From a virus: DNA of 64,000 nt. Under the pieces are notes generated by a model. The model was not told the origin of the DNA. It did not search any database and worked only from the letters and a program-made list of their open reading frames with translations. Below are positions 1-64,000 of the stretch, one piece after another. The position numbers and the translations under genes were made by a program. The stretch lies in IMG/VR virus record IMGVR_UViG_3300025122_000006; one strand, 5' to 3'. Each line of letters begins with the position of its first letter. Within the stretch, counting starts at the first letter, position 1.

Positions 1-456
1 AAGATCCGGGCTATCAGAGGTTTGCTCTGGTTGTGTATCTTGCTGTGTTCCTTTACCGTCAGCCCAATCAAACAATTGACCCACAATTATATCTGCTTGA
101 TTTCCTTGGACTTTATCTTGAATTTTCACTGCCCTATCGGCAACACCATCACCATCTGAATCTGCTTGTTGTGCAGCGGCCATATATTCATCAAAAGCAG
201 TTCTAATATCATCTGTGTCTACACCTTGATAAGAATCTCCTTGCAATTCAATTTTATTCATCATGACCTCGGCTTCTGCCAGCTCCTTTTCGTCCAAATT
301 AATTTGTTGTCCTCCGACTATAAACGCTGCCATTGTGAGCAAAGTGGTGCCAAAACCCTCTTCTATCTGATCGTCATATGCTTCGTCTAATTGATCGAAG
401 GACATCGATTCATTAATAAACCGCCGCCAGTTTTCCATTATAAGTTTTTGTTTCAT
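1..456 (-). CDS. Acidic hypothetical protein, probable internal head/virion protein; runs off the window edge and is absent from the ORF track
   Basis: Translated by hand from ATG at 456: MKQKLIMENWRRFINESMSFDQLDEAY..., open to base 1. GAGGGA RBS upstream; contains a DSDGDGVAD Ca-binding-like loop. Confidence 0.8.
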   Translation of the reverse strand, partial: MKQKLIMENWRRFINESMSFDQLDEAYDDQIEEGFGTTLLTMAAFIVGGQQINLDEKELAEAEVMMNKIELQGDSYQGVDTDDIRTAFDEYMAAAQQADSDGDGVADRAVKIQDKVQGNQADIIVGQLFDWADGKGTQQDTQPEQTSDSPDL

Positions 457-485
457 ATTGTATTCCCTCAGATAATAAATAGATA

Positions 486-1835
486 TCAAATATCTAATTT
501 CAATTTAAAAGTATAATCTCTGGCTTCTGTTTTCTTTACTGGATTTGCCAACGATGTGACGGCAATAAGGTTACTGTTTTCATCGTAAATGTTTATTTTA
601 GAAATATAAGTAGTTTTTTCAAACGAAGCTGATGTGTGGGATGCGGTAACCACATTTTTGATAGAAGTTGAGCCTTGTGCAAAAATATTCCCGGATCCTG
701 TTTGAGCGACAAGCTGCTTACTTAAATCGCGATATGTGGGATTGTTGGAGTGATTAATCTGACCCTTGTCGGCATGAGCGAACATTGTCATCGAGGTGAC
801 ATAATTAGTACCTTTAAAATTGAGATCGTAACTGGAGGCCGATAAAGTTGTGTGTTTTATATAATCATTTAATGTTGTTCCATAATACAACCAAGATGAT
901 CGAATTGGTGTAGATTCACCATCGTACATAATACCAATATTATCCGGGGTGCCAACATTAAAATCATAAGAAGCGGTAAGCATTATTATGCCTTCATCAT
1001 ACATTACTAATCCTACCACGGAACCCGTACTCGACCCGGTAACTTCTATTAGTTCTCCATTTTCATTCTTGTCAGAACATTCAGCTATTTTAGAACCAGT
1101 TATGCGAAACTTTAAATTCACAGATCCTTTCTTTATGCTTGATCCATAATACATTTGAGGAATAAAAATAAAATTAATATTTGAAGTTAAAAGGTTTCTA
1201 TTAGGAACGGTTGAGCCATCGTGACTTATATAAACCCCATTTGATTCCATAGAGTCCCTAAAGAAAAGACTGGAAGTCCCTGCTGTTCCGCAGCCTTCAA
1301 AAATAAAATGTGGAGAAAGCACAGAATATTTTCTGGCGATATTTTGTAGCGCAGAAGCGGTTGGGTTAACACTCAAAACTATAGTTGCATTTATATTCGA
1401 CCCAGAGGGAATGTCAAATGCGGTCACCACCTCAGTGTCTACCTTTGAAGTTAAGCGCCTTGTGATTGGTACAGAATAACTATATGAAGACGTTACAGAT
1501 TGAACCTGACCCAGGCCAAACAGTTTGGATGTATAATAGCCATCTAAATTTGTATTAGCAGACGCCAATGCAAGATTTTGTGAAAACGAATTAACAATCG
1601 GATTTGAAAGATTTTTTCTAAAATCTTGGCTAAAACCATGAGAAGCTGAAATTGTTGGCGTTGCTGCTAAAGTATTTCTATTTATATCATAAACAATGAG
1701 TCCACCGTTAGAACCCGATGTAATTTTCTCTTTATTTGTATACTGCCTTGATTGGTAAATAAAGATATTGTATTCTGGGTAAGTTTTTAAACGGTTTACA
1801 AATAAATCATCCTCGGCAAACTCAAATTTGTGCAT
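486..1835 (-). CDS. Virion structural protein (baseplate/tail-fibre attachment; C-terminal tail-collar DUF3751-like motif)
   Basis: 449 aa. C-terminus YISKINIYDENSNLIAVTSLANPVKK resembles the EIGLYD..G.LIAVA..P..K motif; paralogous to the adjacent 393-aa gene; structural context. Confidence 0.6.
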   Translation of the reverse strand: MHKFEFAEDDLFVNRLKTYPEYNIFIYQSRQYTNKEKITSGSNGGLIVYDINRNTLAATPTISASHGFSQDFRKNLSNPIVNSFSQNLALASANTNLDGYYTSKLFGLGQVQSVTSSYSYSVPITRRLTSKVDTEVVTAFDIPSGSNINATIVLSVNPTASALQNIARKYSVLSPHFIFEGCGTAGTSSLFFRDSMESNGVYISHDGSTVPNRNLLTSNINFIFIPQMYYGSSIKKGSVNLKFRITGSKIAECSDKNENGELIEVTGSSTGSVVGLVMYDEGIIMLTASYDFNVGTPDNIGIMYDGESTPIRSSWLYYGTTLNDYIKHTTLSASSYDLNFKGTNYVTSMTMFAHADKGQINHSNNPTYRDLSKQLVAQTGSGNIFAQGSTSIKNVVTASHTSASFEKTTYISKINIYDENSNLIAVTSLANPVKKTEARDYTFKLKLDI

Positions 1836-3016
1836 TAGTAATCTAATCTTGTCCTGAAAGTTAGTTCTATTGATGGATCCTTGCGAATGGGCTCCGACAT
1901 TTTCCCAACTGCTAGCAGTTGATTATCAGCTGAATAAAGGCCAACTGAAGTTATATAAGAAACTGCTTGATCGTTTACACCCTTAACAATTCTAAGATTG
2001 GATCCGCTAAGATATGTTGGGTTTGATGAATAGTTAAATTCGTTATGATTTAAGCGGCAAAAATGAATTGTAGAATTAAGCTCCACGGTGTTATTAAACT
2101 CTATCAGATCTATTCTGCGCCGGAAAGCATTGGCCGAACCGCTAATTTCTTCGGATATTAACGAACCAGTGAATCCAGTGGTTTGATTAAAAAATTGTAG
2201 CGTACCAGAAGAGGTCAGCGATGCCTGTCCTCCACGGATTGCTGAGGCTCGGAGGAGGCCTTCACCGGTTCCACCTGATTCGTCATAAGCTTGGAGCAAA
2301 GAACCAGTTAAAACAACAACGCCGGCTTGATAATATATAAGTCCGCAGCGCCAATATGTAAAGCCACCGATTGTTTTGGTGTTAGTATTGCTTGTGTGAA
2401 TATTTCCACCTTCGGGTCTTGTCGAACCAGCAGCAAAGTCAAAGTCTTTAGAACTAGTAGCATATAATATTCCATATTCTCCCGCTGGACTATTAATACG
2501 ATAATTGGTTAAAGCATCCGCATCAGAAATAGTTACATGATTTCCAAAAGGTTCGTTAAAAGAAGCACTAACTCCTATTCTCATAGAAAAAGTTTGTTTT
2601 TTAATTTCATCTTTCACAAGTAATCTCGAGAATGGAAGGAAAATACATGTATCCATTTTGGCTCCACCCGTAAGATCGCCATCCTCGTCAAAATTTTGGA
2701 TATTTCCATCTTTATCAAAACCTACTAATACTTGAGCCATTTGATTATAAATATTATCTTTTTTGGTTGTTTGTGATGTTACTGCTAAAGGAGATGTAGT
2801 GGATGTTCCAAAAGCAATATCAAAAATATGATTTGCGCTAGAAGACAAATAAGGGTAATCATATACCGACTGAAACATTCCATGAGCATAATCTTTTATG
2901 TTAGCATCTGCATACGATCCACTAACAATAGAGCCTGTAATTGGAATAGCCTCGTGTAAAAGTGTTTTAGTTGAAACTACATCTTGTGAACCTAGTGGTT
3001 TATAAATACTCGCCAT
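1835..3016 (-). CDS. Virion structural protein, paralog of 486..1835
   Basis: 393 aa. Shares the N.S.NPTY and ITSVGLYSADNQLLAVGKMSEPIRK C-terminal block with 486..1835. Confidence 0.6.
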   Translation of the reverse strand: MASIYKPLGSQDVVSTKTLLHEAIPITGSIVSGSYADANIKDYAHGMFQSVYDYPYLSSSANHIFDIAFGTSTTSPLAVTSQTTKKDNIYNQMAQVLVGFDKDGNIQNFDEDGDLTGGAKMDTCIFLPFSRLLVKDEIKKQTFSMRIGVSASFNEPFGNHVTISDADALTNYRINSPAGEYGILYATSSKDFDFAAGSTRPEGGNIHTSNTNTKTIGGFTYWRCGLIYYQAGVVVLTGSLLQAYDESGGTGEGLLRASAIRGGQASLTSSGTLQFFNQTTGFTGSLISEEISGSANAFRRRIDLIEFNNTVELNSTIHFCRLNHNEFNYSSNPTYLSGSNLRIVKGVNDQAVSYITSVGLYSADNQLLAVGKMSEPIRKDPSIELTFRTRLDY

Positions 3017-3028
3017 TTTTTTTTCCTA

Positions 3029-3967
3029 TTATAATTTTGCAAATCTTACTGGTATATCGATTGCATATCCAGTTGTCAGACCGCTGACCCTTACAATTGT
3101 ATCAATTGTAGGTATTGCCGGGGAAGCCCCTGCATTATTTTCGACTGCTGTCGTGGTGCCAATTGTGTCAAATAAATAACTACTATTCCTCAATCCCATC
3201 GAGGAAAATATTTTAAATTCTAGTGTGGACGCAAGAGGTCCATTAATCGGCGATGAAGTTGCCGTTAACTGTTTTTGAGAAGGAGTAAAAACAAATTTCG
3301 GATCACTATTCTTAGAAATAATATACGTTGCAATATTGTCATCATCAATGGCAGTTGGGCTTAAAAATGTTTTTCCATCTTTATCAACAACTCCGCCTAA
3401 ACGATTATCGATTTCAATTTGAAATTGCGTTTCAACAAGAGAAGGATCAATCGTCGAAACGTCAGTTGAATGAATACCAGCATCAATTTTGATATAACCA
3501 CCGCCGATATCAGGATTTTGCCCGAATAAAACCCCCACAATAACATTATTATCTGAATCAAACCCAATACTGGTGGTTAGTCCAAGATGAGAATTGTCCT
3601 CTGTGTTGTCATCTGTCGCAATAACAAAATTTCCAATAGAGCCGTAAGTTTTGACGCTATTGTTAGCGACTGTATTTAATTTTAATATTGGTAAATATTG
3701 AAGGTTTTGTTGAGTCAAGGTCATCAATTTCGACTTCATAGAAGACATATTGTTCGTAAATGCCTCAAGAATCGGAGTTTGTAAAATACTTAAATCTTTT
3801 TGTGCTGTTGAGGCATTATAATCATATAGACTATAATTTATTTCATCATCGCCTAAAGCAAATTTAACGACTCGAAAAGACCCATCTCCTCTTGCTAGTC
3901 TTCTTCTTCCTTCATCTGTTAAAACAACATCAAGAATAATGTCGCCGCTATTGTCTTGAAATGCCAT
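3029..3967 (-). CDS. Virion structural protein (N-terminus like the tail-collar/DUF3751 N-terminal motif)
   Basis: 312 aa. VLTDEGRRRLARG..FRVVKFALGDDE; AGGAG RBS. Confidence 0.6.
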   Translation of the reverse strand: MAFQDNSGDIILDVVLTDEGRRRLARGDGSFRVVKFALGDDEINYSLYDYNASTAQKDLSILQTPILEAFTNNMSSMKSKLMTLTQQNLQYLPILKLNTVANNSVKTYGSIGNFVIATDDNTEDNSHLGLTTSIGFDSDNNVIVGVLFGQNPDIGGGYIKIDAGIHSTDVSTIDPSLVETQFQIEIDNRLGGVVDKDGKTFLSPTAIDDDNIATYIISKNSDPKFVFTPSQKQLTATSSPINGPLASTLEFKIFSSMGLRNSSYLFDTIGTTTAVENNAGASPAIPTIDTIVRVSGLTTGYAIDIPVRFAKL

Positions 3968-3990
3968 TGCATATCTCCTTTCTTATCTAA

Positions 3991-4016
3991 ATAGCAAAAT
4001 AAAAAGATTTTGCTAT
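3991..4016. promoter_or_regulatory. Perfect 10-bp inverted repeat (ATAGCAAAAT-6nt-ATTTTGCTAT), possible hairpin or terminator overlapping a putative late promoter
   Basis: Arms at 3991-4000 and 4007-4016; overlaps the stop codon of 4013..6241 and the CTATTTA motif at 3988-3994. Confidence 0.4.
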
Positions 4017-6241
4017 GTTTCATCTGCCAATCTGAAAGTCACATTAATATCCATTTTCTTTCCAGTATGTTTTGATGTTATCCTAAATTTAAATGTTTTA
4101 AAAGCATCGGGCCCTAAAAATAATTTATTTGATAAAATTCCGATTGCGTTATCAGACTCATTAAAAATTAATTGTTCAAAGTTGGGATAAATTTTCATAA
4201 TTCTTTTGGCCATCTTAATATGTGTATTATAATTTTTTTCCTCAAACTTAAATTCATGAATAGAAAGTTTGGTTTCATCAGAATCCTCAAGCAATTCTAC
4301 TTCATAAATCACTGTAGGGTTTGAAGGAGTATTATGATAACTCATAGATCTAAATAAATAGTAATACTTCTGATTGGGAACAATTTGATCTTCAAAAAAA
4401 GCATCAAAATTTTCTGTTGAAAATGCAAAATTTTTATGTCCAGGTGCGATATTATGCCAAAACCAATTATTTTTTTGATCGACAGTTGTCAAATAATTTC
4501 CTCTAAAATCTGATATAAATTTAGGCTTTGAATCCATTCTATAAATTTCAAAAGCACCTATAGCATATTTATTTACAAAAGTAGTTCCATAAACAGAATC
4601 AGATGAAACTAACAAATTATTACTGATCTCATCATCAGAATCTAAAATTCCCGTAAACTCAATATGTTTATCGTACATTTCGTTTAAATTTGCTTGAAGA
4701 TAAATTTTCAGGGAATTTCTTTTTCCCCTTTCATTATAAAAAATAACTTCTGGTGTAGGAGGGGGTTCATCAAAGAACATCTTTTCAAAATTTTGTAAAG
4801 GAATCTCAATAATTTGAAGCGATGGTTTAATGGTGACCTTGAGTTGTGCTTTATATTTATCTAAAGTTGTGGAAATCTGATCCTCCAGCACTTCGTTAGT
4901 CGAAGATTCCATTTCACCAGATTCATTTGAAACAAACAGATCTGAATAAGAATAAAGAGATCCCAAAACTATTTTTAAACAAATCGCCTTATAAATATAT
5001 TTTCTTCCAAATTTCAATTGTGTGTCTAAAAAATTTGTTAAAGAAGTGGTGTAATAAGTTTGAATGGGCAGGGTTGCATCGTTATCTAAATATTTTTCTA
5101 TTTTGTATCCTAAAACATATTCTCTACAATCCGCATGTCTTTCCCCGATATCAGCTACATCATTTTGAGTGTTGTTCCTTATGCCATTTATGGTTTCTTC
5201 ATAATCCCTCAAATTATTGAAAATTTGTGTTTGAAGTTTTTCCAACATTCTAATTTTTCTTATTTGATTAATAAATCTATTTGAAATTGAATTTGGATTA
5301 ATATCTTCCTCTTCTAATAAAAAAGTTTCATCTCTTTCTTCTAAAAAATTTGCCGCGTCATAATTTAAAATTAAGTTTATCATATTATGCGCCCTAACAT
5401 TTACTTGATCCGAGTTTGCATAAAATCTTGAATTTTGAAAAGCAACATTTCTTTTTATACCTTGAAATAAATATTTAAGCTGTCTTGTTTCATTTAAAAA
5501 ATCTAAAGTTGGCATTGGGAGTATACTGTTATAATTAATTTGTAAAACATATGGTAACACTTCTCCCAAACTCTCAACTCCGAGGTGCCTCCCTTGTTCT
5601 ATAAGAAAAATATTTCTTTGTTTAACATTTAGTTGCGACAGAGACCCCGTATAGTTTTCTATTCTTGCTGTATATTCATTATATAATCTCTTAAAATCGT
5701 TACTTGAGTTTGGAATTTTTCCATCCGTATCGGTACTATCAAATTTTGTTAATATTCCGGATGAATTTCGTATAAACCGACCCGCTTCTGCATTATTTTT
5801 ATAATTCATCAAATTAATGTTTAATAAAAGATTTGAATCATAAATTTTTGTCGCGTCTTCATATTCAGGATTATGAATATTTTTATTTAAGATTTTTTCT
5901 AAATTATAATTGTTATTAATGATAAAGTAATGATCAAAAAAATTTCTATTAGTATTTATTTTTTTATTAATAAATTCTCTCCATTGTATATGATCTCTAA
6001 ATTCTGAATCGCGCCCAACTATAGAAATTGTTTGAGTTTTCTCCGGAAACAATACCACATCATTTATTATAGGTGACGTAATTATAGTTTTATTATCATC
6101 GAGCTTATTTGATTTAAACTTGTCGGTGCTGCTTAAATTGCCATCTTCGTTTATTTCCCAATATTTACCGAGCTCTGCTCTAAGGCTATCTGGAGCCGAA
6201 AGGTTTATTACATTATGTGGATCAACGTATTTAATAGCCAC
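4013..6241 (-). CDS. Hypothetical virion protein with possible FN3-like segments
   Basis: 742 aa. Two D..L/I....Y.Y strands (FLDTQLKFGRKYIYKA; FEDQIVPNQKYYYLFRS). Confidence 0.55.
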   Translation of the reverse strand: MAIKYVDPHNVINLSAPDSLRAELGKYWEINEDGNLSSTDKFKSNKLDDNKTIITSPIINDVVLFPEKTQTISIVGRDSEFRDHIQWREFINKKINTNRNFFDHYFIINNNYNLEKILNKNIHNPEYEDATKIYDSNLLLNINLMNYKNNAEAGRFIRNSSGILTKFDSTDTDGKIPNSSNDFKRLYNEYTARIENYTGSLSQLNVKQRNIFLIEQGRHLGVESLGEVLPYVLQINYNSILPMPTLDFLNETRQLKYLFQGIKRNVAFQNSRFYANSDQVNVRAHNMINLILNYDAANFLEERDETFLLEEEDINPNSISNRFINQIRKIRMLEKLQTQIFNNLRDYEETINGIRNNTQNDVADIGERHADCREYVLGYKIEKYLDNDATLPIQTYYTTSLTNFLDTQLKFGRKYIYKAICLKIVLGSLYSYSDLFVSNESGEMESSTNEVLEDQISTTLDKYKAQLKVTIKPSLQIIEIPLQNFEKMFFDEPPPTPEVIFYNERGKRNSLKIYLQANLNEMYDKHIEFTGILDSDDEISNNLLVSSDSVYGTTFVNKYAIGAFEIYRMDSKPKFISDFRGNYLTTVDQKNNWFWHNIAPGHKNFAFSTENFDAFFEDQIVPNQKYYYLFRSMSYHNTPSNPTVIYEVELLEDSDETKLSIHEFKFEEKNYNTHIKMAKRIMKIYPNFEQLIFNESDNAIGILSNKLFLGPDAFKTFKFRITSKHTGKKMDINVTFRLADET

Positions 6242-8582
6242 TTGTTCCGCCTCCTCTTGGACTGCTATATGAAGAAGGAGCAGCGCCGGGCTGTCTGCCT
6301 CCCGGAGTTGTTGTTGTAGGTGGTGAGATCGGTTGGACGAAATTTTTCAATATTTCCAAAATCCCTCCCTTGTTTGGATCTTGAACTATCACGTTTGATG
6401 TTGAGTAGGGAGAAAATTGCATTTCTAAACTCAATAATACCGATGGAATATTATAGCCTGGGTCTACTAGCCCGAATGACAAAGCCGGCACAGAGGGTCG
6501 GACTGGTTCGACAACAAGTGTGTTAGAAGATGGTAATACCAAAGTCATGTTTGCTCTCACCGGTGTTGAATACTGTTCTTCATAAAGACCAATGGAGGGA
6601 TCAGACCATTTTTCAATTTTTATTAATTTTGGCATATCGGAACTTAAATCAGCAGTATTCAATATTTTATAAATGGGCGTAGACATAATATATTTATCTT
6701 GTTCATTTTTAAGAAACCCTTGAAAGACACTTAAAGTATGTACATTCTGTTGTGTTTCTTTTAAAACAGCGCTAGACTCACTATTTTTTAAAGGATCGAG
6801 ACCATCTTTAATTTTTATACCACCGGATCCTGCCAGGCTACTGATTTGTGAAGGAATTGGTTTGCTAGAACGTTGATTTTTAGAGGCTTTGAAAGCTTTT
6901 GAAAAAGGAGCAGTTTGATTAATATCTTTAAGGGTAGTCACCTGTTCCGGATGATCCAAAAACTTTTTAGGAAGCGCATCAGAAAGAATCTTAAAATTTC
7001 TTGCTTCTTCTCTATTTATTTGTTCTTTATCTATTTTTTCTATAAATGGTAAAACATCACCTATAAAATAACTGTCATCTGGAAGGTATTCTTTTGTTTC
7101 CATAAAATCTGTATCTTCTCCTTCTCTTGTCGATTCTAAGTTAGATTTCACACATTTACCAATTGATAGGTTAAAACTATTTTGTGAAACTGTACCTGCT
7201 CTAGTTGTTGGAAAGCTCGATTTATATTTATTATTAAATTTAGATTCCTGGGCTTTGACTGTTTTGATTAAACGAATTTGTTTCATTGTAGTCGGGTTAA
7301 TGGCCGATAATCCTAAAGATAAATCCACAGTGCTTTTCTGATAATTAATGCCTATAGGTGTCATATGCGGACTAAACGCCGCTGGGGTGACAGTTCTTTG
7401 GGACTCATTTGTGCTTCTCTTAAGAAGGCCACTTTGATTAAAAATCATAAGATCATCAACTTTAGAATTTGTAATAATATTATAGCTCAATTCATTATTA
7501 ACTCGCAATCTGTATGTCTCATTTGTTCTAAAAGTTGTAGATTTTTTATCATTTACTATGTTAGATATTTTTATATCATTAACAGAGAAATTCATTTCAC
7601 TAATTCTATATTTCTCCATTAACCTGGAATGAAGGGCTGTAAGTTCAATTAATATATTTTCCATTAATTCCGGAGTTGTTATTGGCACTGGTAAAAGTGT
7701 AAAATACATAGATTTGACAATGTCGTCTTTTGAGTACTCTTCACCCAAAAGTTCTTTAGCTGTTATATAATCTTTAATAAGTGATCCAAATCTGGTTCTT
7801 GATAATATAGCCATGTCATTAACAGTTAAAGAAAATTTAGCTGGATTCACCTCTATCTGAAGTCTATTGAAGAAATCTTTTACAAATGAATCATGAAATC
7901 TGTTCTCCTGATAATTATAAAATTGAGCATTTTTAATAAAAGTAACGTGATTTGAGGCAAATAAAATTGCTTTTTGTAAAGAATTCGTTGCTTTTTTAAC
8001 ATAATTCTCGTGTTTTGTGTCTACGAATAATTCTATTTCATAATCCACCGATATTGCATTATTTTTTACGGGAGTGTAGTCGCTTATAAATAAAGTTTTG
8101 ATATTTGGTACCAAAGTAGCCTCCCTGACGAACGAGACCCTTTGTGCTCCTTTTATGTCTTCTATTGTAATCTCTTTGGATGATAATATTTTTAAATAAC
8201 TTCTGTCTTCTATTTTTGATATATCTACATCGTAAAGCCTTTGTTCTCCAAAATCATATCTTTGTATATCTTTCACCCTATTATCGTTTCCAAAACTAAA
8301 AGATAAAATTATGCTGTCGAGAGATTTATAAGGCCGCAAAGTCTTGACTCCCACGCTATTAACTTCATAAGTTTCTTCTATAACTTCTTTTAAAATTACT
8401 TTTCCTTGATTATATATAATATCGTCGCTTAATGCATTAAACAATTGAGGATTAACTTCGAACATAATAGATGCGATGTTGGAAATACTTTTTGCTAATT
8501 CCTTTTCATCTATATGAAGAGCCATCGTTACAAAATTTTCCGATTCTGATTCTACTTTTAAATTATAATAACTTGAAGACAT
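6231..8582 (-). CDS. Hypothetical virion protein
   Basis: 783-aa ORF in the structural operon; Pro/Gly/Ser-rich C-terminal tail. Confidence 0.6.
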   Translation of the reverse strand: MSSSYYNLKVESESENFVTMALHIDEKELAKSISNIASIMFEVNPQLFNALSDDIIYNQGKVILKEVIEETYEVNSVGVKTLRPYKSLDSIILSFSFGNDNRVKDIQRYDFGEQRLYDVDISKIEDRSYLKILSSKEITIEDIKGAQRVSFVREATLVPNIKTLFISDYTPVKNNAISVDYEIELFVDTKHENYVKKATNSLQKAILFASNHVTFIKNAQFYNYQENRFHDSFVKDFFNRLQIEVNPAKFSLTVNDMAILSRTRFGSLIKDYITAKELLGEEYSKDDIVKSMYFTLLPVPITTPELMENILIELTALHSRLMEKYRISEMNFSVNDIKISNIVNDKKSTTFRTNETYRLRVNNELSYNIITNSKVDDLMIFNQSGLLKRSTNESQRTVTPAAFSPHMTPIGINYQKSTVDLSLGLSAINPTTMKQIRLIKTVKAQESKFNNKYKSSFPTTRAGTVSQNSFNLSIGKCVKSNLESTREGEDTDFMETKEYLPDDSYFIGDVLPFIEKIDKEQINREEARNFKILSDALPKKFLDHPEQVTTLKDINQTAPFSKAFKASKNQRSSKPIPSQISSLAGSGGIKIKDGLDPLKNSESSAVLKETQQNVHTLSVFQGFLKNEQDKYIMSTPIYKILNTADLSSDMPKLIKIEKWSDPSIGLYEEQYSTPVRANMTLVLPSSNTLVVEPVRPSVPALSFGLVDPGYNIPSVLLSLEMQFSPYSTSNVIVQDPNKGGILEILKNFVQPISPPTTTTPGGRQPGAAPSSYSSPRGGGTSGY

Positions 8583-8593
8583 GCCTACTATTC

Positions 8594-9274
8594 CTAAAAT
8601 TCTAGTTCTATTTTTGTATTTTCAATTTGAACAAACCTAAGAAGCTCATGCGGATCACCTGTGTGTTTGGAGCCCTGCATGTGTCCTTGTGTGGGGTTAA
8701 GGTGTACAGGACCCCCATATTCTTGGTTTGTTTTTGGGAAATAAAAATATCCTGAAGTTTTTTTTGTTTCACCGTTGCGAAAAACCACCTCGGATGTCAT
8801 TGGGCCATAAAATTTGTTAAACAATGGGTTGGAGAAAGTGAAATCATCTAAAAAAGCAGCAGCATAAATCGTCAAATTATTAACCCCATCTCCTTGATGG
8901 TCTGCCGGTACAGCAAAGAAAACCTGAGAAACAAATTTGTCAACCTCTTCGTTTGGCTGGAGCGTTTGAGCGGGGGGCAAAATCTTTACATTTGCCCCCT
9001 CAGTATCGGCCTTGAAATGAACTAAGCTAGACCTACCACCATTGAGTTCATCGGTTAAGGTACTATAAAGATCGTTTCTAAAATCATGAACCAGAAGAAA
9101 TTTTACTTTTAAATTGGATAATTCAATTCTATCTTTCCAACTTCTTTCTTTGTGATCAAACATAGACCAATATATTTGAATTCTATAATTAAAACCACTA
9201 TCCGTCAATCCTATTCTAATTTTATCAATATAAACATTTGGTAAATTTTCTGTTCCAACACTAAAAATAGACAT
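8594..9274 (-). CDS. Hypothetical protein (structural module)
   Basis: 226 aa, translationally coupled to the upstream gene. Confidence 0.6.
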   Translation of the reverse strand: MSIFSVGTENLPNVYIDKIRIGLTDSGFNYRIQIYWSMFDHKERSWKDRIELSNLKVKFLLVHDFRNDLYSTLTDELNGGRSSLVHFKADTEGANVKILPPAQTLQPNEEVDKFVSQVFFAVPADHQGDGVNNLTIYAAAFLDDFTFSNPLFNKFYGPMTSEVVFRNGETKKTSGYFYFPKTNQEYGGPVHLNPTQGHMQGSKHTGDPHELLRFVQIENTKIELEF

Positions 9275-10302
9275 TAATCACAATCCTCCAAGTCTCCAGG
9301 TCTTACTCTACTAGAATAAATATCAAACCGTTCAGTTCTTTCCTCGGGACAAATAAGTTCTTCATCTAAAAATTGATTATTAATTTCTAATTTATTAATA
9401 ACTTCACAAAGTTCCTCGGCGGGGATTTCATCATCGACTTGTATATTGAAATAATATTCAACTTGATCTTGAGGCAATTCTACTCCCTCTTGGTCGGCAA
9501 TTAGTCCTGGAAAAAGATCATTGTAATCTCCTTCAAGAACCAACAAATCATTAACTATCGCTTGCTGTTGCTTAACGAATTTTAAAGGAAACAATATTTC
9601 TTTACTTTCGCCATTATTATAACTACCGGACTTAACCATAAAAACTTCAATTTCAAAATTTTCTTTTTCGTAAAAAGAGTTAAATTCTTTTAAATGAATA
9701 ATTGGGGTTTCGAATTCCAATTTATTGTATGTGCCGTCTTTTGCAACTGTAGAAGTAAAAGCATACTTTTCAGAAGGATTAACTAATTGGCTTTCTGTCG
9801 TTTTTGATACCAAAAATTCATATTCTATTTGTGGAATTTGTAAAGAATCTAGCACTTGCCCTTTACTGGATGAAAGAAAATTTACGCTGCTACTTATTTC
9901 ACCCTGTAACATTGTAACCTGAAAAGCCGGAGTTTTATCCGAGGAATAAGATGATCTGCCTAATGCATAAATTCCTTTTTGATTTGGAGATATTTCTTGT
10001 AATTCGCCTCTAATTTCATTAATATTTAAATTTACCGAGCCAGTTTGTCCGTAATCAAATTCAGAATCTGTCTGTATACCTCTTTTCAAATATAATGTTT
10101 TAAGTTTCGGTGTTTGATTCATAATTCTATCATGAGAATCTTCTTGTGCTTCAACCGAATTGCTTGAAGAAATGTCATAAATAATATCATCATCAACAAA
10201 TTCATAAAACTTTGGTTTAAATTTTCCAATAGATAGGAGATAACGACCATATGGTGTCAGCTTTATGTCCATTACATCTGTTTTTTTATTGAAAAAAGTC
10301 AT
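9274..10302 (-). CDS. Virion structural protein, N-terminal paralog of 3029..3967
   Basis: 342 aa. DIKLTPYGRYLLSIG...FVDDDIIYD aligns with DVVLTDEGRRRLARG...LGDDEINY. Confidence 0.6.
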   Translation of the reverse strand: MTFFNKKTDVMDIKLTPYGRYLLSIGKFKPKFYEFVDDDIIYDISSSNSVEAQEDSHDRIMNQTPKLKTLYLKRGIQTDSEFDYGQTGSVNLNINEIRGELQEISPNQKGIYALGRSSYSSDKTPAFQVTMLQGEISSSVNFLSSSKGQVLDSLQIPQIEYEFLVSKTTESQLVNPSEKYAFTSTVAKDGTYNKLEFETPIIHLKEFNSFYEKENFEIEVFMVKSGSYNNGESKEILFPLKFVKQQQAIVNDLLVLEGDYNDLFPGLIADQEGVELPQDQVEYYFNIQVDDEIPAEELCEVINKLEINNQFLDEELICPEERTERFDIYSSRVRPGDLEDCD

Positions 10303-13300
10303 CTCTCATTCCAGTTGCCGGGGTTCCACCAGCTCAAACAATCTCTGATATCTTTCTCATCGGTTTCTACCCAGCGATTTACTGCTGAAGTCTTGGCTCT
10401 TGTTCTTGCGGTGATCGCATTGACTGCACAGGCTGCAGCCCCGCGGCCAGGACAGCACCCCCATTTGAACTCGTCACACTCCCTGCGATACATCGATTTG
10501 GCGTAAGCCTTAATCTCATCGCAGGTCGGCCCGGCAGTCGGCTCAGTTGGAACCTCCAGGAAGCCTGCATTATCAACCCAGGATTGGTAATAAGCCTCTA
10601 TTTCATTCAAGACCGATGGGGTGATCTCCCATTCTCTGTAATTTGCTTCCATTTCCTCTATAGCGTATCCCTTCTGCAAATTGGCGTTCACTTCGGTGTA
10701 CGAACCCATGTTCATCACATTCACCAGGAACCTCTCTCTAAAGAAGGCAAAAGGACCCATGCCAGTCAATAAAGTTGCAGGGGCGCCGGATGGCGCTCCG
10801 GTCATGCCTGCAACCAAGACCGGCTCATGCTCCGGTGGTTCCACCGTAGCCGCCGGAGGAGGTTCTAAGATGTCAACGAGTTCCCTATTTGTATATTCGA
10901 TTCCGGCCTCGCTGGCTGCAATGGAATTTACTTTAGGCATAATTTCTTCAAAATCACTAAAGTCAGCATTAACCCACTCTATCTCAGCATCAATTGAAGC
11001 CAATTCAACAAGAGAGAAATAATCATAAGGCCAATTAAATTGAACATCTGTGGTGCTACCAAATTCGTCAACAGTAACTTTCCCGAGACGTCGTCCACCA
11101 GTTTCAGAAATACCGGCAGCATTTCTAGAAATAACTTTTTGAAAATAATTAGATGCTGCTCTTTTCTTAGCTTTAAATACCATCCATCTTAATTCTTTAG
11201 GATATTCATGCGGTGTATTGTTGCCATCATGACCACCACCTAACAATTCTTTAAAAAGAAGCGGATGAGTAATTTGTACAGTTGCCTCTTCTAAAGTCCG
11301 TCCGATTTTTGGAGGAAGATTTTGCCAAATATCCGCAAGATCTTGTTGATCAAGCCTGTGAGTAAATTCAAAAATATACATTGCAATAGGTTCTACAGTT
11401 TCATTGTGTACAAAATCAAAGGATGGTGGGAGAATATATTTTTCCATTCTTTTAATTTGCATTTTTACCGAAAGTCCTATTTTTGATTCCTCTGGATTTT
11501 TTAAATACTTTCTGACTGAATCGGGATCTAATTTGAAAAACTTTTTTGTTCCTTGTTCGACGGTAAATGGAATAGCAACAACAGCCTCCGAAATTATCTT
11601 TGAGTCCGCGGTTCGTCCGAGTTTAACGGGTTCTTTGGAAAAGCCGCAAACTTCTGCAAGATCTCCAACATCCGGGCGGACGGGCAAGGGCTCCGCGGTT
11701 TGTCCAATGCCTTGAAAGGTGGCTTCGCGCCAGGTGTCAGGAATGGGGCCAACTTGTAGGAATACGCCTTCATTGACCTCCGGAATTTTACCATATTGAT
11801 GCCACATTCCTCTGGCAGCCGAGGCTGATCCTACAATTGGAAGAGTAAGATTACCATTTTTTGCTGATATATGATTAAAATTTAACATTGGTGTTTCAAA
11901 TTTCGTTTGTATAATCCAACGATTTTCCTCTTCTGTTGCAGTATTAACAACGACATTAACTTCTTGAGCTGTTTCATCATCAAGAAGATCAATTGATTTT
12001 AGTGCCCCTTTCCCAAATGGATTAATCGATCCTGATAATTGCACGGCATTTCTATTTATTCTGTTCTGACCCCAAGCTTGAGGTCCGGTGGTGGTCCACA
12101 GATCAAGACTACCACGAGCCTTCGTGTGCCCGGCGACCTCGAAGAAACCAGCCGAAGCAGTGAGATGATAATCCATATTATTTAAATAAAAAGTGCTATC
12201 AAATCTTGTATAACTAGACGAAACCTGTGCAAATTGTAATATTTCTTCCAAAGATACTTTACCATCGACAGACCCGGTGTAATAAATATCTAACCAAGCC
12301 TGGCCATGATAATAAGGTGGAGTATATGGAAAATTGTATCCATATCGATAATCCTTCCACATGTATTGTCTGCCAGCAGCGTCACCGTTGCCTCGATCAA
12401 CTCGGAATGTATGCATTCGTGTACTTTCTGGATTATAAAAGTTCAATTGCACAGCACCGATTCTTCGCAAGTTCTTGCCCAACAATTCGGTTTCTCCTAG
12501 AGAATTCGGTCCAAAGGCACTTGGGCGAGAATACATCGTGAAAGTTTCTCTATAACTGTTATTAGCTATATCTTGTGGCACTTCATAAATAGTACCAACG
12601 GCGCCGGTAACATTTGTAGCAGAACCAGTCATGGAACGATACATTTTAATTCTCATTCCGTAGACGGCACCTTTTCGAACATTACCAAAATTAGGATTTC
12701 CTTGCGGTAATGAAGAAATGTTAGTAAAATTTTGATCCTTTAAGAAAAATTCAGGTATCTCCGCCATAAAATTATGAGCCATCATTTTATAAATTTCATC
12801 GCCGGCGCCATTCCATATAGCTGAAGCTGTGATATTCCCACTTGCGTGTACTTCCAAATTTGCAATAGGAACATTGGTCAAATACGCCTCTGGTTCCAGC
12901 AACGCTTCAAAAGGAACTCTACCAGTAAAATCTTCTGTTATTACGTTTGTCCACGGTTTTTTATCCGCGCTGGCGAAGCCGCCAGCGCCGTCATCGAAAT
13001 CGTCTTCATAAGGAAGCTGCCTGGCGTCCTCAAAGTGTCCACCGATGGCTCCGCTGTGATTCACACTGGCTGTGATATAAGGAAAGTCAACAGCAATGCC
13101 GGACTTGATAGAATTGAAAAGAACTCCGGGAGCAAACAAGGTTCCAAAAAGGCCTTGTTTTGCTCCGTCGAGTTGAATGTCCGGGAGACCCCTTGGCAGC
13201 ACTCCCTGACGGAGGCCCAGCTGTTCGCCAAAAAAGGTGAGCGGCTTTATATTACGAAAATAACTCCTTGCAAATTGCTCCGATAGCTGGACTGTTCTTT

Positions 13301-15278
13301 GGCAAGGATAAAAACCATCATATGGCAATAATTTTTTGATTGCTCGGCATCTTAATGTTAAAACTTTTGAGTCTGCGAAATCATCATGATCATTTTCAAT
13401 AATGTCAAAATGTTTCATAAAGTCTGAATTGGAATATGTTTTGTAAAAGTTCTCGTGCGAAGATCTATTGTTGCCCTTTACCCCGCCGGTGATCTCAAAT
13501 AATTCTTGAGAAAAATATATAGAACCGGTATTCATAATATCTGCAACATGCTCGCTCATCCTAAACTCAGGCAAAACAGAATAGCTTTGCCCTTTCAATC
13601 TTATATTTTCTGCAAATGCAGCATATGAATCATAAAACGGCGTTTTACCAGCTTGTATGTGTGCTTCCCAAAGAGCCTCTCCCTGTCCAAAATCAGACTG
13701 GAGATATGACTTAGTTGCTGGGCCACCTGATCCTGTTTCCGGGATTTCCATACCCGAAGGATTTGAAACAGATTGTGTGTTGTGGTAAGTATGTCTAAAA
13801 GCATATTGGGGCGCACAGCCGTGAGTAGAATCGGCAATGGAGATGCCATTGGCCTTAAAGGGTTCAACATGTCCTGTTGGAAACTTTTCGGAAAAATCAC
13901 AGTCTTTAAAAAGAGTCGTATGTACCATTGAATATAATTGGCAATAATTATTTTGCAAAACCCCAGGTGCTTTATAATTAATCCCCCCTCGGTTCTTAGT
14001 GTAGACGACTGTGTAGCCGCTGGTGGCCTCACCGGGATCCCGAGCTGACTGTCCTAAAAATGGAAATCTCCTATAATCACCAAAACCATCCTCTGGCTGG
14101 AGACTCGATGCTGATCTCGCCATCCCAAAACCAAAATCATCCTGTGCTCCCTGTGCAGAACTACTAGCGGCTACCCTAGGGTTTAGGCTCCCTGTCCTGG
14201 TCAAAAAATTCTCAGATGCGTCTAGCGGCCAAGAAGACGCAACCAATCGAGCTTCGGCGCCAGCACTGGGCGTGGCACTGAATAGCCCTCCCTCTCGCAT
14301 CCACCATACCGAATGTCTTCCAAAGCCATCCCCTTGTCCAAAAGAATGCCTTTGCGGGTAGCGGTCATGATCACTAAGTCTGTCCGGTCGATTAACTCTA
14401 AAGAAAGATTTGAACTCCGGCCTACTTCTTATCGCGTTTCTATACATATTTTTAGATAAAGGATAGACAGTTTCTCGGTATTTTAAAAATTCCCAATGTG
14501 TAAATGGACTATCTGGTTCTTCTAAATTTCCATTTAAATAAAATGTTTTAATAAGATTATACTCGGAATCTTTATGATCCATAACAATATTGTGTAAAGT
14601 ATTTACTTCATCATTAGCAAAAGCATTTAAATTATTCCCGAATGATGTAAGAACAGAAAATCTGTCTAGCTCTTGAGTTGAGCCTTGTTTAAAATGTCTC
14701 CCAACATTCCAAACTAAAGGATAGCTGTTTCTAACAACAGCCGGTTCTTTGAAATTATAAAGTTTAGAATATCTTTCTAAAGCCAGTTTTGTCCCGCTGC
14801 CAGAAGGGGAAACATCGATAAGTTGGCCAGGCTGCGTAACAAATGTTAAATTGCTATTTCTATTGTGAAATCGCGATACGGGATTATCTGCTGTTCTGAT
14901 TTGTTTCCAAGTACAATGTCCATATGGGCCATTTCTATGAAGGTTAAGAGAAACAAGGATATCAGGGATTTCATGGGGAACGGGGATGCTCATGTCGAAG
15001 CCGAAGGGACCAACCGTCGTGGACTTGGGGAGGTGAGCCACACTAATGTTTAAATATCTCTTGATATGTCCCCCTTGCGATGGGAGTAGTCCTGACAAGC
15101 CTCCTGCGAGGTCTCCTGATGGGATCACCAGATCCTCTGGGGGGATATTTCGAGGCTGATCTTGCCCGTTCAATTGCGGGGCGAAACCAATAGTATTAAT
15201 ACTAGCGCTGATTGGGTCTGAAATTAATGTATTCATTCCCACAAAATCAACAAAAACACCTTTTTTAAAAGTAGCCAT
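10299..15278 (-). CDS. Giant hypothetical virion (baseplate-associated) protein
   Basis: 1659 aa in the structural operon; GC-rich, Pro/Cys-rich C-terminal extension. Confidence 0.65.
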   Translation of the reverse strand: MATFKKGVFVDFVGMNTLISDPISASINTIGFAPQLNGQDQPRNIPPEDLVIPSGDLAGGLSGLLPSQGGHIKRYLNISVAHLPKSTTVGPFGFDMSIPVPHEIPDILVSLNLHRNGPYGHCTWKQIRTADNPVSRFHNRNSNLTFVTQPGQLIDVSPSGSGTKLALERYSKLYNFKEPAVVRNSYPLVWNVGRHFKQGSTQELDRFSVLTSFGNNLNAFANDEVNTLHNIVMDHKDSEYNLIKTFYLNGNLEEPDSPFTHWEFLKYRETVYPLSKNMYRNAIRSRPEFKSFFRVNRPDRLSDHDRYPQRHSFGQGDGFGRHSVWWMREGGLFSATPSAGAEARLVASSWPLDASENFLTRTGSLNPRVAASSSAQGAQDDFGFGMARSASSLQPEDGFGDYRRFPFLGQSARDPGEATSGYTVVYTKNRGGINYKAPGVLQNNYCQLYSMVHTTLFKDCDFSEKFPTGHVEPFKANGISIADSTHGCAPQYAFRHTYHNTQSVSNPSGMEIPETGSGGPATKSYLQSDFGQGEALWEAHIQAGKTPFYDSYAAFAENIRLKGQSYSVLPEFRMSEHVADIMNTGSIYFSQELFEITGGVKGNNRSSHENFYKTYSNSDFMKHFDIIENDHDDFADSKVLTLRCRAIKKLLPYDGFYPCQRTVQLSEQFARSYFRNIKPLTFFGEQLGLRQGVLPRGLPDIQLDGAKQGLFGTLFAPGVLFNSIKSGIAVDFPYITASVNHSGAIGGHFEDARQLPYEDDFDDGAGGFASADKKPWTNVITEDFTGRVPFEALLEPEAYLTNVPIANLEVHASGNITASAIWNGAGDEIYKMMAHNFMAEIPEFFLKDQNFTNISSLPQGNPNFGNVRKGAVYGMRIKMYRSMTGSATNVTGAVGTIYEVPQDIANNSYRETFTMYSRPSAFGPNSLGETELLGKNLRRIGAVQLNFYNPESTRMHTFRVDRGNGDAAGRQYMWKDYRYGYNFPYTPPYYHGQAWLDIYYTGSVDGKVSLEEILQFAQVSSSYTRFDSTFYLNNMDYHLTASAGFFEVAGHTKARGSLDLWTTTGPQAWGQNRINRNAVQLSGSINPFGKGALKSIDLLDDETAQEVNVVVNTATEEENRWIIQTKFETPMLNFNHISAKNGNLTLPIVGSASAARGMWHQYGKIPEVNEGVFLQVGPIPDTWREATFQGIGQTAEPLPVRPDVGDLAEVCGFSKEPVKLGRTADSKIISEAVVAIPFTVEQGTKKFFKLDPDSVRKYLKNPEESKIGLSVKMQIKRMEKYILPPSFDFVHNETVEPIAMYIFEFTHRLDQQDLADIWQNLPPKIGRTLEEATVQITHPLLFKELLGGGHDGNNTPHEYPKELRWMVFKAKKRAASNYFQKVISRNAAGISETGGRRLGKVTVDEFGSTTDVQFNWPYDYFSLVELASIDAEIEWVNADFSDFEEIMPKVNSIAASEAGIEYTNRELVDILEPPPAATVEPPEHEPVLVAGMTGAPSGAPATLLTGMGPFAFFRERFLVNVMNMGSYTEVNANLQKGYAIEEMEANYREWEITPSVLNEIEAYYQSWVDNAGFLEVPTEPTAGPTCDEIKAYAKSMYRRECDEFKWGCCPGRGAAACAVNAITARTRAKTSAVNRWVETDEKDIRDCLSWWNPGNWNER

Positions 15279-15280
15279 AA

Positions 15281-18200
15281 TTATATCCCTGTTATGTATC
15301 CATAAATAGTTGAAGCGGCTGGAAAATTAATTGCATTAATAGAAGACGTAACTCCTGTTGCATTCGATGCCGAATGTAATAATCCATTTGGCGGTGAATA
15401 ACCAAGTAGTACTTGATCGTTTCTCCAATTTTTTTGTAAAACTGAATCGGGAACATGTGCCGGGTTCTTTGCTTGATCGTGTGGTGTTTTGCCTGTTCCG
15501 TATGAAATTGTTGCCCCAGATAAAGCTGATCTAATCCAACTATATTGAAAATCGCTTCTAGGTATCGGTGATGATATATATCCATTATCAAACCTACTAC
15601 CGGTCACCACAGCATTACCACCTGCTTTTGGGTCGTTGATCGGGTCGACGCCATATTGCATGCGCCTTGATATGTTTCTATGCTGCTTTACAAAAGAACC
15701 AGATGTGACTGATGACGACAAAGAGTGGATTACACCATAATCCAAGTCTCTTCCAAATTTGCCCATATGAGATGCCAGGACGGATTGCAATCCCCGCTGT
15801 TTGCCCAAGTGATCCGATACTCTTATAGTTGCTCGGGTTTGATGTTCCAACGCGCCGTAATCCAGAACCTTCCCTTTAGGTTCTCCGCTACTTGACATTC
15901 TTACAGTTAAGTTTCTAAACGGAAGAGCGTTATGAACTGAATAAGTGTGCCTCTGCACATCTAGATAACCCATTGATTGAACCTCTGGTCCTCCAGGTGC
16001 TGAAAATCGGCTACATATTTCATATGTCGATTTTGTTAAATTCGTTTTAGGAATTTCAATTACAATATCGTTTGAATATGTTGTTAGGCGCAGATTAGTG
16101 GGGCTGGCAGGGGCTCTATACCACGGGGTTTGGTATTTCAGGGATTTAACATCTGGTTGTCGGTTGTTGTTCGCAACACCAAACACATTGCCTGAAAGAA
16201 ACGGTGCTTGTCCGACAAGTGTCATGTAATTTGTGGTCAGTGGCAGCGACTTTTTTATAGATGTTGGCAAATCTAAATTAGAAGCGGAAGCAATTCGATA
16301 CCATCTTCTTTGATCTCCTTTCTGAAGGGTGACAATTTCGTAGCCCTTCCTGTAATTGCCCATGATAGCCGAGCCTGAACTGTGGCGGATATTTCTTACA
16401 TTTAAAGGACGCTTTGCATATTCATCTCTAAATTTGGTTGCCCTTGCTTTATCAACATTGGGGTATATTTTACCACCATAATCCGCAGATACATATCCCA
16501 TTGCTCCGTCGGCTCGATAAGGAATGGGACCTGTCCAGTTGGTAAGCTCGCCTGGGACTAAGCCCCAAGCCTCTGGCCTATTTCTGGCACTGTCAAGCTT
16601 TTGTATGCCCCCGAGAGGAGCTTTGTCGGGGTCATACTTATTTATTCCAACGTGTCTAGATTGTTGTCCTCCAACATGCGTTCTTGTGAACGGACCTTGC
16701 ATTGGAATTTCGTTCGTGTGATCGGTTGTATCGGAGTGTATATTAGTTACAATTACGTGATTTTTAAAATATGTATTAATATATCGATTGTATCCTGTAT
16801 TTACGGTGCCGCTGACCAAAGTCATTGGCACTATAAGATCGCCTTTTAATGCATGCTTGTAATCGTCACCAAATCGATTTCCTACTTTTGCAATAAAATT
16901 AAGTTTTATCTTTTCATTTGGATTTTTAACATCATTGCAAATATTTGATTGTTGTATGCTGTGCCCCAGTCCTTCGCCAATAACTATAACATTTTTTGGT
17001 ATTTTAAGAAAAGCGAAACTACCAGTCTCAAGAGATCCATGCGGCAATATTGCATCTTTAAAGGCCATTACGTTTTTATCACGAGCATAATTAATGCCGC
17101 CGTGTATTGACCTTCTTGGGGCGGACATTTCAAACCTGTAAGGTTTGGATAATTTTCTTATTGTATAGGTTGAGCCATAATATATAGTACTTCCGCTCAC
17201 CCTCCGAAGTGAATGAGATTGAAGAGAGTGGTTGTTTTTCACAATTCTTAAAGTTTCTGCTGTATTTGTCTCACCTTTTTTTCGATCTGCTTGCCAAAGG
17301 CAATTGTGTGATGACCCGCCGCTGACAGGAGCATGACCAAATTGCCAATCATAAAGTAACTCTTGAATTCCCTTCACAGACCCTTCGGTAGAAGTCCTTC
17401 TTCCAAGGATTCCTATCTTATTGACATATTTGTTTCTTTCTAAAACATGACTCTCTACTACATTTTTAATTCCCTTAGAGAATCTCGAAGATGCTGGATA
17501 TAATTGCTCGAGCGCTATAGAAATAGAATCGTCAATCCATTTATAAAATGATGTAAATTTATCCAAATTAGGAGTATTTTCAACATCTTCAAAGAAACGT
17601 TCCTTCAGAAAAGATAACAAACTATAATCATGATGATAACGTTGATTTGGTTGCCCTATTAGATTATTGAAATCCAAAGCAGTAGAAAACATATTTAACA
17701 TTTCATCGGAAATAACACCATGTAAACTTTTTTCAAAAGAATAGAAATTATCAGAAACATCCTCATCAACAAAGAAATTCTCACTTCTATCATCTTTTAT
17801 TACAACAAGATCGGAAGAGAATAGATCATCTGGTTGCTTTTTTCTAGCTGTATATATGAAATTTTTATCTATTGAATTGGTGCTCGAAGCCCTAAAACCT
17901 GTTGCTTTTCCTTCATTGTTTTTTAGAACTATACCATTATAAATTCCATAACTAGAAGTTATATGAGAATTGGCTGATCCTGATGACAAATCATTTATTA
18001 TTAACTCCCCAGAAGGAGTTGATCCGGTCTTGTTAAAGAATGCCCAATGTAAAGCTAATGTTTTTTGTCTAGGTATTTCTTGACCGTCATTTAAGAAAAT
18101 TGTATCGCTTTCAAATGGCTCATTCGCACCAAACGTTTCTGAATCATAAGCGTGTTGGTTAATTGCTTCATTTGATAAATAACTACTCCAATAACGAACG

Positions 18201-20761
18201 TAGCCTAATTTAATGTCTGTTTTTTGCAGTGTCGAACCAGTAAAGTTCGTTTTATGAGCGCCAGCCCAGATACGTTTTTTGTTAGTTACAAATTTGTGGT
18301 TTGTTAAGCTCCCGGTTAAAAGAAAAGAGTTTCTTATAATATTCGCTTCAGCCTCGACACCATGGAGTTCTAAGGTATATCCAGCGGCAGCAGCGCCAGA
18401 CACGTGACCCGAAAACGGATAACTATCATGCTTAATTCTAAGAGCAAGATTCCATTTATTATTTTCGTACTGACTATTAAACACTGATGACGATATAAGG
18501 GTATTGCTTCCCGATATTAAAAATCTAATTTTTTGTGTTTCACCAAACTCCAGATCACGTTCTAATTTTTCTTTTACTATAAAAACACCTAAATCATAAT
18601 CAGCGTCGGTTCTCCAGCTGTCCCAAGTATAATCATCAGCAGCAGGCACAGCGGAATGATATCCCAAAACCGAAGCCGTATAATTTGTAAATTTTATATA
18701 TCCTATTTCATTAGATCTTGCCTTGCGGGGGAGAATAATTTCACTTTCTAAAGTAAGAGAAGTATAATTTGGAGATCCCGAAATATAAGTAGCAGCGTTT
18801 ATTGTACTAGAAGTTTGATAAAGGGTAGCATCAAAACTATCTTCAAAATTAAAATTTAAATAATTTCTTTCAAAAGATTTATATTCATAATTATCTCTTA
18901 AAACGTATGTAGAATCATCAGCATAAAGTTTTAATTTTACCAGTTCATTACCAATACCGAGAGATCTAAAAAAGTTTCTAAAAGCTTTTTCTGTTCCTTT
19001 GGATTTGTAAATCCCAACAAGATTATTATAAAGATTATGATAAATTATATCTCGAACTTCGGATATCTTTTTTTCATAAACTTCATTATCGTCTTTTGCT
19101 CTAAATCTCTCCGGAACAGTGGCTTCAACAAACAAGTCAGGAATCACAAAACCTTTTGAATATAATAAATTTTTTGCAAACGGTAAAGGTTTATCCGATC
19201 CACTCACATATCTTTCATCATGCAAAGTGCTAACAGAGTTTATTTGATGCCATATTGTATCAAAATAAGAACCTATTATTTGACATAAATATTTTAAATT
19301 CTTACCTGACTCGGTATCGGTTTCCTGCATCCAGCCTGGAAACAATCGATAAAACATAGAAGTGCTTTCCAAATCAGCCAAGCTACCACTAGTCTTATAA
19401 CGCGTTATGGATCCTGTAACATCTGGGTGTGAAGAGTACACAATCGGATCTTTAAATTCTCTAAGGGCTGCTCCCGATTCAACTATGGCAGAGCCAGTTA
19501 TTCTTGATGCATCTAAGTCCGCCGTATTAGACCCGGAGTACCCAACCCAAATCCCATCAGCTATTCTTCCTGAATAATCCAGAACTTTTAAATCTACAGA
19601 ATCATCACCAGTGATTCCCTCGTTAAATTTATAATAAAATCCTAAATTTATGTTGGGATCTCTTCTATTGGTTCCACCGCCTACAGGAACGAGGCGGGTA
19701 TTACTAATTTCTTTATGGGTTCTCGCAGTTTTCCAAAACCTAAATTCATCTAAAGATCCGGATAGTTTGTTATATCCCAACATATCTAGACTATGAAATA
19801 TATTTCCTGATACAGAGGTGTAAAGAGACCCAATAGCCGCATTAGACCCAGTGGTTAATCCAACTATACCAGAAATACTATTTGCTGCGCTGTCTAATAT
19901 GTGCTTTGAAACTGCTTTGACATTGTCTTTATATAAATCAATGCCAGTTCCAGCGGAGGAAGACTGTAATGTTAAAGCATAATTGTGCCATAAACCGTCG
20001 TATGCATCAGCTAATAATTGCTGGTCGTCAAAGCCATGCGAACCTGATCGTAGAGTTAAATTTAATGCATCATTCGAACTAGTTAAATACAAAGTCATTC
20101 TGCCATAAGCACTGGATCCCGTCGCTTCGCCGTTCCAAAGATCAAAAATAACTTCTTTTTGGTGGGTTTGTGCGTTTGATGGAGATGCCTTTTTCAACCA
20201 AAATTCAATCGTTGTGCCCTCAGATAATATCACCTCTAAAGATGAGCCACGCTTATTAGAAGGATCATAAATCATTGATTTATCAAACGTCGAATAAAGT
20301 TTTTTTCCTATCATTCCGCTTGAAGCAGTATGAGGGCCTCCAAAGATTCTAATGTACTCTTTCGTTGTTGGAAGGCTGTTCCCGCGTAAACTACTTGTTA
20401 TGGCCTTGCCTTGAACTGAAAATTTAGCATACCCATTTGTTCGAGGATAAAGATTTCCTAAAACATATAAATCCAAATAAGAAGATGAATTTTCAAACTC
20501 AATTTTTTCTGCAAGAGTCCCATCATACGGATATTCTTGATAAATTCTTTTAAATGCATTTTCATAATAAAGTTCAGCAGATCCAAATTTAGAAAACTTT
20601 GAAGGATCTGAAAAATCAATAGCCGGAATAAATCTATCCGTTTCTTTTCTCCTAGCGTCAATGTAATCTAGTGATTCCACCAATGCAGATGCACTATTAG
20701 GAGTTTCGGATTTCTGAAATTGTTTATTACTATAATTGCTGAATAAATCTTTTATGCTCAT
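15281..20761 (-). CDS. Baseplate wedge-like protein (T4 gp7 / P2 gpI-like segment) with two LamG/concanavalin-like domains
   Basis: 1826 aa. TIEFWLKK...WHNYAL...GSLDEFRFW (LamG); IYKSKGTEKAFRNFF (gpI/gp7-type KGT motif); second LamG-like block KWNLALR...GYVRYW; lies downstream of gp6. Confidence 0.65.
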   Translation of the reverse strand: MSIKDLFSNYSNKQFQKSETPNSASALVESLDYIDARRKETDRFIPAIDFSDPSKFSKFGSAELYYENAFKRIYQEYPYDGTLAEKIEFENSSSYLDLYVLGNLYPRTNGYAKFSVQGKAITSSLRGNSLPTTKEYIRIFGGPHTASSGMIGKKLYSTFDKSMIYDPSNKRGSSLEVILSEGTTIEFWLKKASPSNAQTHQKEVIFDLWNGEATGSSAYGRMTLYLTSSNDALNLTLRSGSHGFDDQQLLADAYDGLWHNYALTLQSSSAGTGIDLYKDNVKAVSKHILDSAANSISGIVGLTTGSNAAIGSLYTSVSGNIFHSLDMLGYNKLSGSLDEFRFWKTARTHKEISNTRLVPVGGGTNRRDPNINLGFYYKFNEGITGDDSVDLKVLDYSGRIADGIWVGYSGSNTADLDASRITGSAIVESGAALREFKDPIVYSSHPDVTGSITRYKTSGSLADLESTSMFYRLFPGWMQETDTESGKNLKYLCQIIGSYFDTIWHQINSVSTLHDERYVSGSDKPLPFAKNLLYSKGFVIPDLFVEATVPERFRAKDDNEVYEKKISEVRDIIYHNLYNNLVGIYKSKGTEKAFRNFFRSLGIGNELVKLKLYADDSTYVLRDNYEYKSFERNYLNFNFEDSFDATLYQTSSTINAATYISGSPNYTSLTLESEIILPRKARSNEIGYIKFTNYTASVLGYHSAVPAADDYTWDSWRTDADYDLGVFIVKEKLERDLEFGETQKIRFLISGSNTLISSSVFNSQYENNKWNLALRIKHDSYPFSGHVSGAAAAGYTLELHGVEAEANIIRNSFLLTGSLTNHKFVTNKKRIWAGAHKTNFTGSTLQKTDIKLGYVRYWSSYLSNEAINQHAYDSETFGANEPFESDTIFLNDGQEIPRQKTLALHWAFFNKTGSTPSGELIINDLSSGSANSHITSSYGIYNGIVLKNNEGKATGFRASSTNSIDKNFIYTARKKQPDDLFSSDLVVIKDDRSENFFVDEDVSDNFYSFEKSLHGVISDEMLNMFSTALDFNNLIGQPNQRYHHDYSLLSFLKERFFEDVENTPNLDKFTSFYKWIDDSISIALEQLYPASSRFSKGIKNVVESHVLERNKYVNKIGILGRRTSTEGSVKGIQELLYDWQFGHAPVSGGSSHNCLWQADRKKGETNTAETLRIVKNNHSLQSHSLRRVSGSTIYYGSTYTIRKLSKPYRFEMSAPRRSIHGGINYARDKNVMAFKDAILPHGSLETGSFAFLKIPKNVIVIGEGLGHSIQQSNICNDVKNPNEKIKLNFIAKVGNRFGDDYKHALKGDLIVPMTLVSGTVNTGYNRYINTYFKNHVIVTNIHSDTTDHTNEIPMQGPFTRTHVGGQQSRHVGINKYDPDKAPLGGIQKLDSARNRPEAWGLVPGELTNWTGPIPYRADGAMGYVSADYGGKIYPNVDKARATKFRDEYAKRPLNVRNIRHSSGSAIMGNYRKGYEIVTLQKGDQRRWYRIASASNLDLPTSIKKSLPLTTNYMTLVGQAPFLSGNVFGVANNNRQPDVKSLKYQTPWYRAPASPTNLRLTTYSNDIVIEIPKTNLTKSTYEICSRFSAPGGPEVQSMGYLDVQRHTYSVHNALPFRNLTVRMSSSGEPKGKVLDYGALEHQTRATIRVSDHLGKQRGLQSVLASHMGKFGRDLDYGVIHSLSSSVTSGSFVKQHRNISRRMQYGVDPINDPKAGGNAVVTGSRFDNGYISSPIPRSDFQYSWIRSALSGATISYGTGKTPHDQAKNPAHVPDSVLQKNWRNDQVLLGYSPPNGLLHSASNATGVTSSINAINFPAASTIYGYITGI

Positions 20762-22341
20762 TCTTCACTCACTCTAAACTTAAATTTATACGGCTGTTCT
20801 ATGTAACTATTAGAATCTTCATCAAAGAAAGAATAATAGATTTCGTATTGGTAACCTTCTTCAAGCATGCCAGTATCAAGTTTAAAGTAATTTCCGGAAA
20901 GATCATAAGAGAGGCCTGTATGATACAAAGAACCAGTTCCATATGCTATGACAATTTCATCATCAATCGCTCTTTTAATCTGATAAGACGAACTCTCTAT
21001 AAGAAGGCTGGGAACAGAATTTCTTATCGCTACATTATAAATATTTGGTGACCAATCCTTTTCTCTAACATAAAGTCTAAGCTTTGGAGTTTCACTTTTT
21101 CTATATTGATCTCGTAAGCTTGGCATTGAAAGTGTATATTTTTGATCCTCAGTAAAATCAGACGAATCGAAAGTTTTCGGTGTGATAGAACCAGTATGAA
21201 ATTGAAGGGCTGCGGTTTTTGCTGAAGTTACCGGGCCACTTCCACTATACCAAACATCAAAAACCCTATCTAACTGTGCAGAGCCAGTAAAAGCAACAGA
21301 GGCAGAGTATATACCAGTAGAAACATAGCCTCCAGTAACAGCATGTTGAAAGCCAGATTCGGATGCCACGCCGCCAGATATACTTAGCCTGAGAGCATCG
21401 CCATAAGGAGCAGAGTTGTCTGACGATCCGGAAAATAAACTAACAAAAATTAAATTTTTACCAATGCTAGGAATGTTTCTCAACCTTCCCCTAACATAAT
21501 TGTAAAGATATATTGTATTCATGTTGTCTGAGGCTGGCGCGACAGAACTACTAAAATAAAAATTGCCACGGTCATCCCTTTTTGAGTCATCCCACCTTGC
21601 TTCTAAAACAGGTTTCTTAAAGAAAAATTCAGAATCTCTACCGAAAAATCTTTTGGTATAATATGAATCAGTAGAGCCAGTGGCGTTATGAATTACGCTC
21701 CCCGATTCATTATTGTCACCGGTGTCAAAAAAGCCCAAAGATGATGAAGCCTGTGCTTCATAGGAGCTGCTTAATTTGATGAGAAATCCGTAATTTGATC
21801 TTGTACCATCAATCCACTGTTCTACAAAATCAGAAACGTTTATTGTTAAATCCTCAAAACCAGTTTCAAGTGCTTGTACAGCAGGGAGGGATGAATGAGT
21901 GTCGCCACCGACATTAGTCCAGCCCTCGGTACTAGAAGCCGAGAGCCAATTAGAGCCAATATTATTCTTGGTCAAATCTTTATAGGTCTCCATGTCTAAT
22001 CCGTAACCTTCTTCCCACTCTCGAGATACAGACAACACCTCCATTTTAAAATCTCTTGGTGTTGTTCTAGAATGCGGAGCATCATACATTTTGAGATACC
22101 AAGTGACCGATCCTGAAGCTGCTAATTTATCAGCGTTTCTATCGGCTATTATATCATTTGTATTGAATTGAATTAAAACCCTTGATAATTCTGAGGACGC
22201 CGAAGAGGCGCCGCCATAAATGGAAAAAACCTCTAGAATATCAGAGGCTCCCATATTTGATCCAGTGCCACGGGTTGACAAGTCTTCTTCAAAAGCATTT
22301 GTTATAGTATTGTCTTTCGTCGCGAAATATCTTCTGATCAT
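20758..22341 (-). CDS. Virion protein with DNRLRE/CBM96-like N-terminal domain
   Basis: 527 aa. ATKDNTI...N.GASDILEV...SRVLIQF...W...NYGFLIK...KPVLEARW pattern. Confidence 0.55.
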   Translation of the reverse strand: MIRRYFATKDNTITNAFEEDLSTRGTGSNMGASDILEVFSIYGGASSASSELSRVLIQFNTNDIIADRNADKLAASGSVTWYLKMYDAPHSRTTPRDFKMEVLSVSREWEEGYGLDMETYKDLTKNNIGSNWLSASSTEGWTNVGGDTHSSLPAVQALETGFEDLTINVSDFVEQWIDGTRSNYGFLIKLSSSYEAQASSSLGFFDTGDNNESGSVIHNATGSTDSYYTKRFFGRDSEFFFKKPVLEARWDDSKRDDRGNFYFSSSVAPASDNMNTIYLYNYVRGRLRNIPSIGKNLIFVSLFSGSSDNSAPYGDALRLSISGGVASESGFQHAVTGGYVSTGIYSASVAFTGSAQLDRVFDVWYSGSGPVTSAKTAALQFHTGSITPKTFDSSDFTEDQKYTLSMPSLRDQYRKSETPKLRLYVREKDWSPNIYNVAIRNSVPSLLIESSSYQIKRAIDDEIVIAYGTGSLYHTGLSYDLSGNYFKLDTGMLEEGYQYEIYYSFFDEDSNSYIEQPYKFKFRVSEE

Positions 22342-24134
22342 TGAGTTGTTCCTCTTATATCAGTGTTAAAATTTAAAATCTCTAAAACAACATTCCTAGG
22401 TGTTTTCAAATATGTTCCGTTTTTTGACTTCATTTGATTAATAGAAACAGGAGCACTTGAATACTTTGTTCCTGTCATTAATTTCATTTTTACATTTTCA
22501 GTATCGACTACGCCCTCTACTTTATTTATTATATTGTAAATTTTCGTTATATAAAAAGGTTCACCAATAAATAATTTATCTGTTAATTCAGATCTAAGTT
22601 TACTGTATACAGTAGACAAAACCTCAAGTTTATCTCTTGTTGATTCAACAGTTATTTTAAAATCAAAGCCAATGTTCAATATTTTTGCATCATAAATATC
22701 AATCGAATCATTTATCATTTTATTCTTGTTTAACCAAATTTTTAAATTTTCTTTAACTGTTGAGTTTAAAGCTGCTAAGTTCCCAGCACTATCCTCACCT
22801 ATTACATAAAGAGATATTCTGCGGTTACTTGATGATGGATCATTTACCACATTAACTCTTTTTATGCTGCCAAATTTCGCCGGCATCATATAACAATACA
22901 CTTCATAATCATTTTTAGTAACGCTTCGATTTTGAGCAGCGTAAACAGCGTAAGATCTATAACGAATTTCCTGGGCTGTTGGTAAAGAAGTGTTTCCCAC
23001 TATTGGTTTATCATTTGCGACCTCCAATGAATTACGCACTAAATTTTGATTGACAGTTGAGGTGCTTGAAACTGCATTTACAAAATCGAAGGAAGAAATA
23101 GATATTAAATTTATTTCGCCGGCATTTATATTAATAGAATCTGAATCATTAGAATAATATAATACAGTCAAAGTCGTATTAGATGGTACAACACCAAGAG
23201 TATTTGTATCAAGTAATTTTGTGGGGTCAAAGGCATAATCGGAAATATAAGGTCGCCCAGACATTCTTAAAGATATTTGTGAAGGGTCTGCTATATCTGT
23301 TATGTTTTTTTCTTCATCAGAACCGTATCCAAATTGTAAATAAGTGCCTGTTGAATCTTGCGCTAATACAAACCTTCTAGGGACTATCTTAGGTTTTAAA
23401 ATAGAACGGACACCATCTCGTCTTGCCTTTGGGTTTGTTGTCTCAACATAAACAACATCTTGAGACAGATGATCAACTTCATAATATTCACGCCCTTCCG
23501 TATCAATCACAGATTTAATTTCTGCTATTGACCCTGGGCCAACTCTAACTTTTTGAAATCTTGTATAATCACTAACATCAACAGTGGTTCTGAATAAAAC
23601 TGTTGATTTTATTTGTCCTTGAGCTCGAATAGCATATTCGGTGGGCTTTCCTGTTGTCTCTGAAAATCTAGAGGCTACTATTTCGTTCTTCTGATCATTG
23701 AAATCCACATCTTCGGCTAAAACGAATGTTGTACCAGTTTGGGCTTTAATTTCAGTTCCCGTTTTCAAAATTGGAATATGTTCAATATCAGGACCCAGAC
23801 CAGAAGAGTTCGCAGGCACCCTAACATAAAAAGAAACTATCCCAAAGGCGGCTGGTCGGCCGGCAAATTTATAGCCATATTGTTTTGCTAGTCTCCTTAC
23901 ATTATCATATTCTACTGCTGTTTGTAGAAAAGATTCGTTTACTTGATAATCTAAATAAAAGGATAGCATATCTCCGACATACGAAACGGCATCTAAAACA
24001 TATGATCCAAATGAATTTTCTGAAAAATCTTTATAAGTATCTGGATAATACGTTTTTGCGTGTTGTTCTAAATCCTTTTTAATTGAATTAAAATCTCTAT
24101 TTGTATAATTGACTAAAATTTTTTTATCTGGCAT
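22338..24134 (-). CDS. gp6: Baseplate wedge subunit (T4 gp6 / baseplate J-like)
   Basis: 598 aa. YTNRDFNSIKKDL, GDMLSFYLD, NESFLQTA, AQNRSVTKNDY; directly downstream of gp25. Confidence 0.9.
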   Translation of the reverse strand: MPDKKILVNYTNRDFNSIKKDLEQHAKTYYPDTYKDFSENSFGSYVLDAVSYVGDMLSFYLDYQVNESFLQTAVEYDNVRRLAKQYGYKFAGRPAAFGIVSFYVRVPANSSGLGPDIEHIPILKTGTEIKAQTGTTFVLAEDVDFNDQKNEIVASRFSETTGKPTEYAIRAQGQIKSTVLFRTTVDVSDYTRFQKVRVGPGSIAEIKSVIDTEGREYYEVDHLSQDVVYVETTNPKARRDGVRSILKPKIVPRRFVLAQDSTGTYLQFGYGSDEEKNITDIADPSQISLRMSGRPYISDYAFDPTKLLDTNTLGVVPSNTTLTVLYYSNDSDSININAGEINLISISSFDFVNAVSSTSTVNQNLVRNSLEVANDKPIVGNTSLPTAQEIRYRSYAVYAAQNRSVTKNDYEVYCYMMPAKFGSIKRVNVVNDPSSSNRRISLYVIGEDSAGNLAALNSTVKENLKIWLNKNKMINDSIDIYDAKILNIGFDFKITVESTRDKLEVLSTVYSKLRSELTDKLFIGEPFYITKIYNIINKVEGVVDTENVKMKLMTGTKYSSAPVSINQMKSKNGTYLKTPRNVVLEILNFNTDIRGTTQ

Positions 24135-24135
24135 T

Positions 24136-24537
24136 TTAATAGAATCCTATTTCTTGTGTTTGTTTTAGATTTAAATCAAATACTTGTTGTTCAAAGTTTC
24201 CTGGTATTGAATAAGTAATTCTTAATTTTAAAGTATTTTCATCTATCTCCGCAGAATCAGCTGCTACTCGTATATCTTCCACCGAAAGATATGGAAGATA
24301 TCGAGAGATTTGTCCTGAAACCCTAGATTGAATTAGGGATCTCACCGATTCAACATTTTGTTCAAAAAGAAATTGTCTTATGCCGACACCGTATCCAGGA
24401 TCACTAATGTTCTCTCCGGGGTGAGTTAGCAATAAATTTTTTAAATAAAATGAAACTTGATGTTTCGCATCGTCATAAAGTTCATATGTATCTTCGTTCC
24501 CTCTTTTCAAAGGCCATCTAGGTCCGTAAAGTGGCAT
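24136..24537 (-). CDS. gp25: Baseplate wedge / sheath initiator gp25 (GPW_gp25)
   Basis: 133 aa. LKNLLLTHPGE...P.YGVGI..FLFE...ISRYLPYL. Confidence 0.9.
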   Translation of the reverse strand: MPLYGPRWPLKRGNEDTYELYDDAKHQVSFYLKNLLLTHPGENISDPGYGVGIRQFLFEQNVESVRSLIQSRVSGQISRYLPYLSVEDIRVAADSAEIDENTLKLRITYSIPGNFEQQVFDLNLKQTQEIGFY

Positions 24538-24553
24538 CTTTAAAATCCTCTTT

Positions 24554-24568
24554 TAAATAATTAGATCT
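24554..24568 (-). promoter_or_regulatory. Putative phage late promoter AGATCTAATTATTTA
   Basis: 15 bp identical to 34365-34379; intergenic, upstream of the gp25 RBS. Confidence 0.6.
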
Positions 24569-27500
24569 TAAAACAAATCTTTCAATGGATTAGTACATTC
24601 CTCTCCATTTGCATCATAAGGGTTTGCTATAATTCTTCTTCTTTGTAATAAAGGAATTTTTGGTATCAAATTTGCTAAAGACATTTCATCAAAAGGGTTG
24701 TCAACTTCAAGGCGACCGTCTGAATCTTCTCGATCTGGATGTAATCCATCAGAGTCATTAGATAAATAGAGGCCTGCGAATTGTCTTCTTAGCATCCTCT
24801 TAGCTCTTTTATTATAAACTCCGTCACTCTCGTCTTCAGGGTCGGCGGGGTCTATTGCGTCAATGTCTCTCTCTATGAACTCAGTAGGATCATCTGACGT
24901 GCCGAAGCCTAAAGCAAAGGGCCAATTGTGCATGCAATAAATCGCAGCCATAGAAGAAATCATGCTTGTAGAAAAAACTTTATCAAACATCAAGGTATAA
25001 ATTGGATTAGCTTGAACCTTGCTAACCATACAAGCTAAATCATAACTTTTGAGAGGATCAAAAGTGTCTAGGTTCTGATCAATTACCAAAATTTCCTCTG
25101 AAACCAGTGGGAGTATTAAATTGCCATCGTTAAACATTAGAGCCTTAGAAGCTTTGGATTTTCTTGTTAATTCAGAAGTAGAATCAATATTATATTTGCC
25201 TTTTGGAGGGATGATACTTATTCTTATACCGTAATATACCCCGGTATCACCAACTACACCAGCAGGACTCAATTCTTCATTAACATCTAAATTCTTTTTA
25301 GATATTAAAATAGTAAAGCCAGGTGGATCTCTGCCCAATAAATATTTTTGATGAAAACCAACAATTTCTTCTTCAAGATCAGGATTCAATGTAATAAATT
25401 CTTGCAGCATTCTATCATTAATAAAAGCTCTCTTGCTTGTTGATTTTTTTTCATAAAAACTCTTTATATTTTTCTTATAGACAAATTCTAGATCACCAAA
25501 ACAATCTGATAATCTAAAATCCCCTAAGCCTTCTTGACTTAGACTTGCTTTAAATTCGTTAAATTTTTCCGGAGAAATAATCCCCCTATACTCGTCAAGC
25601 CTGTTTAAAATAAAATCCGGAACAGGCTTATAAGATCCGTCTAGCTGGATCTTACTAGGGGGACCCTCCCTTAATCTAATATATTTCTCAACTATAAATG
25701 TGGCCTTAGAAGCATCAGGTACATCAAAAGACATATTGTTTTCCGAGACACTAGGAATATTACCAGGGTCGCCGTCATTTTCATGACTTGCTAGTCCAAT
25801 TCTAGAATTTGACATAGGAAATATTTTTTCCATACCAAGTAAATATTTTTTCGCATCGGAAATTGTTGGTGCCACAGACATTTCACCTGAAAATCTATCA
25901 GACAATATTCTTATTTCCGACTTCATCATCTCCGACAAAATCAAAATACACTCTCTTTCTACTATTCTTATGGCCAATATTTTTGTAAAAAATCTCAATT
26001 TTTTTAATCTAAATCTTTTTTTGCGCCTAATTTTCACCTCATCCTCAGCTTTAAACATATTATCTCCATATATTCTAAAAGCGGCGGCGGCATGATAAAA
26101 ATATGAAATATCTGTTATGTCATCAGGGTGCATTTCTGCTCCGGGACATCGAAAAGTGTAGTCTACGTTTAAAAATTTTCTTTTTAATTTTCTAGTTGGA
26201 TATACATAGTTTTTTTGAACCTGGTATATGATATCCAACGCCGATTGAATTTCGATTGGTGGTTTCAGCCCATCAACATCTATCATCCTCTGATAGGCCT
26301 GAACAGTCTGTTCTAAAAAAGTATACCAGTAATTTGATCTTTTTATTCTTATGCGACGGCTGGATCTTGCGGATCCTAGTCCGGTCATGGTTTCTTTCAT
26401 CTTATTTACCATATACGTCGTACAAGCTAAATCATAATTATTTTCAGAAAACTTGAGGTTGGTAAAAATTCCTAAGCCTAATAAAAAATATTCTGCTGCA
26501 TATGTGCGTAAAGTCGTTCTAACCACGCCATCTAAAGAAGCATGCGTTTTAGAATGTAGTAAGTGGTTGAACGGCCTAATAGAAATACAATCAGGGTCTT
26601 CAGCTAATCGCGAATCTTCTTGTAATCCATTCTTTAATTTATTAACTCTTTGTCCTATATCCTTAAATGCAAGAGCACCAGGGGTCTTAGGTTCACAGCC
26701 CTCATAGCCACCAAATAAAACTTGAGAAGTATCTAGCCAGCCAGTATAAGTCAAAGGCTTGATATGTATTGGCGGTCTTCTATAAGTACCTCCGTATACT
26801 TCGGGATCCAGAACCACGATCCTAGAATTGTTATATACTCCTAATATTTTTTCAGCGTTTCGTAAATTATATTCAGCTTTTCCATCCGGATTATAATAAA
26901 CAAAGTCATCTTCTATTAAGCTATCGGGCTTATAACCAAATCGAAAGCCATATGGAATATCATTATCCGGATCAATAAAAACACTATCTTTTACTGATTT
27001 AGTGAATTCTTCGATGGTAGAATCAAACAAAGATTTATAATCTTGAGAGCCAATTAAATCCGAATAATTATAATTTAAAAATTTATCAAACACATATTGC
27101 CTCATATTATTTTCCTTGTCCACACCATAGTTGATATTGATAGCGCTTAATACACCCACTTGTTCATCAGAAAGCTCTATTGGTATAATTGAGGAATAAT
27201 CTGCTTCATATGAAGGGTCGTCTTTACTAATATTTTCGGTCACAGATGAATAATAATCGAAATAACCAGGATTAACAGAATGATAAGTAACATTTGAATA
27301 AGATTCGTAATAAACCCTATTTCTTTTTGGCAAAATATCTTTATTATCTTTCTGATCATTGACAAATCTTAAAAATATATTATGTTCTTTGTTTCCGTCG
27401 TTCTTACTAACAGCTTCTTCAGTCAATATTTCATCTATACGAAATCCTGGGCTATATGGTTCAGACTTTATTTTTTCTGTAGAAAATCCAGCGCTAGATT

Positions 27501-30500
27501 TGATTTCAAAATTGTCTTCCTTTGAGGCTTCATCTCTCAATTTTATACATACTGTCTCTGGAAAAATTCCTTCCGGGTCGGGTTTTCCGGTACCTTCACT
27601 TGTAAGTTTCATCGTAGCTTGTAATATTTTCCCAGCGTCGGCATATTTTATTTCATGTTCATCTGGATGATTGGCGTAATTCGACCACAAATGAGTTCTT
27701 TTAACTCTTAAAATATGAAAAAACAAAGTCTTATCGTTCATATCTCGTAGCGCTTCGTTAAAAATCCCGCCTCGTCCTAAAAAACTTCGTTTTATAATTC
27801 TATTGAGTGCCTCAAACTCTTCTTCTGTATCTGTCCTTTCCTGGTCTTTTTCGAATTCGGACTGTTGATTTTGTATAATATCATCACAACACTCTTCATC
27901 ATTGTCATATATATCGTCAATCCCAGCATCTTCAGCTAATTTGCCGCAATCATCATCGGCGTCGGTGTGCAGCCCGAACAGGTCAGCCACGGGCGCAGTG
28001 AACAAACCGGGGCCGTCCAAAGCAGCTTTATCATCCATAAAGTCTGCCAGAGCCTCTTCGGTCAAATCGTTTAGTCGATTGACTTGGGCAAATGCATCTT
28101 CACGAGAAAGTCCTTTGTCTCTAAGCAATTGCTCTCTCAATTTGTTCCATTCATCTAACTGTTCATTTGTTAAACAAATAGCGCTACTAATTGGAAGATT
28201 TGGGATGCCCTCATCAAGCATGTCCTGTATTCTTTCTTTATCTTCTGATGATAAAAAACTACCAACTGTCCAGAAAAAATAGCTAACCTTGCCTGGTGAT
28301 CCGAGCAATACCTCTAATTCCGGTGCAAGTGTATTAATCGCAGTCGCTATTCTATCATTTAATTCATCGTCGGGCTCATCAGAAGTTATAGCATTTAATA
28401 ATTCATCTTGAGCAGCGAGACCAGATATTAAATTTGTGGCTTTGGCGGCATGGAGACCGAATAAAGAATCAGAAATAGCCCTGGCATTTTCATATCCAGG
28501 ATCGGGTCCACAAAATGCTGCATCTAAAGCTTTATAGAAAGAATCCTCTAAATTTTTAGATCCGAGGCTCTCAGCGGCAAGACCACCGATAGTTTCTAGT
28601 GCTTTACAAAAAGCGCTCTCGAGGCTATCAAGAATTTTTTTGAACATATCTACTAAAAGTTTAGTAAATAATTCTTGTAATTTCTTTCTGACTTCGTCCC
28701 TAACTTTTTTTCTGAGCGAATATCTCCAATTAGTAGGAGGCATGACTAGTTTCGGAAAGGAAATCTGGAGAGTCGGATCACAAATATCGACTTTCAAAGA
28801 ATTTAAAAATTCTGCCGGCGGTGGATAAAATAGAGGTTGGCTTGGGCATGGCTTTATTAGCGTCTCTAAAAGATTTATGACAAGATCGGGAATTGGAAAC
28901 TGTTTTAGCATTTCAAATAAGTTTGTTGATGGGATAAAATCAAATAAAGATTCTATGGCTTCAACTAATACAGCACCAATCAATTTATTTACTTTTACGC
29001 CCAAATTTGTTTCTTCATAATCTTGAACAGCCTGTTCATACTCGCTTTTGCCTAGTGCTCCTATTTTTGTATTAACCAAGTCTACACCAGCGCCCCTACG
29101 TTGTTCCCGACCTTCAGCTCGGACTGCCCTCTTTTCTGCAGCATCTTCTTGAAGAGTTGAGCCTTCCAACAATGCTGGCTGGTTTAATAGACTAAGAAAT
29201 TTTTTCCGAGCAGCCTCTAATTCTTCTTTGTCTCTATCTTTTATTGCGGAACGAATATTTCGTCTTAAAAGTCTTTCATTATGTTTTTTATCTTTATCGT
29301 TTTCACCTTTGAAAGATTTCGCATCATAATCATAAACCTTATCAACTTCTAATTTCAATGCCCATATTCCAAAAGTTGTATCGCCGCCTTCCAAGAGATA
29401 AGCCACTTCTTCGAGATTTTGTGGAGACAAATCATCGGCGGGGAGGACGGATTTCCTTATCACATCCATGGCTCGATCTATTTCTGCTAACATCGGGCCC
29501 GAAACTGCTCTTAAATTTGCATTTGGCTGTTGTTCTAGCAAAAATCCAAGTAATTTCGCTACACCTAAACCCTTTCCAAATTGTTTCTGGATTTGTCTAT
29601 CGATCTCTCTTTTGATATTTGCCGGAAGCCCGTTAAGGAAGGCTTGAAAAACATATAGATCCATATATTCAAAGATCTTTCTTATGGCTGCATCAAGTAT
29701 TTTTTCTAAAGTCAAGCCTCCAGTTAAACATTTTATAACTGTTCCGCTTAATTTTGAAACACCGCAAACACCGAAAACAGCAAGAAAATCATTTAAACCC
29801 TCAACATCCTTAAGAGTATTAATATCTTTTTTTAATGTATCAACGATAGTAAATTCTTTCTCAAAAGTTGCCCGGAGTGCATCTTTTGTATCATGAGCCC
29901 AAGGAGAATTTGTAATTTTATCTCCAAATTTTTCTTCATTTGCAGCATATTTTTCTTCGGCTTCTTGTTTCGCAATTTCTCTCGTGCTTTCTACAGTTTC
30001 TGGGTATCTATTTTCAAAGCGTTGTCGAGTCCATGGAACATGGTCTTCATCGGCAGTTAGCTCGATATAATTGAAATTATCGACAATAATCTGTATTTCT
30101 TCGTTATAAATATCATTTGTAAATCGATCGACCATTTCTGCGCGTCGTTCTGCTGCTCTTTCGGCTTTTCTCTCTTTTCTGTTTTTCTTGTCTTTTTCCG
30201 CGGAGGCGCCATCCTCCACTGCTGCCTCTCTTTGTTTGCATGCTTCTTTTGCTCGTTCATATGCCCATATATCGGCAGCAGATAAAATGGTTTCTGTTAC
30301 AGAATCTATAAGGTTTCCATCGCCGAGTGCTAATTCCTGTTCCAAAAAACAAGCAAGAGCACTTTTTTGTTCTTCTGTGGCTGCTCCACTATTTAAACCA
30401 TAATCTGCTATCATTGTTGGATAGAAATATTCCAAAGTAAATTCAAGCCAAGGTTTTGTCTCTAGTGCCGTTAAATCAATTGTAATTTCATCAAGCCGAG

Positions 30501-31782
30501 CCAAAAAAGCCAAAACAGTCGGATATTTATTAAGAACGAAGCTCCCATTCAGTCTTACATATTCTTTGCATCCAGATTTTGCGTAAACTTGATATTTGTT
30601 GTTCTTTTTTGCTATATTAAAAGGAATCTCGTCTGTAGTATCGAAAACTATTTTTATTTTTTCGGCTTCGGTTCGTATACCAAAGGTGGGAACATTAAAC
30701 AGAAACAATCTTTCAAAACCATTTTGAGCTAAAACGTCATTCAAAAGAGCTTTAAATTCAGTTATCTCGCTTATAACTTGAGCGTAATTTAGCCTATTCA
30801 AGCTAGGATCTTCTCCAACTATAGGCTGTTCTGCTCTAATTAATAAATCATCAACGCGTTGAAACGCCGAGTAATAAAAGCTGAAGGCGTTGAGAGATAC
30901 TCTTAATTTAAACAAACGATCTGATAAACTTTGTGTATCAAGAACTATTTCGTCTAAATTAAATGCAAGATCTTCAGTTATATCTGATACTCCAATCGGA
31001 GCTTCTGGGATTTTATTAAAATTTTCAGCAGGAATCGAGATTAAATATTTTTTCCCTTCATTATATCGATAATTAACATAAGTCTCTTCTATTACTGTGA
31101 CCCACTCTAAAGCATAAGGGTGAACCATCGGATATAAATTTTCTATTTTTTCTAGTCGACTTGAAAGATCAGAGCCGAAGTAAGTTGTCAAATACTCTTT
31201 TAATTGACCTTGTTCATTTTCAGAAGGGAAAAGCCCGAATCTTTCAAATCTATCTTTATCTAGCAACCCCTTCGTAACAAGTCCGGTTAAGGCTAGTGCT
31301 GAGATACCTCCCGGTACTCCTGCAAAAGCGATGCCCAATAATACACCAGCTATTTTTGCTGATTTAAATTTTTCTGCTTTTGTTTTATATTCCTCTATAT
31401 CAGCGCGGAGATCTTGTATCTCTTTTTTAGTTGCAGAACAGCCGCCAAAAGAACAGACGGTTTCGTCTGCTATCAATTTATCATATTGTGATAATAATCT
31501 TCTTATTCCTTCGCGAATAATTTCTTGCTCTAATCGATCGTCAGCCGGGAATATTATTCCACCTGGCTGTTCTCCTGATACTTCTAATTCGTTAATTACT
31601 ATTTTATATTGACAAGTGGCTTCATCTAGCCAGCCTTCTGTCATTTTAAACCATCGCTTTTCGAGCACATAGTTGGGGTTCTTTGTGCAAGTTGGACAAA
31701 TTTGTTTTTCAACAAACGATTGTCGTTCTACGATGCATTCGTCTTGTTGAAAATCAGAAAATTTTTCTTCTGCTTCAGCCAT
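24568..31782 (-). CDS. Giant hypothetical virion protein
   Basis: 2404 aa between the spike gene and gp25; acidic and helical, with an N-proximal hydrophobic segment; GAGG RBS. Confidence 0.65.
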   Translation of the reverse strand: MAEAEEKFSDFQQDECIVERQSFVEKQICPTCTKNPNYVLEKRWFKMTEGWLDEATCQYKIVINELEVSGEQPGGIIFPADDRLEQEIIREGIRRLLSQYDKLIADETVCSFGGCSATKKEIQDLRADIEEYKTKAEKFKSAKIAGVLLGIAFAGVPGGISALALTGLVTKGLLDKDRFERFGLFPSENEQGQLKEYLTTYFGSDLSSRLEKIENLYPMVHPYALEWVTVIEETYVNYRYNEGKKYLISIPAENFNKIPEAPIGVSDITEDLAFNLDEIVLDTQSLSDRLFKLRVSLNAFSFYYSAFQRVDDLLIRAEQPIVGEDPSLNRLNYAQVISEITEFKALLNDVLAQNGFERLFLFNVPTFGIRTEAEKIKIVFDTTDEIPFNIAKKNNKYQVYAKSGCKEYVRLNGSFVLNKYPTVLAFLARLDEITIDLTALETKPWLEFTLEYFYPTMIADYGLNSGAATEEQKSALACFLEQELALGDGNLIDSVTETILSAADIWAYERAKEACKQREAAVEDGASAEKDKKNRKERKAERAAERRAEMVDRFTNDIYNEEIQIIVDNFNYIELTADEDHVPWTRQRFENRYPETVESTREIAKQEAEEKYAANEEKFGDKITNSPWAHDTKDALRATFEKEFTIVDTLKKDINTLKDVEGLNDFLAVFGVCGVSKLSGTVIKCLTGGLTLEKILDAAIRKIFEYMDLYVFQAFLNGLPANIKREIDRQIQKQFGKGLGVAKLLGFLLEQQPNANLRAVSGPMLAEIDRAMDVIRKSVLPADDLSPQNLEEVAYLLEGGDTTFGIWALKLEVDKVYDYDAKSFKGENDKDKKHNERLLRRNIRSAIKDRDKEELEAARKKFLSLLNQPALLEGSTLQEDAAEKRAVRAEGREQRRGAGVDLVNTKIGALGKSEYEQAVQDYEETNLGVKVNKLIGAVLVEAIESLFDFIPSTNLFEMLKQFPIPDLVINLLETLIKPCPSQPLFYPPPAEFLNSLKVDICDPTLQISFPKLVMPPTNWRYSLRKKVRDEVRKKLQELFTKLLVDMFKKILDSLESAFCKALETIGGLAAESLGSKNLEDSFYKALDAAFCGPDPGYENARAISDSLFGLHAAKATNLISGLAAQDELLNAITSDEPDDELNDRIATAINTLAPELEVLLGSPGKVSYFFWTVGSFLSSEDKERIQDMLDEGIPNLPISSAICLTNEQLDEWNKLREQLLRDKGLSREDAFAQVNRLNDLTEEALADFMDDKAALDGPGLFTAPVADLFGLHTDADDDCGKLAEDAGIDDIYDNDEECCDDIIQNQQSEFEKDQERTDTEEEFEALNRIIKRSFLGRGGIFNEALRDMNDKTLFFHILRVKRTHLWSNYANHPDEHEIKYADAGKILQATMKLTSEGTGKPDPEGIFPETVCIKLRDEASKEDNFEIKSSAGFSTEKIKSEPYSPGFRIDEILTEEAVSKNDGNKEHNIFLRFVNDQKDNKDILPKRNRVYYESYSNVTYHSVNPGYFDYYSSVTENISKDDPSYEADYSSIIPIELSDEQVGVLSAININYGVDKENNMRQYVFDKFLNYNYSDLIGSQDYKSLFDSTIEEFTKSVKDSVFIDPDNDIPYGFRFGYKPDSLIEDDFVYYNPDGKAEYNLRNAEKILGVYNNSRIVVLDPEVYGGTYRRPPIHIKPLTYTGWLDTSQVLFGGYEGCEPKTPGALAFKDIGQRVNKLKNGLQEDSRLAEDPDCISIRPFNHLLHSKTHASLDGVVRTTLRTYAAEYFLLGLGIFTNLKFSENNYDLACTTYMVNKMKETMTGLGSARSSRRIRIKRSNYWYTFLEQTVQAYQRMIDVDGLKPPIEIQSALDIIYQVQKNYVYPTRKLKRKFLNVDYTFRCPGAEMHPDDITDISYFYHAAAAFRIYGDNMFKAEDEVKIRRKKRFRLKKLRFFTKILAIRIVERECILILSEMMKSEIRILSDRFSGEMSVAPTISDAKKYLLGMEKIFPMSNSRIGLASHENDGDPGNIPSVSENNMSFDVPDASKATFIVEKYIRLREGPPSKIQLDGSYKPVPDFILNRLDEYRGIISPEKFNEFKASLSQEGLGDFRLSDCFGDLEFVYKKNIKSFYEKKSTSKRAFINDRMLQEFITLNPDLEEEIVGFHQKYLLGRDPPGFTILISKKNLDVNEELSPAGVVGDTGVYYGIRISIIPPKGKYNIDSTSELTRKSKASKALMFNDGNLILPLVSEEILVIDQNLDTFDPLKSYDLACMVSKVQANPIYTLMFDKVFSTSMISSMAAIYCMHNWPFALGFGTSDDPTEFIERDIDAIDPADPEDESDGVYNKRAKRMLRRQFAGLYLSNDSDGLHPDREDSDGRLEVDNPFDEMSLANLIPKIPLLQRRRIIANPYDANGEECTNPLKDLF

Positions 31783-31791
31783 TTTTAGTCC

Positions 31792-32781
31792 TCAAATTCC
31801 TTTTACATGTTTTGATAGAAAAGGGGTAGATCCCCTCGGTGTCATGAAGTTTTCTCTAATGTTATCTATCTGAGACCTCACGTTTGCTGCTTGTTGTATA
31901 GAAATAAAATTCTGTATTTTTGTAATAGCTCCCCCGACAATTCCAATAGAACTTGGTGTTGTCGGAGCTCCAAAGCCAGGAGCAGAGTCATGGAAATGAC
32001 TACCGAAGGCTTTTGCAAGCAAGGACATATTAGTTGTATTGTCCTCAACTTTTTGTAAAATCTGTATCAACACTTCTAATAACTCATCTAACATTTGCGA
32101 TAGATCCTCGCCCCTCACAACACCTTGAACTTTTTTTCTAACTGCAATAGCCTGCTTGGACACATCTAAAAGATTAAGGCATACATATTTTTCATCATGA
32201 GAATAATTTCCGGGAATTATTTCAATAGGTTGTACGCCGTCTATATCACCAGCATTGGAATTTTTTTCATCGTGACGACCATCAAGCCTAGACTTTCCAG
32301 TTACAATCTTAAAACCTTCTCTAGCATGTAATCTGATCGTGTCCGACTTTAAACCAATCATGGATCTGGCTTTTACGTTTGAACCAGCCAAGCCCATGTA
32401 ATGATCTGGGTCTGCTTGTTGTGAAATATAAATCCTTGATGCATCAATAGTAAAATTGGGGCTTAACATTGTATTTGAACTGGGGACTCCTCCGGGAAAA
32501 GAAGACGCCAAACCAGCAATCAAATCTATTCTAGATGTCTGTGTGGCTCCTTGTCCGCCGTAACCTGAAGATGGGCCTGTCGGCTTGTCCTCGCCGAGAA
32601 TTATCAATTGATTGGTGGGGCCCCTCGTAATCGTTTCATTCTGGGCTACTTCTAAAGTGGGGCAAGCCTGGTCAATTGTGGTATTTTGAATGCCCCTTCT
32701 TCTATTATTCGCACGAAGGCCTGACAGCCTACTTTGATCCCAAAAATTTCCCTGATCCTGTAGTTTCTTCTTTCTAGTCAC
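31792..32781 (-). CDS. Probable baseplate central spike (gp5/gpV-like C-terminal part)
   Basis: 329 aa. Beta-repeat-like segment (IGLKSDTIRLHAREGFKIVT), VVRGEDL, HFH motif followed by G.PTTP, as in contractile-tail spikes. Confidence 0.55.
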   Translation of the reverse strand: MTRKKKLQDQGNFWDQSRLSGLRANNRRRGIQNTTIDQACPTLEVAQNETITRGPTNQLIILGEDKPTGPSSGYGGQGATQTSRIDLIAGLASSFPGGVPSSNTMLSPNFTIDASRIYISQQADPDHYMGLAGSNVKARSMIGLKSDTIRLHAREGFKIVTGKSRLDGRHDEKNSNAGDIDGVQPIEIIPGNYSHDEKYVCLNLLDVSKQAIAVRKKVQGVVRGEDLSQMLDELLEVLIQILQKVEDNTTNMSLLAKAFGSHFHDSAPGFGAPTTPSSIGIVGGAITKIQNFISIQQAANVRSQIDNIRENFMTPRGSTPFLSKHVKGI

Positions 32782-34079
32782 TTGAACCTCTCCCAGGCTG
32801 GGGCGGCGGGATCAACGCTCGATTGGGTTTGTGTGGTTGATGGAGCTCCTGTGACGAGGGCGGTATAATCGACGTTCGATTGGGCTGGTGTAGTTGGCGG
32901 AGCTACTCCGGAAGGAACAGCAGTCGGTTCTACATTTTGTGCTGTAGCGGTAGCAAGCATCTGACTCATTACTGTTTTAGAAACAACATTCCCAAAATCA
33001 AAATGTACTGGATCGTAATTTCCACCAAAATGGCCACCCCATCGTAAATTAATTGATTCTCCGATCTCAACAATTCCAGAATCTACCCAGTCCTTTTTAG
33101 GACGAACTGATTTGATCCACTCTCCAGAACTCAAAACGGGATTAAAATCAATTGACATCCCGGCATTATGATAACTAGTTCCTCCGGCAGCTGGTTTAAT
33201 TCCGGTGCTCCCGGCTGCGACCCACGCAGCAAGCAGCTCATTTGATCTTTTAGGAGATCTATATCCATCATTCATATATATCGATATCTTTTTTTCTTCA
33301 TACGCTTTGTATATAAAGGCTTTAATGTAGGGCGCAAATTCTGGGTGTAAAGTAGCAATGAATCTATCGCTTCGGGCTTTATAGGGAATTGTTGTAGATG
33401 AATCATATTTTCCAGCCCAAAAGGCGATGCTGCTGTCTGTTTCGCCGAACAGAAGAGCCTGACTCAGCGTCTGGGGCTGTCCTCCTTCAAAGAGCTTTGC
33501 TGCAGGGGTTTTGTCTGTTATTCCAAACAATTTATCAAACTCCGGTTCTCTTTCAATGTTTCCTCGAGGAAAATCAAACCTCACATTGTTAAAGCTTGTT
33601 TTATCTGTATTATTTTCAAACCGACACCAAACTTTGCATCCAAATTCCAAAGAAGATTGTACCGCGGTGTCGGTTGAAGATCTAATTCGACACAAGTGGG
33701 TACAAATGTTCATCAATTCTTTCAATTTTGTTAAACGTTTTGCCGGCGTATCTGTAGCAAAAGTTAAAATATCTGGTATCATTGAACCGAACAGAGAAGG
33801 AGTTTTCCAAGGATAAATTGTAATTTCCAAATATGTGTTATTATTGGAGTCCGTCACCCGAGTGGCATCATCAAAATCGTTTCCTGTGCCAGTATTTTGT
33901 TCTGTTCTATAGCCGGATAAAACAATGCCCCAAAAGCCGTTAGGCCTTTCACGATTCATTGCTTCATTGTTCATATTATCTGTCTTTATGGCCGACCTCC
34001 AATACCAAAGATCAATCGGATCATTGCTGTATTGATTAATCAGATACGGGTTTAACATGTTGGGTTTATACTTAGGCAT
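32778..34079 (-). CDS. Peptidase M15 (L-Ala-D-Glu endopeptidase-like) domain protein, probable tail-associated lysin
   Basis: 433 aa. GYRS, SYHNAGMSIDF, LRWGGHF, DPVHF zinc-peptidase motifs; unknown N-terminal ~200 aa. Confidence 0.8.
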   Translation of the reverse strand: MPKYKPNMLNPYLINQYSNDPIDLWYWRSAIKTDNMNNEAMNRERPNGFWGIVLSGYRTEQNTGTGNDFDDATRVTDSNNNTYLEITIYPWKTPSLFGSMIPDILTFATDTPAKRLTKLKELMNICTHLCRIRSSTDTAVQSSLEFGCKVWCRFENNTDKTSFNNVRFDFPRGNIEREPEFDKLFGITDKTPAAKLFEGGQPQTLSQALLFGETDSSIAFWAGKYDSSTTIPYKARSDRFIATLHPEFAPYIKAFIYKAYEEKKISIYMNDGYRSPKRSNELLAAWVAAGSTGIKPAAGGTSYHNAGMSIDFNPVLSSGEWIKSVRPKKDWVDSGIVEIGESINLRWGGHFGGNYDPVHFDFGNVVSKTVMSQMLATATAQNVEPTAVPSGVAPPTTPAQSNVDYTALVTGAPSTTQTQSSVDPAAPAWERFK

Positions 34080-34363
34080 TATTTATTCTCCGATTTTTGT
34101 ATTTGTTCAAAAATTTGAACAAAATCGTCCTCAGTTAATTCCTCAGATTTTTCTTGTTTTGATATTAAAGAGCATAATTTAACTAATTGTTCGTTAGATC
34201 TTTGCAAGGTCTCAACATATTTAGCTAATGTCATGCCAATCTCTTTATGCCGAGCATCGTCAACACTGAGCCACTTAATTGCATCGTCTAGCAGTTCTCT
34301 CGTGATCTCTCTGTCTTCTGTTATATTTTTTATTGCTTGATCTATGTGTTTTCTGCTTTTCAT
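34079..34363 (-). CDS. Hypothetical helical/coiled-coil protein
   Basis: Likely start MKSRKH at 34363; the longer ORF-track start overlaps the sigma gene. Confidence 0.6.
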   Translation of the reverse strand: MKSRKHIDQAIKNITEDREITRELLDDAIKWLSVDDARHKEIGMTLAKYVETLQRSNEQLVKLCSLISKQEKSEELTEDDFVQIFEQIQKSENK

Positions 34364-34364
34364 A

Positions 34365-34379
34365 TAAATAATTAGATCT
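34365..34379 (-). promoter_or_regulatory. Putative phage late promoter AGATCTAATTATTTA
   Basis: Identical to 24554-24568; sits immediately before the ATG at 34363. Confidence 0.6.
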
Positions 34380-34382
34380 GGT

Positions 34383-35081
34383 CTAGATTTTACCATCATC
34401 CCAATCGGATTTAAACTCCTTATACCTTTTCCTCATTTTATTGAGATGAGTAACTATTTGCTTTGTGTTCATCCCGGTTAATTCCCTAAGATAAAGATAA
34501 ACCGCTTTTTTATTAAAAATTTCTATATCATCAACAGACGATAAAACAATCTTAACTGCTTCATAGACCTTTCTTTCGGCTTCTTTTTCATAATCCACTT
34601 CCCAAGAATCAATCTCTTCCCACAAATTTTTCCAAAATTCTCTATTCACTCTTTCTTGATAATATTGATCTCCCGGATCAATAAAGCTGGATCGTAACTC
34701 AAGTTCCGCTTCTTCATATGGAACTTCTCTCCGAAGTCTTTTGGTATTACGTTTTACTTTATGAATAAACCAGTTTTTTGTAATAACAGAAAAATATGAA
34801 AATGCCTTCGACCCTCTATTTGGATCATACTTATCCAATATCGTAGTCAACCATACCTTACATTCCATTCGTAATTCATCAATATTTGGCAGAGAAGTAA
34901 ATTTATATGAAAAAACAATTTTATCAACCAATTGATTAAATGCTGGTTGTATTAATTTTTCATATAATATTTCTTTTTCTGGATACGAAGAAGTTGTGCA
35001 GTATTTAATGATCGCTTCTTCGTGTTCCTGCGTAAAATACATCTTTTTCTTGTTCGTTTTCTTGTTCATTTTCTTGTTCAT
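34383..35081 (-). CDS. Phage-encoded RNA polymerase sigma factor (probable late sigma)
   Basis: YFTQEHEEAIIKY, DKYDPNRGSKAFSYFSVITKNWFI (region 2-like); C-terminal LRELTGMNTKQI helix-turn-helix. Start ambiguous (35081, 35069 or 35042). Confidence 0.8.
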   Translation of the reverse strand: MNKKMNKKTNKKKMYFTQEHEEAIIKYCTTSSYPEKEILYEKLIQPAFNQLVDKIVFSYKFTSLPNIDELRMECKVWLTTILDKYDPNRGSKAFSYFSVITKNWFIHKVKRNTKRLRREVPYEEAELELRSSFIDPGDQYYQERVNREFWKNLWEEIDSWEVDYEKEAERKVYEAVKIVLSSVDDIEIFNKKAVYLYLRELTGMNTKQIVTHLNKMRKRYKEFKSDWDDGKI

Positions 35082-35385
35082 TTTCTTGTTCAATTTCGAG
35101 AGGTTCTGTTAAATAAATAATTTCGCCATACTGATCTTCTAAAATTTTTAAAAGAGAGTTTGTATGTTGTAACAGAAAGTTTAAATTCTCATCTCCATAA
35201 AATGTTTCCATAGAATAAAGATCCTTTAAGTGATTCCGATAGTTTGAAATCATTTCAAATAAATCATTAATATTTCCGGAAACGATAAATAACTTTTTAG
35301 ATTGTTCTCGAATAAACCAGAAAAAAAATCCATTAATAAACAATGATATTATTAAAAAAATACTAAGCCATAATTTAATTGTCAT
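35005..35385 (-). CDS. Hypothetical membrane-anchored protein
   Basis: N-terminal TM helix LWLSIFLIISLFINGFFFWFI; GGAG RBS; C-terminus overlaps the sigma gene. Confidence 0.65.
   Translation of the reverse strand: MTIKLWLSIFLIISLFINGFFFWFIREQSKKLFIVSGNINDLFEMISNYRNHLKDLYSMETFYGDENLNFLLQHTNSLLKILEDQYGEIIYLTEPLEIEQENEQENEQENEQEKDVFYAGTRRSDH
35045..35092. repeat. Tandem repeat, 4 x 12 bp (TTTTCTTGTTC[A/G])
   Basis: Read directly from the sequence; encodes EQEN repeats in one frame and MNKK repeats in the sigma frame. Confidence 0.9.
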
Positions 35386-35638
35386 CAATATAGTACTCCT
35401 TTTTTGCCTTTTCTTTAATGTCTTTTAAAACAGTCTTATTCGCCTCTATAGCAGCTTTTACTTCATCGCCTACCTTGTTACCCCTTGAATCTTCTCGGAG
35501 CTTCAGAAAGGGCATTTGTGGAACTCTATGAGGTGATTGGGCGCAGCAGTAGATACACTCCTCTTGGGCTTCATTCATGCCGTGATACATCTCAAAATGT
35601 GCAGTACAATAATCACATTTGTATACATATTTAGGCAT
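35375..35638 (-). CDS. FmdB-family zinc-ribbon protein
   Basis: MPKYVYKCDYC..HFE...CIYC pattern. Confidence 0.8.
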   Translation of the reverse strand: MPKYVYKCDYCTAHFEMYHGMNEAQEECIYCCAQSPHRVPQMPFLKLREDSRGNKVGDEVKAAIEANKTVLKDIKEKAKKEYYIDDN

Positions 35639-35832
35639 TATTCAATTTCCACGCTCTTCTCTTCATCATCTATTTCTATCAATGGAGGGTTCATTACGAC
35701 AAGCTCATTAGAATCATCGATTTGAATTTCAAATCCCTTTAGCAGCGGCACTATATCCGATTGTTCCATTAATGATCTTTGCAAAGCCATCATGATTGCT
35801 CCGAGGGCTTGGTTTGATAATACATAATTCAT
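35638..35832 (-). CDS. Small hypothetical protein
   Basis: Likely start MNYVLS at 35832 with GGAG RBS; 64 aa. Confidence 0.6.
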   Translation of the reverse strand: MNYVLSNQALGAIMMALQRSLMEQSDIVPLLKGFEIQIDDSNELVVMNPPLIEIDDEEKSVEIE

Positions 35833-35833
35833 T

Positions 35834-36208
35834 TTAATCTCCTTTTTTAATTCTGTAACTGTCTGTGTCAAAATGTTGGGTTGAGAACTCAAAAAGTTCT
35901 GTATCCTCCAGTGCAATCATTTGATGGCGCAATCCACGGTAAACATGAAAATTGTCACCTGGGCCTAATATTCTTTCCTCTGCCACTAGGATGCCGTGTT
36001 CATACATCACATCTCCATCGGAATATCTAACTTTAATTTTTCCAGATTGCACATAAAAAACTTCGTCTTTTAGTTTGTGATAGTGCCACGAGCAACGTTT
36101 TCCTTTTACAAAATATAAAAGTTTCCCACAATATTCTTCGCAGTTAACAATCCACTTTTCAAATCCCCAGCCTTTAGGAACAAATTTAATTGGTAAAGAA
36201 TTCGACAT
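35834..36208 (-). CDS. Cupin (mannose-6-phosphate isomerase / sugar isomerase-like)
   Basis: VPKGWGFEKW, SWHYHKLKDEVFYVQSG, H(V)..G..HQ cupin motifs. Confidence 0.8.
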   Translation of the reverse strand: MSNSLPIKFVPKGWGFEKWIVNCEEYCGKLLYFVKGKRCSWHYHKLKDEVFYVQSGKIKVRYSDGDVMYEHGILVAEERILGPGDNFHVYRGLRHQMIALEDTELFEFSTQHFDTDSYRIKKGD

Positions 36209-36506
36209 CTTTCATTCCTTTATCGTCTACATATATATCTCCGGAGGGTTTACCAAGAAACAACTTGTGATAGTTAACCCCCCATTCTTTTAATTGATTT
36301 TCTGTCAAATTGTAAAATAATCTATGGGCAAAGATCTGAGAGTTATCGGATCTTCCCATGCCTCTAGCGGTTAAAAAATGTATTGTATTGCCTTCTTCAT
36401 ATAGTCTATTAATAACTTTTATTCTATCTTTGAGCGGTTTGGCATTTTCATAATCACCACCCGTTAGGGAACATATTGTGCCATCTATATCAAAAACATA
36501 TGTCAT
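36186..36506 (-). CDS. Small HAD-superfamily phosphatase (capsule biosynthesis phosphatase-like; possible GmhB role)
   Basis: FDIDGTIC, TARG, GKP..DIYVDDK. Confidence 0.8.
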   Translation of the reverse strand: MTYVFDIDGTICSLTGGDYENAKPLKDRIKVINRLYEEGNTIHFLTARGMGRSDNSQIFAHRLFYNLTENQLKEWGVNYHKLFLGKPSGDIYVDDKGMKDVEFFTN

Positions 36507-36898
36507 TGTATATCTCCTAAAATTTTTGTTGTAGAATAATTCCCTATCCTATCAAAAAACGCTAATTCTCCAGCATATTGTTGACCTATAACTTTTTTTC
36601 CTTTCCAATCAGATCCAATCACCATTATATCTGGTTCAGTACTTTTAATTAAATTTGATAATTCCAAGGCGCTGCTGAACACCACTACTTTATCAATATA
36701 GCGTATGCTTTCTAAGGCGAATACTCTATCTTCCAAACAATTAAATGGCCGGAGGTCTCCTTTGTCTTTTTTAACTTTTTCATCAGAATCAATTCCAACA
36801 ATTAAAAAAGTACCAAGAGATTTGGCAAATTTAAATATCTCAAAGTGTCCTCTATGTAAGATGTCAAAACACCCATTTGTCCAAATAGTTTTATACAT
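36503..36898 (-). CDS. rfaE2: Heptose-1-phosphate adenylyltransferase (RfaE domain II / HldC-like)
   Basis: TNGCFDILHRGH, VGIDSD..V...KG..RP, G.YSTT.I. Confidence 0.85.
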   Translation of the reverse strand: MYKTIWTNGCFDILHRGHFEIFKFAKSLGTFLIVGIDSDEKVKKDKGDLRPFNCLEDRVFALESIRYIDKVVVFSSALELSNLIKSTEPDIMVIGSDWKGKKVIGQQYAGELAFFDRIGNYSTTKILGDIQ

Positions 36899-36916
36899 TT
36901 TAAAATAAACTCGTTT

Positions 36917-37384
36917 TTATTTTTTCTTGATTTCTTCTGCGGAATGTTCAAATCCCTGCTCTTTGGCATATTTTATATATTCTTCACCTTGAGGTATTAA
37001 ATTTTCATGCACGATAGGCTGGTCGCATTCGTCCCATGGTTTGGTAAGAAGAGACATACAAGTCGCGCTTGTTATCGCATGAGTCGCATGCGGCACTCCC
37101 TTTGGTGTACGAAAGCAAGTACCTTTAGAACATAACATACTAACTTCTTTCCCGGTTTCTGGGTCTTTAGTTATCATCATAATCGAACCCTCCACAATTA
37201 AAAAATATTCAACAAATTCAGGATGATAGTGGTTCCCTCTTGACTTTCCAGGATGAAAGTGAAGCATGTTGAATTCGCGTATTGGTTCATCCAATACCCA
37301 AGTAAAAATACCGCCACGACCATCTTTTATTGTTGATAGGTTGCAAGTACTAGATAAAATTTCCATATTTCCAAGTTTTCTCAT
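36917..37384 (-). CDS. Cupin, NDP-keto-sugar isomerase/epimerase-like (WxcM/CapF-type)
   Basis: DGRG, RGNHYH...EYF, GVPHA. Confidence 0.7.
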   Translation of the reverse strand: MRKLGNMEILSSTCNLSTIKDGRGGIFTWVLDEPIREFNMLHFHPGKSRGNHYHPEFVEYFLIVEGSIMMITKDPETGKEVSMLCSKGTCFRTPKGVPHATHAITSATCMSLLTKPWDECDQPIVHENLIPQGEEYIKYAKEQGFEHSAEEIKKK

Positions 37385-37387
37385 TTT

Positions 37388-38242
37388 TTATTCCCCAATA
37401 TTATTAATTTTTTTTAAACAAGTTATAATTCCCTCTCTTAAAGGAAATTTAACTTGTTTCGTGAATATTTCACTAGGTTTTAAGTTTAATTGTGTAGGCA
37501 TTCTGCCGGCAATTGGCTGTGTTACCGGAATTAAAAGATCATGTGAATAACCATACGCATCACAAAACATTTTACTTAATTCATACCTGTTAACATAATC
37601 TTCTGACGCGGCATGTATAATCCCTGTTGTTTCTTTTTCTATCACATCTAATATAAATGCGGAAAGATCACTAACATGAGTTGGGCGATTATATACATCT
37701 GTAAAAACTTCAACTTCAGCTTGATTTTCCACACATTCATACAAAAATCTCAAAAAGTTTTTTCTTTCTGGCTTGTCATAGCCATATAACATAGAAGTCC
37801 GTAATATAGAAATTTTATTTATATTACTTTGTCTAAGTAAAAAGTCCTCTGCGTTAGACTTGCTGGTGCCGTAAGCGGTTTCAGGTTCTTTTATATCATT
37901 AATATCCCAGCACATATTCGGGTCACTCTTGAATACACACTCCGTAGAAAGAAAAATAAAATGAACATCAAAAGGTAAATATTGGAGGAGCTTTCTAGTT
38001 GCAAGATAGTTTGTTTGAGCTAGATCTCTTTCATCGCCTTTATAAGACGCAACTAATGCCGCCATATGTATAACAACATCAACAGGACACATTGGAATAT
38101 GCTTACTAATAGACTCATAATCATTAATGTCTTCAAGCAATAAATGAACATTGTATTTTCGACTCTCAATCAAGTCTCTCGTTACAACCTGACCAAGATA
38201 TCCAGTAGCGCCCGTGATTAAAACTGTCTTTTTCATTATCAT
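37388..38242 (-). CDS. RmlD-like NDP-4-keto-sugar reductase (SDR)
   Basis: GATGYLG, STECVF, YGTSK, FTDVYNRPTHV. Confidence 0.75.
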   Translation of the reverse strand: MIMKKTVLITGATGYLGQVVTRDLIESRKYNVHLLLEDINDYESISKHIPMCPVDVVIHMAALVASYKGDERDLAQTNYLATRKLLQYLPFDVHFIFLSTECVFKSDPNMCWDINDIKEPETAYGTSKSNAEDFLLRQSNINKISILRTSMLYGYDKPERKNFLRFLYECVENQAEVEVFTDVYNRPTHVSDLSAFILDVIEKETTGIIHAASEDYVNRYELSKMFCDAYGYSHDLLIPVTQPIAGRMPTQLNLKPSEIFTKQVKFPLREGIITCLKKINNIGE

Positions 38243-39183
38243 TCTCCAATATTATAATATTTTCTGTCATATAGGTTTAATAGTTTGTAAACTTTTATAA
38301 GTTCTTTGACCCCATCTTCCACCGTTTTAGTGGTATCAAATCCTAATTTTTTTATTTTTTCATATGAAACCTCATAATTTCTGTGGTCTCTGTCATAATC
38401 AAAGTTTTCATAATATACAAGACACTTAGTTTCTCTGGAAATAATTTCGCATACATCTTGTTTAGAATAACTCATTTTGTCGGAACCAATATTATACGAA
38501 TTACCAATCATTTTTTTCCATTTTTGAACACCCAGCAAAAAAGATTTTGCCATATCTTGTACGTGGATAAAAGATCTAATAAATTCGGGTTGATAAACGA
38601 CGATATACCCTTGTGTTTGTGCCAAATAGGTTAAATCGTTAACAAGTAAATCTAATCTCAATCTTGGGCTTGTACCAAAAGCAGTTGCAAAACGATAAGA
38701 TATACTATTCTTACGAGACATACAAAGACCTTCTGACTCTGTCTTCGTGATACCATACAAAGAAGTTGGGTTTAAAGGGGAATCTTCATCACATTTTAAA
38801 TTTTTAATTTTCCCGTAATTTGATCCTGTTGAACTATAAAACAACAATTGTTCATCTGACATCGTATCAATCAAAAGCTTGGTTCCTTCTATATTAACTC
38901 TCCTGGCAAGGTCGGGTTTTTTATCACACAAAGGGAAGCCAACTAACGCCGCCAAATGAATTATAATATCTTTTCCTTTCACAACTTCTTTCAGATTTTT
39001 TTTGTCTAAAATATCGCCTCTGATAAAATGAAAATTTTTATTTGAAAAATGAGGAATTAATGGTTGTGGATCATAAGACACATTATCATACACTGTTACT
39101 TCATGCCCTTCGTTTAATAACATGGGTATCAGAACAGATCCAATATATCCGGCACCGCCGGTTATTAAAATTTTATAAAACAT
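38239..39183 (-). CDS. NAD-dependent epimerase/dehydrogenase, Cj1427 (WcaG)-like
   Basis: GGAGYIG, LAALVGFPLC, YGITK, FATAFGTSPRLRLDLLVND. Confidence 0.8.
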   Translation of the reverse strand: MFYKILITGGAGYIGSVLIPMLLNEGHEVTVYDNVSYDPQPLIPHFSNKNFHFIRGDILDKKNLKEVVKGKDIIIHLAALVGFPLCDKKPDLARRVNIEGTKLLIDTMSDEQLLFYSSTGSNYGKIKNLKCDEDSPLNPTSLYGITKTESEGLCMSRKNSISYRFATAFGTSPRLRLDLLVNDLTYLAQTQGYIVVYQPEFIRSFIHVQDMAKSFLLGVQKWKKMIGNSYNIGSDKMSYSKQDVCEIISRETKCLVYYENFDYDRDHRNYEVSYEKIKKLGFDTTKTVEDGVKELIKVYKLLNLYDRKYYNIGE

Positions 39184-39210
39184 TCTCAACTCCGTTTTTA
39201 AATATTATAA

Positions 39211-40041
39211 TTATTCCACATCAAGTTCAGATAGAGTAGAATTTCCAAATCGCCTTTCCCAAACTTCCGATGCTTGCTGCCAATTATCGTAATCAATTTT
39301 AATCCTATTCCGAGCGCCAGTTTCTTGAGCATAAATACTATAAAATAAAGGATAATCATTTTCATGATAAGCTTCCTCAGTTGGTGGTTTACGGTTTTTA
39401 TTTTCAGGACGTTTAGCTAGAGATGGTGTTGGTATGTTAGTTTGCCTAATCACAATATCCGGTGACGGAAGAATACGGCCTCCAGCTTCCTGAACTCTAA
39501 AAGCGAGATCATTACAATTCATATTAACATGTTCGAATCTACAATCTATCCCGCCTATTTCACGATAATAATCCAAATAATACATTGCAATGTTAGCGAT
39601 TCTAAAATGCTGTCTAACTCCGGGGAGCCTTAAATCTCTATGATACCAAGCCGTCCAGAGTTGTCTCTGATCCGGAATAGGCGCATTGGGATTGGCATCT
39701 TGCTCAAAAAACCTAGAAGTCAAAGCATCGTGTCTATTATTCATACTCAATAAATCAATACAACGTGATAAAGCTAGAGGCTGAAATATACCATCTTCGC
39801 TGCCCCAGGTCATAAATTTACCCGTTGCAAATGTGGTGGCTCTTTGCAAACATCTTGAAGGGTGCCCAAAATCTTTCACATATTTAAAATTATCTTTTTC
39901 TAAAAGCTCTTGCGACGGATTATAAGGGCCGACACCAATAAACTCAAAAGAGTACTCTCCGACAGATTCGACAACACTCTCAAATATTTTTTCCCATTTT
40001 TCTGGCTTTATCCCTGGGAGGATAACTGAAACATCATACAT
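39211..40041 (-). CDS. GT-A (GT2-like) glycosyltransferase, paralog 1 of 4
   Basis: SVILPGI, TWGSEDG, GGIDCRF, C-terminal W...VWERRF. Confidence 0.7.
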   Translation of the reverse strand: MYDVSVILPGIKPEKWEKIFESVVESVGEYSFEFIGVGPYNPSQELLEKDNFKYVKDFGHPSRCLQRATTFATGKFMTWGSEDGIFQPLALSRCIDLLSMNNRHDALTSRFFEQDANPNAPIPDQRQLWTAWYHRDLRLPGVRQHFRIANIAMYYLDYYREIGGIDCRFEHVNMNCNDLAFRVQEAGGRILPSPDIVIRQTNIPTPSLAKRPENKNRKPPTEEAYHENDYPLFYSIYAQETGARNRIKIDYDNWQQASEVWERRFGNSTLSELDVE

Positions 40042-40063
40042 AATATAACTCCTATTAAATTTT

Positions 40064-40804
40064 TCATACTATACTAACCCCTTTCTTTTGTACTACTTTG
40101 GTCGCGCAACTATTCGCGAACCTTATTGCCTTACCAATATCAAGACTTTTTACATACTCTACTACCAAACCGGCAAGAAAAGTATCACCTGCTCCGCAAG
40201 TATCTTTTATCTCTACTTTCGGAACAGGATAATTTATTCCTCTATACTTTGCCCCTCCGGGGCCTAAAGTAATAATTAATTTTTGTCTCAAATCATCAGT
40301 TATTTTTTCCTTTGTAGATTCATATTCAAATTGATTAATTTTTATATATGCTATAAGAGACGCCCAGGGCCCTAAAATTTTTTTAGTATCGAGAAAAACT
40401 TTATTATTTTTGGTAGAAATATAATAAATATCGTCCTTTGTAAGAAAGCCTTTATTATAATCCGAAATTATAATCGCATCATAGTTAGAATAATCGTATT
40501 TTCTTACATCTTGTTTTTCATAATTATCATCATTTTCATCCAACCTTAAAATAACATAATTGGTTCTGGTGTCAACAAACCTTATTTTCTGAACATTAGA
40601 ATAATTTTCATTTGTTACCAAAGTTGCGTCAATGTTGGAAATGGCTTTTATGTTATTATAAACATTCATAGCCATACCACCATTTTCTTTTTTAACACCA
40701 TTATTTCTAAATACTGGAACCGGTGCCTCCGGAGCCAGCCTATTGCTGTCCCCATGTTGATAGACATCTAAACAACTTTCTCCAATAATCAAGATCTTGT
40801 TCAT
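40064..40804 (-). CDS. rfaE1: Heptose-7-phosphate kinase (RfaE domain I / HldA-like, PfkB family)
   Basis: RLAPEAPVPV, GGMAMNV, ISDYNKG, DTCGAGDTF. Confidence 0.85.
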   Translation of the reverse strand: MNKILIIGESCLDVYQHGDSNRLAPEAPVPVFRNNGVKKENGGMAMNVYNNIKAISNIDATLVTNENYSNVQKIRFVDTRTNYVILRLDENDDNYEKQDVRKYDYSNYDAIIISDYNKGFLTKDDIYYISTKNNKVFLDTKKILGPWASLIAYIKINQFEYESTKEKITDDLRQKLIITLGPGGAKYRGINYPVPKVEIKDTCGAGDTFLAGLVVEYVKSLDIGKAIRFANSCATKVVQKKGVSIV

Positions 40805-41967
40805 AATTCACCTCGGACAACTTTACAAATAAAGTGAACCTCTTCTTCTTCTAATTCAGGGTAATTTGGAACAAAAAATCCACAAGAATGTATTCTGTTG
40901 CTCATTTCATCTTCAAATTCACCATATCTCTTTACCCAAAATGGGTGTTTTCCTAGATTGCCGGCACTAAAAATTCTAGTTTCTATGCCATTTTCCACTA
41001 AGCGTGTTACTATTTCTTTTCTGTGTTCTGTACTATTTGCTAATGCCCCAAACGAGATAGAAACAGGATTGTGTCCTTGCCAGTCTTGAAATTCCACATA
41101 TCCTTCTAGTAGCTTGGCATAGAGCAAATGATTCTTGTTTCTTCCTCTGGCTACTTGATTTGCTCTTTCAATTTGACGTAGTCCTAAAAAAGCTTGAAGA
41201 TCAGTTGATCTAAGATTAAAACCGGCTATGAAGAAAGTAAAAGGTTTATGAAAATCATCTACCTCGGTTTCCTCAATTAGTTTATCATAACTATCTTGTG
41301 GTAAGTCCTTGCCCCAACCATGGCTACGAAGCATCAACAGGATTTCATACAATTCCTTGTCACTGGTGTTTACCATTCCACCTTCAATAGTTGAAAGTTG
41401 ATGTCCAAAGTAAAATGAAAACGATGACATATCTCCAATAGTACCTACCATTTGACCATCGCTATAAGAGGCCCCTAGAGCCGCACAGGCGTCTTCTAGA
41501 AGTGTGAAGCCATACTTACTCTTAAGAGCCAGCAAACGCTCTCTATAGTGTGGTACGCCTAGCACCTGAACGTATATGACTGCATCTGGTCTTTCTTTTT
41601 CGCATACAGCTTCCAATTGATCCAAGTCAATACCAAAGGTTTTTCGATCTGCCCCAACCATAATGGGTTCAAGCCCAAATTGAATTGCAGGCGCAATTGT
41701 AGTCACCCAGCCGACAGAAGGTACAACAATTTTTTTATTTGGAATCCTACCCGCCATGATTGCTGCATATACCATCAATAGATTGGCTGAAGATCCGGAA
41801 TTATTAAATACAGAATATTTCGTCCCAATATATTTAGCCCAGCTGTTCTCTACATCCCAAGTTAATTGTCCCTTGGTAAGACGCGGATAACCTTTCAACC
41901 AATCACACAAGGCATTAAGGTCTTCGTTATTGATCGTCTCTTTTGCCAATGGATATTTGATTTTCAT
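40801..41967 (-). CDS. colD: PLP-dependent NDP-4-keto-6-deoxysugar 3-dehydratase (ColD-like, DegT/DnrJ family)
   Basis: NSGSSANL, EDAC, SFYFGHQLSTIEGG with His at the position of the PLP-binding Lys, LRSHGW. Confidence 0.75.
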   Translation of the reverse strand: MKIKYPLAKETINNEDLNALCDWLKGYPRLTKGQLTWDVENSWAKYIGTKYSVFNNSGSSANLLMVYAAIMAGRIPNKKIVVPSVGWVTTIAPAIQFGLEPIMVGADRKTFGIDLDQLEAVCEKERPDAVIYVQVLGVPHYRERLLALKSKYGFTLLEDACAALGASYSDGQMVGTIGDMSSFSFYFGHQLSTIEGGMVNTSDKELYEILLMLRSHGWGKDLPQDSYDKLIEETEVDDFHKPFTFFIAGFNLRSTDLQAFLGLRQIERANQVARGRNKNHLLYAKLLEGYVEFQDWQGHNPVSISFGALANSTEHRKEIVTRLVENGIETRIFSAGNLGKHPFWVKRYGEFEDEMSNRIHSCGFFVPNYPELEEEEVHFICKVVRGEL

Positions 41968-42749
41968 TTTTGCTTTCCTTCCTCAAATCTTCTAGTCCAA
42001 ACTTCTGGTGCTCGTTTCCAATTGTCGTAATCAATTTCTATTCTATCCAAACAACCTGAGCTTCTCCAAATACTAGCATATAAAGGCTGATCGTGTTCTA
42101 GTTGCGCATAATGAATTGGGGCGTGATCGCCCGAGGGCCCAGGGAACTGTGTGCATTCAAAAATAACACCGATTAACGATGCATCTATACCGTCCAATTG
42201 GGCTCTTGCGCCAAAATCAACAAATGCCATCGGACACGCTTCAAATCTACAGTCAAACCCACCTAAATCTTTAAAATATTGAGTAGGCAGAACAACTGAA
42301 TTAAAAATCAAAAAATTGTTTGGATAAAAAGGAGATCTAACTGGTTCATGAAAATTCATAAAATACATTCCTGCTTTTGGATCCCCGAGACCATCGCTTC
42401 CCCCTTCAATATATTGCGTAACAATACACTTTTTCTCTGACGAAATTTCATCCAACTGCCTAATACACTCTGATAGTCCATATGGTAAAAACCAGCCATC
42501 ATCAGCAGTCCAAGTAAGATATCTACCAGAAGCATTTTTCATAGATAATTGCTGAGCCCTTGTCGGAGCACCGAAGTCTTGTATACAAGAAACATTCTCT
42601 AAATCTTTTAACTCATCCGGAAGTTCCGCATGAGGTCCACAGAAAATTAATTCAAAAGAATAATCACCAACAGATCCCACAATACTATTGTATAATCTTG
42701 GCCAATTATCTTTTCTTATAGCAGCTAAGCAAACCGATAAATCATACAT
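41964..42749 (-). CDS. GT-A (GT2-like) glycosyltransferase, paralog 2 of 4
   Basis: TWTADDG, GGFDCRF, GDHAPIH, WKRAPEVWTRRF. Confidence 0.7.
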   Translation of the reverse strand: MYDLSVCLAAIRKDNWPRLYNSIVGSVGDYSFELIFCGPHAELPDELKDLENVSCIQDFGAPTRAQQLSMKNASGRYLTWTADDGWFLPYGLSECIRQLDEISSEKKCIVTQYIEGGSDGLGDPKAGMYFMNFHEPVRSPFYPNNFLIFNSVVLPTQYFKDLGGFDCRFEACPMAFVDFGARAQLDGIDASLIGVIFECTQFPGPSGDHAPIHYAQLEHDQPLYASIWRSSGCLDRIEIDYDNWKRAPEVWTRRFEEGKQK

Positions 42750-43520
42750 TTAAAATCTCCTTTTCCAAATTGATGGAGTATCTTCCCAATTATTCAAATC
42801 TATTTTAACCCTTTCTAAACTAGAAGAGCTATTGTAAATTTTTCTAAAAAGCGGCTCCGCGTGTTCTATATGGGCGTAATGAACGGGGCCGTGATCACCC
42901 ATCGTACCCGGCATATGATCACAAACAAAAATAGGATGTTCCATCATAAAATACTTGGCGCCGTCTCTTTGGGTTCTAACAGCAAAATCCATATGAGAAA
43001 TAGTAGTTATTTCGAATATCGAATCCCAACCTCCAATTTGCTTGGCATAATCAGTCTTAAGGATGCCAACATTCAAAACCCAATAATCATTAGGTACAAA
43101 AACAGATCGTAAGCCGTCAGCATGATTAATTTTGTAATAAAAATCTTGTAACATATCCGGGCTATAATTTGATCCCTCTGTATATTTACAAGTAACTATA
43201 TCCTTATCGCTCGTTGCATTATTCGCCCAAAACCCTAATGCTTCGTCTAGACTATTATTTAAGAACCAGCCATCATCGGCGCCCCATGTAACAAACTCGC
43301 CTTCACAATGAACAAGACCAATCTGTTGACACCTTGAAGGGCTGCCGTAATCTTTAATAATTTTTATATTATCCAATGATTTCAAATCGTCTGGTAGATC
43401 ATATGGAGATACTATGATAATTTCAAAGGAATCGGAAAAGGAATCCATAACGCTGTTATAAAATTTCCTCCAGTTTTTTGTTCTAATTCCAGGTAGAATT
43501 ATTGATAATTTACATTTCAT
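42750..43520 (-). CDS. GT-A (GT2-like) glycosyltransferase, paralog 3 of 4
   Basis: SIILPGIR, TWGADDG, GGWD, GDHGPVH, IWKRRF. Confidence 0.7.
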   Translation of the reverse strand: MKCKLSIILPGIRTKNWRKFYNSVMDSFSDSFEIIIVSPYDLPDDLKSLDNIKIIKDYGSPSRCQQIGLVHCEGEFVTWGADDGWFLNNSLDEALGFWANNATSDKDIVTCKYTEGSNYSPDMLQDFYYKINHADGLRSVFVPNDYWVLNVGILKTDYAKQIGGWDSIFEITTISHMDFAVRTQRDGAKYFMMEHPIFVCDHMPGTMGDHGPVHYAHIEHAEPLFRKIYNSSSSLERVKIDLNNWEDTPSIWKRRF

Positions 43521-44448
43521 TTTTTTTATACCACTCAATTGTTTTTGTTAGCCCATCTAATAAAGATGTCCTATCGTTAATTTTGATACCATAATCGCTC
43601 ATCCTAGAAGAGTTTAAAATTTTACGGTATTGTCCGTCAGGTTTATCTGTGTTCCAATACAAAGTTCCCTTAAAGTTTGTTATATCCTTTATTAATTCTG
43701 CTAATTCCTTAATACTAATATCTTCATTAAAGCCTATATTTATAGGTAAATTAATAAAATCGTATCTTTCTAATGCCTGAACAATACCTTCTGCAGCATC
43801 GGAACAATATATTAATTCTCTTCTTGGAGAACCAGTCCCCCAACATTCCACTGCAGATAAATTGTTTTTGGCTCCATCAACAAATTTTTTAATTAAACCT
43901 CCAACAACTTTCGTTTTGTTCACATCAAAAGAATCATGTGGGCCGTAAGCAGTGTTGAAAATTGTACAGACAGCCATAGTTCCATATTGTTTATAAATTT
44001 GTTTAGAAAAGGCATGTATTGCTTTTTTACCTAAGCCATGCGCTTCAACACTTTCATCTGGGAGCCCGATCCAAAAATCCTCTTCTTTTAACTCGTCAGC
44101 GGTGCTTCTATATGCACAAGAGGCTAAAGTAGAAACCACCTTTTTAACACCGGATTCTGCACATGCTTTTAGAGTATTTAATCCCATCGTAACCGTATTA
44201 TAAAAAATATCTGTTGGATATTTCTTATTAAACCCAATATTTCCATTATATCCTGCTAAGTGTATACAATAATCCGGATTGTATTTATAAAAAGCAGATA
44301 TAGCTTGATTATAATCCAAAAGATCACATTCTTCATGGAGGAGAGGTGCAACAATCGCTCCCCTATTTAACAATAATTTTATTGTCGCTCTACCTATCAT
44401 TGATGAAGCGCCGGTGACAATTACTTTTTTATTGCTCAAGTTTATCAT
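43510..44448 (-). CDS. fcl: GDP-L-fucose synthase / ColC-like epimerase-reductase
   Basis: HLAGYNGNIGFN, YGPHDSF, WGTGSPRRELIY, DKPDGQYRK. The usual YxxxK is HGLGK here. Confidence 0.75.
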   Translation of the reverse strand: MINLSNKKVIVTGASSMIGRATIKLLLNRGAIVAPLLHEECDLLDYNQAISAFYKYNPDYCIHLAGYNGNIGFNKKYPTDIFYNTVTMGLNTLKACAESGVKKVVSTLASCAYRSTADELKEEDFWIGLPDESVEAHGLGKKAIHAFSKQIYKQYGTMAVCTIFNTAYGPHDSFDVNKTKVVGGLIKKFVDGAKNNLSAVECWGTGSPRRELIYCSDAAEGIVQALERYDFINLPINIGFNEDISIKELAELIKDITNFKGTLYWNTDKPDGQYRKILNSSRMSDYGIKINDRTSLLDGLTKTIEWYKKNEM

Positions 44449-44450
44449 AA

Positions 44451-45272
44451 CTATATTTTGTACCCTTCTTGATCACACAACTCTTCATATGAATTCGGAA
44501 TACCTTTAGAAAATCTTCTTTCCCAAACTTCTGGGGCTCTTTTCCAATTGTCATAATGAATTTTTATTCTTTTGGAATAATATGTAGGATTCGAATACAT
44601 TAATTGAAATATTGGAGTGTCATGAGAAACCATAGCGTGGTGTATTGGAGAATGATCCCCTTCTTCGCCCGGGTACCAGGTGGCTATACAGGTGTGTTTT
44701 GGAGGAAAGACAATTTTCCCACCGTCTTTCTGTAGGCGAAACATAAAATCATGTATAGGCTTGTCGATGTATTCATAGTTAATACAATCTAGCCCCCCAA
44801 GTTCTATAAAATAATTTTTATTCATTATACATTGATTTGCAATTTTCCAAGATTGATCAATTCCGGGTAATCTAAAATCACCATGAGTTTTAACTTCCCA
44901 GTATTTGGTTTCCATTTTGTTGCCGCCTTCGCCGTAGATCATGCATACAACATCTTTATAGCCACATTGTTCTTTGTAAGTGTCCATAGCAAGATCAATT
45001 GAATCTTCAGCAAAGACACAATCGTCGACAGTTAAAAAGAACAAATCACTTCTGATCTCTGGCATTCCTTTTTGGGCACATCTAGTAACGGTACCATAAT
45101 CTTTTATGAACAAAACATTTTCTTTATCCCAAAGTTCTTTCGGTGGCTCAAACGGCCCAATAAAAACTATCTCCCAACTGTATCTTTTACAGGCTTGCTT
45201 GACACTTTCGTATACTTTTGGCCACAAAGGTGTACGAAACGCCGGTATAAAAATTGATAAATCGTATTTCAT
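44451..45272 (-). CDS. GT-A (GT2-like) glycosyltransferase, paralog 4 of 4
   Basis: SIFIPAFR, TVDDC, GGLD, GDHSPIH, WKRAPEVWERRF. Confidence 0.7.
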   Translation of the reverse strand: MKYDLSIFIPAFRTPLWPKVYESVKQACKRYSWEIVFIGPFEPPKELWDKENVLFIKDYGTVTRCAQKGMPEIRSDLFFLTVDDCVFAEDSIDLAMDTYKEQCGYKDVVCMIYGEGGNKMETKYWEVKTHGDFRLPGIDQSWKIANQCIMNKNYFIELGGLDCINYEYIDKPIHDFMFRLQKDGGKIVFPPKHTCIATWYPGEEGDHSPIHHAMVSHDTPIFQLMYSNPTYYSKRIKIHYDNWKRAPEVWERRFSKGIPNSYEELCDQEGYKI

Positions 45273-45808
45273 TTAATAGCCTCCACATTTAAACTCATTA
45301 ATTTTCCGTTTTCCTTATCCATATGAGGATAGTAAGTCTGAGAATAATCGTCAACATGAAAATGCTCCGTATCTCCCCAATCGTATCTATTTATATCACG
45401 AAACCCAACGGTTGTCAAGTCTTCTTTTAATTTTTTATAATCCCATCCGTTTTTATGATAATCATACGAGTGTTTTTGGCTTCCCCAAAAAGTTGAATGA
45501 AGCAACCTTAAATTCTTATGATAATAGTAATGTGCAAAGTGCGCTTCCATATCTGGTACTGCCAATCTCAAAACGCCACCGGGCTTTAAAATTTTATACC
45601 ATCTTTTTAGAGCCTTTTCAGATTCGATATAATCTGCATGTTCTAAAACATGACAAGCGTATATAAGATCTACTGATTCGTTTTCGAACTTGTTTAATTT
45701 GAAAACATCGTCAACAATATCTGGGCTTACATCCTCCCTAATATCGATGTTTATAAATCCATATATTTTTCTATCGTAACAGCCCAAATTTAATTTTACG
45801 CTATTCAA
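45269..45808 (-). CDS. Class I SAM-dependent methyltransferase
   Basis: LNLGC, INID, HVLEH, ILKPGG..RLAVPD. Confidence 0.8.
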   Translation of the reverse strand: MNSVKLNLGCYDRKIYGFINIDIREDVSPDIVDDVFKLNKFENESVDLIYACHVLEHADYIESEKALKRWYKILKPGGVLRLAVPDMEAHFAHYYYHKNLRLLHSTFWGSQKHSYDYHKNGWDYKKLKEDLTTVGFRDINRYDWGDTEHFHVDDYSQTYYPHMDKENGKLMSLNVEAIK

Positions 45809-46761
45809 GTTATCCTCCTGTAGTGGTCCAAAAGAAATTCAACACTTTCATCAATTGAATATTTTGGTTTCCACCCAGTTTTTTTTATAAATTTAGATAC
45901 ATCTGGTATTTGCATTGTTACATCCACAGGCCTTAACAACCTCTCATCAACTTCAGATTTAATCGAAACAGAAGATTTAGATTTTAAAATATCTAAAAAT
46001 TCTCCCACAGTTGTAACGGCTTCCCCACCAACATTATAAGGAACTCCATAGTCACAATGCTGACAAGCAACCCAATAAGATTCCATGGCGTCCCTAGCAT
46101 CTATAAGTGTTCGAACTGAATTTAAATTACCATGGGTTAATATCCTTCTCTTGCCCTGTTCAATTTCCACTATTTTTCTTGCGAAAGCGCTTGAAAAAAT
46201 ATCTCCCCTCCTTGGATTTATATAAGCAAACATTCTAGTTATGACTACTTTCATCCCATAAGAATAAAAATAAGAACTGGCTATTTTTTCTTGTGTCAAT
46301 TTTGAAACAGCATAAATATTAACCGGCTCTAGTGGAGCCTCTTCTGTTATAGGAGTGTTTTTAACATCTACTAAGCCATAAACTTCCGATGTCCCACAAA
46401 ACTGTATTATCGGATCGATACCCACTATCCTAATAGCCTCAAACAAATTAATTGTATTACTAATGTTGTTTTGTAAAACAGCTATCGGATTTGAAAAACA
46501 TACGTGAACATTAGCATGAGCAGCAAGATGAAAAATATAATCTGGCCGGGCGGCTTGTAGTGCCCGGATTGTTGCACTCAAGTCTGTTAGATCACATTCA
46601 TGCATTTTAATTTTATGTGAAATTCCTTTCAAATTTGAATTTGAAGTTGTACTGTGCCACCTTGAAATACCATGAACTTCTAGATCAGTATTGTTCAACA
46701 AAAATTCTGCCAAATAACTACCACCACTACCAGCGATTCCTGTTATTAATGCTCTTTTCAT
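45805..46761 (-). CDS. gmd: GDP-mannose / GDP-manno-heptose 4,6-dehydratase (DmhA/DdahA-like)
   Basis: ALITGIAGSGGSYLAEFLL.NTD, SEVYG, YAVSK, GNLNSVRTLIDARDA, LRPVDV. Confidence 0.8.
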   Translation of the reverse strand: MKRALITGIAGSGGSYLAEFLLNNTDLEVHGISRWHSTTSNSNLKGISHKIKMHECDLTDLSATIRALQAARPDYIFHLAAHANVHVCFSNPIAVLQNNISNTINLFEAIRIVGIDPIIQFCGTSEVYGLVDVKNTPITEEAPLEPVNIYAVSKLTQEKIASSYFYSYGMKVVITRMFAYINPRRGDIFSSAFARKIVEIEQGKRRILTHGNLNSVRTLIDARDAMESYWVACQHCDYGVPYNVGGEAVTTVGEFLDILKSKSSVSIKSEVDERLLRPVDVTMQIPDVSKFIKKTGWKPKYSIDESVEFLLDHYRRIT

Positions 46762-47754
46762 TTATTTTCCTCTAACAAATGCATGTTGGATTTTATCATA
46801 ATCAAGAATTTCTTTACTCAAAAACAAATTATTTTTAATAAACTCTTTTAATCTATCATCGATACTAAATCCATTTTCATCAAATTGATTTACATCATGA
46901 ACCAAAAACGTTTTATCATCTGGTACGTCCATTTTATGAGCAAATCTAGGAACCCACTCTTCATGACCAAAACCGCAGGCTGCAGCTTCCGGACTTTCTA
47001 CTATTTCTTTAACGCTTTTACACCCGGGATATACAATATCCCAACCAGCTCCAAACACTTGAGTCTGTCCATCTAATCCTTGATGCATTCCCTTATTGGT
47101 GCCATGGTAGCACATTACGTCATTTGCTATAACAAATCTTTGTTTGACTGCCGCGGCAAGAAAAGAAAACGACGATTCAGAACAGTAGGAAACAAAAATA
47201 TCTGGTAATGGACGCCCATACTCTTTGAGTATTTTATTAGAAAAGACAGCACAATGTAAATTTGCTGTGGATCCTAACGGAACGACAAAATCTTTTTCTC
47301 TACCAAAAACATCCCAGATATTTTGGCTTTCATCAAAGTCAAACCACCAAAAATAACCGTTGTCCTTATCTATTTCGGGGGATACAATTCCGTTTTCTTC
47401 ATTTAGAATTCTGTTGTTTAATTTTGCCAAAGAAGTTAAATCATCTGTAAATCTTACATCAGAGGCTACATAAACATATCCATCAAATTCCCCAAACTCT
47501 TGAATGCCCTTGAGAACAGCGTGATTGAAAGATTGGTTAACGGCTAGCTTCTCATTCGTAAAATAGTAACTTATTCTATCCCCAAAAGCTTCATAAACTT
47601 TTTGAAAAGTTTTTTTACTTACAAAACAACCAGAAAATATAACTCTTTTATCTTCAAAGTTCTGATCAAGAATAGAACTGATATGTTCAATATATGTGGA
47701 AGAGTTTTCTCTCCCCGAGAGGCCACAAGTATTATATACAATCATTAAGGACAT
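46762..47754 (-). CDS. Putative GT-A glycosyltransferase (second paralog family)
   Basis: VYNTCGLSGRE, VNQSFNH, YVASD, PDIFV.YC.ES; paralog of 47758..48690. Confidence 0.55.
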   Translation of the reverse strand: MSLMIVYNTCGLSGRENSSTYIEHISSILDQNFEDKRVIFSGCFVSKKTFQKVYEAFGDRISYYFTNEKLAVNQSFNHAVLKGIQEFGEFDGYVYVASDVRFTDDLTSLAKLNNRILNEENGIVSPEIDKDNGYFWWFDFDESQNIWDVFGREKDFVVPLGSTANLHCAVFSNKILKEYGRPLPDIFVSYCSESSFSFLAAAVKQRFVIANDVMCYHGTNKGMHQGLDGQTQVFGAGWDIVYPGCKSVKEIVESPEAAACGFGHEEWVPRFAHKMDVPDDKTFLVHDVNQFDENGFSIDDRLKEFIKNNLFLSKEILDYDKIQHAFVRGK

Positions 47755-47757
47755 CTG

Positions 47758-48690
47758 TTATCTCACAAATTTATATTTAAGTTTATCATAATCAAAAGTC
47801 TTTTTATTCAAAAACATATTGATTCTAATAAATTCTTTGAGTCTTTCCGGAACTTCCACAAAACCATCTTTATATTTTTCTCTGTCATGCGGGAAAACTC
47901 CCTGCATCTCTTCGTATCCAAAGCCGCTGTCCCAAGCTTCTGGTTGTTTGACTATCTCTCTTATATCCAGCCCACCGAATAGATTATTTGTACTATCCCC
48001 CCTTGGGCCAATATGATGAAACCCACTAGTGGCTCCATCAACACTTTTAAGGTGTTCTAAGACCAAATCTTTCATAATAATCCATTTTTGAGAAACCCCA
48101 GCGGCTACAAACGAAAATACCGATTCTGTGCAATATGCTACAAAAATATCAGGAATTATTTTTCTATCGTAAGCTTTAAAAATTTCATTAGAAAATAATT
48201 GTGTGTGCAAATTACATGCTCTTCCGATTGGAATTTCAAAATGCTCATCTACTATATGCCCCTTTATATTAAACCATGGTCCAAAACCCGTATCGTTACT
48301 CGCTTGCAAAGTGACCATACCGTAGGGACCAGATTTGTACAAATCCCAAGTATCTTTTAAAGTATAGATATTGTCTCTAAAGTTTATTCCGGAATCCACA
48401 TACAAATAAGAATCAAATTCATCAAATTGGTCAACACATTTTTGCACAGTATGATTAAAAGATTGGTTTACTGTTATTCTTTCATTTGTAAAATTAAAAG
48501 ATACCCTTCCTTTGAATTCTTGTACTAATCTTTTCACTACTCTTAAAGAATTGCCACAGCTTGAAATAACCACATGAAACCCATCAAATTGTTGTTTTAG
48601 GATATTATTGACACAATCAATATACCACTCAACACTTTCTCTACCAGAAAAACCGCAAGTATTATAAACAACTAAAATCTTATTTTTCAT
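47758..48690 (-). CDS. Putative GT-A glycosyltransferase (second paralog family)
   Basis: VYNTCGFSGRE, VNQSFNH, YVDSG, PDIFVAYCTES. Confidence 0.55.
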   Translation of the reverse strand: MKNKILVVYNTCGFSGRESVEWYIDCVNNILKQQFDGFHVVISSCGNSLRVVKRLVQEFKGRVSFNFTNERITVNQSFNHTVQKCVDQFDEFDSYLYVDSGINFRDNIYTLKDTWDLYKSGPYGMVTLQASNDTGFGPWFNIKGHIVDEHFEIPIGRACNLHTQLFSNEIFKAYDRKIIPDIFVAYCTESVFSFVAAGVSQKWIIMKDLVLEHLKSVDGATSGFHHIGPRGDSTNNLFGGLDIREIVKQPEAWDSGFGYEEMQGVFPHDREKYKDGFVEVPERLKEFIRINMFLNKKTFDYDKLKYKFVR

Positions 48691-49219
48691 TATAAAAATC
48701 ACCCCATTCTACCAATATAGTGCTTCTACCATCTGTCCTATTATATGCTTTATAATACGCTGGAAATATATCTTCTGGTTCGTCTAATCTAATAACTTCA
48801 ATAGTACTTAACATGTGTTTAAATGCTTCAGTAAAGTCTCCGGAATGTTGAGTTTGAGGATCTAAAGGCCTAACGGATCCTATGCCCGTCCTTATAATAA
48901 CTTTTGGAGTAAATTGTCCATCCGTATAAACGGGATATTTATCCAAATGGTTTACTAATTGATTTGCCGCCAATAATAAAAAATTCCATCTAGGATAAAT
49001 ACTAATGGGAACTAAGCCACCAACCGCTAAACCATTTGTTATACCCATTTGCATTTCTTCATTAACCGGCATTTCAATTAATTTATCTCTAGATATTTTT
49101 CCAAGTGTGTTGGTCATCGCAGTGCCTTTATATTCAACTGCTTGACCCAAAAATACTGTATCTTCCTGTTTTCCAAGATAAGTCATCGCTTTTTCTAATT
49201 CATTGAAATATTTTCCCAT
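48680..49219 (-). CDS. TPP-dependent E1-beta / transketolase pyrimidine-binding subunit (short form)
   Basis: VFLGQAV, EMPVNEEMQMG, NQLVNH, PQTQHS; 179 aa, lacking the C-terminal domain. Confidence 0.8.
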   Translation of the reverse strand: MGKYFNELEKAMTYLGKQEDTVFLGQAVEYKGTAMTNTLGKISRDKLIEMPVNEEMQMGITNGLAVGGLVPISIYPRWNFLLLAANQLVNHLDKYPVYTDGQFTPKVIIRTGIGSVRPLDPQTQHSGDFTEAFKHMLSTIEVIRLDEPEDIFPAYYKAYNRTDGRSTILVEWGDFYNEK

Positions 49220-49228
49220 TCTTTCCTC

Positions 49229-49840
49229 TTAAAATTGAACTCTTGTCCCCGCACCAGCGTGAGGATATTTATCTAAATTATATTTGTAATATGTAATGTA
49301 TTCATCATTAACCCCTTCGTAAGTCATCTTCTCCAGAGCCCAAGTTGCTTTCGTATCAGTGCATACAGATTTGCCATTATCTTCAATAATAAAATGAATA
49401 GGTAGTTTATGGTTTCTAGCATATTTAATACATTCGTGTGCTGCTCCTGTCTCGGAAGTCATTTCTCCCATGAAGCAATAAACTTTATTGGTTCCGCCCG
49501 ACCTTTTTATGCCGAGAGCCAAACCTACCGAAACAGATAATTGACCTGTCACGATTCCAGAACATAAAACTCGTTGTTCTTTGAAGCCTAAAGAAATTGA
49601 TCTTCCCTGCAAGATAGACTTTTTTAATTCTTCTTTCGGGACACCTTTTAATAAGCATTGATAATGACTCCTCCAAGAACACAAAACCCAATCATCTTTA
49701 CTAATTTTATGTTTTTTAAAAATATCAATCATTTGCTCTTCATTGCCATGATATAAATGAACTGGTGCCTTAATTAACGCATTATTAAAGCATTCTGCTA
49801 TTTCATTTTCGAATTCAATTAATTCTTCTTTAGTCATCAT
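49229..49840 (-). CDS. TPP-dependent E1-alpha-like subunit (short form)
   Basis: PVHL..GNEE, WRSHY..LLKG, MGEM..ETG...IIEDN TPP-binding motif, PHAG. Confidence 0.8.
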   Translation of the reverse strand: MMTKEELIEFENEIAECFNNALIKAPVHLYHGNEEQMIDIFKKHKISKDDWVLCSWRSHYQCLLKGVPKEELKKSILQGRSISLGFKEQRVLCSGIVTGQLSVSVGLALGIKRSGGTNKVYCFMGEMTSETGAAHECIKYARNHKLPIHFIIEDNGKSVCTDTKATWALEKMTYEGVNDEYITYYKYNLDKYPHAGAGTRVQF

Positions 49841-49841
49841 T

Positions 49842-51356
49842 TTAATCACCTAAAATTTTTCTTTTTAATTTATGATCACACATCTTAACAATCCCATCAC
49901 GAGTTTCTTTTCCAAATTTATTTTCAATGGAATTCAAATATCTTTCGTCTTCGTGATAATTGTTAAATGCGGCATCCCTAAATTTTACCACTTCTGCCGC
50001 GGAAATATATTTGGTATCAAGTGGACGCATATTATAGGAATGCTGAGAATAGCCAACATAAGAATCTGGCAATGTTAAACTCTCTTTAAGTGCCTCTAGA
50101 TACAATTTAGACCCTGGATATGCCATCGAACAATAAAAATTTGCAAATTCACAATTCAAATCTTTTGCCAAATCTAGAGTCTCTTGCATAGTTTCCAGGT
50201 TGTCTTCGGGTAAACCAAAAATATAATTACCAATTACATTTATACCAGCATCTTGAATTTGTTTTACTAAATCTTTAATGTTAACTTCGGTGAATTTTCC
50301 TTTGATAACATCTTTTCTAACGACTTTATTGCCCGACTCAATTCCCAATGCTAACCATTCAACGCCAGCTTTTTTCAAAGTTTCTAAATAAGATTCTTTT
50401 ACTGTATCAATTCTTGCATATGCCCAGATATTAAAATCGTATCCTCTATCGACTATATTGTCACATAATTTCATGAAATGATTTTTGTTCAAAACGAACA
50501 TCTCATCAGCAATTTTTACATTCCTAATTCCCATTTCAGCAATCTTATCAAATTCAGTTATCATGAAATCTGGATCCCAAAATCTAAACTTATTTCTTCC
50601 ATAATCCCAATTTTCAATATTATTGTTCCCAAAAGGAGCATTAATGCAACAAAAACTACATCTAAAGGGGCACCCAAGGCTCGTATACAAAGACGCAAAA
50701 GGAGCGGTATCATTATCATTAGACATTGCATGCCAGTTGGAAGTTCTATATTTTTCCATAGGAAGAAGATCCCAGGCTACACCGGGAAGTTCATGCTGTA
50801 GTTGGTCTTGTGTGATTAAAGGAGCCGGTCTTGTAAAACAAATTTTACCTTCATCCCTATACCATAGTCCTGGTACTTTTCTTAATTGTGTTGAGTCTTC
50901 TAAATCACTAATTTGCAAAAGAGCAGTGATCGTTCTAGGGCCTTCTCCTTGGCAAACAAAATCGGCTTTTTCATCTTGCATTGTTTTTCGCGAAGTCGCC
51001 GATGGATAGAGACCAGTCAACAAAACTTTTAGACTTGGGTTTATTTCTTTTAAAAATTCCATACAATCATGTACACCTTGCATATTTTGAGTTGAAGCCG
51101 ATGGTTGTTGTCCATAGACCACAAACACAGTTAATTTTGGATTTAATTTATTAATCCTCATGGCACTTTCAAACGAAGAAATACCTTCCGCTTCACAATC
51201 CAAAATTAGTGTATTATGGTATCCAGCCGATCTTAAGTGATTAGCCAGCAAACCAGCCCAAATTGGAGGCTCAATTGCAGATAAATTTTTACTTAAATCT
51301 TGATAAACTTTTTCTGATGCGTTGGGATGCACAAATAATACATCTAATTTATTCAT
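49842..51356 (-). CDS. Cobalamin-dependent radical SAM enzyme (class B methyltransferase-like)
   Basis: N-terminal B12-binding domain (EPP.W.GLLA), CPFRCSFC, GIESG, YPGS.LY; AGGAG RBS before 51356. Confidence 0.85.
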   Translation of the reverse strand: MNKLDVLFVHPNASEKVYQDLSKNLSAIEPPIWAGLLANHLRSAGYHNTLILDCEAEGISSFESAMRINKLNPKLTVFVVYGQQPSASTQNMQGVHDCMEFLKEINPSLKVLLTGLYPSATSRKTMQDEKADFVCQGEGPRTITALLQISDLEDSTQLRKVPGLWYRDEGKICFTRPAPLITQDQLQHELPGVAWDLLPMEKYRTSNWHAMSNDNDTAPFASLYTSLGCPFRCSFCCINAPFGNNNIENWDYGRNKFRFWDPDFMITEFDKIAEMGIRNVKIADEMFVLNKNHFMKLCDNIVDRGYDFNIWAYARIDTVKESYLETLKKAGVEWLALGIESGNKVVRKDVIKGKFTEVNIKDLVKQIQDAGINVIGNYIFGLPEDNLETMQETLDLAKDLNCEFANFYCSMAYPGSKLYLEALKESLTLPDSYVGYSQHSYNMRPLDTKYISAAEVVKFRDAAFNNYHEDERYLNSIENKFGKETRDGIVKMCDHKLKRKILGD

Positions 51357-51363
51357 AATTCTC

Positions 51364-52293
51364 CTAGTAATTTGCGAACCAAGGCGATTCAATAATTTCA
51401 TATGCTTTCATTAATTCTTTGATACCAGTATCAAGATCATTTTCACAAGTGAAACCTTTGTCATAAATCTTTTGGCTACTAACAACATAATCTCTAGTAT
51501 CAGGATCAGAATTGAATTCAGCCTTAATAACCTCCAAAGGAATGTGTCTTTGAATTGTTTTTGCAAGTTGTAATTTGTTCATGTTGATTTCATCATGGCC
51601 AACATTATAAGTTTCATTTTTGCATTGTTCCCAATTATCTAAAACAAATTTAAACGATCTACAAGCATCTTGAATATGCAAATAATTCCTCATAAATTCA
51701 CATTCATATAAAACCAAAACCCTTTCTCGCAAAGCTTTTAGGACAAAATTATTAACTAATAGGTCCGTTCTCATTCTAGAAGAGGGGCCAAAAACAGTTG
51801 CAAATCTAAATGTCACATGATTTTCCACTTCTTTGTAGGCTTTCTCTGCCTGCACTTTTGTGACTCCGTACAAGGAAATAGGATTTAATTCGGATTCTTC
51901 GGTACACACGCCATTACCGGTTCCGTATCCAGAATTTGTACAAGGATAAATAACTATTTGATCTTTCGATTTATTATCGGCAATCCACTGATTTACTTCG
52001 TAATTGATTTCTTTTGCCCCTCTTTTATCTCTATCGCATAGGGGAAAACCAACTAGTGCTGCCAATGGAATTATAATATCTGCTTTTGATACATATTTTT
52101 TTAAAAGATTAATGTTTCTAACATCTTCTTTTACAAAATTAAAATTTGAACACGTAGTATATCGCAATAAAGAAGTGCAATCATACATTAAATTATCTAA
52201 ACAGGTGACTTCATAGCCATCACCTAATAAATGCGCAGTGAGTTCACTACCGATATACCCAGCTCCGCCCGTAATTAAAACTTTTTCTCTCAT
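51364..52293 (-). CDS. NAD-dependent NDP-heptose dehydrogenase/epimerase, Cj1427 (WcaG)-like
   Basis: GGAGYIGS, ADIIIPLAALVG.PLC, IYPCTNSGYG, CTEES.L.PIS.YG..K, RMR.DLLVN.F, DPD.RDY.VS, C-terminal FANY. Confidence 0.85.
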   Translation of the reverse strand: MREKVLITGGAGYIGSELTAHLLGDGYEVTCLDNLMYDCTSLLRYTTCSNFNFVKEDVRNINLLKKYVSKADIIIPLAALVGFPLCDRDKRGAKEINYEVNQWIADNKSKDQIVIYPCTNSGYGTGNGVCTEESELNPISLYGVTKVQAEKAYKEVENHVTFRFATVFGPSSRMRTDLLVNNFVLKALRERVLVLYECEFMRNYLHIQDACRSFKFVLDNWEQCKNETYNVGHDEINMNKLQLAKTIQRHIPLEVIKAEFNSDPDTRDYVVSSQKIYDKGFTCENDLDTGIKELMKAYEIIESPWFANY

Positions 52294-52595
52294 CACCACT
52301 CCAGTTTTCCAGTTACAATATCTTTGAGCATTATCCAATCACATGCTTTTGCCCATGCTGGTCTCGAGAAAGCAGCGGGAATGTTTTTTTCAAAAAAATA
52401 ATGCCCTGACCACGCAAAGGGATAAACAACAAAAGGCGCCAATAACAGCAAAGCCCAAATCTGTGTTAATATGGTGCCTATAATAAATATAATTGTTACT
52501 AGTTGACCTAAAACATGTAAACGACGAGTCCATTTATTCTGATGTAATGTTAAATAGTATTCATAATATTCTTTAAATGTCAAGTTATTATTCAT
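52293..52595 (-). CDS. DUF962 / Mpo1-like membrane protein
   Basis: YYL.LHQN..TRRLH..G, FAWSGHYFFEKN.PAAF. Confidence 0.85.
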   Translation of the reverse strand: MNNNLTFKEYYEYYLTLHQNKWTRRLHVLGQLVTIIFIIGTILTQIWALLLLAPFVVYPFAWSGHYFFEKNIPAAFSRPAWAKACDWIMLKDIVTGKLEW

Positions 52596-52995
52596 CCCAA
52601 CTAATCTCCCAATCTTTAAATTCTGCCGCCAAGCAGTCTATCTTATAATCTTTGCGACCGCCAACTTTTTCTTGTATTCTATTCTTTGCTGTGTTTCTGA
52701 TTCCATTTAGGCCGTGAGTTAATTCTAAGTTATTTCCATCTCTAATTCCTTTACGATAATTTGATTCATTGTGCCAAATGTGTAAATTCATTTGAGAGAG
52801 TACGACGATGGATCGAATTAATTGAGCATCGATTACTTTGCTTTCTGAGAGCAAAATATCAATGTCATGGCAAATATCCGAAATTTCTTTAGCGTATTCT
52901 TCTTTATGATTAGGGATAAAAACCTCTTTCAACTGGACTATAGATAATCTATCTACTAGTTCGGATAATGTCGGTAAATATTTTCTTTTTTCCAT
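52588..52995 (-). CDS. Hypothetical protein (DUF4254/DUF6165-like helical bundle)
   Basis: ELVDRLSIVQLK and NLHIWHNE..R...LNGIR motifs; GGAGG RBS. Confidence 0.5.
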   Translation of the reverse strand: MEKRKYLPTLSELVDRLSIVQLKEVFIPNHKEEYAKEISDICHDIDILLSESKVIDAQLIRSIVVLSQMNLHIWHNESNYRKGIRDGNNLELTHGLNGIRNTAKNRIQEKVGGRKDYKIDCLAAEFKDWEISWDE

Positions 52996-52996
52996 T

Positions 52997-54625
52997 TCAG
53001 CCTCCTACAAATTGATCGAAATATGGTTTAAATAGGGAATAATTATCCCCAAAAAGATTACGATATTCATAAAAGATCCTAGCTTCTTCCCTTTTTTGTT
53101 CAAGATTATCATCAGAACTAGATCTACCCCCAGAATAATATAAGCCCACCACTTCATCAATTTTCTTGAACCTGCTTCCATTAGAAACACTTCGGAGCCA
53201 CATTTCCCAATCATCTGCATAGTTGCACCTTTCAGAATCAAAAAACCCATATTTATCATGTATATTTCTTCTCCAAAGAGGCATGGGGCCTGGCAGGCAT
53301 TTTATCATGTTTTCCTTTGAAAATGGAAATCTAGAGTGATCAAACAACATACTATTTGACGAATTTTCTTCAAATTTTTCATTTGCGACTTCTGTACAAT
53401 AAACATCTCCATACACTAAATCGATTGTTGTATCATCTTTCATATTATTATAAAGCACTTCCAGACAATCGTTTCTTTTTACATCATCAATAAAGGCAAA
53501 AGTTACATATTCCCCATTGGATAGCTCCAGAGCTCTGTTCAAGCAAGGTGTAATCGCTTCTTTTTCTTCCAATCTTTTATAAACTATATTATCAAATTTT
53601 TTCAAATATTTTTTAATTAGTTCGGACTCCCCTCTGTAAGACCCAGCATCAATTATTATTAACTCACAATCATTAAAAATGGTTTGATTAGTTATGTTTT
53701 CTAAAAAATTATTTAGAAAACCTTTTCCTTCATGAAAGGTTGTGATAATTGAAACCAAAGGGTTTCTTTTTTCTTCTAAATCGCGTTTGTATAACCGCTC
53801 AATAATAGAAATAATTTCAGACCTTTTTTTATACATAAATTCAATAAGCTCTTCGCCTTTTAAGCTGAACCACTCTTCAGAGGCGGCTCCCGCTAAATTA
53901 TTTGTAATAACAGAGCACCCCATCATCCTAGCTTCAACCAATATCCTAGATAAAGTTTCTGGTGTTTTTGGTAAAAAAAGAAATTTGGAATTTGATCCAA
54001 GTTTTTCTAGAAATTTAAAATAATTGGGATCAGAAATTAATTCATATTTTAAATCTTTGGATGAGCAATAGCGTATAGCCCCTAAAGTGTTTTTGTGTTC
54101 GATATCAGATTCCATTATTGAAATTTTATCTGTTTGTTTTTGCATCTTAGATATTTCCTTCATTTTGTGCAAACTATCCTTAGACCACAAATTTCCTCCC
54201 AAATTAATTACGTTATCAAGTTTCAAGTTTTTTTCAATTATTTCTTTATGAAATTTTGATTGACAAAGCACAGCCATCGCATTTTTATAAAAATAAAAAT
54301 TAATCAAATTTTTTGGAGATGCCTTAAAGTCTCTATAAGTTGCTGGGTTTCTTGATTTTAAATACTTATGATCATGCTCGTATATTAAATACCTTAAGTT
54401 CATTAACACCTGTCGACATTCATTAGAAAGATTAATATAATTAGATACAATAAAAAACGCATTTTTATTAGAATTTATTAATCTTTTTGTAACAAGATGA
54501 GATTGTGTTTTGTCAACTTTATAACCTCCATTTCTTAATTCCAAAATTAATTCTTCATTATTTAATTCTCCACCACCAAGAATATGTTCAGTAAAAAAAT
54601 CAGCTATAAAAATAATTTTTTTCAT
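52997..54625 (-). CDS. Two-domain glycosyltransferase (GT-B-like N-terminal + GT2 C-terminal)
   Basis: GGGELN; PETLSRILVEARMMGC; VSIITT...ELIIIDAGS...FIDD...ADDWEMWLR. Confidence 0.8.
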   Translation of the reverse strand: MKKIIFIADFFTEHILGGGELNNEELILELRNGGYKVDKTQSHLVTKRLINSNKNAFFIVSNYINLSNECRQVLMNLRYLIYEHDHKYLKSRNPATYRDFKASPKNLINFYFYKNAMAVLCQSKFHKEIIEKNLKLDNVINLGGNLWSKDSLHKMKEISKMQKQTDKISIMESDIEHKNTLGAIRYCSSKDLKYELISDPNYFKFLEKLGSNSKFLFLPKTPETLSRILVEARMMGCSVITNNLAGAASEEWFSLKGEELIEFMYKKRSEIISIIERLYKRDLEEKRNPLVSIITTFHEGKGFLNNFLENITNQTIFNDCELIIIDAGSYRGESELIKKYLKKFDNIVYKRLEEKEAITPCLNRALELSNGEYVTFAFIDDVKRNDCLEVLYNNMKDDTTIDLVYGDVYCTEVANEKFEENSSNSMLFDHSRFPFSKENMIKCLPGPMPLWRRNIHDKYGFFDSERCNYADDWEMWLRSVSNGSRFKKIDEVVGLYYSGGRSSSDDNLEQKREEARIFYEYRNLFGDNYSLFKPYFDQFVGG

Positions 54626-55857
54626 TCATACTCCTTAATAATATCCTCTATTTCACCCAGCCAATTATCATCATTCTCATATACGCAATTAACAAAATTT
54701 TCAAATAATTTTTCATCACTAAAATTTTCATTAATTATTTTTTTTAATTCTAATGCTGTCTTTTTTGCTTTATCGTAGTTTTTCCAAGTCTTTCTTAACA
54801 TCATCTTATACGATCCCTGGTCTGCATGTGCCCACATTGAATCTTGTTGGATTACTCCCTCCCATATTGCTTCTGGTTGTACCGGGGCTAAAGAATATTT
54901 TACTTTTTGAAAATAATCCTTCTTATTATGTCTCAGAAAATCTAGCTGCCCAGACCAAGATATTGTAATAACGGGCAATCCTTCTCTGGCAGCTTCGTAC
55001 AAAGGTAATCCGAAACCTTCTCCATGTGCTATATTAATTATTGATTTAATTTTTTCATGATTATATAACCAAGTCATTTGACCACTAGAAAGATCACCGT
55101 GAAGAAGATAAACTTTGCATTTTCTATCTGGATATTGTTTCATAAACATTGATAATGAACCTTCTACCTGTTGTTTGTCCATAATAGAATTGCTTTTAAT
55201 ATTTGTTTTAACTACAAGCCCAACTTCTTGATCTATAAACTCTTCAACCCACCATTTAATAGAATTTGTAAAGTTCTTTCTAGGTCCCATTTGTGATACA
55301 ATTAAAAAATTAAAATCATAAACTAACTGAAACTCATTAATCTCTTCTGGGCTTGTTCTAGGTGTGTTTTCCCAAACAACTTCAACGGGTTTTTCAAGCT
55401 TATAAGGAAACTGTTCTCCTGTATTGTTGTTTACAGCCGTAACCATGGTCTTTTTATAAGTATTTTTTGCATGATTGGAAACGACAAGAATCTTATCCAT
55501 ATCATTTCCTTTTTGAAGCCAAATAGGTGCCACTTTATTAGTTTCAATACCCGCCGTATAACCAATGTTAACAGGACAAATTTTTTCAAATTCATTAGGG
55601 ATTGTAATTTGTAAACTAATATCTGGTGTTAATTTTTTTTCCTGAACTAGTATCTGAGTCTGTATAATTTTATCATCCACCCATCGACGAAACTCATCAT
55701 CCTCCCAAACCCAACCAGTTTCTCCCCAAGGGATGGGTTGGATATAAATATCAAATAAATCTTCTCTTGATCTTAAAGCTCGTAATGCAAACCTAGCTTG
55801 CTCCCCATAGCCAGATTGGGAAAGAATCGGACCTCTTACAAATATTTTTTTTATCAC
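54622..55857 (-). CDS. GT4-family glycosyltransferase
   Basis: SGYG..AR, RKN, HGEGFGLPLYEAA..GLPVI. Confidence 0.85.
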   Translation of the reverse strand: MIKKIFVRGPILSQSGYGEQARFALRALRSREDLFDIYIQPIPWGETGWVWEDDEFRRWVDDKIIQTQILVQEKKLTPDISLQITIPNEFEKICPVNIGYTAGIETNKVAPIWLQKGNDMDKILVVSNHAKNTYKKTMVTAVNNNTGEQFPYKLEKPVEVVWENTPRTSPEEINEFQLVYDFNFLIVSQMGPRKNFTNSIKWWVEEFIDQEVGLVVKTNIKSNSIMDKQQVEGSLSMFMKQYPDRKCKVYLLHGDLSSGQMTWLYNHEKIKSIINIAHGEGFGLPLYEAAREGLPVITISWSGQLDFLRHNKKDYFQKVKYSLAPVQPEAIWEGVIQQDSMWAHADQGSYKMMLRKTWKNYDKAKKTALELKKIINENFSDEKLFENFVNCVYENDDNWLGEIEDIIKEYE

Positions 55858-57119
55858 GCTATCTCCTTAAATGTAATACTATTATATCCTTTTCTTGTGG
55901 ACCAAGAACCTTGTTCTTCATGCAAATCTAACATTAACTTCACCCATTTACTTTTAAATTCTGTAAAATTATAATTCTCCAAAACATGCTGCCTACCTTC
56001 TTTTCCCATTTGTAAACGAGCATCCTCACCCATATCATATAAATTATTTAAGGCAGATAAGAAATGTTCCTTACTAACTCTATCTTCATAAATATATGGA
56101 ACTTCTTGAGAGCCTATAATAACTTTGGATACAGGAAATAAGGGAACACCAAACTGTTTTCCTGGAGCGATTACTTGTTCCTGTAAGCCGCCGGTAACCG
56201 TCGCTATAATTGGAGTCCCGCAAGAAAGAGATTCTAGAGTAGATAACCCAAAACCTTCTGCGTCTGATATATTGACGGTAACATCAACTAAATTATAAAA
56301 TTGGGGCATTTTCTCTAATGGAACCTTTGTTGTAGAAAATAAAACCTGTCCGGCATCTAAACCCAATTCCTCAACAATATGAATTAAATCCTGCCCGTGG
56401 GAATCCTTGGGATCGGTATGCATTATTAATTGAGCTTTGTCGTGCAAATCTCTCTTATCTAGCCATTCTTTAAACCACCATATTAATGTACCAGATTGTT
56501 TTCTACGAGCATTTCTGTTGTTCCAAAAAATTATAAATTTATCAACGTCTTTATCAGAAATGCTCGATTGACGAAAAGCTTTTCTTTGCTCTTTACCTAT
56601 GCGTGTAAACAAACTACTGTCAACTGCATGAGGTAAATAAGTACATTTTACTTCAGGAGCCACGTTTCTTACAACATCTTCAGTTAATTTAGATATAGCC
56701 ACAACAAGATCGTTCGATAAATAAAATTGACGATTAAAATTTGGATATGGATAGTTATCCCAAACATGATAATAAACAATTGGACAAAGAGGCCTGATTT
56801 CATTCTCAATCATCCATAACCATCCGTAAAATCTTGGATCAGTCATAATCCATAGTATATCTGGCTTTTCGTTTCTCAACAAAGACCTTATCATATCTTG
56901 AGTACCATAGCCGTCAACGGGAAAAATTCTCCATTCTTCCGCCCAAGGCTCTACTGACATTGGCTCATAATTATTGTGTTTAATAGCTCCTCCTAATGAA
57001 ATAACCTCAAATTTACCAGATTCTAGAAGAGCCTCACAAACATAACGAGTTTGAGTGCCGACACCAGATGGACTTAATGGGTGATCACCTATAGTTAAAA
57101 CTTTGATTTTTTTAGACAT
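55854..57119 (-). CDS. GT4-family glycosyltransferase
   Basis: SGVGTQ, NRNARRK, AEGFGLSTLESLSCGTPII; AAGGAG RBS. Confidence 0.85.
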   Translation of the reverse strand: MSKKIKVLTIGDHPLSPSGVGTQTRYVCEALLESGKFEVISLGGAIKHNNYEPMSVEPWAEEWRIFPVDGYGTQDMIRSLLRNEKPDILWIMTDPRFYGWLWMIENEIRPLCPIVYYHVWDNYPYPNFNRQFYLSNDLVVAISKLTEDVVRNVAPEVKCTYLPHAVDSSLFTRIGKEQRKAFRQSSISDKDVDKFIIFWNNRNARRKQSGTLIWWFKEWLDKRDLHDKAQLIMHTDPKDSHGQDLIHIVEELGLDAGQVLFSTTKVPLEKMPQFYNLVDVTVNISDAEGFGLSTLESLSCGTPIIATVTGGLQEQVIAPGKQFGVPLFPVSKVIIGSQEVPYIYEDRVSKEHFLSALNNLYDMGEDARLQMGKEGRQHVLENYNFTEFKSKWVKLMLDLHEEQGSWSTRKGYNSITFKEIA

Positions 57120-57147
57120 ACGTCTCCTTAATGTTTGTTTTGGTTAT

Positions 57148-57176
57148 AATATAACACATGAAAAATGTATTGTCAA
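57148..57176 (-). promoter_or_regulatory. Sigma70-type promoter TTGACA-N17-TATATT (extended TG) driving the glycosylation operon
   Basis: Minus strand reads TTGACA ATACATTTTTCATGTGT TATATT ATAA, with an A/T-rich upstream tract. Confidence 0.8.
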
Positions 57177-57202
57177 GAAAAAAGTTGAATTTTTTTTTAT
57201 TT

Positions 57203-58156
57203 TTATATGGAGTCGAAATAAATAACCCCACTTACAACAGCTACCGACAAAGCAAGCCCGAGCATTATCTTTAAAAAATCTGCCACCAGCATTGGAAAGA
57301 TCACGCTTATTTCTTTACCTTGATTAAATGTGCGATAAACGGCCAATTCGCGCCCTGCAAGCAATCCTACAAAGACCCAAGTGGTAGACATAGGGATCGC
57401 ACTGTGGATCTTAAAATACCACAATACCAGCGCATAGAATAGATCTATCAAACAGGCCGATCTAATGAAACGAGTTCCGCTTTTGGATAGGACAATTTCT
57501 TGGATCTTTCCTCCGCGATTGTAAAAGAGGCTGCCAAGGCCTATTACAAGCACTCCAATCACGCCAAGCATCATGGACAAGGGGACATCGTTGCGAGGCA
57601 AATAAACGAACACGTTGGCGATGTCATGAGACAACCACATATGCCACAGGAATCCTGTTGAGAGCCATTGAGCTATCATCCAAAATTTCTTGTTCTCTTC
57701 TCGGACTTTTTCTTTTTCGTTGAAAAATTGATGAAGGAGCATCCAGATAGCATAGGCAGATAAGGCAGCAACTCCATAACCCAATGCTGATTTCATAATT
57801 ATCTTTTCTAACACCAGGCTGCTTGAAAATGCGCTAAGAGTTAGAAGCGTTGTTGACACCGGAATACCAAAACGAGTAAGCCCCAACAAAAGTGCCGGGG
57901 CTAAAGCATGATACCAATGGAAAGTTTCCGGAAGAGGGATCCTATCCAATCTTCCGAAAGCAATATCCCCGGCAAACCAGCCAGACAAAAGAGTCGCGGT
58001 TAGAATGATAGAAGCAAAAGCCCACATCCAATACCACTTTACTTTTTTGTTATTGGAGCTTATGAATGTTCCAAGAGTTTGAGCGCTGTCGTTTCCAATA
58101 ACCGACAGGGCAGCTAGAAGAAAACCCAGAACACCAAACACCGCAGATAAAGACAT
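57203..58156 (-). CDS. PiT/PHO4-like inorganic phosphate (or anion) transporter
   Basis: About 10 TM helices; internally duplicated signatures IGNDSAQ/SHDIAN and PVSTT/PMSTT. Confidence 0.65.
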   Translation of the reverse strand: MSLSAVFGVLGFLLAALSVIGNDSAQTLGTFISSNNKKVKWYWMWAFASIILTATLLSGWFAGDIAFGRLDRIPLPETFHWYHALAPALLLGLTRFGIPVSTTLLTLSAFSSSLVLEKIIMKSALGYGVAALSAYAIWMLLHQFFNEKEKVREENKKFWMIAQWLSTGFLWHMWLSHDIANVFVYLPRNDVPLSMMLGVIGVLVIGLGSLFYNRGGKIQEIVLSKSGTRFIRSACLIDLFYALVLWYFKIHSAIPMSTTWVFVGLLAGRELAVYRTFNQGKEISVIFPMLVADFLKIMLGLALSVAVVSGVIYFDSI

Positions 58157-58168
58157 TTTTACCTTCCT

Positions 58169-58468
58169 TTAAAAATTCACATCAATTCTTAGAGTTGGGC
58201 CATACTCTAGTTTCCAATTATTTTTTCTTTGGTGCTGGAGAAATATGTGAGGATCCAATTTGATATAATCATTTGCTTGATGTCTTATCCCAAATCTCAA
58301 TTTATTTTTATTTAAAATATTTCCAGAATCATGTGAATTCAAAGCCACCTCGTTAGACACATAAGGCTTAATTGGTGCTCCCACATCAAACTCAAATCGA
58401 GTATTATTTACTATTGTCACCGAACCCTCGGCGTAGCATAAGCTCATTAAAAAAACTACTAAAAACAT
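58169..58468 (-). CDS. Small secreted beta-strand protein (outer-membrane beta-barrel-like / DUF2490-like fragment)
   Basis: Signal peptide MFLVVFLMSLCYA, amphipathic strands, C-terminal LRIDVNF; GAGGAG RBS. Confidence 0.45.
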   Translation of the reverse strand: MFLVVFLMSLCYAEGSVTIVNNTRFEFDVGAPIKPYVSNEVALNSHDSGNILNKNKLRFGIRHQANDYIKLDPHIFLQHQRKNNWKLEYGPTLRIDVNF

Positions 58469-58517
58469 CGCATTTCTCCTCTGTTCCTAGTAGTTAGTTT
58501 TCATTTATTTGTTTCTT

Positions 58518-59291
58518 TTAGGGGCAATGTTTTGTCTTGTGAAAGTCACAATTAGAACAAGACTTTCTAATCTTGACAAAGTTTTTAGCCTTGATAGTTC
58601 TACACCCGTCTGTAAGTAATTTTGTAGCGTTTGTTGTCTTTCGCTTACCAGATGTTACACGAAAAATTTCAACTTTATTTTCCTTAGCTGTTCTCTTGAG
58701 GAGACCGAAATGAGTCTCAACTAAATCCGGATCGATATCATGCTTCTTGCAGAAAAATTTCTTATATAAAGTCAGCTGATAAGTCACCAGCTTTTCCGAT
58801 CTCTTCTCTGCTTTCCAGCCCCAACTGCAAGATTTCCAATCAAGAATATGATATTTCCCGTCCTCTGTCTTGATGACAAGATCCATGAAACCTTTGAGGT
58901 GCCACTTGTAAGCAAGTTCATCGATCTCTTCGTAAAGCCTCTCTTCCGTTGAGAATACTTCGTATTCTCCAAAGTGTTCTTTCAACTGTGGGAAGACAGA
59001 AGGGGAAATCTCTTTGCCCTGCTGCCGCATTTGCGTGATCATTTTGTTGTCTGGTTTGTCATCCAGTTTCTTTAGTTCACACAAAAATGCTAAATCAAAA
59101 TGTTCGTCATAATCTATAGGCTCTAATTCGCCTTTTGCTATATGTTCACAAACACTATGTATTGCCGTTCCAAATGCTGTAAAGACATTTCCAGTAAAAC
59201 CTTTAATCTTATCGATGTATTGTAGTTTGTGCTTAAAAGGGCACTCTGCCCAAGTTCTCAATTCTGAGAATGAAATGTGTTGCTTTGTCAT
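58518..59291 (-). CDS. PD-(D/E)XK nuclease, Cas4/AddB-like with Fe-S cysteines
   Basis: SFS.L..W.ECP, GTAIH, GFMD...ILDWKS, QL.LY, C..C.....C. Confidence 0.85.
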   Translation of the reverse strand: MTKQHISFSELRTWAECPFKHKLQYIDKIKGFTGNVFTAFGTAIHSVCEHIAKGELEPIDYDEHFDLAFLCELKKLDDKPDNKMITQMRQQGKEISPSVFPQLKEHFGEYEVFSTEERLYEEIDELAYKWHLKGFMDLVIKTEDGKYHILDWKSCSWGWKAEKRSEKLVTYQLTLYKKFFCKKHDIDPDLVETHFGLLKRTAKENKVEIFRVTSGKRKTTNATKLLTDGCRTIKAKNFVKIRKSCSNCDFHKTKHCP

Positions 59292-59956
59292 TAGTCCTCC
59301 AAATGAACAAGTTTATCTATTTTTGTGTATAGCACGGGGCTAATTTTTTGTAGGCTCGTTTTATCTCCGATAAAATATTCCTCGAATCCTCTAGCAAAAT
59401 ATTCACTAACTGATGTTGCTGCGTAACCAGAAACAAATATATTAACTGCTACTTGATTTAAAATATCATATCCAACTGTTTTGAAAAGAAAATTATCGAT
59501 ATCTTTATCATATTCAATATTAATTGAAAAGTCTTTTGGTAAATCAAACATATCTCCCAAAACAGTTGCTAAATTTTTTCTTTTTGCTATAAATTCTCTT
59601 TGCACAGTACCGGATCCATAAATCAATTCATCATTATTTCTTTCCACAGCATGCGCAAGTTCATGTATAATATCATCAATCATATCCATTTCATCTTCTT
59701 GTTGATTAGTTACATAAATTGCGCCATCTTCATAAAAAGCATTTATTTGTCGCTTTTTCATCTCAGGAAATTGTCCGATATAAATTATATCAACACCACT
59801 TGTTAAACGAAACGGGACTCTAGCATTTATATAATTAAAAACAAAATTAGGATCAATGGAATCTGGCAATTTGTCTTTAATGTAGACATCTATCCCGCTT
59901 ACTCTATACATATCTTTCAATTTCTTTCCTTTCTTGGCCGATTCTGTTATCCACAT
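59291..59956 (-). CDS. HEXXH zinc-metallopeptidase-like protein
   Basis: IIHELAHAVE...YAATSVSEYFA.GFE.Y...L..ISP.LY (lethal-factor/MtfA-like arrangement). Confidence 0.6.
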   Translation of the reverse strand: MWITESAKKGKKLKDMYRVSGIDVYIKDKLPDSIDPNFVFNYINARVPFRLTSGVDIIYIGQFPEMKKRQINAFYEDGAIYVTNQQEDEMDMIDDIIHELAHAVERNNDELIYGSGTVQREFIAKRKNLATVLGDMFDLPKDFSINIEYDKDIDNFLFKTVGYDILNQVAVNIFVSGYAATSVSEYFARGFEEYFIGDKTSLQKISPVLYTKIDKLVHLED

Positions 59957-59980
59957 AATTATTCACCATTAATTATTTAT

Positions 59981-60009
59981 AATATAACACAAAAGGAGAG
60001 ATTTGTCAA
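59981..60009 (-). promoter_or_regulatory. Sigma70-type promoter TTGACA-N17-TATATT (extended TG)
   Basis: Minus strand reads TTGACA AATCTCTCCTTTTGTGT TATATT ATAA; same architecture as 57148-57176. Confidence 0.8.
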
Positions 60010-60010
60010 A

Positions 60011-60430
60011 TTATTTATTTGTTCTCATAATCCAATCAGCAATCGGCAAAACGACATTCCAGTTTGAATTTGGGTTTTCCATATGATGTCTCCAATGCCA
60101 AGGCTGCCACATTCTAGCCCAGTGTGGATTCTGATGTCCGTAATTATGTAAAACTAAAAAGGCTATAGCGTAACAAATTGTAGCGCAAAAAAAGAAAGGG
60201 CTAATGTAATAAAAAGGTAAATGGATAAGGCCAAGTAAACATAAACCATGTGACTCCCTAGAAGAAATTCTAGAGTCGACAAAATTATTTTTTTTAGATA
60301 CTGCATGATGTCCCCTCAAATGAAAGGAAAAAATACTATCCTTTTTCCTTCCGTATTCATGAAATAGTTTCTTATGTACCCACCATTCCAAAAAACTAGC
60401 ATAAATAAATCCTAAAATAAAGGCTATCAT
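60011..60430 (-). CDS. Fatty acid hydroxylase / sterol desaturase family protein
   Basis: His boxes EWWVHKKLFH, H...HH, HNYGH, HWRHH; P..DW..RT terminus. Confidence 0.8.
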   Translation of the reverse strand: MIAFILGFIYASFLEWWVHKKLFHEYGRKKDSIFSFHLRGHHAVSKKNNFVDSRISSRESHGLCLLGLIHLPFYYISPFFFCATICYAIAFLVLHNYGHQNPHWARMWQPWHWRHHMENPNSNWNVVLPIADWIMRTNK

Positions 60431-61770
60431 AATAACTTAGCTGCAGCAGTTGCTAATTTGGATCGCTCTCCTTTCCTAAATGTAATGTGTCCAGCAAGCT
60501 CACTTTCCTTGAATTTCTCGACAGCATATGTTAAACCGTTATTAGTTTCATTTGTGTAAACATTGTCTATTTGTTCAATATCTCCAGTTAAAACAATTTT
60601 TGTATTCTCACCAACACGAGTAATGATAGTTTTAACTTCATGCGCGGTAAGATTTTGTGCTTCATCAATAATAACAAAAGAATTAGAAATTGATCTACCT
60701 CTTATGTAAGTAAGCGCTTCGATCTCTATTTGGCCTCTTTCAACATAACTTTCCAGCATTGTTCTGTCATTTCCCATAATAAATTGAATATTATCTTGAA
60801 TTGGCTTTAACCAAGGAAGCATTTTATTTTCTAATGTTCCTGGTAAAAAACCGATATCTTTCCCAACTGGCTGGACGGGTCTGGAAATCACAATTCTACG
60901 GTATTTTGCGTCTTTTTTACCTAAAGTTTGTTCAAGACCAGCCGCAATAGCCATCAAGGTTTTCCCCGAGCCTGCCTTGCCAATGAGAGAAATAAGCGGA
61001 ACTGTGTCATCAAATAAGAGATCATATGCGAAAGATTGCTCTTTGTTCCTAGGGAAAACACCCCAAAGAAGCTCACTATTTAAATCTATCAAGTGTTTAA
61101 TTGGCTCTTTATGATCCTTAAATCTAGCCAAAGCTGTCTTTTTTTCGTTACTAGATGATACAAGCATGATAAATTGATGAGGGTGCAATTTTATTTTTTG
61201 TTCATCGCATATATCTTTATCGATATTTACTTCTTCTCCGAGATAAAATTGGTTGATTAATTCTTCATCAACAAGTAGTTTTGCAAAACCATCATAAATT
61301 TTATTTCGATCTTCGACGACTCGAGTTGTAACATAGTCTTCCGAGATTAATCCTACAGCATCAGCAATAACTCGCATATTAATATCACGAGATACCACAA
61401 TCGTTTTTCTTCTAGAATATTGTTTTTTAATGGTTAATGCTGTTGCCAAGATAAGATGATCAGGTAGTTTATGAGACAAGTCTCTAGGAAGTTCGTTAAA
61501 GGCTATTTCTGACGCTTTGACCACCCGGATCAGCCCTAACCCTTTGGCAAGACGAACGCCCTTTAAAAGTGATCCTTGGGCTCTTAAAGCGTCCAAGTTT
61601 CTAATCGTCTGCCTTGCATTGTGTCCTACTGAGTCCTGGCGTTTTTTGTGCTTATCAATTTCTTCAAGAACTTTTAGAGGCAAAAATATATCATTATTTT
61701 GAAATTTAAACAAACAATTTGCATCCGAAAGAAATACGCTTGTGTCAAGAATTAAATTTTTTTTAGCCAT
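60427..61770 (-). CDS. phoH: PIN-domain PhoH-family ATPase (PhoH2/YlaK-type)
   Basis: PIN: LDTSV, VLEEID, DHLI, SRDINMR. PhoH: GKAGSGKT, GFLPG, YIRGRS, DEAQN, GDIEQID. Confidence 0.9.
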   Translation of the reverse strand: MAKKNLILDTSVFLSDANCLFKFQNNDIFLPLKVLEEIDKHKKRQDSVGHNARQTIRNLDALRAQGSLLKGVRLAKGLGLIRVVKASEIAFNELPRDLSHKLPDHLILATALTIKKQYSRRKTIVVSRDINMRVIADAVGLISEDYVTTRVVEDRNKIYDGFAKLLVDEELINQFYLGEEVNIDKDICDEQKIKLHPHQFIMLVSSSNEKKTALARFKDHKEPIKHLIDLNSELLWGVFPRNKEQSFAYDLLFDDTVPLISLIGKAGSGKTLMAIAAGLEQTLGKKDAKYRRIVISRPVQPVGKDIGFLPGTLENKMLPWLKPIQDNIQFIMGNDRTMLESYVERGQIEIEALTYIRGRSISNSFVIIDEAQNLTAHEVKTIITRVGENTKIVLTGDIEQIDNVYTNETNNGLTYAVEKFKESELAGHITFRKGERSKLATAAAKLL

Positions 61771-61824
61771 ATTTTTCCTGTTTTTAATTATGCACAAGAA
61801 CTACTTCTAGTTAGTTTTACTAAA

Positions 61825-62067
61825 TTAACGTTCAGGGCCGATGCCCATTTCATTCATCTTGATGATATACTCTAAAAGTTCTTGAAGTTTTGGATCCTTT
61901 GCAATTTGCCACCCAACGGTTCCGACTGCCGCTACTTCTTCTAAAGAAATATCGGCCGCGGAAGCAGTTTGGCACCAATAAATAATTGCTTTCATTATTT
62001 CCATAATTTGTGGATCTGCCTCTGCTTTTGCAAGAAAAGATTCCAAGTGTTTATCATTTAATTTCAT
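61825..62067 (-). CDS. Hypothetical protein
   Basis: Likely start MKLND at 62067 with AAGGA RBS; 80 aa. Confidence 0.6.
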   Translation of the reverse strand: MKLNDKHLESFLAKAEADPQIMEIMKAIIYWCQTASAADISLEEVAAVGTVGWQIAKDPKLQELLEYIIKMNEMGIGPER

Positions 62068-62497
62068 TTTGTTTTTCCTTTGCGGCACCAACGAGCCACG
62101 ATGATGATTGAACTTTTCCTCCCCCGATACCCCAAAGCATCTGAACATCAAGAAATTCACATAATTCAATTTCAGGAGTATTATTTTCTTTTCTATCCCC
62201 ACCATTTGCAAACGCGGTCGGCTGTAGTCTTCTTATAGCTTCGCAGACTGTATCGTCACGATCGTCTACGCTACTGACCATGTTTACTCCTATAATATTA
62301 CTCAGAATATAAGCGCGTTCATCATAAGGCATAAACACATAACCTTTTTTTCTTCGAAGCCAATCGTCCGAATTTACAACTACAATAACATCACCCAGCT
62401 GGGCGGCTTCCTGTATCATTTGAATATGACCCACGTGGACAGGATCAAACCCTCCACTTACCATAACTTTCCTTCTCTTTGCAGCTTCGTATGACAT
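62054..62497 (-). CDS. Cytidylyltransferase-family nucleotidyltransferase (TagD/RfaE-II-like)
   Basis: SGGFDPVHVGH, VNSD.WL.RKKG, NGGDR, KVQSSS. Confidence 0.85.
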   Translation of the reverse strand: MSYEAAKRRKVMVSGGFDPVHVGHIQMIQEAAQLGDVIVVVNSDDWLRRKKGYVFMPYDERAYILSNIIGVNMVSSVDDRDDTVCEAIRRLQPTAFANGGDRKENNTPEIELCEFLDVQMLWGIGGGKVQSSSWLVGAAKEKQNEIK

Positions 62498-62821
62498 TTA
62501 AACCTTTGCCATTAGTTTCGAAGCAGGAGAATCTGGTGTTAGTTTTGACAAAACAGTTTCTTGTAAATTAAAATTATCAATGAACGATTTAAGTTCCCCA
62601 AATGCTTTCTTAAAATCAGGCTCCATCAACACTTCGGTCTTGCCTCCGTGTCCATGAATGGCACGAACCTCTCCAATGCTATCATATACCGTTACACTCG
62701 GATGTTCACTCAACCAAGTAACAGCAACTTTACCATTATCAAAGACAAATCCTTGTGCGACCCTTCCTGTTCCAGAAATTCCACTTTCATCTTCGCTTCT
62801 TTTTAAATAAAATATTTTCAT
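62498..62821 (-). CDS. Hypothetical phage protein
   Basis: Likely start MKIFYLKR; R.ED.SG.SGTG.VA.G..F..G....W...IHGHGG. Confidence 0.7.
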   Translation of the reverse strand: MKIFYLKRSEDESGISGTGRVAQGFVFDNGKVAVTWLSEHPSVTVYDSIGEVRAIHGHGGKTEVLMEPDFKKAFGELKSFIDNFNLQETVLSKLTPDSPASKLMAKV

Positions 62822-62831
62822 ATCAAAATTC

Positions 62832-63242
62832 TTAAATCCATTCAAAATCGTCGTCACTATCATTTTCTTCATCGGGTTTATTAACAGCCTTAAGGGGTTC
62901 TATTTTATGGATATCAGATCTCCTAAAGTCTTTTATTATTTTTTCGTGATTTTTGGCAATAAAACCCAATGTCATCGTAAATACTTCAAAAAAATCCTCT
63001 ACATATGGCAATATTGTCAAAATCGAATCTCTAATTGAAATTTTCACTATTGGAGAGGATCTATCAATTTCCACTTCAAAATTCCTATCTCCACTTAAAT
63101 AGGCTTTAAAATCCGATTTTTCATTGAAATATTCGCACATTCGAATAATATAATAATTTTCTTCTCCATAAGATTCTAATTTTAGATCTATACCGTATTC
63201 TAGAACATCTTTTATGCCTGATGAAGTAAAATCGCCGCTCAT
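62832..63242 (-). CDS. Hypothetical protein
   Basis: 136 aa, coupled to the PMM stop codon; acidic C-terminus. Confidence 0.6.
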   Translation of the reverse strand: MSGDFTSSGIKDVLEYGIDLKLESYGEENYYIIRMCEYFNEKSDFKAYLSGDRNFEVEIDRSSPIVKISIRDSILTILPYVEDFFEVFTMTLGFIAKNHEKIIKDFRRSDIHKIEPLKAVNKPDEENDSDDDFEWI

Positions 63243-64000
63243 GGTTTATCCCTCAATTTCATTACAATATTATCGATAATTTCTTTTGTATGTTCGGGGC
63301 CTGCTGTGATATAACCTTTATCATCGCAAGCCTCAAAAATTTCATAATCATTACCCCCCACATCGCATCGATCACCTACAAACCACACATCCCAGTTACG
63401 GAAATGACGTAATCCATAAGTTTTATCCCACCCTTTAGGATAAATGTCAAAAGAAGTATCACCTCCAAATTTAATTGTCAATTTCCTTAACAATCCTTTT
63501 TGTTCTAACATTGCTTTAAGCTCATCTATCACTTTTTCTCTAATACCTTCGGTTTTATCTAAAGTTTTAAATATTGCTCTCTCTTCATCATCAGCATTGC
63601 GTCCGATAGGACACCAATTAATTAAAGATCCTCTGCAATTAATAAAATGTCCAGTGAGAGGAATTCCGTAGGTTGACATATGAACTTGAGATAAAATTAA
63701 TTCATCAATCAATTTACGATAATTATCAGCGCCGAGAGCTTTTTTCATAGAAACATATGTATTGAGTCTGAAATCTTCATTCGCAAATTTCGGAGGTCTA
63801 AAATATTTTGTTCCATTGCAAGGCATTAAGTGGGTCTTATAACGAGCAGACGATTTTAACAAAAATTCTCCCATTTGTTCCCTCAAATAATCCTCATCCG
63901 AACCGGTTATTATTCCAATATGAACACCGCAATTAACAAGTTGGTATAAAGAGTCACCCAAGAGAGCATAATCAAAAGATTGCCTAGGTTCCGTTAGTGT
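63239..64000 (-). CDS. pmm: Eukaryote-type phosphomannomutase (HAD-IIB), 5'-truncated by the window edge
   Basis: Frame is open to 64000 (TLTEPRQ..., consistent with DxDGTLT lying just outside). RGSLINWCPIGRN, GGDTSFDIYPKGWDKTY.L, GD....GGNDYEIF. Confidence 0.85.
   Translation of the reverse strand, partial: TLTEPRQSFDYALLGDSLYQLVNCGVHIGIITGSDEDYLREQMGEFLLKSSARYKTHLMPCNGTKYFRPPKFANEDFRLNTYVSMKKALGADNYRKLIDELILSQVHMSTYGIPLTGHFINCRGSLINWCPIGRNADDEERAIFKTLDKTEGIREKVIDELKAMLEQKGLLRKLTIKFGGDTSFDIYPKGWDKTYGLRHFRNWDVWFVGDRCDVGGNDYEIFEACDDKGYITAGPEHTKEIIDNIVMKLRDKP

Follow-up and report, generated by a model that had tools for sequence, protein, structure and literature searches.

Mycobacteriophage virions are glycosylated by phage-encoded glycosyltransferases (GTs) (Freeman et al. 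2023, Cell Host Microbe, as cited in PMC12619734 and PMC11256854). There, as proposed for the phage studied here, soluble GTs encoded by the phage would modify its own virion proteins in the cytoplasm. The mycobacteriophage glycans lie on Ser/Thr-rich C-termini of capsid and tail-tube subunits, whereas the candidate sites described below are a dispersed tripeptide on baseplate, fibre and sheath proteins. A literature search on glycosylated virions in this clade, or on a phage sequon, gave nothing relevant beyond the mycobacteriophages.

We analysed a window of 64,000 nt from an uncultured marine T4-like phage. An excess of the tripeptide [ST][GA]S in five outer baseplate proteins of this phage was confirmed. 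Our best reading, to which we give about even chances, is that [S/T]-[G/A(/S)]-S would be an O-glycosylation sequon. Three points of this reading are inferred: a modification of the motif as such, a sugar as the modifying group and a pair of GTs encoded in the window as the enzyme.

Distribution of [ST][GA]S in the window

Adjacent gp25 and gp6 genes, as in T4-type contractile-tail baseplates, were found at 22338..24537 (all features given here and below are on the minus strand). gp25 (133 aa) matched PF04965 (GPW_gp25, E 2e-14), a baseplate wedge match was obtained with phrog_219 (E 1e-19), and gp6 (598 aa) gave full-length matches in Flavobacterium phage immuto, Microcystis phage Mel-JY01 and the uncultured phage LR756508. 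No close relatives were found in viral_contigs by gp6 patterns.

The initial annotation had counted the motif by hand and proposed that it is a selected signal on exposed virion parts, most plausibly an O-glycosylation sequon. All of its counts were reproduced by exact recounting. The 449-aa virion protein, assigned to no known family (486..1835), contains 12 motifs (1.5 expected), the 393-aa protein (1835..3016) 7 (1.2 expected; z 5.2), the 1659-aa protein (10299..15278) 13 (2.5 expected), the 1826-aa protein with a Laminin_G_3/ConA-like domain (15281..20761) 25 (4.7 expected; z 9.2) and the 527-aa protein encoded directly after gp6 (20758..22341) 12 (2.2 expected). The 13 motifs of the 1659-aa protein, placed earlier in its first ~1170 aa, are all within residues 24-1151. 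The gene of the 1826-aa protein occupies the gp7 position in the gene order; no similarity to T4 gp7 was detectable by BLASTP or PHROGs. The 342-aa protein (9274..10302) was borderline, with 2 motifs against 0.3 expected.

No motif was found in the inner baseplate wedge proteins gp6 and gp25, nor in the 2404-aa protein encoded between the hub peptidase and gp25 (24568..31782; 1.9 expected). The latter is presumed to be internal, and its Mel-JY01 counterpart (2255 aa) contains 1 motif against 3.5 expected. The 312-, 742- and 783-aa proteins (3029..8582) contain 0, 1 and 0 motifs; their genes have a low GC of 0.31 and are probably a distal module that was swapped in. The 742- and 783-aa proteins are expected to be exposed, and their lack of an excess counts against the sequon reading. 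The remaining 50 ORFs of the window contained 9 motifs against 14 expected, no excess.

Compared with whole-protein shuffles, the enrichment of the five proteins ranged from z 5.2 to 9.2. When they were pooled (4854 aa), 69 motifs were observed, about 5 times the chance level. With shuffling confined to blocks of 10–30 residues, by which the local composition is preserved, 13–15 were expected; the excess outlasts this control, and a locally Ser/Gly-rich composition was rejected as its cause. Among all tripeptides in the pooled proteins, TGS was the most enriched (26 against 2.8 expected, z 14), followed by SGS (22 against 4.0, z 8.4). SAS and TAS were observed 13 and 8 times, against 3.3 and 2.1 expected. 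Permuted and neighbouring tripeptides were at or below expectation (TGT 0, SGT 3, AGS 1, GGS 1, NGS 0, DGS 1), in agreement with the earlier remark that S-G-T is rare. Ser or Thr preceded 48 of the 68 GS dipeptides (71%). The hydrophobic residue previously noticed ahead of the motif was present at position -1 in 54% of the motifs, against a background of 32%. The initial annotation had also argued against a DNA repeat. Because the 69 motifs are spread over 58 distinct 9-mers with varied codons, a DNA repeat or codon artefact was rejected.

Related phages, placement and turnover of the motif

The same excess was found in three distant cultured relatives, immuto, Mel-JY01 and Rhodothermus phage RM378. 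It was limited to outward-facing tail parts, namely the baseplate proteins encoded after gp6, fibres, neck proteins and the sheath, whose motifs fall in its variable N-terminal/middle region, outside the conserved C-terminal part. No enrichment was seen in the tape measure, hub, gp6, gp25 or replication proteins. With 3 and 4 motifs (z no higher than 2.4), the major capsid proteins of immuto and Mel-JY01 showed no clear enrichment. Tube proteins were not flagged. With the motifs dispersed in this way, C-terminal glycosylation of capsid and tube of the mycobacteriophage type was rejected. No clear signal of motif avoidance was seen in non-target proteins; this and the lack of clear capsid enrichment count against the sequon reading.

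The baseplate, fibre, sheath and capsid proteins of T4 contain 12 motifs against about 21 expected, and the giant baseplate proteins of cyanophage S-PM2 contain 19 against 14 expected, no excess. Since T4 and S-PM2 lack the excess, a generic trait of T4-like baseplates and fibres was rejected. No ORF was flagged across 484 kb of LR756508, which shows no clear excess. A tblastn search for similar phages with the repeat-rich immuto fibre returned self matches only, probably due to low-complexity masking.

The 449-aa protein has more than 1400 marine homologs of ~50% identity, and eight motif sites are near-invariant in the family, e.g. TGS246 in 121/121 sequences. In the confident parts of its AF2 model the motifs are located at hairpin turns and strand ends; the model has a pLDDT of only 55 and gave no usable match in a fold search. 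The 527-aa protein has more than 4800 homologs, in which the motif sites are partly conserved and partly lineage-specific. Its model (pLDDT 79) shows a beta-sandwich of CBM-like type and, after it, Ig-like domains, and its fold match was a chondroitin-binding CBM. When the 449-aa family and the 1826-, 527-, 783- and 742-aa proteins were searched against the sequences of solved structures, no match was obtained.

The placement of the motifs at strand ends and hairpins would also be expected of a structural turn motif, which counts against the sequon reading. The motif could be a lineage-specific structural element, closing strands or forming tight turns in the beta-sandwich and fibre domains of the outer tail and read by no enzyme, with the transferases acting on another target. 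We consider this unlikely. It would account for motifs at strand termini, hairpin turns and helix N-caps in the two models (449-aa and 527-aa proteins) and for the beta-rich nature of all enriched proteins; the comparable beta-rich baseplates, fibres and sheaths of T4 and S-PM2, however, carry no excess, and a turn preference would not require Ser or Thr ahead of GS in 71% of cases. It would also suit the immuto fibre, where TAS and SAS occur in regular fibrous repeats, in runs rich in both, and the C-terminal head is YadA/Hep_Hag-like with a structural [ST]A[ST]G.

Conservation of the sites bears on the structural element in two ways. Across homologs, the Ser, Thr and Gly of the motif show 62%, 66% and 89% identity, versus 38%, 44% and 59% when these residues stand outside motifs, and such conservation within families would also be expected of structural residues. 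Within single alignment columns, the first residue exchanges between Ser and Thr and the middle one among Gly, Ala and Ser; the last Ser hardly varies. The interchangeable middle position speaks against a structural element, as it implies no requirement for a backbone angle that only Gly can adopt. The fold of the 527-aa protein is retained in deep orthologs (hhalign 97–99%), which carry 12, 5 and 4 motifs, mostly at different positions. A motif dictated purely by the fold is disfavoured because the sites shift between these orthologs while their density is maintained, and the LR756508 ortholog has 0 motifs. Long members of the 527-aa family contain an inserted 135-aa domain, expected to be exposed, that has no motif; this counts against the sequon reading. 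The view that the motif is a selected signal on exposed parts gained support from restriction to the outer tail, constraint, turnover and absence from T4 and S-PM2.

Glycosyltransferase pair and sugar locus

GT4a (55854..57119), a 421-aa GT4 glycosyltransferase by its family matches, is present throughout the far-T4 clade, with orthologs in immuto, Mel-JY01, LR756508 and RM378. Relatives of GT4a of 800-900 aa were considered as GT4a-GT4b fusions and rejected, since they carry an intein-like insert instead. Its GT4-like partner GT4b (54622..55857; 411 aa) retains the EX7E motif, with H-G-E-G-F-G-L-P...E invariant in 42 homologs, and has more than 7500 marine homologs of 67-73% identity, some of them fused to GT2. 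A GT4a-GT4b heterodimer was predicted with an ipSAE of 0.83, against 0.00 for the best control; the prediction was run with custom alignments and may lean on solved GT-B heterodimers. The 0.83 mark was attained by 58/80 solved complexes and 2/110 mismatched pairs. Contact agreement between model runs was at least 96%, and the partner pLDDT at least 90.

The 542-aa two-domain transferase (52997..54625) has a GT-B-like N-terminal half and a GT2 domain. A 17-kb nucleotide-sugar toolbox (35834..52995) encodes nearly exclusively soluble proteins: SDR dehydratases, epimerases, reductases, a DegT aminotransferase, a pfkB kinase, cupins, a methyltransferase, a B12 radical SAM protein and a split ThDP E1. 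Hydropathy analysis of every ORF between 35.8 and 57.1 kb detected no polytopic membrane protein, and no flippase, polymerase or initiating phosphoglycosyl transferase was matched in the sugar locus by Pfam/NCBIfam. With no polytopic component in the locus, a lipid-carrier polysaccharide pathway (Wzx/Wzy or ABC) was rejected.

Among the seven related phages compared, the GT4a+GT4b pair was present in 4/4 with motif excess (this phage, immuto, Mel-JY01 and RM378) and in 0/3 without it (T4, S-PM2 and LR756508), as would be expected if motif and GT locus go together. GT4b orthologs occurred only in the phages with the excess, and LR756508 has GT4a yet no clear excess. Because the ~5-fold excess tracks the conserved phage GT pair, the motif is probably a sugar-attachment signal; since the seven phages are related and four against three is a small set, motif and GT pair are perhaps both clade traits.

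The gene order PD-(D/E)XK, GT4a, GT4b, GT2 is common to this phage, immuto and Mel-JY01. The GT cassette of immuto, Mel-JY01, RM378 and LR756508 lies amid early/replication genes, beside a nuclease, DNA polymerase or thymidylate synthase, and DNA therefore also fits as the target of glycosylation. The cassette is next to the PD-(D/E)XK nuclease in four relatives, and in LR756508 thymidylate synthase and DNA methylase adjoin it. This location would suit an explanation that we regard as rather improbable, in which the motif is read in trans by another factor, through phosphorylation, acylation, phosphoglycosyl transfer or a clade-specific assembly/chaperone factor, and the GT cassette glycosylates phage DNA. 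A lineage- and order-specific excess with positional turnover demands a lineage-specific reader and names none, and DNA hypermodification with varied glycans by phage GTs is on record (cited in PMC12619734). However, the window showed no kinase and no other enzyme that modifies Ser/Thr, and its sugar locus directly adjoins the baseplate genes. We know of no DNA glycan as elaborate as the multi-enzyme deoxy-, amino- and methyl-sugar toolbox would suggest, and this complexity speaks against DNA as the target. The earlier claim that nearby GTs read an O-glycosylation sequon is accordingly strengthened by the co-occurrence of the GT4 pair and weakened by the replication-region cassette of the relatives.

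If the motif is an O-glycosylation sequon, it would act, usually just past a beta-strand, as the acceptor signal on outward-facing tail, baseplate and fibre proteins. Late in infection, the 17-kb soluble sugar locus would supply nucleotide sugars. A cytoplasmic GT4a-GT4b heterodimer would then prime folded virion proteins at a Ser or Thr hydroxyl within the motif, and the downstream GT2 and other transferases would lengthen the glycan, giving a glycan-coated tail. That a marine/freshwater T4-like clade builds such a tail coat of its own glycan, with a heterodimeric GT4 reading [S/T]-[G/A/S]-S on folded beta-domains, is a wider proposal, which we hold tentatively, at somewhat less than even chances.

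The clade is abundant and host-spanning in marine and freshwater, with thousands of metagenomic relatives. With a sequon, virion glycosylation would be common in abundant aquatic myoviruses of at least three host lineages and not an oddity of mycobacteriophages, and a bacterial virus would have its first defined O-glycosylation sequon. With a glycan coat on its tail, the phage could differ in how it adsorbs, how well it withstands proteases and grazers, how its particles stick in marine snow and how host defences recognise it. For the glycoengineering of proteins in bacteria, so short a sequon (three residues) together with a soluble transferase encoded by two genes would be a compact tool. 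The sequon claim is directly testable because immuto, Mel-JY01 and RM378 are cultured.

Comparison with known glycosylation systems

The general O-glycosylation sequon of Bacteroidota is D-[S/T]-[A/I/L/V/M/T]. The motif found here was distinguished from it: Gly or Ala follows Ser/Thr and is itself followed by an invariant Ser, position -1 is mostly hydrophobic with Asp outside the six commonest residues, and the virion proteins are cytoplasmic.

The chlorovirus PBCV-1 uses enzymes of its own to glycosylate its capsid protein, and among solved structures its B736L is the best relative of GT4a (E 3.5e-10, residues 6-314). To our knowledge, no acceptor of B736L has been established. N-linkage at atypical sequons sets the chlorovirus glycans apart from the Ser/Thr sites proposed here.

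No homology to the heptosyltransferase family of Aah and TibC was seen, the candidates here being GT4 and GT2 enzymes. The Aah/TibC system, acting on AIDA-I/TibA, resembles the one proposed here: its enzyme works in the cytoplasm and targets numerous Ser residues, located in short inter-strand loops of a folded beta-rich surface protein, and the pfkB-type sugar kinase of the locus could suit a heptose route.

Membership in the GtfA/GtfB family, which primes serine-rich-repeat adhesins in Gram-positives, was rejected: NCBIfam gave only generic GT4 and a 29-residue SdgA match. GT4b retains EX7E, whereas GtfB is non-catalytic, and the candidate acceptors here are single dispersed tripeptides on folded beta-domains and not long disordered repeats. 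In both systems, two adjacent paralogs of GT4 fold are found, predicted here to form a heterodimer, and the known or candidate acceptors are of the Ser-X-Ser type with a small middle residue, as in the SAS/TAS-rich runs of the immuto fibre.

Tripeptide excess in the outer baseplate proteins

All large ORFs of the window are carried on the minus strand. The presence of gp25 (24136-24537, −; PF04965) and gp6 (22338-24134, −; phrog_219) indicates a T4-type baseplate. Along the direction of transcription, a hub-type M15 peptidase protein (32778-34079, −) and a 2404-aa protein are encoded upstream of gp25-gp6, the nucleotide-sugar and glycosyltransferase locus (35.8-57.1 kb, −) is located further upstream, and proteins of 527, 1826, 1659, 342, 226, 783, 742, 312, 393 and 449 aa follow gp6. 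The closest cultured relatives of gp6 are found in Flavobacterium phage immuto and Microcystis phage Mel-JY01, and the uncultured 484-kb phage LR756508 is also among the nearest (all ∼30% identity, full length). Two other genes are located at 60427-61797 (−) and 59291-59956 (−); one encodes a PIN-PhoH fusion and the other a 221-aa protein that matches the zinc-metallopeptidase families ATLF and M90 weakly, below the cutoff.

The initial annotation had proposed that the tripeptide [ST][GA]S is selectively enriched in five outer baseplate proteins (449, 393, 1659, 1826 and 527 aa; 486-22341) as a candidate O-glycosylation sequon read by nearby glycosyltransferases. Every one of its motif counts was reproduced exactly, and comparison with shuffled sequences gave z values of 5-9 in the five proteins. 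When these were pooled, the two highest-ranking tripeptides for enrichment were TGS (26 observed, 2.8 expected) and SGS (22 observed, 4.0 expected), the excess of SAS and of TAS was about four-fold, and TGT, AGS, GGS, NGS and DGS showed no excess over expectation. The permuted SGT was rare as claimed, at or below expectation. With shuffles restricted to blocks of 10-30 residues, 69 motifs were still observed against 13-15 expected, indicating that the signal is residue order and not local composition. S or T precedes 71% of all GS dipeptides. The hydrophobic preceding residue (54% of motifs, 32% in the background) and the varied codons (58 distinct 9-mers across the 69 motifs) were also borne out, and the motifs stand singly, outside any longer repeat. 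The Ser codon TCG is used for 18 of the 69 motif-final serines and for 33 of the 386 remaining serines of the same proteins (486-22341). Marine metagenomic homologs of the enriched proteins number in the thousands, which indicates that the phage belongs to an abundant uncultured marine lineage.

Distribution and turnover of the motif

When the genomes of immuto, Mel-JY01 and Rhodothermus phage RM378 were scanned in full, only some of their proteins were flagged. By annotation, those of immuto and Mel-JY01 comprise the post-gp6 gene block, fibres, tailspikes, a few neck and structural proteins and the tail sheath. Motifs in both sheaths are concentrated in the variable N-terminal and middle part, with just one per sheath past residue 300. 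In RM378 the flagged ORFs (64.8-78.5 kb and 17.8-20.3 kb) carry no annotation beyond hypothetical protein; for two of them PHROGs gave weak matches, to a virion structural protein and to a head-tail adaptor. No enrichment was detected in tape-measure-like giants, hub proteins, gp6, gp25 or replication proteins, and capsid proteins were at most marginally enriched. The baseplate, fibre, sheath and capsid proteins of T4 contain 12 motifs against ∼21 expected, no excess was seen in the giant baseplate proteins of S-PM2, a marine cyanomyovirus, and no ORF was flagged across all 484 kb of LR756508. The excess is thus a property of a clade and is confined to the tail exterior.

Site conservation was analyzed in alignments of 121 members each of the 449-aa and 527-aa families. 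Several sites in these families are near-invariant, among them TGS246 (121/121), TGS26 (114/121) and TGS469 (112/121). Within a single column, S and T exchange at position 1 and G, A and S at the middle, while the final residue is nearly always S. Conservation is clearly higher in motif residues (Ser 0.62, Gly 0.89) than in Ser and Gly at other positions (0.38 and 0.59, respectively). The 527-aa family also has 28 columns with lineage-specific sites, and the number of motifs per protein remains steady at 5-15. Deep orthologs of the 527-aa protein retain the fold (hhalign probability 97-99%) and differ in motif number (12 in the window, 5 in immuto, 4 in Mel-JY01) and mostly in position; the LR756508 ortholog has none, with SGS76, SAS450 and TGS469 replaced or deleted.

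A motif required for the fold or for a Gly-dependent turn is argued against both by the small but not Gly-specific middle residue and by the positional turnover at retained density. The 527-aa protein was modelled (pLDDT 79) as a CBM-like beta-sandwich followed by Ig-like domains; the 449-aa model was poor (pLDDT 55). In confidently modelled regions, motifs occupy strand ends, hairpin turns, loops and a helix N-cap, a predicted placement as compatible with an exposed acceptor as with a structural turn.

The GT4a-GT4b pair and its neighbours

Orthologs of GT4a (421-aa GT4 glycosyltransferase; 55854-57119, −) were found in immuto, Mel-JY01, LR756508 and RM378, and in no other isolated phage at a comparable level. 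Its partner GT4b (411 aa, GT4-like; 54622-55857, −) has clear orthologs in immuto and Mel-JY01 and a divergent one adjoining GT4a in RM378 (hhalign 84%, E 7.5e-6); none was found in LR756508, and tblastn detected neither gene in T4 or S-PM2. The pair therefore tracks the motif, being present in 4/4 phages with the excess and 0/3 without (Fisher p ∼0.03, relatedness ignored). The tiny size of this sample and the relatedness of its members count against the O-glycosylation reading.

The gene order PD-(D/E)XK nuclease, GT4a, GT4b, GT2, methyltransferase is common to the window, immuto and Mel-JY01. GT4b has more than 7500 homologs (67-73% identity), and its EX7E motif is kept. Some of the homologs are fused to a GT2 domain (∼650-aa examples P0258, P0260 and P0303), a functional link between GT4b and the GT2 gene downstream of it (542 aa; 52997-54625, −). 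The 285-aa N-terminal half of this GT2 protein is similar to viral proteins of ∼280 aa that occur on their own, some of them bearing a Glycos_transf_1 signature, and judged from sequence it is probably a fusion of two transferases.

Many GT4a homologs of 800-900 aa (P0362, P0386 and about a dozen more) contain a ∼450-aa insert exactly at the EX7E catalytic motif, with the flank ...VFN|C-NEGFGLP. Judged by its sequence, the insert resembles an intein that carries a homing endonuclease and interrupts a phage glycosyltransferase. Between the nuclease and GT4a is a 317-aa polytopic membrane protein (57203-58156, −), whose N-terminal GNDSAQTLGT recalls PiT/PHO4 phosphate carriers; HMM search gave no match for it. 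In LR756508 (296-316 kb), GT4a is preceded by DNA methylase, thymidylate synthase and PD-(D/E)XK nuclease genes; downstream of it, the places of GT4b and GT2 are taken by genes for a cytidylyltransferase and a GT29 sialyltransferase-like protein.

Complex prediction for GT4a-GT4b scored 0.83 (best control 0.00), a mark attained by 58/80 solved complexes and 2/110 mismatched pairs. Contact agreement between runs was at least 96% and partner pLDDT at least 90. In the modelled interface, GT4a contributes its C-terminal tail, which pairs with residues 248-256 of GT4b, a strand invariant across the GT4b family. The model, built with our own alignments and possibly leaning on solved GT-B pairs, supports a heterodimer.

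Candidate function of the motif

A motif that is lineage-specific, order-specific, surface-restricted and conserved yet mobile calls for a lineage-specific reader. The GT4 pair are the only conserved lineage-specific enzymes tracking it, so O-glycosylation is the best reading. Of the initial proposal, the selective, order-specific excess on outer tail proteins stood; we give about an even chance to its being a putative O-glycosylation sequon. Counting against this are GT4a in LR756508 with no clear motif excess, the lack of clear avoidance of the motif in non-target proteins, the motif-free inserted domain of the 527-aa family, and the motif-free 742- and 783-aa proteins. The latter two lie in a stretch of GC 0.31 (4001-8000; flanks 0.36-0.42), possibly a recently exchanged host-range module, and may be recent imports still unadapted, which is an excuse rather than evidence.

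The proteins of the sugar locus are essentially soluble and include no flippase, polymerase or polytopic initiating transferase, so that its product is probably assembled on a cytoplasmic acceptor. The position of the cassette in the relatives, among early and replication genes, also weighs against O-glycosylation; phage glycosyltransferases that hypermodify DNA are known, as cited in PMC12619734. The best solved relative of GT4a is the chlorovirus transferase B736L.

Follow-up and report, generated by a model that had tools for sequence, protein, structure and literature searches.

A soluble, self-contained glycan-building island in an uncultured marine T4-like phage: a plausible system for glycosylation of the phage's own tail

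A 21-kb gene island in an uncultured marine T4-like phage appears to encode a glycan factory that is independent of membranes, and we propose, as a plausible but unproven reading whose likelihood we place slightly below even, that it glycosylates the virion, building a chain which coats the phage's own tail. The window, that is the whole stretch of 64,000 nucleotides that was analysed, carries this island at 35834-57119 as 26 contiguous ORFs, all on the minus strand, which either overlap their neighbours or are separated by gaps of <=22 bp. The original prediction had described about 25 contiguous co-oriented genes downstream of a single sigma70 promoter, and we observed both the gene array and the promoter, which reads from 57176 to 57148 and is followed by an AAGGAG ribosome binding site and then the ATG of the first gene, GT4a. 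On the coding strand the strict promoter pattern occurs across the 64 kb at two places (n=2), both intergenic, and the box common to the two matches is TGTGTTATATTATAA. The island promoter is host-type, strong and early-looking, and not late, therefore the island does not lie within a late virion operon. It had also been placed beside the baseplate genes, which proved incorrect, as gp25/gp6 begin ~11 kb downstream and are not adjacent. The neighbours of the island are auxiliary metabolic genes, namely PhoH, phosphomannomutase and fatty-acid hydroxylase; the PhoH gene adjoins the island, and the fatty-acid hydroxylase gene lies upstream of it and is not kept in the related contig G1. The features of the locus and of its upstream flank are as follows.

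63239-63961, minus strand: phosphomannomutase, eukaryotic-type (PF03332 1.8e-40); upstream, outside 35834-57119
62054-62497, minus strand: second cytidylyltransferase-like gene (PF01467 1.3e-12); upstream, outside 35834-57119
57148..57176, minus strand: host-type sigma70 promoter, TTGACA-N17-TATATT with TGT extended -10
55854..57119, minus strand: GT4a, retaining GT-B glycosyltransferase (GT) at the locus head, 421 aa (Pfam Glycos_transf_1 1e-11)
54622..55857, minus strand: GT4b, divergent GT4 always adjoining GT4a, 411 aa (weak Pfam GT4 matches)
52997..54625, minus strand: GT2, 542 aa, with a C-terminal GT-A domain (residues 293-458) and a 285-aa N-terminal domain
52588..52995, minus strand: u135, small conserved virus-only protein (viral atlas clusters)
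52293..52595, minus strand: Mpo1-like/DUF962 protein, 100 aa (Pfam PF06127 3e-29)
48680..52338, minus strand: modifying block of SDR (324 aa), B12-binding radical SAM (519 aa), TPP E1-alpha-like (206 aa) and TPP E1-beta-like (179 aa) proteins
46762..48702, minus strand: X314 and X330 (family A2), tandem GT-like paralogs of GT-A fold (AF2 and Foldseek)
45805..46761, minus strand: GDP-mannose-4,6-dehydratase-like SDR, 318 aa (PF16363 5e-67)
45269..45808, minus strand: SAM-dependent methyltransferase, 179 aa
44451-45272, 42750-43538, 41964-42749 and 39211-40041, minus strand: family A1, GT-A paralogs of 273, 262, 261 and 276 aa (by alignment)
43510-44448, minus strand: Fcl-like epimerase/reductase, among the family A1 genes
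40801-41967, minus strand: RfbH/ColD-like PLP 3-dehydrase, among the family A1 genes
40064-40804, minus strand: HldE-domain-I-like heptose kinase, among the family A1 genes
36917..39189, minus strand: SDR (316 aa), RmlD-like reductase (284 aa) and cupin (155 aa, WxcM/FdtA/WbcJ-C-like)
35834..36898, minus strand: heptose activation module of HldE-domain-II-like adenylyltransferase (131 aa), mini-HAD phosphatase (106 aa) and small cupin (124 aa)

A broad NDP-sugar toolbox had been predicted, and a gene-by-gene HMM check with Pfam and NCBIfam bore this out, with a heptose module of HldE type, enzymes resembling Gmd, ColD and Fcl, the TPP E1 alpha/beta proteins, a B12 radical SAM protein, SDRs and cupins. 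The Fcl-, ColD- and HldE-I-like genes are interleaved with those of family A1 across 39211..45272 of the minus strand. The Gmd-like SDR matched TIGR01472 at 2.5e-46, under that model's cut-off, and every match of the heptose module likewise scores under the curated NCBIfam (equivalog) cut-offs: the kinase best matched TIGR02198 (98 bits, cut-off 345) and the adenylyltransferase TIGR02199 (6e-33; 114 bits, cut-off 181.5), with a clear family assignment for both, and the mini-HAD phosphatase matched TIGR01689 (2e-9). For GmhA, the SIS-domain sedoheptulose-7-P isomerase, there was no SIS match in the locus or in five relatives, and the 124-aa cupin gave weak sugar-isomerase matches. The probable identities of the sugars follow from these families. 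ADP-heptose would be made by the HldE-like kinase, the mini-HAD phosphatase and the HldE-like adenylyltransferase in turn, in which the conserved cupin may replace GmhA or a host enzyme may serve; 6-deoxy and 3,6-dideoxy derivatives would come from the Gmd-, ColD/RfbH- and Fcl-like enzymes, and C-branched or methylated sugars from the TPP E1 pair, the B12 radical SAM protein and the SAM methyltransferase. The SDR/radical SAM/TPP block, a candidate for C-branching or alkylation of a keto-sugar, was found in nearly all related islands. Similarly, u135 is 70-83% identical across islands, including that of the unrelated backbone G3; its atlas clusters are 100% viral and a PDB search gave no match.

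Nine GT-like proteins (two GT4, one GT2, four of family A1 and two of family A2) were found by Pfam and AlphaFold/Foldseek, in agreement with the roughly nine anticipated. The closest solved relative of GT4a is chlorovirus NY-2A B736L (3oy2; E 3.5e-10, residues 6-314 against 2-310), and both GT4a and GT4b retain EGFGLxxxE (EX7E motif). Syntenic orthologs of GT4a occur in Flavobacterium phage immuto, Microcystis phage Mel-JY01, G1 and G2, and GT4a-like genes were noticed among the head-module genes of cyanosiphovirus S-CBS4 and, in phage TJE1, alongside those for packaging. The GT4b orthologs adjoin GT4a in immuto and Mel-JY01, and the atlas clusters of GT4b are 100% viral. The 285-aa N-terminal domain of GT2 gave 0 Pfam and 0 PDB matches. 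X314 and X330 share 43% identity and had no match in the Pfam search; their AF2 model (pLDDT 86.5) resembled TarP/TarS/SpsA with a Foldseek probability of 1.0, and family A2 is present in 470 metagenome clusters (E<=0.001). The family A1 paralogs share a C-terminal NW..W.RRF in alignment, and their model (pLDDT 92.3) matched WrtF/AvpGT/TarS (Foldseek probability 1.0, E 1e-11). This family turns up often in marine metagenomes and in contigs of IMG/VR, with 256 metagenome clusters (E<=0.001), a few of them with PF00535, and it had no match in 50,697 GenBank phages, nor were its signature motifs found in 185,579 species genomes. Judged by sequence, families A1, GT4b and u135 look virus-restricted. 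An autotransporter-type heptosyltransferase in the locus was considered and rejected, as none of the 26 ORFs matched PF01075 (GT9/BAHT/TibC type, E<=0.01); the analogy drawn earlier with the ADP-heptose-using autotransporter enzymes was thus not sustained.

The locus had been said to lack an exporter, an initiating transferase and GtrABC, with DUF962 as its sole membrane protein, and Pfam and hydropathy analysis confirmed this. Among the 26 ORFs there were 0 Pfam matches to the Wzx, Wzy, ABC, PGT and Gtr families and 0 to an initiating polyprenyl-phosphate sugar transferase (WecA/WbaP type), the hydropathy scan revealed no polytopic ORF in the locus, and the only strongly hydrophobic segment is formed by residues 35-53 of Mpo1/DUF962 (KD maximum 2.43). 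Membrane export genes elsewhere in the genome had been named as evidence that would count against the prediction; hydropathy scans of the whole contigs of G1, G3 and G4 revealed no polytopic transporter-like ORF, and the Wzx family (PF01943) was absent from the contigs of five island-bearing relatives, the control being positive in 13/14 genomes. A soluble and self-contained glycan machinery is supported by these observations. The further step from missing membrane parts to a cytoplasmic protein acceptor could not be upheld, because the pathways to O-antigen, capsule and teichoic acid likewise employ soluble elongating or peripheral GTs, which require no transmembrane segment, and host carriers and exporters could be used by such a phage.

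The candidate acceptors are encoded downstream of gp6.

486..22341, minus strand: five distal tail/baseplate proteins of 449, 393, 1659, 1826 and 527 aa

On these five proteins the tripeptide [S/T]-[G/A]-S is in 5- to 8-fold excess (z = 4.8-10.2 vs shuffles), its sites being scattered in a non-repetitive context, while on the other window proteins z is about 0. The earlier claim of sequon-rich virion proteins therefore stands as regards the excess, and their role as glycan acceptors is one that we infer. When the tail proteins of the window and G1 were compared, we counted 65 vs 65 sites, only 19 of which occupy the same column; the number of sites is held while their positions turn over. Between the same two phages the sugar enzymes are 70-80% identical and the tail proteins 22-48%. 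The post-gp6 excess was noticed in 5/5 phages with the GT4a/GT4b pair (window, G1, G2, immuto and Mel-JY01) and in 0/2 island-bearing phages without it (G3 and G4), and it is absent from the T4 fibres gp34-37; in immuto the MCP (capsid) gave z = 1.7, and the excess is on the distal tail proteins. Because the phages that show it are exactly those of one backbone, shared ancestry could account for this association. The sugar core and GT-A paralogs are present in the two unrelated backbones G3 and G4 without the GT4 pair and without the motif, which ties the motif to the pair or its lineage and not to the whole 21-kb locus; the expected co-occurrence with the sequon thus holds for the pair and fails for the locus as a whole.

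The backbone of the window phage is only ~30% identical to any cultured phage, and the order exonuclease-GT4a-GT4b is kept, at ~30% identity, in cultured immuto and Mel-JY01, whose hosts belong to different phyla (Bacteroidota and Cyanobacteria). The island would thus consist of two evolutionary layers. The first would be a lineage-conserved head, exonuclease, GT4a and GT4b followed by GT2, which also stands in cultured relatives with smaller islands. The second would be a horizontally exchanged cassette for synthesis of activated rare sugars together with the six GT-A enzymes linking them; sequence comparison indicates that this sugar core is mobile, occurring also without the motif. We propose that GT4a and GT4b, with their catalytic motifs intact, most likely initiate cytoplasmic O-glycans on Ser/Thr of the [S/T]-[G/A]-S-rich tail/baseplate proteins, and that the GT-A enzymes would extend them. 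The host-type early promoter would have enzymes and sugar pools ready before the virion proteins appear. If this is true, the phage would carry a strain-variable glycan coat at the host-recognition end of the particle. Virion glycosylation is favoured by the gene families and folds, the lack of export parts, the virus-restricted GTs, the synteny of the GT4 head, the motif excess in 5/5, the chlorovirus relative of GT4a, the upkeep of motif number and the better conservation of sugar enzymes than of tail proteins. Against it count shared ancestry, the motif-free cores of G3 and G4, the lipid- or polymer-acting GT folds, the early promoter, the published O-chain readings (PMC7029224, PMC12801897) and the heptose matches under cut-offs.

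A possible though rather doubtful alternative is that the phage GTs remodel the host envelope, building an altered O-antigen, capsule or lipid-linked glycan on the host undecaprenyl-phosphate primer, which a host flippase or ABC exporter and ligase would bring to the surface, blocking superinfection or the adsorption of progeny to infected cells and debris. The heptose, colitose-like and 6-deoxyhexose pathways are of O-antigen, capsule or teichoic-acid type, as are the nearest folds of both GT-A families, which use lipid- or polymer-linked acceptors (WrtF, O-polysaccharide; TarS/TarP/RmlT, teichoic acid); elongating GTs of such pathways work without a transmembrane segment, an early host-type promoter fits host takeover, the neighbours PhoH, phosphomannomutase and fatty-acid hydroxylase are auxiliary metabolic genes, and the mobile sugar core sits in backbones without the tail motif. 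It is also the published reading of pelagimyophage (PMC7029224) and cyanophage (PMC12801897) islands. However, initiating transferase, flippase, polymerase, ABC exporter and ligase are all missing from the locus and from the whole contigs of G1, G3 and G4, and the host's exporters would need to take on a foreign product of nine GTs; the GT families look virus-restricted and not borrowed from host loci, and one GT4 head is common to phages infecting Bacteroidota and phages infecting Cyanobacteria, two groups with unlike envelopes. To our knowledge, no lytic phage has been demonstrated to remodel its host envelope in this way.

We consider it improbable that the acceptor is another cytoplasmic one, a glycolipid, a small-molecule glycoside or a host protein; for example, GT4-made glycolipids could take the place of phospholipids in the infected cell and thereby release phosphate. 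GT4a weakly matched BshA, GlcN-PG synthase and MGlcDAG synthase (glycolipid or thiol-sugar synthases), the locus encodes a protein of the Mpo1-like lipid dioxygenase family, with fatty-acid hydroxylase upstream and PhoH adjoining, and tailoring by B12 radical SAM, TPP and PLP enzymes is typical of natural-product deoxysugars. But aglycone-building genes are lacking, a simple glycolipid needs far fewer than nine GTs, the fatty-acid hydroxylase is not kept in G1 and the tail-protein motif excess is left unexplained.

DNA hypermodification, in which heptose or oligosaccharide on hydroxymethylated pyrimidines would allow restriction escape, deserves hardly any weight: early expression is compatible with it, the HAD, kinase, cytidylyltransferase-like and GT-B genes resemble the contig-53 cluster of Pyle et al. 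(bioRxiv 10.1101/2023.12.21.572611) and TarP is the top fold both for their GT-A DNA transferases and for family A2, but DNA is an unlikely acceptor because digested DNA of immuto, which has an orthologous GT4a/GT4b-headed island, contained dA, dC, dT and fdPreQ1 only, with no glycosylated base by LC-MS (PMC10516641), and because no 5hmC route was found in the relatives' contigs (PF00303, thymidylate synthase/hydroxymethylase, absent in G001, G002, G003 and G005; PF12851, Tet/JBP, and PF00145, C5-methyltransferase, absent in all five island-bearing contigs), while GT4a/GT4b had no PDB match to T4 beta-GT, and nine GTs with so many tailoring enzymes exceed any known DNA glycan. Sugars on DNA, which the original prediction had set as evidence against itself, are thus unlikely.

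Compared with a Wzx/Wzy or ABC O-antigen/capsule locus, the island has the NDP-sugar genes and peripheral GTs and lacks the initiating transferase, flippase/polymerase and exporter. The BAHT enzymes (TibC/AAH), which use ADP-heptose, and GtfA/GtfB and SdgA/SdgB, of which GtfA and the Sdg enzymes are GT4, carry out cytoplasmic Ser O-glycosylation in short repeated motifs. The proposed cytoplasmic Ser O-glycosylation at short motifs is similar, although the window locus is without a GT9/BAHT-type enzyme, the catalytic motif is intact in GT4b, whereas GtfB is an inactive partner, and the likeness to SdgA is marginal (E 6e-4). With T4 alpha/beta-GT and the DNA clusters of Pyle et al. 2023/2024, of which the 5-heptosyl-hmC clusters combine a HAD/kinase enzyme, a cytidylyltransferase and a GT-B (bioRxiv 10.1101/2023.12.21.572611), it shares HAD/kinase, cytidylyltransferase-like and GT-B/GT-A genes, and heptose is among those clusters' products; it differs in the missing 5hmC route of its relatives and the unglycosylated DNA of immuto (PMC10516641).

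Marine T4-like myophages carry sugar or "LPS" islands in the host-recognition cluster (pelagimyophages, PMC7029224; P-SSM2, S-SSM7, S-SCSM1 and S-SCSM2R, PMC12801897), for which host O-chain modification was proposed. Like them, the present island is a large, variable NDP-sugar/GT block with rfaE/HldE-type genes, next to tail/baseplate genes and without exporters, and its four-gene heptose module is also found in cyanophage S-SSM7 (38-65% aa). Unlike them, it sits in another backbone, no GenBank phage matches its family A1, and neither its core of TPP and B12-rSAM enzymes nor its conserved head of GT4a and GT4b is known to have been described. In Freeman et al. 2023, as relayed by PMC12363180 and PMC12619734, virion O-glycosylation is described for mycobacteriophages Che8, Corndog and Myrna, where soluble phage GTs are likewise proposed to act in the cytoplasm and to attach sugars to structural proteins of the phage itself. 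In that account the mycobacteriophages use a few GTs, host sugar donors and capsid and tail-tube C-termini as targets, unlike the island with its 26 genes, own sugar synthesis and, as candidate targets, distal tail proteins in which a tripeptide is scattered; tblastn of GT4a/GT4b against 50,697 phage records (E<=1e-5) gave no match in a mycobacteriophage, and thus no homology to Che8 gp110 or Corndog gp38. The autonomous glycosylation of giant viruses, as in the chlorovirus Vp54 and mimivirus fibril glycans (PMC9614988, PMC4691112), modifies virion proteins without host membrane machinery, in eukaryotic hosts unlike that of the window phage. There, as here, NDP-sugar synthesis and soluble GTs are virus-coded, and GT4a is homologous to chlorovirus B736L/A546L.

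All long ORFs of the window lie on its minus strand, and 26 of them make up the sugar and glycosyltransferase (GT) island at 35834-57119 (-), overlapping or separated by gaps of no more than 22 bp, in agreement with the original prediction of about 25 contiguous, co-oriented genes. The single sigma70 promoter proposed for them was also found, followed by AAGGAG and ATG, in the 83-bp gap before the first gene. A strict pattern search returned its architecture twice on the coding strand of the 64 kb:

57148-57176, minus strand: island promoter, host-type, TTGACA-N17-TATATT with a TGT extended -10
59981-60009, minus strand: second, near-identical host-type promoter

Since these are the only strict matches and both are intergenic with TGTGTTATATTATAA in common (TTGACA-N17-TGTGTTATATTATAA), the island promoter is a credible phage early promoter for host sigma70. 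Another shared box, AAACTAACTA, precedes PhoH (61814) and a 99-aa signal-peptide protein (58497). Internal late promoters in the island were unsupported, as TATAAATA, CTAACTA and TATTTAAAA showed no consistent placement there, and terminator-like sites were no more frequent than in shuffled sequences.

PHROGs matches placed PIN-PhoH and exonuclease genes upstream of the island and identified two baseplate wedge proteins:

24136-24537, minus strand: gp25-type baseplate wedge protein
22338-24134, minus strand: gp6-type baseplate wedge protein

The baseplate genes start about 11 kb downstream of the island and not beside it, as had been stated. The best cultured relatives of gp6, from Flavobacterium phage vB_FspM_immuto (immuto) and Microcystis phage Mel-JY01, are only ~30% identical, with a 484-kb uncultured phage also related, so the window, whose source contig is ~141 kb, is judged on sequence to come from an uncultured, distantly T4-like marine myophage. 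That it is a T4-like cyanophage or pelagimyophage was rejected both for this gp6 divergence and because the match to cyanophage S-SSM7 is limited to one stretch of 144 bp. The 64-kb window has no tRNA genes. Between the island and a 2404-aa protein lies a 433-aa protein (32778-34079, -) that ends in an M15/VanY-type peptidase domain and likely acts as a cell-wall hydrolase associated with the tail. Upstream, a 221-aa protein (59291-59956, -) matches zinc-metallopeptidase families only below threshold (M90; E 7.6e-5, under the cut-off, for an anthrax lethal-factor-type domain); the second early promoter probably drives it, and it is probably a small peptidase of zincin-like type.

Gene-by-gene assignment with Pfam and NCBIfam, the check proposed with the original prediction, named a wide set of sugar enzymes. 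It comprises two GT4 enzymes (GT4a, 421 aa, and GT4b, 411 aa, the first two island genes), one GT2 (542 aa), four extended SDRs, a Gmd-like dehydratase, an Fcl-like epimerase/reductase, an RmlD-like reductase, an RfbH/ColD-like PLP enzyme, two cupins, a SAM methyltransferase, a B12-binding radical SAM enzyme, a short TPP E1 alpha/beta pair, an Mpo1/DUF962 protein, an HldE-domain-I-like kinase, an HldE-domain-II-like adenylyltransferase and a mini-HAD phosphatase. All curated-equivalog matches score below cut-off, and product identities are thus not fixed by family names. The six ORFs lacking a Pfam match form two paralog families, A1 (four members) and A2 (two), whose folds, predicted with metagenomic-homolog alignments (pLDDT 92.3 and 86.5, respectively), matched GT-A glycosyltransferases (WrtF, AvpGT, TarS, TarP, RmlT, SpsA) at a Foldseek probability of 1.0. 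Together with the two GT4 enzymes and the GT2, these bear out the predicted count of about nine GT-like genes.

Both GT4a and GT4b keep the EGFGLxxxE catalytic motif, and a GtfA/GtfB-style pair of active and inactive subunits was rejected because GT4b retains EX7E. GT4b-like clusters are 100% viral. The best solved relative of GT4a is chlorovirus NY-2A B736L, and GT4a-like genes also occur within the S-CBS4 head module and adjoining TJE1 packaging genes. A1 gave no tblastn match among 50,697 GenBank phage records, which rules out its identity with the ~260-aa GT paralog family of P-SSM2/S-SCSM2R, and a pattern-limited search found its signature motifs in none of 185,579 species genomes; at E<=0.001, A1 has 256 metagenome clusters and A2 has 470, most of them marine. 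The N-terminal 285 aa of the GT2 had no Pfam, PDB or paralog match, and u135, a small protein, had no PDB match and matched viral hypothetical clusters only.

The nucleotidyltransferases are solely of the HldE/cytidylyltransferase type, and neither an RmlA/ManC-type enzyme nor GmhA was found in five relatives, so the phage-made entry point is most likely ADP-heptose. A conserved 124-aa cupin, weakly similar to cupin sugar isomerases, may replace GmhA. The cupin-HAD-adenylyltransferase-kinase module is common to the window and S-SSM7, in which (NC_015287, 109.0-111.8 kb) GenBank labels SSSM7_130 'phosphoheptose isomerase' and SSSM7_131 'cysteine dioxygenase'. Both labels look doubtful; the window homologs are, respectively, a phosphatase of the mini-HAD type and a small cupin. 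The Gmd-, ColD/RfbH- and Fcl-like enzymes would yield 6-deoxy and 3,6-dideoxy products from heptose, or from mannose via a phosphomannomutase, and the presence of the TPP pair, the radical SAM enzyme and the methyltransferase points to C-branching as well as methylation. Two genes upstream of the island, not detected at the corresponding position in G1, may feed the mannose-derived branch:

63239-63961, minus strand: eukaryotic-type phosphomannomutase (PF03332, 1.8e-40)
62054-62497, minus strand: second cytidylyltransferase-like protein

A search with A1 recovered 21 IMG/VR loci with the same island type, and one contig, G1 (147 kb), keeps the gene order of the window all the way from exonuclease to tail genes, island included; identity between the two is 70-80% for sugar enzymes versus 22-48% for tail proteins. 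The island has two layers, a conserved head and a sugar core. The head (exonuclease, GT4a, GT4b) keeps its order in immuto, where it lies at 48.0-51.9 kb and precedes an 11-kb island whose sugar genes differ, and in Mel-JY01, where a 6.5-kb island of GTs and a methyltransferase only follows. In the Mel-JY01 annotation (PP395634, 83441-84932) the GT4a ortholog appears as two neighbouring ORFs (83441-84013 and 84024-84932); a frameshift, an error in sequencing or a real split could explain this. The sugar core (SDR324, B12 radical SAM enzyme, TPP alpha/beta, methyltransferase, Gmd-, ColD- and Fcl-like enzymes, heptose kinase, u135 and several A1 paralogs) was found in many contigs with order and content shuffled. 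Two of them, G3 and G4, carry cores with the TPP pair, B12 radical SAM, Gmd/ColD/Fcl-like enzymes, up to five A1 paralogs and u135:

G3, 138.9-154.6 kb (L031-L039): sugar core, next to a series of very large structural proteins encoded on the other strand
G4, 81.4-100 kb (L044-L050): sugar core

Neither has a detectable counterpart of the window's structural proteins, gp6 or GT4b, so the core, by its distribution, behaves as a mobile cassette.

The original prediction held that the island is a soluble system glycosylating sequon-rich virion proteins. As regards the sequon, [S/T]-[G/A]-S, the excess is indeed real: the five distal tail/baseplate proteins downstream of gp6 (486-22341, -) carry 7-25 sites each versus 1.4-4.6 expected (z 4.8-10.2), scattered in non-repetitive context, with no excess in the enzymes, gp6 or the 2404-aa protein. 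One site falls in the first 23-42 residues of each of the five. The window and G1 orthologs total 65 sites on either side, only 19 of them in the same column, and the 1659-aa pair has no site in common; the count is kept while positions turn over. The excess recurred in the post-gp6 proteins of G1, G2, immuto and Mel-JY01, all bearing the GT4 pair, and was absent in T4 gp34-37, the S-SSM7 fibre and every protein of G3 and G4. The predicted co-occurrence of island and sequon therefore stood for the GT4 pair and failed for the sugar core, which does not require the motif because G3 and G4 have the core without it. Moreover, the GT4 pair and the phage backbone of the window coincide exactly, so the association of motif and GT4 is not phylogenetically independent.

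What the original prediction observed is thus confirmed, and its interpretation has partial support. We tentatively favour O-glycosylation of the distal tail, with the GT4 pair as initiator and an exchangeable cassette for extension, at somewhat short of even confidence. More doubtfully, we hold a wider claim, that a widespread aquatic T4-like group, with hosts from Bacteroidota to Cyanobacteria, runs such autonomous cytoplasmic O-glycosylation of its own particle. On that wider claim, the conserved pair would place the initial sugars on [S/T]-[G/A]-S sites of the distal tail proteins, and interchangeable 'serotype' cassettes, swapped even among unrelated phages, would extend them into virus-specific branched deoxy-heptose glycans from phage-made ADP-heptose. 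The outcome would be a variable glycan coat on the host-recognition end of the phage, analogous to bacterial O-antigens.

A glycan of the host envelope is unlikely but a serious rival, since lipid-linked glycans would lead one to expect soluble GTs just as much, which weakens the virion reading, and the early promoter fits host remodelling. Published work classes marine myophage sugar islands as 'LPS genes' and interprets them as presumed host O-chain modification (PMC7029224, PMC12801897). The argument against it comes from export. A hydropathy scan found one strong hydrophobic segment in the island, in the DUF962 protein, as predicted for its sole membrane protein. Membrane export genes elsewhere in the genome had been named as what would overturn the virion reading, and genome-wide statements rest here on the five relatives G1-G5: no Wzx-family gene occurs in these island-bearing contigs (two of the five >90% complete), and no polytopic transporter-like ORF in G1, G3 and G4, each read whole. 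So the phages do not encode the membrane half of a surface-polysaccharide pathway, though they may use that of the host. A 409-aa G4 protein with three hydrophobic segments was rejected as an exporter, being 65 kb from the G4 island and not transporter-like. Three membrane- or lipid-related features were noted:

57203-58156, minus strand: 317-aa 'PiT-like' membrane protein, PHO4 family match at E 0.14 only, making the phosphate-transporter label weak; no relatives found in species genomes
60011-60430, minus strand: short fatty-acid-hydroxylase family protein (PF04116)
52293-52595, minus strand, within the island: the Mpo1-like/DUF962 protein (2-hydroxy fatty acid dioxygenase family)

The last two, both of lipid-oxidation type, hint at a lipid or glycolipid link. 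Other cytoplasmic acceptors are improbable, and DNA is far more so: 5-heptosyl-hmC clusters otherwise resemble the heptose module, but the genes that phage DNA glycans are known to require, those clusters included (bioRxiv 10.1101/2023.12.21.572611), were not found in the relatives (hydroxymethylase in G1, G2, G3 and G5; Tet/JBP and C5-methyltransferase in all five), and digested DNA of immuto, despite its orthologous GT4 head, gave dA, dC, dT and fdPreQ1 only (PMC10516641).

If the island indeed coats the tail, abundant ocean phages would display strain-variable glycans on their receptor-binding apparatus, which matters for host range, for the stability and stickiness of particles, for grazing, and for recognition by antibodies or lectins. 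A function would also emerge for hundreds of GT families confined to viruses, and the pathway would contribute a new biosynthetic use of ADP-heptose together with a TPP/B12-radical-SAM route to branched sugars. The GT4 head is also present in two cultured phages, immuto and Mel-JY01, which opens the question to direct bench experiments. To our knowledge, phage virion glycosylation has been shown only in a few mycobacteriophages. The island is akin to marine myophage sugar islands, to virion glycosylation in mycobacteriophages, which use a handful of GTs, and to the autonomous glycosylation of giant viruses.
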